This document shows, one piece after another, positions 1 to 31,952 of a stretch of DNA of 31,952 nt. The translations under genes and the position numbers were made by a program. Within the stretch, counting starts at the first letter, position 1. The number at the start of each line of letters is the position of its first letter. The notes under the pieces are model-generated. The model worked only from the letters and a program-made list of their open reading frames with translations, had not been told where the DNA came from and searched no databases. Origin of the DNA: a virus (Duplodnaviria; Caudoviricetes); IMG/VR virus record IMGVR_UViG_3300033182_000404, positions 1-31,952 of that record. One strand, given 5' to 3'.

Positions 1-598
1 GTTCTTCTGGCTCGTTATCCCATTCTTCTTCAACTTCTTCATCAGACTTAATACCTGCTAAGTCTTGTAAACGTCCTACTTCAAAGTCTTCGTACGGACT
101 AGGATCTTTAACTCTAATATCCTGTGGAGCCTTCTTGCCGTTAACACCGTCTAAACCAGCATCAGTAGTAACTGCCGCTACATCTGAATATTGTTCTTGT
201 GGTGCATTGTCATATTCTGGAGTATCACCGCAACCGCATGATGGTTCTGCCTTAACAACAGGAAGATTTTCTTGACCTGGCATCATGTTTGGTGTAACTT
301 GTTGTAGGCCTGCTAATTGCATCATTCTAGCAATAGCACTTGCCTCTTCTGGAGTATCACAAGAAATAGTAATACCTTCTTTAACTTTTTCTTTATCTTT
401 AAGTGCCTTTTTCATAGGCTCTTTTTTGTTACCGTCTTTATCAACGTCTAAGAAATCTGGTTTTGCTTTCTTGGCTTCTTCAACACTTTTGCCATTCATG
501 CGTTCTGTGTTATCAACTGCATCGGTGACTACGTTAGGATTCTTTTTATCTAACTCACGTAATCTTTCTAATACATCATACATTTCAACACTGGCCAT
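1..598 (-). CDS. Acidic hypothetical protein, truncated by the window edge; possible internal head/scaffold-type virion protein
   Basis: Not in the ORF track because it runs off the edge. ATG at 598 overlaps the upstream TAA (TAATG). Reads MASVEMYDVLERLRELDKKNP...KKAKPDFLDVDKDGNKKEPMKKALKDKE...EEVEEEWDNEPEE and stays open to the window start. Confidence 0.75.
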   Translation of the reverse strand, partial: MASVEMYDVLERLRELDKKNPNVVTDAVDNTERMNGKSVEEAKKAKPDFLDVDKDGNKKEPMKKALKDKEKVKEGITISCDTPEEASAIARMMQLAGLQQVTPNMMPGQENLPVVKAEPSCGCGDTPEYDNAPQEQYSDVAAVTTDAGLDGVNGKKAPQDIRVKDPSPYEDFEVGRLQDLAGIKSDEEVEEEWDNEPEE

Positions 599-1101
599 TA
601 TCCTTCCTCCTTATAGCGGTCCTTTGCTTCCTTTGCAAGTTGCTGAAGGAAGGTTTCTTTACCTTTTTCTGTAACTACTAGTGCATCTTTATCAACTTTG
701 ACATCATCATACTTGTATTCACCGTCGTTTAACTTAGGTTCATATGTAGTATCTGTTTCTTCTGCTTGATATTCTTCGTATGGCTCGCCTGGCTTGCGCA
801 CACGAATAAAATCATTTTGAATATTAAGTGCGTCGGATAACGCCCAACGTAATTCTGGCGGTGTAGTAGGATAGTTAAGTGTTGCTTCGTACACTGTAAC
901 TTCCATATTTTTTAATTCTGGAAAATCTAACGGGAGATTTTGAATTGGGGTTTTCTTGCCTGGTGATAATTTAGCAACGTCCCATTTCTTAAGAGCGATT
1001 TCTAAATTATCCTCTGTGTTTTCAGATAGTTCCCCAGCAATTTTGATGACAAAATCGTATTGCTTTGATGCTTCTGCTAGGTACTTCTTAAAGTCGCTCA
1101 T
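598..1101 (-). CDS. Phage hypothetical protein (late gene)
   Basis: 167-aa ORF with AAAGGAG SD and an upstream TAAATA; translationally coupled to the downstream ORF. Confidence 0.8.
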   Translation of the reverse strand: MSDFKKYLAEASKQYDFVIKIAGELSENTEDNLEIALKKWDVAKLSPGKKTPIQNLPLDFPELKNMEVTVYEATLNYPTTPPELRWALSDALNIQNDFIRVRKPGEPYEEYQAEETDTTYEPKLNDGEYKYDDVKVDKDALVVTEKGKETFLQQLAKEAKDRYKEEG

Positions 1102-1122
1102 GTTTTTCTCCTTTAACTACGT

Positions 1123-1611
1123 TTATTTATCTTCATCTTTGTTTAAAAGGCGTTCTAAGAGCGAGTTACGATCTGCTACTACATAACCTTCTGCATCAAC
1201 AGTGTCGTCATTTGTTCCGGCCTTTTGGTCTGCTTGTTGCTTTTTAATTTGCAACTCAATCATTTTTAATTTTTTATCGATTTTTTGACTTTTAGCATCA
1301 ATCGCATTTTTAAGCATGTTTGAAGCAGTTTCAAAAACTCTACCTGCATATCGCGCTTCAACGTTCATACCTAAATCCATTAAATCTTCGTATGATTGTT
1401 TTGCACGTTCTGCTAAATCGTCTAATTCTTTATCTGCTAATTCGCCAAGTCCTTTAACCATTGGTAAAGCGGCAGATATTTTATCAAATTCGTCTATAGA
1501 ACGCTCGAGTTTAGTAACTTCTTTTTTAGTTTCTTCGACAGGCGATTCAACTTGACTCATTACTTGTTCAACTTCAGGCAATTCTAGTAATTCTTCTAGT
1601 TTCTTAGTCAT
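1123..1611 (-). CDS. Coiled-coil protein, probable terminase small subunit (T4 gp16-like)
   Basis: Helical 162-aa protein. RVFETASNMLKNAIDAK...KLKMIELQIKK and the C-terminal DRNSLLERLL resemble the layout of T4-like small terminases; adjacent to the gp4-like gene. Confidence 0.5.
   Translation of the reverse strand: MTKKLEELLELPEVEQVMSQVESPVEETKKEVTKLERSIDEFDKISAALPMVKGLGELADKELDDLAERAKQSYEDLMDLGMNVEARYAGRVFETASNMLKNAIDAKSQKIDKKLKMIELQIKKQQADQKAGTNDDTVDAEGYVVADRNSLLERLLNKDEDK
1124..1129 (-). promoter_or_regulatory. Putative late promoter TAAATA
   Basis: GATAAATAA upstream of SD and ATG 1101. Confidence 0.55.
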
Positions 1612-1616
1612 AGTAA

Positions 1617-1622
1617 TACTTA
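1617..1622 (-). promoter_or_regulatory. Putative late promoter variant TAAGTA
   Basis: TAAGTA-TTACT-ATG(1611); its TAA is also the gp4 stop codon. Confidence 0.45.
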
Positions 1623-2066
1623 TCTTCTTTGGCCTTGGTGGAATAAATCTTTTTCTGTGATTACACGAAACGTAATACCGTTTTGTTTACAATATGCGGC
1701 CGCGGCTTCCCACTTGGCTTTATTTTTAATATATTGTGCTTGATTATATACTGATTTTCCTACTGCTTCTTTTACTGTGTGATTTTCAGGTTTAATTTCA
1801 ATTACTTCGGCTTTAGTTTTGCCGTGTTTGTTAGCATATACAATAAAGAAATCTGGAACATAAATTGTATACTTGCCGTCGAGTGGATTTCTATAAGGAA
1901 TACGAATACTTTCACTGGCCCATTTGGCTACTGAAGGATGCTCGTCACACAATTTCATAAACTGCCACTCCCAACTACTACGATACATAGGAGCCTTAGT
2001 TCCTATATATTTGTCAGGATTTTTAAGTTCGTATTTGCCACGGGCAAACTTTCCTAAACGTGCCAT
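1620..2066 (-). CDS. gp4: Head completion nuclease, T4 gp4-like (TnsA-type PD-(D/E)xK fold)
   Basis: Motifs KNPDKYIG, YRSSWE, WASE..IPY, YVPDF, IEIKP, KWEAA, FRVITE. Confidence 0.9.
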   Translation of the reverse strand: MARLGKFARGKYELKNPDKYIGTKAPMYRSSWEWQFMKLCDEHPSVAKWASESIRIPYRNPLDGKYTIYVPDFFIVYANKHGKTKAEVIEIKPENHTVKEAVGKSVYNQAQYIKNKAKWEAAAAYCKQNGITFRVITEKDLFHQGQRR

Positions 2067-2449
2067 TATGCAAAAATATTCCTCTTGGCAGGATTAGTAT
2101 CTTGTACAGGTTTTGCAGTACCAAGTGTACTTGTTTTTACTCTGTTATTGTTTAATACTTCTCCAATTAGGTCGCTTAATTGAACGTCATTAAAGTCTCT
2201 AATTTGATCTAGGTACGTTAACGGATTAACATTATCTAGTTTTGCTTGCCTTAAAATAATAAACGCAGTAGTACGTGCGGCATCGTCGTCCATGCCCCTT
2301 TTCTTAAAGAAGCCAATAAATGCATCAGAGTCAGTTGCTTTAAACTCTAAAGGTGCTTTGTTATAAGCATCAAAAAACTTTAGTGTTTTATCACTTGAAC
2401 TTCTTTCTTTTTTGATTTCAGATGTTGGTAAGTTTGAATATTCTGCCAT
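2066..2449 (-). CDS. Hypothetical protein (127 aa; start moved to MAEYSNL)
   Basis: ATG at 2449 lies just after the stop of the upstream gene (2451-2453), avoiding the 74-nt overlap of the longer track ORF; its stop overlaps the gp4 start. Confidence 0.7.
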   Translation of the reverse strand: MAEYSNLPTSEIKKERSSSDKTLKFFDAYNKAPLEFKATDSDAFIGFFKKRGMDDDAARTTAFIILRQAKLDNVNPLTYLDQIRDFNDVQLSDLIGEVLNNNRVKTSTLGTAKPVQDTNPAKRNIFA

Positions 2450-2450
2450 G

Positions 2451-3716
2451 TTACTGTACCGCCGTTTGTTGAGTAGGAGTAATTTCAATTGATCCTGTAG
2501 CAGACAATGATTGTCCACTAGCATCAGTTGGTAATACTACTGGATTAACAGGAGTAATCTCAGCAGTTCCTGTTCCTGTTAACGGTGTTGTTTCAGTGGT
2601 GCCTTGACCTGTTAATGTTTGCGATGTATCTTGTACATTAAGTTGTCCGGGCTGTGCACCGCTTACGCCAGGAACTTGTGTTCCTCTAGTACTGTTAATG
2701 TATCCGTTTTGTCCTGCCACTAGTACTGTGCTTCTTGCCGCAGTGTCAATTGCTCTAGCACCAATGTTTTCTAATTCGTTACTAACACCCTCTTTAGTTA
2801 ATTGTTTTGCGTTGTCGTATGTATTTTTTGCTTTGATAGCAGTACCAATTAGTGCAAAAGGATTGTTATACGTTCTTGGATCAAACAAATCGCCTACAAC
2901 ATCTAATCCTCCAGCAAGCACACCGCCTGCTCCGAACAGTGTTGGAGTGCCGCCGCCAAATAAACCCAATGGTGATGGATTTTTATCGTAGTGTAACGAT
3001 GCAAACCCGTCTGGATTGTTTGTACTTACTACTCCACTTCCGTATTTGATACCTTCGTAAATAACAGACATTTGATTCTCAGCAGGTTGACTGCTAGAGT
3101 TGTCCATGTTTGGTGCTCGCCATTCTTGAATCATTGGATTGATTAAAGTGAACTCTGAAAATTTATGTTGGCTCAGTTGATATATAGAAATACGTCTAAA
3201 AAATCTTCTAGAACGGTTTGAATCTAAACCAAATTTAATAGGTTGTTGTTTACCGTTTGGTGAGTTGTATGTTACTTGTCTACCTAGTGCATCTGCATAT
3301 TGTGAGTCTGCATATGTAGCCTTAAAGTACTGTTGCCACATGCCATTAACAACGTCAGCATTGTCATCGTGGAATGTAAATGTTACCGGTTGATAGTCAA
3401 CTCTTGTTTGAACATTTGTTTTCTTTCCGTATTGATTAAATGTTTGTGTTTGTACACTTACACTTGGCAAGTTTACTGATTTAACCAACATACCTGCTTC
3501 AGTGTTTGGCGCACTTTTAAGAAATCCTAAACTTGCGGCAATACCTGCAATACGTTGAACCGCAGAATCAATCTCAAAATATACATGATATAAGAATTGA
3601 ACCTTTGGTGTAAGTCTATTAAAATTGTCAGTATACAGTCTAGCCGCATGAGCATAATCATGCATGTCGCCTTCTGCTGTTGATACTGTTGTAAAAAGTT
3701 TATTAATCCAGCCCAT
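2451..3716 (-). CDS. Tail-tube-fold protein (gp19/gp48/gp54-like; possible tube initiator or baseplate junction) with a low-complexity C-terminal tail
   Basis: VKSVNLPSVSVQT..NQYGKKTNVQTRVDYQPVTFTFHDD parallels the tube protein's VIDVTRPNVNFE..YNSKVFYAGKHTWQPITLTVRDD; lies directly downstream of the tube gene. Confidence 0.7.
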   Translation of the reverse strand: MGWINKLFTTVSTAEGDMHDYAHAARLYTDNFNRLTPKVQFLYHVYFEIDSAVQRIAGIAASLGFLKSAPNTEAGMLVKSVNLPSVSVQTQTFNQYGKKTNVQTRVDYQPVTFTFHDDNADVVNGMWQQYFKATYADSQYADALGRQVTYNSPNGKQQPIKFGLDSNRSRRFFRRISIYQLSQHKFSEFTLINPMIQEWRAPNMDNSSSQPAENQMSVIYEGIKYGSGVVSTNNPDGFASLHYDKNPSPLGLFGGGTPTLFGAGGVLAGGLDVVGDLFDPRTYNNPFALIGTAIKAKNTYDNAKQLTKEGVSNELENIGARAIDTAARSTVLVAGQNGYINSTRGTQVPGVSGAQPGQLNVQDTSQTLTGQGTTETTPLTGTGTAEITPVNPVVLPTDASGQSLSATGSIEITPTQQTAVQ

Positions 3717-3721
3717 ACTAT

Positions 3722-3727
3722 TATTTA
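3722..3727 (-). promoter_or_regulatory. Putative late promoter TAAATA
   Basis: Just downstream of the terminator; TAAATA-ATAGT-ATG(3716). Confidence 0.7.
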
Positions 3728-3732
3728 GCCGT

Positions 3733-3762
3733 AAAAAAAGGTCGGTGAAAAAACGCCGACCT
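3733..3762 (-). terminator. Rho-independent terminator after the tail tube gene
   Basis: Minus strand AGGTCGG-CGTTTTTTCA-CCGACCT followed by a T run: a 7-bp GC-rich stem plus U tract. Confidence 0.8.
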
Positions 3763-3784
3763 CTTCTTAGTTTTTACAAAACTA

Positions 3785-4411
3785 TTAGCCTGTTGCTAAA
3801 GTTCTAACTGTTCTAGCGATTGCGCCACCGATACCATCTGGCTGACCAGCACCATTAGTTTGGATTGCGTTATCGTACTGAATTGACATTTGAATGTCGA
3901 CTGGGTTAGAATCGCTGTATGCTAATTGGTTATAGTTAATGTCTTGGATAAAGCATCCTACTAGTTCAAATGTTTCAAGCACTTGAGGAGCATTTGCGCC
4001 GTTACCACCATCTAGAATTTCAATTCTAGTTTTGAACTTGTAGTCGATACCACTTGCGGCTGAACTCTGCTCGAAGAAGTCGAACTGCTTCTGCATTTGC
4101 TCACCTGCTAGTTTGTTAACAGCATTGTTAACATCATCACGTACAGTTAATGTGATTGGTTGCCATGTATGCTTACCTGCATAGAAAACCTTTGAGTTGT
4201 AAACATCGATTGCGATAGATTCAAAGTTAACGTTTGGTCTAGTTACATCGATTACTTGTTTTGTTAGTTCCACTACTGGTGATCCTGCTCCAAAGTTTTC
4301 AAGTGTAACGCGGAAGCGATACTTGAGTTTAGGCATCAACAAGCCTTGTGAACTTGCTGACTGGTCACTAGCCAATGGCACTGTAAATCTTGATAAACTT
4401 GAAATTGCCAT
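3785..4411 (-). CDS. gp19: Tail tube protein (T4 gp19-like)
   Basis: 208 aa, immediately downstream of the sheath. Motifs PKLKYRFRV, YAGKHTWQPITLTVRDD, FELVGCF..DINY..L.Y, IQYDNA; strong SD. Confidence 0.9.
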   Translation of the reverse strand: MAISSLSRFTVPLASDQSASSQGLLMPKLKYRFRVTLENFGAGSPVVELTKQVIDVTRPNVNFESIAIDVYNSKVFYAGKHTWQPITLTVRDDVNNAVNKLAGEQMQKQFDFFEQSSAASGIDYKFKTRIEILDGGNGANAPQVLETFELVGCFIQDINYNQLAYSDSNPVDIQMSIQYDNAIQTNGAGQPDGIGGAIARTVRTLATG

Positions 4412-4435
4412 TTTATTTTGCTCCTTTAATAAACT

Positions 4436-4441
4436 TATTTA
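4436..4441 (-). promoter_or_regulatory. Putative late promoter TAAATA (tail tube)
   Basis: GATAAATAA in the sheath-tube intergenic region, followed by AAAGGAG. Confidence 0.7.
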
Positions 4442-4447
4442 TCACCA

Positions 4448-7400
4448 TTATTGATTGCCCAAAGTTGCAATCTCGCCAGTGTTCTTCAAGCGTAGTGGAA
4501 TGTAAATAAATTCAACTGCTTTAACTGGTTCAATAGCAATGTCAACGTACAACTCGTTACGATCGATTCTACTTGGTGTGTTGTTTGATTCATCACACAC
4601 AACTAGGAAGTCGTAAAGTGCTCTTTGACCTACCAATTCAAGTAATAGGCTTTCTGTAGCCTGTTTGATTTCATCTCTTGTGATCTTGTCATTTGGTTCA
4701 AACATGAACGGCTTAGCAAGTAGACTTAATTGACGTCTTAGATACGCAGTTAAACGTGCAACGTTAATTCTGTCTAGTGCAGAAGCGTTTCTTGCTCTAG
4801 TGTATTGACCAAAGTTAACAAGTCCGCTACCAGTGATGTAAGTAATAGGGTTAATTTTAACACTTGCCATTGTGTCTCTAACACCTTCGTTTAGAGCAAC
4901 TGGCTTAAACTCACCTTCACTGTCAATATAACCAACACTTGATGCGTTTGTAATACCACCACGTCTTGTACCTGCTGGTGCAAACCATGGATAAGAAACT
5001 GCATCACTTAGTGCAATAGTGCGTAGCATCATGTAACTTGGTGGTACAACAATGTTGTTTCCAACAACGTCAGTTGTATAACCGGATGGGTAGAACATAC
5101 CCATGTATTCGTCATATGATGTAACACCATCTTCACCATCTGCTAGTGCATTTGCCGCATTTGAACCATAGTTTAGAAGTTCAGTTGCAGAAGAACCTAG
5201 TCTAAATGGTGTATCACCAATTACAAATCCTGTAATTCCTCTGTCAATGTTTAGAGAAACTAGGTTAGTTACACATTCTACGTAGCCTGGACAACTTAGT
5301 AGTGTAAAGTTACGTGTTTCCTCATCACGTAAGTCTTGGTTAGTGTCGATTTCGCTCTTAAGGGCGGCTACTACGGTCTTGCGTTGTGCTTTACGACCGA
5401 ATAAACCTGAACCGTCTTCAGCAGTAGTGTTCCAACCAACCCAACGATCAGTTGCATAAGCACTCATTGATTCGTCTGCTGAACCTGCGGTGTATGTAGT
5501 ACCAGTACCTTGGAAGCGAATGTTACGTCCGCTGTTTGCATTAATATCGACATGTCCTGAAACGAACTTCTTAACATTAAATCCAGAACGTCTAGTGTTC
5601 CAAAGTAACATGCCTCTTGGATACAAGTCTGGATCTGGTGAATCTGGATCAACAAAGTCGCTTGTTAGATAATCTTCGATATCTGCGGCTGTGTCACCTG
5701 TTGCACCACTTACGCCATAACGTGCATCTGCAAATAAAATACCATCTTCTGTAGTTTGATCACTTACATCAATAGCAACCCATTCTAGAGCGTTGCCATC
5801 ATACTTGTAAATATTTTGACCATAAGTTTCAGTGTTACCTGAATCTACCCAAATGTCTTGATCTGTCATTCCAGTAGTTGGCTGTGTAGCACTTACTGTA
5901 ATTGAGGCATATGGATAAACGTTGTTATAACCTCTCCATACAGCACCGTCGTGTACCATAATGTCAACTTCGTCTAGTACAGTTGAGTACCATAGTGTAC
6001 CGTCTGCTGGTGTACTAGTCGGTGCGCCTGCACTTGCTTCGTAACTTAATGATTTCCAGTTACTAACAACAATGCCGCCTGTAAAGTCACCTGCACTTGG
6101 TGCAGTATATACGTTGTCAACAGCATTTGTAATACCCATAGCATTTAATGGACTATAAGTACCGTCTTTAGCATAAATCTCACCGCCTTTGCTGTGAGTA
6201 AGTTGTAATGCACCAGTTGTAAGTACTTCTGCTGTGATGTATGTGAAGCCAGCCGCAGAAATTGCACTAGCCACTGCGTCTGCATCAGTACCAGTTACTG
6301 TAATTGATTTAGTAGTTGCTAGTGTATCGCTACCTGGTACACTTTCTGCCATTGTAAATGTGCCGCCAGTTGAACTAATAGTTCCTGCTGTAGCACTACC
6401 AACTGCTGTAGTTGGAGAAACTGCTTGTCTACGATATAGTTTAAAGTTAGCAAGTGGTTTGTCTGCATCAGTTGTGTTACTAATAACCATTAGTGAACCA
6501 ACTGCAATGTTTTCGCCGCCGCCTACACTATCTAAACCTTTATCTGCTTCTTCACGTGTAGCATAAATTGGAGCACTTACAGTTGACCAAGCACCTGCTG
6601 AAGCGTTCCATTGCTTAACTAGATATAATGCACCTAGGTTAGGCTCAGTGGTTTTAACCCAAACACTACCTGTTGGGCGTCTTGAACTTACTGTAGAACC
6701 ATCGATAGTTTGTGTATCGTTGGTTTTCCAAGTAGGAACTCTACTGTGCTTACTAATTTGTAGTGTAATACCTGGCTTGTAGCCTGGCTCTAAACCTAAT
6801 GTGTTTAGAAGCGCATCTGCACCAACATCTGCTAATACTAGGGCACCGTCAACAGTTGAGTCTGTGTTGCCGCCTGCTGTACCGTCTGTGTAAATTTCTA
6901 ATCTACCGGTTGATGTTGCTTTTGCTCCAACACCGTTAATGCCTGCCGCGTTAATTGATGCCGCCATGTTTTGTACATCTGTTCCACCAAACGAAGTAGA
7001 ATATGTAACAGTTGTACCGTTAATCTTAATTGCTGGAGTACCTGTGATACTTGGAAGAGATGCAGTACCTTGTACTACTGGCCAACTAGTTGCCCAACAG
7101 TCTGAAGTAAATGTTGCAACACTACCTAGTGAGCCAAAGCCTGTGTTAGTAGTTGATCCAACTTTAACCCAGTTATTGTCTGCGTTCTTGTACCACATTT
7201 GGTTCTCTGTGTTCCAAGTTACGATAGCATAATCACCTTTAGAACCTACAGAAGTTTTGATACCTGTATAAGTTGCACCAGAGACACCAGTTAATTGAGT
7301 TGAGGAGTTAACAACAGTTGGTACCTTGTTAGCAAACTTTTGTGTACTTGCGTCCCACTCAAATACACCATAATTTGTATCGTCGGTGTCAAACCAATAT

Positions 7401-7801
7401 GTTCCGTCTGCTGGATCACCTGCTGGCGCACTTGCTGAACCTGTTAGTTCGCCTAGGTCTACATCAGCACGAACAACATATGCTCTGTTCGCTACACCCA
7501 AATATGAGTAAGCCGCTTGTAGGCCGTACTCGTTTAATTCGTTACCATGTAATGGATTGTTTGATGTATCAGTATAGAAAGTTGGGTTACCGAATGTGTC
7601 GGTAAGTTCTCTCTGACTGGTCATTAAATATACTTTGCCTGCGTTCTGTGCTAGTGTGCCAGATGCAGTGCCTGTACCACTACCGTTTGGTTTGCTTTCT
7701 GCTGTTGCCACCATAATTAGTGGAACAGTTGCACCAGCGGCAGGGGTGTAAAAACTTTCGTCAATTACGCTGACGTCAACTCCTGGTGATGATAGTGCCA
7801 T
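4448..7801 (-). CDS. gp18: Contractile tail sheath protein (T4 gp18-like) with large insertions
   Basis: N-terminal LSSPGVDVSVIDES and FGNP; C-terminal PWFAPAGTRRG, INPI, ALDRINVARL, FEPND, CDESNN, IEPVKAVEFIYI. Confidence 0.97.
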   Translation of the reverse strand: MALSSPGVDVSVIDESFYTPAAGATVPLIMVATAESKPNGSGTGTASGTLAQNAGKVYLMTSQRELTDTFGNPTFYTDTSNNPLHGNELNEYGLQAAYSYLGVANRAYVVRADVDLGELTGSASAPAGDPADGTYWFDTDDTNYGVFEWDASTQKFANKVPTVVNSSTQLTGVSGATYTGIKTSVGSKGDYAIVTWNTENQMWYKNADNNWVKVGSTTNTGFGSLGSVATFTSDCWATSWPVVQGTASLPSITGTPAIKINGTTVTYSTSFGGTDVQNMAASINAAGINGVGAKATSTGRLEIYTDGTAGGNTDSTVDGALVLADVGADALLNTLGLEPGYKPGITLQISKHSRVPTWKTNDTQTIDGSTVSSRRPTGSVWVKTTEPNLGALYLVKQWNASAGAWSTVSAPIYATREEADKGLDSVGGGENIAVGSLMVISNTTDADKPLANFKLYRRQAVSPTTAVGSATAGTISSTGGTFTMAESVPGSDTLATTKSITVTGTDADAVASAISAAGFTYITAEVLTTGALQLTHSKGGEIYAKDGTYSPLNAMGITNAVDNVYTAPSAGDFTGGIVVSNWKSLSYEASAGAPTSTPADGTLWYSTVLDEVDIMVHDGAVWRGYNNVYPYASITVSATQPTTGMTDQDIWVDSGNTETYGQNIYKYDGNALEWVAIDVSDQTTEDGILFADARYGVSGATGDTAADIEDYLTSDFVDPDSPDPDLYPRGMLLWNTRRSGFNVKKFVSGHVDINANSGRNIRFQGTGTTYTAGSADESMSAYATDRWVGWNTTAEDGSGLFGRKAQRKTVVAALKSEIDTNQDLRDEETRNFTLLSCPGYVECVTNLVSLNIDRGITGFVIGDTPFRLGSSATELLNYGSNAANALADGEDGVTSYDEYMGMFYPSGYTTDVVGNNIVVPPSYMMLRTIALSDAVSYPWFAPAGTRRGGITNASSVGYIDSEGEFKPVALNEGVRDTMASVKINPITYITGSGLVNFGQYTRARNASALDRINVARLTAYLRRQLSLLAKPFMFEPNDKITRDEIKQATESLLLELVGQRALYDFLVVCDESNNTPSRIDRNELYVDIAIEPVKAVEFIYIPLRLKNTGEIATLGNQ

Positions 7802-7856
7802 CTTGTTAACTCCTTTAATTAAGTTCTATTCGAACATGTATTAGTTCTCTTAAACA

Positions 7857-7927
7857 TATTTAGCCACAACTCCAAAAAATAAGGCGTAATACATGGCGAA
7901 AAAGGTATGGTAAAGGGCGGGTAAATA
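7857..7927. promoter_or_regulatory. Divergent late promoters (sheath on -, HNH-like on +)
   Basis: TAAATA on - at 7862-7857 and on + at 7922-7927. Confidence 0.65.
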
Positions 7928-7932
7928 CAGTT

Positions 7933-8271
7933 ATGAGCAGACCCTTATGCAAAACTTGTAATCAAAGACCGTGCGCAATAAACTATAAGAAAGGCAGTAA
8001 GACTTATTATAGAAGTAAGTGCGAACAGTGTGCTAGAGGTAGAGTACCTAGTGTGCCGTTATGGTATCAGTTGGGTTATCGACAAAAAGACAAGTGTGAT
8101 AAATGCGGGTTTCACAGCAAACACCCTGAGCAGTTTGCAGTGTATCACGTTGATGGTGATTTAAGAAATTGCAGACATAGCAATCTTAAAACAGTATGTG
8201 CTAACTGTCAACGAATTCTTCAAAAAGTCGGGGTGCGTTGGCGGCAAGGTGACTTAACCCCTGATTTCTAA
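7933..8271 (+). CDS. Zn-finger/HNH-endonuclease-like protein
   Basis: Four CxxC pairs plus VYHVDGDLRNCRHSNLKTVCANC, an HNH-type H-x-D-G...N...NL..C..C pattern. Confidence 0.7.
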   Translation: MSRPLCKTCNQRPCAINYKKGSKTYYRSKCEQCARGRVPSVPLWYQLGYRQKDKCDKCGFHSKHPEQFAVYHVDGDLRNCRHSNLKTVCANCQRILQKVGVRWRQGDLTPDF

Positions 8272-8761
8272 AGATAGTACGAATAAGCGTATCTACGTTT
8301 CTTTCTAATCTTTTTAAATCGCCATTGTTGTCAATAGTGTAATCGCACATCCATTGTTCGATACTCATTGAACTAGGATCTTCTAAAGGCAAGTGGTCTG
8401 TACGGTCTACCCAAATAGCGTAGTCAAAGATTTCTTCATTCTTCATTGCGAAGAATTCACGTTTGTTCCGCAAGCCACAATAGATTTTATTTTTTGAAAA
8501 CAGTTCGCGCCCTAATCGTGCTAAATCGTCTTTACAGTAATCGTGAATCATCTTATACCATTCGGTACGATGATTATGCCGGTCTGCATAACATTCTTCT
8601 TCGTCTGCATAACCGTATTTGTCTTTTAGATCGTTGTAGATAAACAGTTCGGAGCAGAACTTAGAACTTGATTGGAATGTATAGCCGTACCGCTCTAACA
8701 TCTCACAAACAGTATCTTTTCCATGGCGGCCGTGGCCAACAATTAGTAATTTAGGTAACAC
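8201..8761 (-). CDS. Deoxynucleoside monophosphate kinase-like P-loop protein (T4 gp1-like)
   Basis: N-terminal Walker A IVGHGRHGKDT, G-x-R-x-x-x-E, WVDR, DYTIDNNGDL. GTG at 8761 is 7 nt after AGGAG, a better-spaced start than TTG at 8767. Confidence 0.7.
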   Translation of the reverse strand: MLPKLLIVGHGRHGKDTVCEMLERYGYTFQSSSKFCSELFIYNDLKDKYGYADEEECYADRHNHRTEWYKMIHDYCKDDLARLGRELFSKNKIYCGLRNKREFFAMKNEEIFDYAIWVDRTDHLPLEDPSSMSIEQWMCDYTIDNNGDLKRLERNVDTLIRTIFRNQGLSHLAANAPRLFEEFVDS

Positions 8762-8788
8762 AGACAAACTCCTTAAAGTATGCTATGT

Positions 8789-8817
8789 ATTATAGACTAC
8801 TATATAGACGATGTCAA
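8789..8817 (-). promoter_or_regulatory. Consensus sigma70 promoter (early/host RNAP) for the dNMP-kinase-like gene
   Basis: Minus strand TTGACA (8817-8812), 17-nt spacer, TATAAT (8794-8789), then AAGGAG SD. Confidence 0.88.
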
Positions 8818-8824
8818 CTAGTTT

Positions 8825-9586
8825 TTAGCCAATTACAAAGGATAATGGAGTAGATCCATCTACATAATTTAGTAGATCTTGTTCTAATTTTTCCATTTCG
8901 GCTTGTGCGTCTGCTTTTAGAGCATCGCCATTTAGTGATGTACCACCTTGCGGTGTTGAAATAGTAGCAAACTTTGAACGTGCTTCACCTAGCATGTATT
9001 TGGATACTGCAAGAGTGTAATCCTTCAACCATTGCCCTGCATATGGATCACTTAGCAAGTTAATATCAGGACGTTGATTGTAAATCTGCATTAAAATTTG
9101 CTCGTCACTTCTAGGACGTTGCATGATTGTTAGTTTTTTACTAACAGGGTCAAACTTAAAACTAATAAAACTACCAAACATTTTACCAACTAGTTCTTGG
9201 TAACCTGAAAAAGCATAATACGTTGATAAACCGCCCATTTGTGTTGAACTGAGCAAATAGGTATTAGTGTATGCTAAATTGAAGGGTTCAAACAAAGTGC
9301 CGCCATCGCCGCCTCCTGTTCTAGAACCAATGCTTCTACGAAATACTTCACGTACAGACATCACTTCGTTAGGAAGAATATAGTCATTTGTATCTTCCTG
9401 AAGTTCTAGTACAGCATATGATTCTTCTACTGCATTTTCAGCACGTTGACGATATTTGCCCAATGCTTTTTCTAATGCTACTTCGTAGTGATTTGGGTCA
9501 AGTTCAACGTCGATCATACCGTCGCCTAATAGTGTGCGACAGTAGTTAAAAATTGACTGCTTTTTATTGTCTAGTTCGGTGCTCAT
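8825..9586 (-). CDS. gp13: Neck protein (T4 gp13-like)
   Basis: LG..MIDVELD, WLKDYTLAVSKYMLGEARSKF..I..P.GG.SLNGD.L...A..E..KLE..L and a C-terminal P.SFVIG are typical of gp13. Confidence 0.9.
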   Translation of the reverse strand: MSTELDNKKQSIFNYCRTLLGDGMIDVELDPNHYEVALEKALGKYRQRAENAVEESYAVLELQEDTNDYILPNEVMSVREVFRRSIGSRTGGGDGGTLFEPFNLAYTNTYLLSSTQMGGLSTYYAFSGYQELVGKMFGSFISFKFDPVSKKLTIMQRPRSDEQILMQIYNQRPDINLLSDPYAGQWLKDYTLAVSKYMLGEARSKFATISTPQGGTSLNGDALKADAQAEMEKLEQDLLNYVDGSTPLSFVIG

Positions 9587-9591
9587 GTAAT

Positions 9592-9620
9592 TATTTATTC
9601 GATTGCAGTTCCAATAAATA
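9592..9620. promoter_or_regulatory. Back-to-back late promoters for gp13 (-) and gp14 (+)
   Basis: AATAAATA on both strands (core 9597-9592 and 9615-9620) within a 42-nt intergenic region. Confidence 0.75.
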
Positions 9621-9628
9621 GTATTGTT

Positions 9629-10768
9629 ATGCCAAGACTTAGTTTATATAAACCAGAAAAATCTGCAGATTACAAATTCATTGACAAAAACGTCAACGAA
9701 GCATTTCAGGTAGGCGGAACAGATATATTTGTTCACAAGTACTTAGGACCAGAAGATCCGGGCGTTGACGAAGCAACTCCTACAACGCCTTATACAAGAA
9801 GTGCTGAAGAAGAAGCAATGCCAGAAACAAAGATTCAGGATTTGCTTTTCTTAGAAAATAGAGATAGACGTTATTCGGAAGATGTATACGTACTGCGAGG
9901 AATTTATAATGTGCAGGATTTAGATTTTGATCTAAGTCAGTTTGGAATGTTCTTACAAAACGATACAGTGTTTATTACATTCCATATTAATTCAAGTGTT
10001 GAATCATTAGGACGTAAAATTATGCCAGGCGATGTGTTAGAATTGCCGCATTTGAAAGACGATTATGCCCTTAATGATTTCCAAGTATCACTAAAACGAT
10101 TTTATGTGATTGAAGATGTTAATCGTTCAGCAGAAGGATTTAGTCAAACATGGTATCCACACTTGTACAGATGTAAATGTAAACCTGTTATGGATAGTCA
10201 AGAATTTAAACAAATTTTTGATAAGGATGCTGGCGCAGGTGACGGTAGCACATTGCGTGATATTATGTCAACTTACGAAAAAGAAATGCAAATTAATGAA
10301 GCAATTCTTAATCAAGCCGCAGAAGACGTTCCTAATGCAGGATATGAAACAAAGCAATACTTTATTGTTCCTACAGATGCAGACGGAAATGTTGATGTTA
10401 ACGACGATGGAAGTTCAACACCAACACTGAAAACAGCAAAAGGCAATTACTATGTTGGATACTTAACTGAAGATGGTATTCCGCCAAACGGTGCGGCTTA
10501 CGGTTTTGGTACAGCATTTCCTCAAGTGTCTGAAGAAGGCGATTTTTACTTGCGTACAGATTACTTCCCTAACAGACTGTTCCGTTATAATGGCAGTCGT
10601 TGGGTTAAATTTGAAGATAACGTAAGAGCAGAACTTCCGAGTTCGGACACTGCAAACAATCAAATTGGAACATTTGTTAATAACACAAATAAAAATGTTA
10701 TTGGCGGTGTTGAGGTTGAAGAAAAACAAAGTCTTTCACAAGCACTCAAACCTAAGGCGGATAATTAA
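9629..10768 (+). CDS. gp14: Neck protein (T4 gp14-like), extended
   Basis: LSQFGMFLQND..FITFH, PGDVLELPHL, FYVIEDV, LYRCKC; divergent from gp13 and coupled to the gp15-like gene. Confidence 0.7.
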   Translation: MPRLSLYKPEKSADYKFIDKNVNEAFQVGGTDIFVHKYLGPEDPGVDEATPTTPYTRSAEEEAMPETKIQDLLFLENRDRRYSEDVYVLRGIYNVQDLDFDLSQFGMFLQNDTVFITFHINSSVESLGRKIMPGDVLELPHLKDDYALNDFQVSLKRFYVIEDVNRSAEGFSQTWYPHLYRCKCKPVMDSQEFKQIFDKDAGAGDGSTLRDIMSTYEKEMQINEAILNQAAEDVPNAGYETKQYFIVPTDADGNVDVNDDGSSTPTLKTAKGNYYVGYLTEDGIPPNGAAYGFGTAFPQVSEEGDFYLRTDYFPNRLFRYNGSRWVKFEDNVRAELPSSDTANNQIGTFVNNTNKNVIGGVEVEEKQSLSQALKPKADN

Positions 10769-12186
10769 TGAATCATTTTTACGACGGGCAGATAAGACGC
10801 TTTGTAACACAATTTATTCGTGTTATGAGCAACTTTAGTTACAAAGATAGTGCAGGCACATTACGCAAAGTTCCTACTAGTTACGGTAACTTAACAAGAC
10901 AAGTTGCTCACATTATGCGTGATAACTCAGAAAACAAAGTTATGAGTGCGCCACGTATTAGTGCTTATATCACTGCTTTAGAATATGCTAGAGATAGAGT
11001 ACAAAATCCAACACACGTTAGTAAGATAAATGTTCGCACTAGAGAATATGACGAAGTAGGCGATCAGTACATGGATTCGCAAGGTCCTGGCTATACTGTA
11101 GAACGTTTAATGCCTGTTCCGTTTAACTTAAGAATGAAATGTGATATTTGGTCAACAAACACAGATCAAAAATTACAGATTATGGAACAAATTCTTGTAT
11201 TGTTTAATCCTAGTTTAGAAATTCAAAGTACAGCAAACTACATTGACTGGACTAGTTTAAGTTTAATTGAACTACAAAGCGTAAACTTTAGTACAAGATC
11301 TATTCCGCAAGGCACAGAAACAGACATTGACATTGGTGAAATGGAATTTACTATGCCTATCTGGATTACTCCGCCTGCTAAAATTAAGAAACTTGGTGTT
11401 ATTGAAAACATCATTATGAACGTGTTTAAAGATGACGGTGGTATTGATTTAAGTGTTGTTAGCGGCGATGTTATGAGCAGTCAAAGCATCACTCCAGGCG
11501 GGTTTGGTCTGCTTATTTTAAACAATACTGCTAAATTGTTAGACGAACACGAAGGTACAACTACTTCTAATACCGGTGAGTTTACTAGATACGGTGAGCC
11601 AATTAGTTGGTTTAAAGCACTAGATCAATATCCTGGGCAGTTTAGAGCAGGTATCAGTACATTACGTTTAGCAAAAGCAGACGGTAATGAAATTGTAGCA
11701 ACAATTAGTTTAAATCCAACAGATGACACACAAATGGTATTAAATTACGACAGTGATACAGTGCCAGAGAATACAGTTTTAAGTGATAGCATTAACAGTA
11801 GAGGTACAATTGATGCTATTATTGACCCGTTAACGTTCAACCCAGACTCAAACAACCTAGCCGCTGGCACACGTTATCTAATTCTAAACGACATACATCA
11901 ACATGTTATTGGCGATAGTTCAGATGCTAACATGAACGCTTGGCAAAATGCTGACGGTAGTATCCTAAAAGCAGGTGCTAACGACATTATTACCTGGAAC
12001 GGTACTACTTGGGAAATAACATTTAATGCTAGTCAAGTAAACGAGGGAGCCGATTCTGCAAACACTGAAGATCCTATCTACATAACTAATACATATACTG
12101 GTGTTCAATACAAATGGTATAATGGACAATGGTTAAAGAGTTATGAAGGTGAATATCCTGCAGGATCATGGCGAATAGTACTATAA
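10768..12186 (+). CDS. gp15: Tail sheath stabiliser/terminator (T4 gp15-like) with a C-terminal extension
   Basis: HFYDGQIRRFVTQF, VP..YG, PRIS..I..LEY...R, MPVPFNL, QIMEQILVLFNP, FTMPIWI.PP. Confidence 0.8.
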   Translation: MNHFYDGQIRRFVTQFIRVMSNFSYKDSAGTLRKVPTSYGNLTRQVAHIMRDNSENKVMSAPRISAYITALEYARDRVQNPTHVSKINVRTREYDEVGDQYMDSQGPGYTVERLMPVPFNLRMKCDIWSTNTDQKLQIMEQILVLFNPSLEIQSTANYIDWTSLSLIELQSVNFSTRSIPQGTETDIDIGEMEFTMPIWITPPAKIKKLGVIENIIMNVFKDDGGIDLSVVSGDVMSSQSITPGGFGLLILNNTAKLLDEHEGTTTSNTGEFTRYGEPISWFKALDQYPGQFRAGISTLRLAKADGNEIVATISLNPTDDTQMVLNYDSDTVPENTVLSDSINSRGTIDAIIDPLTFNPDSNNLAAGTRYLILNDIHQHVIGDSSDANMNAWQNADGSILKAGANDIITWNGTTWEITFNASQVNEGADSANTEDPIYITNTYTGVQYKWYNGQWLKSYEGEYPAGSWRIVL

Positions 12187-12611
12187 AAGAAAACATTGTT
12201 TGTTCAGGTGCATTATTTTATGCAAGTAATACCAAACGATTTTTGCTTCTTCAACGTTCAAGTAAAAAGACTGCTGGTCAATGGGGTCTTGTAGGCGGCA
12301 AAGCAGAAGGCAATGAAACGCCATGGGAAGGACTAATTCGAGAAATTGAAGAAGAAATTGGCAAGACGCCTTCAATCAAAAAAATTATACCGTTAGAAAT
12401 GTTTACATCAAACGACGCTAAGTTCTTTTTCCACACATACTTAGCAATAGTTGATTCAGAGTTTATTCCTACACTTAATCACGAACACTGCGGATATGCT
12501 TGGGTCGATTCAAATGCGTGGCCTAAGCCGTTACACGTAGGTTTACGTACTACATTACAAAGTAAAGCAATCAAAGACAAGTTACAAACAGTGCTTGATA
12601 TAATTGTATGA
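12168..12611 (+). CDS. NUDIX hydrolase
   Basis: Nudix box GGKAEGNETPWEGLIREIEEEIG; LLLQR..WG; LNHEH..YAW. Confidence 0.92.
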   Translation: MANSTIKENIVCSGALFYASNTKRFLLLQRSSKKTAGQWGLVGGKAEGNETPWEGLIREIEEEIGKTPSIKKIIPLEMFTSNDAKFFFHTYLAIVDSEFIPTLNHEHCGYAWVDSNAWPKPLHVGLRTTLQSKAIKDKLQTVLDIIV

Positions 12612-12829
12612 GTTGGGTCGGCGAAACATTTGGCCACTGGGCTGAAGTTAAAGTACAAAATCTAAAAGAAAAAATACTTGTTGACGACGATACACATAAA
12701 CAGCGTGTAAGTACTTGCTTATCATGCGACCGTTACGGTAAAGATATGATGGTTTGTAAAGAGTGTTGGTGTATTGTACCGTTAAAAACTAAAGTTAAAG
12801 ATTTTCACTGTCCACTTAACAAGTGGTAA
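12608..12829 (+). CDS. Small Cys-rich protein (CxxC..CxxCxC..CPxxKW; DUF6171-like), paralogue 1
   Basis: RVSTCLSC...CKECWC...K.K....CPLNKW; ATGA overlap with the NUDIX gene. Confidence 0.8.
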   Translation: MSWVGETFGHWAEVKVQNLKEKILVDDDTHKQRVSTCLSCDRYGKDMMVCKECWCIVPLKTKVKDFHCPLNKW

Positions 12830-13344
12830 TCTGCTTCTTGCACGTTTTCTTCAACATCAATAATAGAACTTATTAGTTTTTTATTTTCAAAGTCTACAGT
12901 AAGTGTTTCGTGTACACTTTCATATGTGCCATCACGGCCATAATCATTAAAACTAAAGAAAGTTTCATTACTTACATGTTTTTTACTAATTCTAAATCGT
13001 AAATCTTTTTTAGTTTCAATGATAAAGTCTGTAACCTCATCGTTAAAGTCAAACTTAGGTTCACTAGGGAAGTTTCTATGTATATTTCTACCTCTACCAT
13101 AGGCTGTTAAACACTCGTGTAGTGTAATTAAGCAAAAACTATCTGGAACTTTGTTCATTAGATCAGTAATTGTGTCGCCATGTAGCATATTTGCTGATTT
13201 ATAAACGTAAGGGTTGTCTTTATTAGGCCAAAGTATTAAAGAATGACTTTCGATCTTCCAATGTGAATGGTGTTTTGCTCGACTATACCATTCAAGCAAA
13301 TCTTCAACATCAAATGAACCTATTAAGTTATCAATCTTTAACAA
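12805..13344 (-). CDS. Hypothetical protein, last gene of the halogenase cassette
   Basis: 179-aa ORF overlapping the halogenase stop; no motif recognised; start uncertain. Confidence 0.65.
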   Translation of the reverse strand: MLKIDNLIGSFDVEDLLEWYSRAKHHSHWKIESHSLILWPNKDNPYVYKSANMLHGDTITDLMNKVPDSFCLITLHECLTAYGRGRNIHRNFPSEPKFDFNDEVTDFIIETKKDLRFRISKKHVSNETFFSFNDYGRDGTYESVHETLTVDFENKKLISSIIDVEENVQEADYHLLSGQ

Positions 13345-14860
13345 TGTTATCGTACCAATCTCTCAAAAACAGTGCATGATTAGGAAAAACTTCTAGTTGT
13401 GCTTCTGTTTTTTGCTTATACATATTCCAAACTAGTTCGCCGTATTGTTTTACTGACGTTTTTGCAGTAACTTCGCTGTCGTCATCATAAAACCCTAGCA
13501 AGAATAACAGTTCAAACCATTGCCCAACATGAAACATTGTATAAAGGCCTGGTTGATGCAAGGAATTAGGTGGCATAGGCTTAAACAGTTTCATTATTTT
13601 TTCAATTCTATGATTAACTGGAACATTTTTAACTGCTTGCCAAAATTCTGTGTCGTCTTTTTTACTTAGATAGTAGTGTAAGAAAATAAAATCATGAATT
13701 TCATCTATAACACTTTCAAATTCACGACTTAAAAACTCTCTACCTTGGTCATCATAGAAACCGCGGCTTTCAATTAACACTTTTGTGAGATTTTGTACGG
13801 CTTTTGTGGTAAATGTAATGCCAGTTGCCTCTAATGGTTCAACAAAACCAGCACTTAGGCCAACGGCTACTACATTTTTAACAGCAATGTTTTTGTGTTT
13901 GCCAATTTTCATTTGTAGGTGGTTGGCTTCGGCTTCATATTCGCCGATAGCATCGCGTAATTCTTGCTCTGCTTGTTCCGGAGTAATAAATTTGTCACAA
14001 TAAACGTAACCGTTGCCTATTCTACTCCAGGTAGGAATAGTCCAACGCCAACCTGCGGTCATTGCAGTGGCTTTTGTGTAAGGATGCATTGCTTCTTTGC
14101 GGTTGGCGTTGTATTCTTTGGGCATTGCTACTGCCCTATTACATAAAAGGGTATCACTAAAACTAATAAATGGTTCTTTTAGTGTTTGTTCTAATAACAA
14201 ACTCTTAAATCCAGTACAGTCTATAAACAAATCAGCAGTTATAGTATCGCCTGTGTCTAATTTTAGACTTTCAATACCATCATCGTTAACTGAAATGTCT
14301 TCTACCATAGCATCATAGTAGTTAATTTTATGTTTAAATTTAGTTTTTAACATTCCTACAATATCGTCGGCTCTAAAATGCACTGCGTCCCATGCGATTC
14401 CATTTAACCCGTATGTATAGTCTAATCTATGATCATCAAGTTTAGGTGATTTATTATTTTTTGCTAGTTGATAACTAGGAATCCAGTCTAAAAACTCTTG
14501 TTTTGTTTTTTTAGAGGCTAATACATACTCGTGCATCATTACACCGTTGCCTAATACTGCCATATCAGCAATATCGTTGTCAACAAACACAGGATTTTCT
14601 GCCCAGCCGTGTAATTCTACTCCTAACTTATATGTTGAGTCGCATAGTTTCATCCATTCGCTTGGTTCTAAACCGCACTCATACAAAAAGCCTGTTGTAA
14701 ATGGTTGCGTTCCTTCACCTACACCAATAGTACCAATTTTTGTTGATTCTATTAATGTGATGTTAACCATCTCAGGTAAATTGTGTCGAAGATGCGCTAC
14801 TGTTAACCAGCCGCTACTACCGCCGCCTACAATAACAATATTTTTTACTAGTTTATCCAT
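13331..14860 (-). CDS. Flavin-dependent tryptophan halogenase family protein (PrnA/RebH-like)
   Basis: GGGSSGW (FAD binding), IGVGEGT, YKLG (catalytic Lys position), ADLFIDCTGF, GWRWTIP (WxWxIP), GNGYVY, GLSAGFVEPLEATG. Confidence 0.93.
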   Translation of the reverse strand: MDKLVKNIVIVGGGSSGWLTVAHLRHNLPEMVNITLIESTKIGTIGVGEGTQPFTTGFLYECGLEPSEWMKLCDSTYKLGVELHGWAENPVFVDNDIADMAVLGNGVMMHEYVLASKKTKQEFLDWIPSYQLAKNNKSPKLDDHRLDYTYGLNGIAWDAVHFRADDIVGMLKTKFKHKINYYDAMVEDISVNDDGIESLKLDTGDTITADLFIDCTGFKSLLLEQTLKEPFISFSDTLLCNRAVAMPKEYNANRKEAMHPYTKATAMTAGWRWTIPTWSRIGNGYVYCDKFITPEQAEQELRDAIGEYEAEANHLQMKIGKHKNIAVKNVVAVGLSAGFVEPLEATGITFTTKAVQNLTKVLIESRGFYDDQGREFLSREFESVIDEIHDFIFLHYYLSKKDDTEFWQAVKNVPVNHRIEKIMKLFKPMPPNSLHQPGLYTMFHVGQWFELLFLLGFYDDDSEVTAKTSVKQYGELVWNMYKQKTEAQLEVFPNHALFLRDWYDNIVKD

Positions 14861-16553
14861 CTTGTTTCTCTAATACAAATATACCTAACCCGTTCCAATA
14901 ATCATTTGGATCTTCACCGTTAGTAGTTATTAAATGTTGGTGTCTAACTTTTAAGTTTAATTCGCTAATGCCTTGTAATGCGCCTTCTTGTACGTTACCC
15001 CAATTCCAGTCATCTACAACATATATAAAGATAGTATCGAGCATTTCATAATAATGCTTTAATGCCTTTACTTGTGATTCGTAAGCATGATCGCCATCAT
15101 AAAAGAATACATTACCTTTAAAGTTAATATCATCTGGTGTAACTTCAAACGCATCTTTATCAATCATAGTAGCATAAATGTTTCCTTGTGCATCTATGTT
15201 ACGTTTTAATATTTCTTTAGGATCGCCTTGTTCTGCTGACCATTCAGGCATGTCTTTCATCGGATTAATTTTAGGATTTGAAAAATTATCAATGGCAACA
15301 GCCGCAGTATTATAGTTTCCATCAATCGCACTAGCAAATATAGCGCCTTGATAACTGCCTACTTCAATATACCTTGCATCTTTAAAGTTTACAAGGTTGT
15401 TTACAAAGTGTTTTACTTTATGACTAGTTAATCCTGCAATATCTAGTGTTGATTTACTTACTTTAGATTTTCCTTCATCGGCATTTTTTAATGCTGTGTT
15501 TACTTGCTCAATAAATCTATGTCTAGATTTGCCTACAATTACACGTTCGCAGTAATTGCAATCCCAACAATCAAATTTACAAGTTTTAATTTTTTGACGC
15601 CATGCATTAATTGGAGATCCTTCAAGTTTCATATCGTCAATATAGTCGTCAAATGTATCCCATAGTAATTCTTTACCTTCTGCAAAGTTTTTAATCAGTT
15701 GCATGGTTTCAAACAGCCTTGGAATATGCTCACGTCCGTGCATTTTAAAGACGTCAATTCCTAGTTCATCAATAAATTCAACCCAATCTTCGCGCCACGG
15801 TGGCAAGTTTGCTGTTTTTAGTGCGTGTGCCGGATCTTCTTTATTCCATTTAGGACAAGTAAACTGACTTAATGGTGTCATAAAGTATGTAGGCGTAAAA
15901 GGATCTCGACGTGTATTATTAAATTGGAAGTGTTCGTCCATTACTGAACAATTACCCCAACACCCTTCGTTTGCTAATAAACTTACTTTAATATCTCTGC
16001 CATATTTTTCAATACAATATTCTTTTGCACGTTTAATTTCTAACAGTTGGTTTCTATCACGCATTAGATCTCTATCTAAATTGATATAAGAAAACCCTGC
16101 TTTAACTAGTTCTACTACTTCGTTAGCATTGCGTACATTTCTTAAAATTGTATTCTTAATGAATAACTCAGGATATTCTCGTTGTATTTTTCCGCTTAAT
16201 AGCCATATAGTATGTGGAAGTGTTACTGTTCTAATACCTGCGTCGTATAGTGGACGAAAATTTTTAATCCACATATCGAGCATGTCTTCTCTTGGAGGAC
16301 ATTCAATGTTATTAAACGTAGCACTAAGAGGAATACCTAAATCGTTTTGAAATATTTTAGCGTTATGGATTAAATCTTGTGCTTGATTAGCATCGAAAAC
16401 ATCACCCATTGCATCTTGTACAAAGGGAGGAATACGACTTGTAAAATAAATGTCGTAGATATAATCCTTGTGTTCTTTAACAAGGCTATAAAATTTACTA
16501 AATTGCTCTGTTGTAAGTTTAGGATTTAATGGAATACTAAAAACTTTCTTCAT
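14853..16553 (-). CDS. Peptidase-U32-like Fe-S protein fused to a class I SAM-dependent methyltransferase
   Basis: N-terminal barrel with INLDRDL, LLANEGCWGNC, a further Cys (FTCPKW), GIDVFKMHGRE and CKFDCWDCNYC; C-terminal YIEVGSYQG, IDNF, FFYDGDHAYE, VVDDWNW (Methyltransf_24-like). Confidence 0.75.
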   Translation of the reverse strand: MKKVFSIPLNPKLTTEQFSKFYSLVKEHKDYIYDIYFTSRIPPFVQDAMGDVFDANQAQDLIHNAKIFQNDLGIPLSATFNNIECPPREDMLDMWIKNFRPLYDAGIRTVTLPHTIWLLSGKIQREYPELFIKNTILRNVRNANEVVELVKAGFSYINLDRDLMRDRNQLLEIKRAKEYCIEKYGRDIKVSLLANEGCWGNCSVMDEHFQFNNTRRDPFTPTYFMTPLSQFTCPKWNKEDPAHALKTANLPPWREDWVEFIDELGIDVFKMHGREHIPRLFETMQLIKNFAEGKELLWDTFDDYIDDMKLEGSPINAWRQKIKTCKFDCWDCNYCERVIVGKSRHRFIEQVNTALKNADEGKSKVSKSTLDIAGLTSHKVKHFVNNLVNFKDARYIEVGSYQGAIFASAIDGNYNTAAVAIDNFSNPKINPMKDMPEWSAEQGDPKEILKRNIDAQGNIYATMIDKDAFEVTPDDINFKGNVFFYDGDHAYESQVKALKHYYEMLDTIFIYVVDDWNWGNVQEGALQGISELNLKVRHQHLITTNGEDPNDYWNGLGIFVLEKQDG

Positions 16554-16830
16554 TCATTCTACGCCATTTTGCATTTGATATCTCCCATTTATCTAATGGG
16601 CATGGTTTACTGTCGTTGTTTACACTAGTCATAGGCCATATAATACAACTACACAAATCACACATCATGCGTTCATAAATATATTCTTCACCTTTTTTAG
16701 TATCATGCTCAGCCAGAAGGTCCATGAACTCACAGCCGTAGCAAGTGTTCATACGGCCAACACGCAGTTCCCAATCGTTTAAGGTATACTCAGGTGGTTT
16801 GTTGATTTTCAATTGCTTTGATTCCACCAT
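16537..16830 (-). CDS. Small Cys-rich protein, paralogue 2 (about 97 aa; start moved to MVESKQ)
   Basis: RMNTCYGC...MCDLCSC...CPLDKW; GGAG just upstream of ATG 16830/GTG 16827. Confidence 0.75.
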   Translation of the reverse strand: MVESKQLKINKPPEYTLNDWELRVGRMNTCYGCEFMDLLAEHDTKKGEEYIYERMMCDLCSCIIWPMTSVNNDSKPCPLDKWEISNAKWRRMNEESF

Positions 16831-17662
16831 CACTCTCCACTTTAATCTTGATATTAGATTTAGTTTTTTCTCCGCCAAAGTCGCCTTCAACGCCTGTAAT
16901 ATTTGGTAAAGCAATCGCAGGTTCGTTTGTTTCGTGAGTAATAAGAAGATTACGTACTTTATCTTGTATTTGTAATATACCCTTTTCAACTTGTGCTACG
17001 TTAGCAATGGCTTGTCCGATAGTTTTTTGTTGCAATGCTAAAGGCATGCCCATGATAGATTCCATATTGCCGCTACTAATCTTGCCCATAGTTAGCATAT
17101 CCATCATTGCTTGTTTAGCCATACGTTGTGACCAATAGTCTTCTTCTTTTTCTTCCCAATTATCTTTATAATGCTCTAATGTTTTCATTGTATCATTAGG
17201 CGCAATTTTTTTGAGTACAGCAAGGAACTGTTTGATTTCAACTTCGTTTTGGAGTTCAACTTGTCTTGTGTACTCCATATCAAATCTAGTTTTATCAATT
17301 TCTTCTTGTAGAAGTTCTCTTTCTAGATCGTCTTCTTCTTTGTCTAAACGACGTTGTAATTTTCTAAGTTTAATGTCTGCTTTTTTTAATTGGTGTTTGC
17401 CTTCCGCTAGTGAAACCATGCGTTGACGAACTTCTAATCCAATTTGTCGAATCTTTCTTGGATCAGTAATTTCGCCGCTTACAACAAACGAATCAATTTG
17501 AAATTTACTGTATGCTGTTGTTTCGTTTGACAGGTATCTAATTAAGTCTGCATCTTCGTCAGATTCAACAGAAATATCTACGTACTCTGCCATATCAAAA
17601 CGCATATCTTTTGGTGTATCAAAGGTGCTTAGCCAACCTTCTTCAACTTTTTTATTTGCCAT
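16790..17662 (-). CDS. Coiled-coil hypothetical protein downstream of the fibre genes (possible assembly chaperone)
   Basis: AAAGGAG SD before ATG 17662; long charged heptad segment; SKFQIDSFV..T.PRKIRQIGLE and EEDYWSQRMAKQA blocks. Confidence 0.7.
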   Translation of the reverse strand: MANKKVEEGWLSTFDTPKDMRFDMAEYVDISVESDEDADLIRYLSNETTAYSKFQIDSFVVSGEITDPRKIRQIGLEVRQRMVSLAEGKHQLKKADIKLRKLQRRLDKEEDDLERELLQEEIDKTRFDMEYTRQVELQNEVEIKQFLAVLKKIAPNDTMKTLEHYKDNWEEKEEDYWSQRMAKQAMMDMLTMGKISSGNMESIMGMPLALQQKTIGQAIANVAQVEKGILQIQDKVRNLLITHETNEPAIALPNITGVEGDFGGEKTKSNIKIKVESDGGIKAIENQQTT

Positions 17663-17727
17663 CAATGACTCCTTTACACATATACAAGTATATATGCTAA
17701 TTTAGCGTTGTGATTTAAGGATGTGGC

Positions 17728-18417
17728 TTAGATATGAAGTTGGAAGTCACCATATCTGTAAGGATGAAAATCCGGATGTGGCATAATTCCAAAGAATTCA
17801 TCAGCAACGTGTGCGGCTTCTCTAATAGTAGTACATGCTTTTACACGATCAACACATCTTTGCTGTTGACCTAAAAGATTATTAACTTTTGCATCATATG
17901 CTTCAGTTTTTTGTAATACCTTTTGAACCATTTCTGCTTCAGTAATACTTCTAGCACTTGCTAACTGACGTAATAATGAACCACCACCTGCTTTTGCTTC
18001 TTTGCGTTGTTGTTCCCAAGTACCAGTTTCAAGTGTGTTACTAGTTAACTGTAGTTGTTCAAAACGCTCTTGGAAGATGTATTTGATACGTGCAGTCATG
18101 AAAATTTTCATATATTCTAAACTATCACGTGCTTCTTGTTCGGTATAAGGTCTTTTAACTTTTTCAAAATCTTCAGCATGACCTTGCTTGGTTGGAAACT
18201 CGTCGCCTGTATGGATATTACGATATGCTTTATACTCTGGGCGACCAAAGTCGTTGTATCTAGCCGCAACAGCATCTGAGACAACAATAGGATTGCCTTC
18301 GTTCCAATCAATCCATTCTGGATTAGAAACCTCAACAAGTGTTAATCCGTGCTGACTGTCTAAGAATTTAAATCTTGGGTCAATGTCATGTCTTTTTCTT
18401 GTATATAAAATGTACAT
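17728..18417 (-). CDS. Probable tail-fibre assembly/accessory protein
   Basis: TWEQQRKEA..LLRQLASARSITEAEMVQKVLQK..Y....LLGQQQ..D.V..C resembles small helical proteins encoded after fibre genes; directly follows adhesin A. Confidence 0.55.
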   Translation of the reverse strand: MYILYTRKRHDIDPRFKFLDSQHGLTLVEVSNPEWIDWNEGNPIVVSDAVAARYNDFGRPEYKAYRNIHTGDEFPTKQGHAEDFEKVKRPYTEQEARDSLEYMKIFMTARIKYIFQERFEQLQLTSNTLETGTWEQQRKEAKAGGGSLLRQLASARSITEAEMVQKVLQKTEAYDAKVNNLLGQQQRCVDRVKACTTIREAAHVADEFFGIMPHPDFHPYRYGDFQLHI

Positions 18418-18433
18418 ATCTTATCCGTTTCCC

Positions 18434-20374
18434 TTATGCAATTTTTGATCCACCGTCTCCAGAACTCATGCCTCTATCAAAGTTACCAAGGAAGTTTCTT
18501 GAACCGTTTGAATAGTGTTGATACCAGAACCAACCGTTTTGACAACTTGATCCACAGCATCCTCCGCCGTAACCATAATCTTGACCTTCAATGAAGTTAG
18601 TTTCACCACAACTTTGTGGTTTACTTGTATAACCGCCTTGGTTACTGTTTGCAGAATGGTTGTATCTTGTAAAGTTACTTGACGAGTTACCAGCATCTTC
18701 TACAAGTGAATATCCGCTCTTTGTAGCAAGTGACTTAGAGTGTGCTTGGTTTGACCCGCCCGGTCTACTCATACCACCGGAGTATGTATCACTTGAGAAG
18801 TTAAAGAATTGAGCACCATAACACTCATAGCCTCTATTTTCATCTTCAAAAGCGTTACCGTAGTTATTACTTGCGTTATTGCCTTGCACCTGTGTATAAC
18901 TGTTATTTGAGAATGTATGTTTTGCTGTGTTGGTGTTGTTACCAGTAGTTGTATATCCTGCCGGAACACCTACATAGCCACCGTGATTACCCATAGATCC
19001 TGCATCGTCTTTTGATACACCCATGTTACCGTTTTGTGATTCACTTTCAGATGCCATACTAAAACCACAAACATATGAACTTGAGCCCATACCTTCCATA
19101 CCATAACCGTATAAATGTGTATCGCTTGATGTACCTGAGAAATAAGCGCCAGGTCTGTTACATCTGTCACCTAGTCCGGTATATGAGTTGTTTGAAATTT
19201 GAACTCTGTGCGATGCTCTCCACGGGTTACTGCTTTGATAACCACCAATGATATAACCCCATGCATATACTTGTCTATAGTAATAACTGTTAGCAGGGGT
19301 AAAGTTTAGTGTAATGTCTGTAAAGTCACCTAGTGTCGTGTCAGTTGCTCTAATAGTAGCCGCATAGTTTTGGCTCCATGCACCGTTTAGTGTATCCCAC
19401 TGTACAGTACCACTTACTACACCGTTTGATGCTAATGAAAGACCGCTTGGTAAACCGCCACTTGGCGCACTAATTGTAACTGAGTGGTTAGGGTCAGTAG
19501 CACTAATAGTTGTGCTATATGAACTCATTGTGTTAAAGTTAAATGTTTGGCCGTTAGTTACGTTTGTAAAACTCGGAGCCGCGTTGTTACGTGATGTAAA
19601 TGTAAAGTCTTTAGCGGCTTTACGACCGGTTGCATCAATAGCAACAACAGTAATATTTTCTACAGTATCACTTGCTACACTTGGAGCAGTACCACTAATA
19701 ACACCAGTGTTAGAGTCAATACTTGCACTTGCAATGTTGCCGCTACCATAGTTAGATCCTTCACCTGCTTGGTTTGAGAATCTATATGTAATTGCACCTG
19801 CACCGTCTGGGTCGGTTGCCGCAATAGTGTTAGTAACACTTAAACTGCTCATTGCTTGACCTTCAAACAATGTACCTAAGTCAGTAGCAGTTGAGAATGA
19901 CGGCGGAGCATCAACGTCAATGACATCGGAAAGCACAGCACTTAGGCCAGTACCGTTAAGTACTTGAACATCGTATGGTTCGTCTGTTTGTAATAGTCTA
20001 TTTGCACCAGTAAAAGTAATAGTAATTTGTGTTGAACTATCACGTGTTACAGTACTTGGAGGATATGTAGCACCACTGTTACCAATAATAGTAACAGTCA
20101 CACTTGATTCGAAGTTCTGACCACTAATAACAACAGTTTGTGTTGTATCATCTTCGTTAACTGTTCCAGGTGTAGTACCACCAATTTGTGGAGGTGCCGC
20201 AATCGCTGACCAACCAGTTTGTGTGTATTGTTCTAGGAAGCCTAAGTCAGTGTTAAATCTAATATAACCTTGTTGAGGACTAGCAGGTCTTTCAGCAGTA
20301 GAACCTGTAGGTACACCTAATAAGTCACCTGTGTATATTCTATTCTTACCAGTAAAGTCTCTAATATCTGCCAT
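18434..20374 (-). CDS. Fibre/adhesin A: conserved N-terminal segment, IPT/Ig/cadherin-like stalk, Gly/Ser/Asn/Tyr-rich propeller-like tip
   Basis: PTGSTAERP..GYIRFNTD..LEQY..GW; ISGQNF (IPT); ATDPDG and LPSGLSL...GVVSGT (He_PIG-like Ig); C-terminal GY..GG repeats. Confidence 0.8.
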   Translation of the reverse strand: MADIRDFTGKNRIYTGDLLGVPTGSTAERPASPQQGYIRFNTDLGFLEQYTQTGWSAIAAPPQIGGTTPGTVNEDDTTQTVVISGQNFESSVTVTIIGNSGATYPPSTVTRDSSTQITITFTGANRLLQTDEPYDVQVLNGTGLSAVLSDVIDVDAPPSFSTATDLGTLFEGQAMSSLSVTNTIAATDPDGAGAITYRFSNQAGEGSNYGSGNIASASIDSNTGVISGTAPSVASDTVENITVVAIDATGRKAAKDFTFTSRNNAAPSFTNVTNGQTFNFNTMSSYSTTISATDPNHSVTISAPSGGLPSGLSLASNGVVSGTVQWDTLNGAWSQNYAATIRATDTTLGDFTDITLNFTPANSYYYRQVYAWGYIIGGYQSSNPWRASHRVQISNNSYTGLGDRCNRPGAYFSGTSSDTHLYGYGMEGMGSSSYVCGFSMASESESQNGNMGVSKDDAGSMGNHGGYVGVPAGYTTTGNNTNTAKHTFSNNSYTQVQGNNASNNYGNAFEDENRGYECYGAQFFNFSSDTYSGGMSRPGGSNQAHSKSLATKSGYSLVEDAGNSSSNFTRYNHSANSNQGGYTSKPQSCGETNFIEGQDYGYGGGCCGSSCQNGWFWYQHYSNGSRNFLGNFDRGMSSGDGGSKIA

Positions 20375-23300
20375 TATAGTACCTCAATCAGTTTCCAGCC
20401 GTATGTAGCATTAGCATACACTAGTCCAATGCCTTGATGTTCTACGGATAATGTTAAGTCTTGTGCTAATCCCATTATGTTATGTCCATTTCTATTTATC
20501 GTACAGTTGTTAGTGTCAAAGGTTCCAACTAAATCAATAATTCTAACAGAATCACCAATTTGTGCAGAAGCAGGTAATGTTACTGTTACAGCACCGCCTG
20601 AGGTATCTACAAACCAACCTTCTCCTTTGTTTGCTTGGAAGTTTGCACTTGAAATTTGCCAGCGAATACTTCCTGCAGGCTCCCATGATCCGCTCGAACC
20701 GTAAACTTCTAAACTTGCGTTATCTGAGTTATAACGGAAGAAACCGGTGCTTGCTGGGTTTGGTCTTTGTGCTGTAGTACCTACCGGAATCGCAATATGC
20801 GATGTTCCTCCAAACGATTCAAAACGTGCATCAATTTGTGCTTCAATATATGTAACAACAGCACGTTCAGTTGGCACTGCGGTGTCTGAGTTATCAGCCA
20901 TTGTACCATCTGTACTAAATTCGTTAATTGTAGCACCTTGCTTACCAGCAGTAATACTACCAAGTTGCAGTTCGTTCAAACCTGTTAAGTCAAATTCTTC
21001 TGATGATAGTGTTGCTCTACCAGTGGACTGTTCAACCTTAAAGTAATCACCAACTCGGAAGTTACCGTCTTGGTCAGTGGTTACGTAGAACACACGACCA
21101 CCGTTTTCACTCTTAGTTTCACGTTCTTGGTTTGGTGCTTGCGTATAGTCTTCAGCAATAATAACCGGGTAGTTAGTATCAGCAAAACCACCTGTACCAA
21201 TATCTAGGAAGTCGTGGCCACTCATACGTACTTGAGAGAACGCTTCACGGAAGATAACGTGTGTACCGTCATCTGGTGTTTTGTTACTCGGAATTGGTGG
21301 TTCAATTGAGATTTGAACTTGTCCGTATCCTGTTTTTGTTGGAGCAACGTTACGTCCTTGGTTAATTACATCGTAAACAATTTGAACGTTTGTATTTGCT
21401 AGTGTAATACCAGCCGCTTCTGCACCTGCTAGTCCAGTAACTTGTGTTTCTAAACTATATGTTTGTGCCGGAGCAGTTTGATTCATTGCGTGACCTACTA
21501 GCGTTTGCATGTAGTTAATAGCCGCTAATGTTTCAGTTTTTTGTGTTGTAATAGCAGTTAACGCACTACCATTTGTGTAGTATTCAAATGCCGCGTCAAT
21601 TGATTCACCGTTTGAATTGTGATCTAAGTCTGTAACAAGTGCGTCAACAATTAAACCAACATCGCGTTCACATGTTAGTTGATCATAGTTAAAGATAATG
21701 CTATTAACATGCGCAGTTGATTGCGTAATCAATGATGCTTTATTAGTAATAATATCTTGTCTAGCATCTTGTAATGCACCTGTTGCCCAAGTAACACTTG
21801 GTGCGCTGTCTGCTGGTAAACCAGATAATGTGCCTGCTGTAATTACATCTTCAATTACTTGTAATAATCCATCTAGTGTACTTGCTTCAGTGGCACTTGC
21901 CGCACCTGCTGATGTGTCTTGGCTTACACCGGCCTGTTCTGGTGAAGAAATAACATTACCTTGTACAACATCACTAACATGACTTGCTAAGAAGTTGTAA
22001 GCCGCCGCAGTAGCAGTTGCTTCGCCGGCACCTAATTGACTTGTAGCGCCAACAAAATAACTTCTTGCAGATACTTTAGTAGCAAGGTTGCCGCCGTACA
22101 CAATATCGTGTGTTAAACTATCAATGATGTATCCAACGTCTCTGTTACATTTAACTGTATCATATACTAGTGCAGGATATGTACTGTTAATCCAAGCAAT
22201 AACTTCTGCTTGTAAGAAACTTCTGTTGTTTTGTAACTGGTCACGAGCATTTGTAATGTTTGCACTTGCACCTGTTGGAATTGGGAACGATAATGCGTTT
22301 GCACTACCTGTTCCGTTGTTAAAGATATCAAGGATTTCATCAAAGTTAGCATTTGATCTAGAAAGTGCTGTTGCATCGTCGCCAACATTTGTTAAACCAG
22401 CAACTAAACTCTTTAAGTTAGTAAACGATGAGTTTGTAATTGCAGATTGCGCTGTTGTTACATTAAGTGCATTTGCTCTAGTATATGCTAAGCCGTTTGT
22501 AACTGCCCAGTAGTTAGTACCAAAGCAGATGTCATAACCTGCGCCATCTAAGATATAACCATAGTCACGTTCACATGCCGCAACATCGTATGTAAAGCCT
22601 ACATTAAATGTTTCGTTGACATAACCGATAACTTCCTTTTGAATCCAAGTTCTATTTTGTACTAGTGTATTTTGTGCATTTGGATAATTTCCACCTACAA
22701 GAGTTGGACCTGTATAGTTAGCAGTACCAATAATAAAGTAAGTTTCGTCGTCGCCTAAAATTTGGAACACAGAACCTGCTTTTGGTGCACGGTTAAGTGA
22801 GTCGATAGTAAATGTAATACCTCTACCAATACCTGCAAAACCGTCTCTAGTAGCATTAACTGTTCTAGTAATACCTGGTGCTTGGTTAAGTGTAAAGCCG
22901 ACTGTAGTTGTGCCTAGTGTAAGTGTAGCACTATCAATATCATTGATTTGGTTGTCAGTTGAAGTAGCATTGTTTACAGTTAACGAACCTGAGTTAATTG
23001 CATAACTTCCTGTAGTAACTGTACCTAATCCACCCGCTACGTCTTTTTGTACGTTAATTCTTACAGTGTTTGCTTGTTCAATACCTGTAGCAACAAGGTT
23101 AACACCGTCTAGTTCAACCCCATAAAATGCAATGTTGTTTGTGCTGTTAGTGAATTCTCTAATCCAATCAACAGTACCAGCAGACGTATAACGTGCTACT
23201 AGGCCTTTATGAGCAGTATTGTTACTGTAGAATGTGTAACCTGCAAAGTAAACATCTTCACCTAGTGGAACAACATCCATCCATTCAGATACTTCAGCAT

Positions 23301-26300
23301 TAGTAGCAACGTTTTGTTGCCATTCGACGTTACCTAAGATATCAATACGTGCGGCCCATGCGTTAGCGGCATTACTGTAACCTGAATTTCTCCAGTGTCC
23401 TACAGCCATAAAGTAGATACCGTCGCCGCTACCTGTGTCTAAACGTAGTTTGTTAATTCTTACATCTGGATACTGGTATGACTGAATGTATGCACCACTG
23501 TCATCAATTCGTGTAATAATTGATTGGTGCCCAATTGGATCATAAGATACAACATACAAATTTCTTTCAGCATTAGCATCGCCTTCTGCCGCATATGTGT
23601 CTACTGATGTAGTTGGGTTTTTAGTATACGCGGCCGCAGTTGCTACTAATTGGTTAGCCGCACTTGAGTCGTTGTAGTCTAATGTCTTACTCCAAAGTTC
23701 TGTACCTGCCGGGTTAAACTTAATAATGCCAATACCTGTAGTAGCGTGATCACCGATAAAGTAAACGTCATCGGCGTCAACAGCCATCGCAGTTACAGTG
23801 TTTAAATCGCCAATGTCTTTATCCCACTGGATTTCACCCGAGGTACTTAACTTCATACTAAAGCCGTTATTTGCACCGCCTTTGAATACTGTACCACCTA
23901 CGTATACTTCTTCGCCGTCGATAGTTTCAATTACTTCGGCTGTACCAAAGTATGTTTCGTAAGTATAGAACCATTCAACTGCGCCCGATGCGTTAAATCT
24001 AGCAATGAATGGATAACTTGCGGCATTATCCCAAGTACTTGCTACTGTTGTACCTGTTGGGTTAATATGGCCTGCATAGAAAATGTTACCATTCTCGTCT
24101 CTAGTTGATGCGTGTACGTGAACGTTTGATGCAATAGTGTTAACAGAGTTAAGTGTTTCGTCTGTTAATTGTAATTTACCTGTTAGTGGTGATTCGCTTT
24201 GTGAATAGCCACGTGCAACAGCACCGTACTCTCCGTATGAGTTGTTACCTACGATAGCACGAATCTTACCACCTGACTCAGCCAAGTAGCCAATGTCGCA
24301 GTAATATGTAAAGCAAGATACGATCTCAGTACGTCCATCGTTTAGTACGTGAACACCAATACCGTCTGAGTTGATCTGTGTAAAGTCGTTGTTAACGATA
24401 GATTTGTAACCACCATTGTGTAGTGCGCCATCTACCTTCATACCAGTACCACCCGGCGAGAAGTTAGTACAGTTTTGTACATATGGTGATTGTGATGTAA
24501 TCCACACACTTGTATCATCTGGCCCATAACCTGGGTCAAGTGATACTTGAACCGAACCAGTTGAGAAGTTGCGGAACACAAAGTTACGAATACGTGCGCC
24601 GTTGTTTACAAGGAACACATATGAGTTAGCATTCGGTGTTGATCCGTCGTCTGAAATACCAACACCAAATCCGTTATCGTTTGTGGTGTCAGGTGAAATG
24701 TCAACAGCACCAAGACCGTTACCTTCTAGTACAATACCTCTGCCAAGTCTAATTGGACATTGTTCTTCGTATGTACCTGAACTTACGTTAATACGTGCTT
24801 TACCTAAGTTAAATGTTTGATCAGCCGCATGTCTAATAGTACGCCATGAACTAGTAGGTGTGCGTCCATCGTTATTGTCATCGCCTTGTGGTGATACATA
24901 GTAATCGTTTTGTGGAGTTAAGTGACCCCAACTTGGAATGCCATTTTGTACGCTTAAGAATGCACCACTTGGTCCAATTGGTAAACGTTCAACACTGCCA
25001 CTAGCGTTGCGATAAATCATATCGCCGGTGTTAGTCATTGGTGAACTGATGTCACCTTGTGCAAACAATTCCCACTTAGTAGGATCTGTTCCAGGAGTAA
25101 CGCCAATGTTGCGTTCTGCTACTGAAATGTAAGCACTTTGTGAGTATTCAACAATGTCGTTCCACTTATATTCAGTAGCAACATTCCAAACACTCTTCCA
25201 TTCAAAACCGTCACTTAAAATTTCCCAGTTTGCATCTGGTGGTTCTCCAGCGCGAGTACTGTCTGAAGCGTATGTAATAACACAAATATAAGAACGGCCA
25301 CCATGTTTAACAATGTCGCCTTTCTTGTAGTTTTCAATAGGTGAACTTTCCCAGTCACCTCTCCAACGGATACCGTCTACAAATAATTCAAATGCTACTT
25401 CTGATTCTGGATCACGTAATGTTGAACCATCGTCAAAACTGTTAAATGTACAAATATAAACCTTACCACCATATTGTGCTAAGTCACCTGGAGCAAAGTT
25501 ATTTCTTGGATCGTACTCGCCTCTCCAGTTTAATCCTTTAGCATAGGTAGTCCAGTATTCGGTACCTGAACTGTTTGGAGCATCTCTGTCAGCAGTAATT
25601 TTAGTACATAGGTATAAGTAACCACCGTAACTTACAACATCACCTGGATAGTAAGTTGTATTGTCTGCCCATGCTCCTTGCCAACTAACACCATCTGAAA
25701 TTAAATCCCAGTCGTCGTTTGGTGGAGTTTGTGTAGTAATCTTGTTAGCAACGTAAGACTTGCCGCCTAGTAGTGTAACATCGCCTGGCTTGTATTCAAA
25801 ACCAATAACTGGATTGTGTTCGCCAATAAAGTTGTAACCTTGTACTAATAGATCCCAATGTAGTTCTGAGTATGGAGTGTTCCAGCCTGCAGACTCGTAC
25901 ATGCTACTGTGGTTACCACAAACTGGATACAGTTTAGGTGAACCAACTGGTACTGTGAATACAATCTTTCTTTCGTTGGCTAAGTTAAAGCCTGCTGAAT
26001 ACTCAGCAAAGTTTACTTGTCTTACACCATCTAAGTACCAAGTAACACCGTCTAACCAATAGTTATAATTACCACCAGTCGCAAAGTGTCCGTTTTCTAC
26101 TGTACTGATATAAATTGGATGACCTGCGTTTGTTGCATCGCTTTGATCGAATACATAAGTGTTACCTTCGTAAAGATCAAGTACAGGTGTTCTTACACCG
26201 TCAATGTAATAACGGTTTGTGTAAGGACCTTCGTTTACAACAGTTACAATTTTAGTGTATGTTGAAAGTAAAGCACCTGGCTTTACATTTAATGAATCTT

Positions 26301-26907
26301 GTTTAGCGTAGTATGTATTACCGCCGAAGCGAACAACATCACCACGTTGGTATTCTGTAGTGCTGTCCCATGCACCATCAAACTGCATACCGTCTGCAAG
26401 TTTTTGCCAGTAAGTAGCATTACTTGGTCTTACATCACTTGATTCGTCGTATGCGTGATCTTCAATACAGATATAAATTCCTGAACCATATGTAACAATA
26501 TCGTTAAGGGCATAACGACCTGCGTTAACCCACGCACCTTTGTTAGCAATACCTGTACTTAAAATTTCCCATCTACTAGCATTTAAATCATCTTCGAAGA
26601 TAGAACCGGCAGTATGTCCTACCAAGCAGATGTAAAGGTTTGACCCATAACGTACAACATCATTTACTTTATAAGTTGCATAGCCAACGCCTAGTGTCCA
26701 GTCGCCTCTCCATGCAAAACCTGAGTTCATTAAGTTCCATTTATTTGCTACTAAGTCAGCATAAAAATCCGAACCTGATGTATGATTTTCTGTTGCTACA
26801 TATGTGTTTGCACCGTGTCGTACGATATCATCTTTGATGTACGCTGTGCTGGCAGTCCAATCGCCCTGCCATTTAAATTTGAGTCTACCAAGAATTATCT
26901 CTGCCAT
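20374..26907 (-). CDS. Giant multidomain virion fibre/structural protein (2177 aa)
   Basis: About nine WxGxW..Y..GD.V.YGG..Y.C repeats, a cupredoxin-like insert, a YYVSPQGDD beta-helix-type start, propeller-like repeats, helical CxRDxG repeats, and a C-terminal GTTAQRP segment plus VDTSGGAVTVTLP..GD domain (T4 gp9/gp10/gp34-like). Confidence 0.85.
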   Translation of the reverse strand: MAEIILGRLKFKWQGDWTASTAYIKDDIVRHGANTYVATENHTSGSDFYADLVANKWNLMNSGFAWRGDWTLGVGYATYKVNDVVRYGSNLYICLVGHTAGSIFEDDLNASRWEILSTGIANKGAWVNAGRYALNDIVTYGSGIYICIEDHAYDESSDVRPSNATYWQKLADGMQFDGAWDSTTEYQRGDVVRFGGNTYYAKQDSLNVKPGALLSTYTKIVTVVNEGPYTNRYYIDGVRTPVLDLYEGNTYVFDQSDATNAGHPIYISTVENGHFATGGNYNYWLDGVTWYLDGVRQVNFAEYSAGFNLANERKIVFTVPVGSPKLYPVCGNHSSMYESAGWNTPYSELHWDLLVQGYNFIGEHNPVIGFEYKPGDVTLLGGKSYVANKITTQTPPNDDWDLISDGVSWQGAWADNTTYYPGDVVSYGGYLYLCTKITADRDAPNSSGTEYWTTYAKGLNWRGEYDPRNNFAPGDLAQYGGKVYICTFNSFDDGSTLRDPESEVAFELFVDGIRWRGDWESSPIENYKKGDIVKHGGRSYICVITYASDSTRAGEPPDANWEILSDGFEWKSVWNVATEYKWNDIVEYSQSAYISVAERNIGVTPGTDPTKWELFAQGDISSPMTNTGDMIYRNASGSVERLPIGPSGAFLSVQNGIPSWGHLTPQNDYYVSPQGDDNNDGRTPTSSWRTIRHAADQTFNLGKARINVSSGTYEEQCPIRLGRGIVLEGNGLGAVDISPDTTNDNGFGVGISDDGSTPNANSYVFLVNNGARIRNFVFRNFSTGSVQVSLDPGYGPDDTSVWITSQSPYVQNCTNFSPGGTGMKVDGALHNGGYKSIVNNDFTQINSDGIGVHVLNDGRTEIVSCFTYYCDIGYLAESGGKIRAIVGNNSYGEYGAVARGYSQSESPLTGKLQLTDETLNSVNTIASNVHVHASTRDENGNIFYAGHINPTGTTVASTWDNAASYPFIARFNASGAVEWFYTYETYFGTAEVIETIDGEEVYVGGTVFKGGANNGFSMKLSTSGEIQWDKDIGDLNTVTAMAVDADDVYFIGDHATTGIGIIKFNPAGTELWSKTLDYNDSSAANQLVATAAAYTKNPTTSVDTYAAEGDANAERNLYVVSYDPIGHQSIITRIDDSGAYIQSYQYPDVRINKLRLDTGSGDGIYFMAVGHWRNSGYSNAANAWAARIDILGNVEWQQNVATNAEVSEWMDVVPLGEDVYFAGYTFYSNNTAHKGLVARYTSAGTVDWIREFTNSTNNIAFYGVELDGVNLVATGIEQANTVRINVQKDVAGGLGTVTTGSYAINSGSLTVNNATSTDNQINDIDSATLTLGTTTVGFTLNQAPGITRTVNATRDGFAGIGRGITFTIDSLNRAPKAGSVFQILGDDETYFIIGTANYTGPTLVGGNYPNAQNTLVQNRTWIQKEVIGYVNETFNVGFTYDVAACERDYGYILDGAGYDICFGTNYWAVTNGLAYTRANALNVTTAQSAITNSSFTNLKSLVAGLTNVGDDATALSRSNANFDEILDIFNNGTGSANALSFPIPTGASANITNARDQLQNNRSFLQAEVIAWINSTYPALVYDTVKCNRDVGYIIDSLTHDIVYGGNLATKVSARSYFVGATSQLGAGEATATAAAYNFLASHVSDVVQGNVISSPEQAGVSQDTSAGAASATEASTLDGLLQVIEDVITAGTLSGLPADSAPSVTWATGALQDARQDIITNKASLITQSTAHVNSIIFNYDQLTCERDVGLIVDALVTDLDHNSNGESIDAAFEYYTNGSALTAITTQKTETLAAINYMQTLVGHAMNQTAPAQTYSLETQVTGLAGAEAAGITLANTNVQIVYDVINQGRNVAPTKTGYGQVQISIEPPIPSNKTPDDGTHVIFREAFSQVRMSGHDFLDIGTGGFADTNYPVIIAEDYTQAPNQERETKSENGGRVFYVTTDQDGNFRVGDYFKVEQSTGRATLSSEEFDLTGLNELQLGSITAGKQGATINEFSTDGTMADNSDTAVPTERAVVTYIEAQIDARFESFGGTSHIAIPVGTTAQRPNPASTGFFRYNSDNASLEVYGSSGSWEPAGSIRWQISSANFQANKGEGWFVDTSGGAVTVTLPASAQIGDSVRIIDLVGTFDTNNCTINRNGHNIMGLAQDLTLSVEHQGIGLVYANATYGWKLIEVL
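25060..26880 (-). repeat. About nine tandem ~50-aa Trp-rich repeats (CBM5/12-like) in the giant protein
   Basis: Repeat starts KWQGDW, AWRGDW, ANKGAW, QFDGAW, NFIGEH, SWQGAW, NWRGEY, RWRGDW, EWKSVW; boundaries approximate. Confidence 0.8.
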
Positions 26908-26942
26908 TTGTTTTTTCTACCTTGCTAGTGTGTTAATGCTTG

Positions 26943-26948
26943 TATTTA
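26943..26948 (-). promoter_or_regulatory. Putative late promoter TAAATA (giant fibre operon)
   Basis: CATAAATAC in the intergenic region upstream of ATG 26907. Confidence 0.65.
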
Positions 26949-26954
26949 TGTCCA

Positions 26955-27698
26955 TTACGCCGGATCACCATACTCATGGTTTTCGTTGTAAACAGCACGT
27001 AAAAAGCCGTTATCATCTAAGTAATACAGTATACTTTCTTGAACAATTTGCCATTGCTCGTAGGTCATACCATCTTGCTGATCTCGTAAGTTTCTGTACG
27101 GATACGCATTTCTAGGATCGCCGCGATCGTCTGTGTTTGGTGGATCATCAAGCACGTTTCCGTTAGTAAGAATTACAGGATCTAATCCTTTATCTTCTAA
27201 ATTAACAGTTGTGTATGCTAATAGATCACTGTCGCTGATTTGCATAACAATGTATGATTCACCTGCCATACCCATATGGTTCCAACAGTAATAGTACAAT
27301 GCACCTGGAGTATTTTCATCAATCCCAATGTGTACTTTTCTTGTAGTAGCAGAATTAAAACTACTAACGTATGTTGGTTGATCTACTAGCACACTGTCTA
27401 GTTCATAGGTAACATTTGTAGGATAAATGCTACCACCAAGAGTATGCGTTCCATCTTTAGTTTCGCTGAATAGCAAAGGGTGGCCGTCGTTTGAATTATC
27501 GCTCAAATCTAATGTGTATGTATATCCTGAGAAAAAGTATGGCATGAGCGCAACTTTGTCGTTGATCTGATAGCGATTTCCGCCAGGGGTTGCTACTACT
27601 TTAACTGTGTAGTTTACTGTACCAGATTTAGTATCTTGGATTTTTCTAAAACCGTGAAAGCCAGCGAACGATTTGCCTAAGCGTCTAATCTCAGCCAT
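26955..27698 (-). CDS. Virion-associated protein with a cupredoxin-like domain
   Basis: YTVKV..RYQIN..G.TYT.D.SD.SN.GHP...LYYYCWNHMGM; AGGAG SD and TAAATA upstream. Confidence 0.75.
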   Translation of the reverse strand: MAEIRRLGKSFAGFHGFRKIQDTKSGTVNYTVKVVATPGGNRYQINDKVALMPYFFSGYTYTLDLSDNSNDGHPLLFSETKDGTHTLGGSIYPTNVTYELDSVLVDQPTYVSSFNSATTRKVHIGIDENTPGALYYYCWNHMGMAGESYIVMQISDSDLLAYTTVNLEDKGLDPVILTNGNVLDDPPNTDDRGDPRNAYPYRNLRDQQDGMTYEQWQIVQESILYYLDDNGFLRAVYNENHEYGDPA

Positions 27699-27717
27699 AT
27701 TTTACTCCTATTGCTAG

Positions 27718-27768
27718 TATTTAGCAATTATCATTCTTTAGTCAAATCTTAAAATATAAGCATAATTA
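27718..27768. promoter_or_regulatory. Divergent late promoters (TAAATA on -, TAATTA on +)
   Basis: CTAAATA on - (core 27723-27718) before AGGAG; TAATTA at 27763-27768 then 5 nt to ATG 27774. Confidence 0.55.
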
Positions 27769-27773
27769 TGTTT

Positions 27774-28409
27774 ATGAGTGATACTAAAATATTTTCGCTG
27801 TTTAGCCATGGTATTTTTGAAGGTACATTAAACATTCCTGAAGAAGATAAAATAAAAATGCTCGACCATATCGATTGGGATATTATAAAAAGAAATAGAG
27901 ACCGAGATCCTGATTGGTTTACACAATCTAAAGATAGGTTTTTACATGAAAAAGAAGCCTATTCTATGTTTACAAAAACTATTGAAGAAACAGCATCTTT
28001 ATACTGGAATAAACTTGGATACGGACGCACTGAGTTTTTTGTTACACAAATGTGGGGAAATTCAATGAAAGGCCGTGGAGAAATTGGAACACATTACCAC
28101 AGTAACAGCATTATAAGTGGTGTATTTTATTTTGATGTAAACGAAGAAGATAGCGGAGGGACTACATTTATGAATCCAATGTTTGGATTAAATCAACAAA
28201 TTAGTGTTCCGATTGAAGATTACAACGAATATACTCGAATGCATTACACTGTTCCGCCAAAACAAAATAGATTGATTTTATTTCCTAGTTATATACAACA
28301 TAAAAGCGAAAGATGTTGGAACAATAATATAAGAACAACACTAAGTTTTAATTTATTGCCTAAAGTTTTAGGAAATGACGCTGACTTAAATTATTATAAA
28401 TTAATTTAA
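27774..28409 (+). CDS. 2OG-Fe(II) oxygenase superfamily protein (TIGR02466-like)
   Basis: MWGN..G....HYHSNSIISGVFY, LILFPSYIQH, RTTLSFN. ATG 27774 preferred because it lies 5 nt after TAATTA. Confidence 0.88.
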   Translation: MSDTKIFSLFSHGIFEGTLNIPEEDKIKMLDHIDWDIIKRNRDRDPDWFTQSKDRFLHEKEAYSMFTKTIEETASLYWNKLGYGRTEFFVTQMWGNSMKGRGEIGTHYHSNSIISGVFYFDVNEEDSGGTTFMNPMFGLNQQISVPIEDYNEYTRMHYTVPPKQNRLILFPSYIQHKSERCWNNNIRTTLSFNLLPKVLGNDADLNYYKLI

Positions 28410-29107
28410 CGTTTTCTATATTCTTGTTCTTTATTATTGACACTATTCCAAGTATCTAAAAACTCCTGATCAACATTAGAAAGCAATCCCACACTCGACT
28501 CAATTTCAATAATTGGAATAAAGTGTGCAACTGGTGTTCCTTTTTCAATAGTTATATTTTTAGAAAATAGCATTGGCAAATGTAAGTATGGGTAAAAACT
28601 TGTATCAATAATTCCAGGCATTATTTGAAAATCTGTATGTTCTAGCAACAAAGGTAATACTAATAGTTTTGTTCCTTTTGATGACCGTGCTTTAATAGGA
28701 TTAATTAATTTTATCGCATGGTTATACTCATGTCGTATTGGTAAGTCTAAGAATTGGCTCACATGATGGATATCCCAAGATATATGCGGATTTTCACTTT
28801 CTAATAACGGCCATCCGGTGTTTCCTTTAAAGTTTTTTATAGGACACATATTATCTCTATTTGTGTCTTGTGTTATACTTACATTTACAGTTTCCCACAT
28901 ATGTAAAATATAACCTGTAGATAAAAAATCTATAATTCCGGGACATTTTTTAATAGTAGAAAAATTATAATTTCCTTGAGGTAAATTTGACGTATCAACA
29001 GGGCAAGTATCTAGTTGATTTTTAAACCATTGTGGTATACATTTTTTTGCAGGTTTGATTATTTCTAATAAATCTTCGTATTCTGTAAAAAATTTCATAG
29101 TTACCAT
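28406..29107 (-). CDS. Conserved phage protein (DUF6065-like; possibly dUTPase-like beta fold)
   Basis: KPAKK.IPQWFK, TIKKCPGIIDFL..GY, PGIIDT, I.KGTPVAHFIP. Confidence 0.6.
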   Translation of the reverse strand: MVTMKFFTEYEDLLEIIKPAKKCIPQWFKNQLDTCPVDTSNLPQGNYNFSTIKKCPGIIDFLSTGYILHMWETVNVSITQDTNRDNMCPIKNFKGNTGWPLLESENPHISWDIHHVSQFLDLPIRHEYNHAIKLINPIKARSSKGTKLLVLPLLLEHTDFQIMPGIIDTSFYPYLHLPMLFSKNITIEKGTPVAHFIPIIEIESSVGLLSNVDQEFLDTWNSVNNKEQEYRKR

Positions 29108-29271
29108 TTTTTAATCGGACAATGAAAAACAGGTATTCTTGCTTTTACTTGTAAAAAGCAACCACAGCGTTTGCATAATTGTAAACTTTTGTGATAGTAT
29201 TTGCACTGCTTACAAATATCTATCTTTTGTTCAAAAGTTAATTTACCATCTTCCGTCTGGGCACCTTTCAT
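29101..29271 (-). CDS. Small Cys-rich protein, paralogue 3 (56 aa; missing from the ORF track)
   Basis: Manual translation MKGAQTEDGKLTFEQKIDICKQCKYYHKSLQLCKRCGCFLQVKARIPVFHCPIKKW*; overlaps both neighbours and fills the gap between them. Confidence 0.85.
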   Translation of the reverse strand: MKGAQTEDGKLTFEQKIDICKQCKYYHKSLQLCKRCGCFLQVKARIPVFHCPIKKW

Positions 29272-29518
29272 TTTTCCAACACGCCTTATATCTTAGGTTA
29301 CATCCGCAAAGTTGACAATTTGTAAAACTACTAAATCTTGGGGGAACTTCGCCACCTATCCAATGACGATATTTGTATTCGCAGTTTTGGCATTCACGTC
29401 TACGTTTACGAAAGGTATCAGTATCAACTAACACATCATCATCGTGGGCATTGGGAATATAATCTTGATATCTAGGATCATCCAATAGAGGATATGTATG
29501 CTTAATCTCTTCTGACAT
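29243..29518 (-). CDS. Small Cys-rich protein, paralogue 4
   Basis: RRRECQNC...CQLCGC...K.....CPDGRW; TAAATA 5 nt upstream of the ATG. Confidence 0.82.
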   Translation of the reverse strand: MSEEIKHTYPLLDDPRYQDYIPNAHDDDVLVDTDTFRKRRRECQNCEYKYRHWIGGEVPPRFSSFTNCQLCGCNLRYKACWKNERCPDGRW

Positions 29519-29523
29519 ACACC

Positions 29524-29529
29524 TATTTA
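29524..29529 (-). promoter_or_regulatory. Putative late promoter TAAATA (Cys-rich protein cassette)
   Basis: TAAATA-GGTGT-ATG(29518). Confidence 0.6.
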
Positions 29530-29551
29530 AGCGTTAGATTGTTTTGGTTTT

Positions 29552-31018
29552 TTAGTTTCGAGCGTAAACTCTAACGTAACCGCCGTTAGCCATCCATGAA
29601 CCACGTGCAAATCCGCCTGGGCTACCGCCACAATAGTTAGGATGAGTTCCTAGTCCACTGTTAACGTCGTTACCATTATCATGTGCATTAAAACCAAACA
29701 TCAAAGGCTGTCCACAACCTACGTTACCTCTACTTGTGTTACCGTAAGCATTGTTTGAGTTTGATCCATATCTATCAAATCTAGGCTGACCTGTTCTGTC
29801 ATGCCCAAATACGCCACGCCATGTTCCGTAACTAGTATCAGCGTTCATGTATTGACTTGTGCTAAACATTAAACTGCTAGGTGTGCTAGAACTGTTAAAT
29901 GAGAATGGCATATATGAACTACTACCTGCACCAGGGCCACTAAATCCTGTACCATAAATCATAATGCCGTTACAGTTGTTAAATGTATAGAAACCTCTGT
30001 GTTTAGCAAAGTTTCCGTTTGCTGGTGATGTTTGTAAATTACTTTCACTATACGATGTGCTGTTTGTCCATTCTCCCGAACCGTACTGTTGTCCATCATA
30101 ACTGTAACCACGCATTAACCACATCCAGCCTCCACCTTGATTGCTCATATCAATGTAAACTTGAACAGCACCACTTCCATTAATGTTCATCCAATATAAT
30201 CCACTTGGTGAACCTAAATCTCTAATTGCTGTACTGCTAGTTGCCGCTCTACCTGAACTTGTACCGTCTGGATAAGGATTAACAATAATGTTAAAACTTC
30301 TAGCAACACTTTGTGAATTAGATGTTGCTGTAATACCAAAACTATAAGTTGTCTGACTTCCTACATCTGTTACATCAGCACTTGTAATTGCACCGTTGGC
30401 AGTATTTAAACTAGTGTTTCCTGGTAAACTACCCGAAGTCAACGAATATGTAACTCCGGTGCCATCGGGATCCGTTGCAGTTACACTAGTTGATTGCGAT
30501 CCACGATCTGACCACGTAGCAATATTTCCTGCGCCAGTACTCCAAGTAGGATCTCTATCAATATTACCTGCAGGTTCAAGCACTGCACTTAACCCCGACG
30601 GATTAACTACTTTAATATTATAACTTACACCACCTACAAAATTTACACTACTTGCATTAGTATTTGCTGTTAATTCGCTCGAGTTTACATAAGTTGTAGA
30701 TAGCGCACGTGAACTGCCGCCTGCACCTGCACCTTCAACATATACAATTGATCCACTTTTAAAGTTTGATCCTGTAATTGTAATAGTACTATCGGTGTTT
30801 TCATTAATAGTGCCAGTTTGATTTGTAACAGTTGGAGGTGCATCAATGCCTGCCCATCCTGTGTTATTATATTGTTCTAAAAATCCAAGATCGGTGTTAT
30901 ATCTTAATTTACCAGTAGTAGTTCCTGTACGTTCAGCCGTTGTGCCGTTTGGTAATGTAATGCCATCAGTACCTGAAAAAATTGTATTTTTATTTCTAAA
31001 ATCTTTACTATCGCTCAT
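29552..31018 (-). CDS. Fibre/adhesin B: conserved N-terminal segment, IPT/Ig stalk, fibrinogen-C-like tip
   Basis: LPNGTTAER..LRYNTDLGFLEQY..GW; ITGSNF; ATDPDG; SGLYWMNINGSGAVQVYIDMSNQGGGW resembles the fibrinogen-like G.Y......VYCDM...GGGW. Confidence 0.8.
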   Translation of the reverse strand: MSDSKDFRNKNTIFSGTDGITLPNGTTAERTGTTTGKLRYNTDLGFLEQYNNTGWAGIDAPPTVTNQTGTINENTDSTITITGSNFKSGSIVYVEGAGAGGSSRALSTTYVNSSELTANTNASSVNFVGGVSYNIKVVNPSGLSAVLEPAGNIDRDPTWSTGAGNIATWSDRGSQSTSVTATDPDGTGVTYSLTSGSLPGNTSLNTANGAITSADVTDVGSQTTYSFGITATSNSQSVARSFNIIVNPYPDGTSSGRAATSSTAIRDLGSPSGLYWMNINGSGAVQVYIDMSNQGGGWMWLMRGYSYDGQQYGSGEWTNSTSYSESNLQTSPANGNFAKHRGFYTFNNCNGIMIYGTGFSGPGAGSSSYMPFSFNSSSTPSSLMFSTSQYMNADTSYGTWRGVFGHDRTGQPRFDRYGSNSNNAYGNTSRGNVGCGQPLMFGFNAHDNGNDVNSGLGTHPNYCGGSPGGFARGSWMANGGYVRVYARN

Positions 31019-31019
31019 A

Positions 31020-31952
31020 TTATAACTCCTGGAAGATCCATCCTCTTACTGCTCCGCTATACACTAGCGAAAATCCTTCGTATTGGGTTGATGCTGTTAA
31101 ATCTTGTGTTAATGCCATAATTAATGATCCATTTCTTCCTACAATTAAGTTATTTGTTTGGAAAGTACCATTTACGTCAACAAATCGCACACTATCGCCT
31201 GTATTTGGGCTTGCAGGTAAATTAATCGTAACTGCGCCACTACTAGTATCAACAAAAATTCTATCATTGTTTACTGATGTATAGCCAGTATCTGCTGACG
31301 TTTTAGTAACCCACGGATTGCCGCCACCAATACCGCTCCATGCACCGTTTACATAACCTTCAAAAATATTAAGATCTGTATTATATCGGAAGTACCCATT
31401 TGCAGGACTGTTTGGACGTTGGGCAGTTGATCCTTTTGGTACTAGTTGGTATTGTGCCGCAATTTGTGCAACGGTTGTTCCTGCAATATCAAAATCAATA
31501 GTATCTGTAGATGCTCCGGTGCCTGTAACTGTTACTTTAGACTGTGTTGGACTTGCACCCGCAATAATAGCACTAGCACCTGCAACTTTGCCATCTACAT
31601 AAGTTTTAACTGCTTTTTCGGTAGGCACCGCTTCATCTGAATTATCAGCAAATGTACCATCTGTTGAAAACTCATTAATAGTAGCACCTTGTTTACCTGC
31701 TGTAATACTACCAAGTTGTAATTCATTTAGACCTGCTAAGTCAAACTCTTCAGAACTCAATGTAGCACGACCAGTTGCTTGTTCTACCTTAAAGTAATCA
31801 CCTACTCGGAAGTTACCATCTTGGTCAGTGGTTACGTAGAATACTCGTCCGCCATTCTCTGAAAGTGTTTCTCTTTCTTGGCTTGGTGCTTGTGTATAAT
31901 CACTAGCAATAATAACTGGGTAGTTAGTATCTGCAAAGCCACCTGAACCAAC
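31020..31952 (-). CDS. C-terminal part of a second giant fibre protein (start lies outside the window)
   Basis: Frame is open to the window end: VGSGGFADTNYPVIIASDYTQAPSQERETLSENGGRVFYVTTDQDGNFRVGDYFKVEQATGRATLSSEEFDL, almost identical to the 2177-aa protein. The track's start at 31760 is an internal TTG. Confidence 0.9.
   Translation of the reverse strand, partial: VGSGGFADTNYPVIIASDYTQAPSQERETLSENGGRVFYVTTDQDGNFRVGDYFKVEQATGRATLSSEEFDLAGLNELQLGSITAGKQGATINEFSTDGTFADNSDEAVPTEKAVKTYVDGKVAGASAIIAGASPTQSKVTVTGTGASTDTIDFDIAGTTVAQIAAQYQLVPKGSTAQRPNSPANGYFRYNTDLNIFEGYVNGAWSGIGGGNPWVTKTSADTGYTSVNNDRIFVDTSSGAVTINLPASPNTGDSVRFVDVNGTFQTNNLIVGRNGSLIMALTQDLTASTQYEGFSLVYSGAVRGWIFQEL

Follow-up and report, generated by a model that had tools for sequence, protein, structure and literature searches.

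The stretch of DNA analysed (the window, 31,952 nt) comes from an uncultured, large, jumbo-like phage lineage and carries two fibre modules, termed module A and module B, both on the minus strand (Table 1). An earlier reading, made from the sequence only, had named the main open reading frames, and all of these are present with the sizes claimed (giant protein, 2177 aa; adhesins, 646 and 488 aa; U32-like/methyltransferase protein, or U32-MT, 566 aa; halogenase, 509 aa; 2OG oxygenase, 213 aa). It also proposed that the same layout occurs twice. The pair of giant and adhesin genes is indeed duplicated: the giant proteins are 56% identical over their aligned C-termini, and the adhesins have N-terminal stalks that are 38% identical, with unrelated tips. 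The downstream gene sets, however, have only a Cys-rich family in common, and a late structural-type gene of 247 aa between the modules had been omitted from the inventory. The genes of both modules are real, but the modules do not amount to equivalent kits. Giant paralogue B is about 1500 aa long in a sister contig, and sister modules also carry glycine-rich tips. Sequence comparison indicates that tips of different kinds are exchanged on the giant tail-fibre-like proteins of this phage.

Table 1. Genes and features of modules A and B and their neighbours.
Feature	Position	Strand	Basis
Convergent DUF6171 Cys-rich protein, last in opposite operon, after NUDIX gene	12608..12829	+	Profile match
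179-aa hypothetical protein, lineage add-on	12805..13344	−	No family match
Flavin-dependent Trp-halogenase family protein, lineage add-on	13331..14860	−	Pfam profile, motifs
Predicted U32-like TIM barrel/O-methyltransferase fusion, core; phrog_1458, T4-GC354	14853..16553	−	Model, fold and profile comparison
Cys-rich DUF6171-like protein, 97 aa from ATG 16830, lineage add-on	16537..16830	−	Profile match, alignment
phrog_1409, 290 aa, core; coiled-coil/helical protein	16790..17662	−	Profile match, trees
TAAATT, late-motif variant in 65-nt gap before phrog_1409 (approximate place)	17690..17705	−	Motif scan
phrog_1604, 229 aa, core; helical domain, likely assembly chaperone	17728..18417	−	Profile matches
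Adhesin A, 646 aa, core; Ig-like stalk and predicted C-terminal six-bladed Kelch beta-propeller; phrog_1417, cyanophage T4-GC351	18434..20374	−	Profile match, predicted model
Giant fibre-like protein A, 2177 aa; phrog_9851 tail fibre; CBM_5_12 repeats	20374..26907	−	Profile matches
Structural-type gene, 247 aa, between modules; own TAAATA	26955..27698	−	Profile match, motif scan
2OG-Fe(II) oxygenase, outside core	27768..28409	+	Profile match
phrog_7084 protein, possible dUTPase-like fold	28406..29107	−	Profile match
Two Cys-rich DUF6171-like proteins, 91 and 56 aa; own TAAATA upstream	29101..29518	−	Profile match, motif scan
Adhesin B, 488 aa; stalk type of adhesin A and fibrinogen-like (GGGWT_bact) tip	29552..31018	−	Profile match, alignment
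Giant paralogue B, C-terminal 310 aa; continues beyond contig end	31020..31952	−	Alignment

The predicted propeller tip and its helper genes

Module A contains a core of four genes: the propeller adhesin (phrog_1417), phrog_1604, phrog_1409 and the U32-like/O-methyltransferase fusion. The tip of adhesin A does not match the Pfam Kelch profile; its predicted model (pLDDT 81) displays the six blades and the GG, Tyr and Trp repeats of a Kelch beta-propeller, with a TM score of 0.78 to Keap1 and a Z score of 30.3 to KLHL17 (rmsd 2.3, 268 residues aligned). Of 118 family representatives, 116 have the propeller at their C-terminus, and in 8 of the 16 propeller modules of this lineage the propeller is fused to the giant fibre. 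Six polar residues (K547, K552, E591, N593, Q598 and Q612) are near-invariant, being found in 96–100% of 67 dereplicated sequences. The fibre had been described as rich in Trp, Tyr and Asn; this holds for Tyr (8.7%) and Asn (10.8%) in the tip, but a Trp-rich fibre is rejected, the tip having 1.4% Trp versus 1.8% in the sheath.

Virion data come from other phages. According to Table S3 of PMC5468394, the RP31 virion contains the collagen-like ORF140 product, whose gene immediately precedes that of the propeller-like ORF139; ORF139 itself is not among the 32 virion proteins identified there by mass spectrometry. T4-GC351 does not appear in Table S8 of PMC3037559, which concerns three phages that may or may not carry the gene. 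In Syn19, the five mutation positions at the start of Table S5 of PMC6224464 all lie outside the cassette, which is weak evidence.

The helical domain of phrog_1604 is found by profile comparison (E 1e-19 to 1e-23) in three proteins from unrelated phages or prophages, the genes of which come immediately behind tail-fibre genes. One of these three also matches the PHROG 'tail fiber assembly protein', but over a different part of its sequence. No Tfa-type Pfam family was detected among 34 phrog_1604 members, and a PDB sequence search with phrog_1604 gave no match. From these similarities phrog_1604 is likely an assembly chaperone. An Atlas search revealed no credible relative of phrog_1409; in trees it follows the propeller most closely of the core members, and it is likely a propeller-specific partner.

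Linkage of the four genes

The four-gene unit is inherited as a block. Eighty viral loci anchored on U32 were fetched, and the 61 with at least 3.2 kb upstream were counted (23 sequence clusters); the propeller and phrog_1409 are present in 61/61 and phrog_1604 in 55/61. The remaining six have an open reading frame at the place of phrog_1604, and all three of those tested are short homologues. Anchored on the propeller, 80 loci were fetched and the 48 with at least 3.2 kb downstream were counted (11 clusters). Both helpers and U32 are found in 48/48 and a linked methyltransferase in 47/48, where, as in the first set, loci inside one cluster are not independent. Metagenome loci, which overlap with the viral set, show the linkage in 52/52. 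A divergent propeller query added four contigs, three with the full core and one that ends after the helpers. Within this lineage the core accompanies 16/16 propeller-tipped fibre modules versus 0/8 modules with other tips. Thus, the expected co-variation of tip type with enzyme set is found for the propeller with U32-MT and the two helpers, but it is not general; likewise, independent shuffling of enzyme and tip is ruled out for the core by the linkage counts and holds for the add-on genes.

Tree distances over 16 loci correlate between propeller and phrog_1409 (rho 0.64), U32 and phrog_1409 (0.46) and U32 and propeller (0.42), and those of cassette genes and the backbone gene gp15 give rho 0.11–0.20. 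Over 35 loci, U32 tracks the propeller more weakly (0.26) than does phrog_1409 (0.70). The U32 barrel is the most conserved member: its median tree distance is 1.2, whereas the propeller has 2.1 and phrog_1409 has 2.8. The U32-MT family comprises 126 isolate records and at least 1985 database proteins. A GTDB scan with U32-MT found a single MAG contig, phage-like and 10 kb long, a plasmid scan found none, and a stand-alone U32 query returned no viral locus.

The U32-like barrel and the O-methyltransferase

U32-MT has a barrel domain (residues 1–342) with seven invariant Cys and an O-methyltransferase domain (about 356–566). In a predicted model (pLDDT 88) the barrel has a (beta/alpha)8 fold and aligns with Mk0906 (PDB 5d88; Z 14.8, rmsd 3.4, 223 residues aligned), the sole non-methyltransferase among the best 50 structural matches listed. 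The barrel has invariant residues and a conserved Glu-Cys cluster. The motif NExCxxxC is found in 134/134 U32-like sequences and CxxxCxxCxxC in 133/134; the canonical U32 Fe-S motif CX6CX15CX3C (PMC11574389) is found in 0/134. None of 38 members matches Pfam PF01136 at E up to 0.05, the link to this family being only via Atlas feature neighbours, in clusters with 20% PF01136 members. The barrel is predicted to bind Fe-S. A PDB sequence search with U32-MT gave no match. PRMT5, ranked top by Foldseek for the whole model, was rejected as a coincidence of domain order (TM 0.23, rmsd 20).

The methyltransferase domain is of class I, with a Rossmann fold and SAM motif. It resembles TrmR (Z 16.3) and O-methyltransferases (Z 16–17), closest to those acting on catechols and sugars. 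PF13578 (Methyltransf_24) is matched by 38/38 members at E up to 0.05, the score of the window's own protein (25.1) lying just below the cut-off of 26.3, and the DD-N motif is present as DDx[NDS] in 85/85. The domain is fused in most phages, and many loci encode it separately; none was detected in the cassette locus of RP31. Characterized U32 proteins, as described in PMC10990095 and PMC11574389, act on RNA bases or ubiquinone precursors, with none there acting on protein. No description of the cassette was found among the papers listed in the openly accessible literature.

Predicted late transcription

TAAATA is a real late-type motif in the window: of its 17 sites, 10 precede a gene start on the same strand by 6–65 nt (binomial p 4e-12), and the giant A gene has one 41 nt upstream. 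The proposal that the enzyme genes overlap or abut downstream of late-type promoters stands as to the overlaps, which measure 8–41 nt from phrog_1409 through the 179-aa open reading frame, but no TAAATA directly precedes any enzyme gene. Upstream of phrog_1409 is TAAATT in the window, and TAAATA within −130/+60 nt in 11 of 13 sister loci. Scans of the window for sigma-70 promoters (68 vs 63 ± 9) and terminators (14 vs 11 ± 4) are at chance level. Late expression of the kit enzymes is borne out for the U32 core by a homologous phage: genes 098–101 of cyanophage P-HM2, the cassette homologues, are all classed as 'Late', unlike the auxiliary metabolic genes listed there, which show middle expression (PMC5082946).

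Add-on genes and module B

The halogenase is by sequence a member of the flavin-dependent Trp-halogenase family: it matches Pfam Trp_halogenase PF04820 (E 1e-102, 344 bits vs a cut-off of 21), and its GxGxxG, catalytic Lys, WxWxIP and FxEPLE motifs are intact. Its gene lies directly behind U32-MT and follows the core in 16/16 propeller modules of this lineage. It is found in 0/48 other propeller-anchored loci and in 10/60 U32 loci (2/22 clusters). Core-linked halogenases form one group of 46–87% identity, from which two beside other tips stand apart (20–31%). Of 77 isolate records 40 were listed, and none of these exceeds 37% identity to the enzyme of the window; a halogenase-anchored scan reached only three close loci. 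Together with the 179-aa protein and one Cys-rich protein, the halogenase constitutes a stable add-on of this lineage, which may act on the target of the core.

The four Cys-rich paralogues of the window match DUF6171; in all of them six Cys are invariant and the last residue is Trp. A co-encoded peptide had been suggested as an alternative target; the only short open reading frames are these proteins, whose relatives are near U32 in 10/60 loci. As RiPP precursor peptides they were rejected, since they are not co-inherited (relatives' open reading frames of at least 40 aa were considered).

Module B is an ordinary swapped adhesin with common accessory genes behind. It has a fibrinogen-like tip and no core. 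Its oxygenase gene is on the opposite strand and has no TAAATA, and therefore cannot share the adhesin B transcript. The 233-aa protein labelled DUF6065-like has no match to that profile up to E 5 and is instead a member of phrog_7084, one homologue of which has a weak dUTPase match (E 0.0012). In other loci U32-MT is followed by phrog_7084 in 33/60 and by a 2OG oxygenase in 36/60; these genes therefore shuffle.

A proposed role for the core

We propose, with a probability of roughly 0.45, that the core builds and chemically matures one fibre tip, the enzyme hydroxylating and then O-methylating the tip or its ligand. The predicted Kelch propeller would cap the giant fibre-like protein, with phrog_1604 as the likely assembly chaperone and phrog_1409 as a likely propeller-specific partner. 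The predicted Fe-S U32-like barrel would then hydroxylate the tip, or a ligand carried by it, late in infection, and the fused O-methyltransferase would methylate the hydroxyl. Linkage, predicted folds, propeller-fibre fusions in relatives and late timing in a homologue are observed; Fe-S binding and target are presumed, and the chemistry is suggested by analogy with TrhP/TrmR and UbiUV. Several observations speak against the proposal: the RNA or ubiquinone-precursor substrates of characterized U32 proteins, the missing canonical motif and Pfam match, the frequent permease described below, the separate or undetected methyltransferase of some loci, the absence of RP31 ORF139 from the virion list and the weaker tracking of the propeller by U32. 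A bolder version, which we consider somewhat doubtful, is that at least three unrelated phage lineages install, by means of a dedicated enzyme and adaptor, an oxygen-independent, Fe-S-driven methoxy group on the tip propeller of the virion fibre, to which this lineage adds halogen. If the tip is the substrate, it would be the first protein substrate of a U32-type enzyme, and receptor-binding fibres would gain a chemical layer that adds a further tier to host recognition. Late timing and a strict genetic partner can now be assigned to an unannotated enzyme that is widespread in phages, and its target is thereby narrowed to one testable in cultured cyanophages. The real unit is also separated from the halogenase and oxygenase genes, which are usually pooled as auxiliary metabolic genes.

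Alternatively, the enzyme may make or alter a small molecule or host-surface component that is moved by a permease, the propeller binding this compound and not being a substrate. A DUF401/CitMHS-like permease follows the enzyme in 35/60 and 23/24 loci and also in RP31, and therefore suits a small molecule. The closeness of the methyltransferase to catechol/sugar enzymes points the same way, and the near-invariant polar residues of the propeller are as expected of a fixed ligand site. Small-molecule or capsule products have been proposed for other cyanophage halogenase/2OG/methylase clusters by Iyer et al. (PMC7824862). We nevertheless regard this alternative as unlikely: the permease is absent from the window and from 25/60 loci, the timing is late, and the genes lie close-packed beside that of the likely fibre chaperone.

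The barrel could instead lack hydroxylase activity and serve assembly of the propeller tip as a metal or Fe-S scaffold or as a folding factor. The non-canonical Cys pattern and the RP31 locus, in which no methyltransferase was detected, would fit such a role; the conservation and invariant residues of the barrel, and its linkage to a methyltransferase in 47/48 loci, make it improbable.

The sequence-only reading gave each adhesin its own tailoring kit, with the halogenase and 2OG oxygenase decorating the fibres. The constancy of the single halogenase group behind the core in this lineage fits that reading, and a single sister contig shares the tip of module B and keeps its followers (83–95%). 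Yet module B has no equivalent kit, and outside this lineage the halogenase shows no tie to the core. The eight modules with other tips have no common co-oriented enzyme set (same-strand 2OG in 1/8, halogenase in 1/8), phrog_7084 and 2OG shuffle, and module B as a tailoring kit is rejected. The general form of this proposal is thus quite improbable.

Modification of tRNA or rRNA, by an enzyme situated among fibre genes by accident, is suggested by the B. subtilis yrrMNO operon, in which TrhP1/TrhP2 (U32) and TrmR likewise pair a U32-type barrel with a catechol-type O-methyltransferase, in a pathway given as tRNA U34 to ho5U to mo5U (PMC6599085). The phage enzyme differs in being mostly fused, in its non-canonical Cys motif and in its tie to a fibre tip and a likely chaperone. 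Its domains are both acidic, with a median pI of 5.5 (net charge −8) for one and 4.8 (net charge −11) for the other, and profile searches detected no RNA-binding domain; strict co-inheritance with a fibre tip is left unexplained, and an RNA target is very improbable. Chance linkage in a hypervariable island fits module B, 2OG, phrog_7084 and the Cys-rich genes, but is barely credible for a core that is intact across T4-like cyanophages, the jumbo-like lineage and a phiKZ-like phage, its internal gene order being swapped from one lineage to another.

Relation to known systems

The gp37-gp38/Tfa modules of T4 have a fibre gene, a swappable tip gene and a chaperone-like gene in one late operon. 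Module A is alike in bringing together fibre, swappable tip and chaperone-like gene; we know of no enzyme obligately linked to tips of the T4 type. With UbiU/UbiV, RlhA and Mk0906 the phage barrel has in common the predicted TIM barrel and the Glu-Cys cluster; it differs in lacking CX6CX15CX3C and a Pfam match and in having the extra CxxxCxxCxxC. The cyanophage block T4-GC351-354 contains the same four families as the module A core, listed in Sullivan 2010 (PMC3037559) as 'sericin-like' plus three hypotheticals, that is, only as hypothetical clusters; in the window the core instead accompanies a jumbo-like fibre, and a halogenase is added to it. This halogenase is of the same family as other phage flavin-dependent halogenases (PrnA-like, phrog_2928), but its gene is placed directly behind U32-MT.

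Module layout

The cassette centred on adhesin A (the propeller, phrog_1417, followed by phrog_1604, phrog_1409 and a U32-like/O-methyltransferase fusion) is a real system, so far undescribed, and narrower than the sequence-only reading proposed, namely that every adhesin has its own late tailoring kit for modifying fibres. The window is a complete contig of 31,952 nt that derives from the tail region of a large, uncultured myovirus; the sheath shares 40% identity with PA5oct-type sheaths and 47%, over 72% of its length, with Atu_ph07 sheaths. All ORFs named from the sequence are present; the DUF6065 and Trp-rich fibre labels were not upheld on testing. The proposed module duplication holds for the giant proteins, with 56% identical C-termini, and for the common adhesin stalk (38%), but the tips are unrelated: that of adhesin A is a six-bladed Kelch propeller, as predicted by a structure model, and that of adhesin B is fibrinogen-like. 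Downstream of adhesin A, genes from phrog_1409 through the 179-aa ORF overlap by 8–41 nt, and the 2OG gene has the opposite orientation. Both modules are flanked by small DUF6171-like proteins, four in all, which share six invariant Cys and are possibly metal carriers. Of two tail-tube paralogues, one carries a 190-aa Thr/Gly/Gln-rich extension.

Linkage and transfer of the core

Viral loci were collected with the U32-methyltransferase (80), a distant propeller (80) or the giant fibre (32), together with 80 metagenome loci, and ORFs were labelled with profiles made from window proteins. Each scan took the best 80 matches, and loci too short for judgement were excluded. Among these matches, U32 loci of adequate length have the propeller and phrog_1409 in 61/61 and phrog_1604 in 55/61, propeller loci have both helpers and U32 in 48/48 and the methyltransferase in 47/48, and metagenome loci display the same linkage in 52/52; the U32 and propeller sets fall into 23 and 11 sequence clusters, respectively, so these counts should not be taken as independent samples. 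The six U32 loci lacking a phrog_1604 label have an ORF in the same place, and short homologues were found in 3/3 tested. Short phrog_1604 variants (179–194 aa; relatives L011–L016) are without the chaperone-like helical segment and still lie within the cassette.

The block is present in cyanophages S-CAM4 and Syn33, in the latter as T4-GC351-354. In the phiKZ-like phage RP31 it consists of propeller-like ORF139 (profile E 2e-5, with a 292-aa RP12 protein as a fold match), phrog_1409, U32 and a permease; no methyltransferase was detected with U32 in this block. In trees of 16 dereplicated loci, cassette genes correlate with each other at rho 0.42–0.64 versus 0.11–0.20 with gp15, and the window U32 clusters with those of T4-like backbones. 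This shows that the cassette moves by block transfer, and is not proof of biochemical co-evolution. One lineage with three propellers (L110, L112–L162) has a radical SAM gene between phrog_1604 and a split U32/methyltransferase pair, and in another locus a cassette is closely followed by genes for heme oxygenase and ferredoxin-dependent bilin reductase.

Expression, helper proteins and virions

Ten of 17 TAAATA sites in the window lie just 5′ of a same-strand start, and the motif behaves as a late-promoter core. The late-type promoters earlier ascribed to the enzyme genes are thus real as a motif, but none is immediately 5′ of any enzyme gene. TAAATA precedes phrog_1409 in 11/13 sister loci (drawn from 14 hand-picked); the window has TAAATT there. 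Early enzyme expression would have counted against the sequence-only reading; in the available part of PMC5082946, the four homologous P-HM2 genes PHM2_098-101, matched to the cassette by T4-GC number, are late instead, and the AMGs listed for that phage belong to the middle class.

Proteins that share the helical domain of phrog_1604 are encoded directly 3′ of tail-fibre genes on a plasmid of Endozoicomonas and in Pasteurella phage Pmp6, which supports, without proving, a putative chaperone role; the domain also occurs in a Helicobacter prophage protein. For phrog_1409 no known relatives were found, and its tree agrees best with that of the propeller (rho 0.70, 35 loci). As for virions, the evidence points both ways: RP31 ORF140, immediately 5′ of the propeller-like gene, was detected in the virion, and ORF135-139 are not among the 32 virion proteins, which come from excised bands only (PMC5468394 Table S3). 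T4-GC351-354 are unlisted in PMC3037559 Table S8, whose three phages may or may not carry them.

Fibre tips and add-on genes

The adhesin slot in the window's lineage accepts many tips. With the window counted, the core is present in 16/16 propeller modules versus 0/8 other Ig-stalk adhesin modules having at least 4.4 kb downstream. The claim that tip type co-varies with enzyme set therefore stands for the propeller, but no enzyme set is common to the other tips. The propeller is fused onto the giant fibre in eight relatives. A close relative (L185 and L187, one contig) with three giant-fibre paralogues keeps module B at 82–95% identity, but its next giant fibre has a glycine-rich tip, so the slot is swapped between strains; the contig ends 545 nt after that tip. 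In one propeller sub-lineage (window, L001, L007, L167), a Cys-containing motif replaces the usual last-blade motif, and the C-terminal Cys of most others is missing.

The halogenase is a stable local add-on. It occurs near U32 in 10/60 loci (2/22 clusters) and in 0/48 propeller loci, and lies 3′ of the core in 16/16 propeller modules of the window's lineage, where these halogenases form one group (46–87% identity), apart from two adjoining other tips. Also near U32 are 2OG genes (36/60 loci), phrog_7084 (33/60) and a permease (35/60). The DUF401/CitMHS-like permease lies 3′ of the enzyme in 35/60 and 23/24 loci plus RP31; the window has none. The one sister contig that carries the tip of adhesin B also keeps the module B followers, a case of shared descent.

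Proposed function of the enzyme

The U32-methyltransferase model (pLDDT 88) has a TIM barrel, with U32 protein Mk0906 as top structural match (Z 14.8), and a C-terminal Rossmann domain matching O-methyltransferases including TrmR (Z 16.3). Seven Cys are invariant, but the canonical U32 motif occurs in 0/134 sequences and the PF01136 profile gives no match; the barrel is U32-like by predicted fold and is kept outside U32 family membership. The same enzyme pairing is found in B. subtilis yrrMNO, where the target is U34 of tRNA, modified by hydroxylation and O-methylation (available part of PMC6599085). In the parts available of PMC10990095 and PMC11574389, the known substrates of U32 proteins are RNA bases and precursors of ubiquinone, and prephenate is the oxygen donor. 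We propose, with a probability of about 0.45, late hydroxylation and methyl capping of the propeller or its bound ligand. In this scheme the putative chaperone and phrog_1409 would act late in infection to fold the propeller or present it, the barrel would hydroxylate it or the ligand, the methyltransferase would cap the new hydroxyl, and the matured tip would join the giant fibre.

The main rival is that the enzyme yields a small molecule or a host-surface component and that the propeller serves to bind this product. Linkage of the permease to the enzyme and the near-invariant polar residues of the propeller favour this somewhat unlikely explanation. A non-catalytic barrel is improbable, and a separate kit for each adhesin is more doubtful still. 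Both enzyme domains are acidic, which argues against an RNA substrate, and RNA modification is rated very improbable; linkage by chance is hardly credible.

A literature search, with subscription papers and bioRxiv supplements outside its scope, found no description of the cassette. The available part of jumbo-phage review PMC7824862 interprets other halogenase clusters of cyanophages as systems for small molecules or capsule, and mentions neither 'U32' nor 'propeller'. The window contributes a contrast of tip types within one lineage, propeller-fibre fusions and a lineage-stable halogenase.

Coordinates of features in the window and in fetched relative loci (L numbers)
Feature	Locus	Coordinates	Strand
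Tail-tube paralogue	Window	2451-3716	
Tail-tube paralogue	Window	3785-4411	
DUF6171-like proteins (four)	Window	12608-29518	
Trp-halogenase	Window	13331-14860	
U32-methyltransferase	Window	14853-16553	−
Propeller, replaced last-blade motif	Window	18434-18700	−
Permease	L035	8079-9119	
Permease	L083	10016-11056	
Radical SAM gene (333 aa)	L110	10236-11237	
Heme oxygenase and bilin reductase genes	L053	14021-15321
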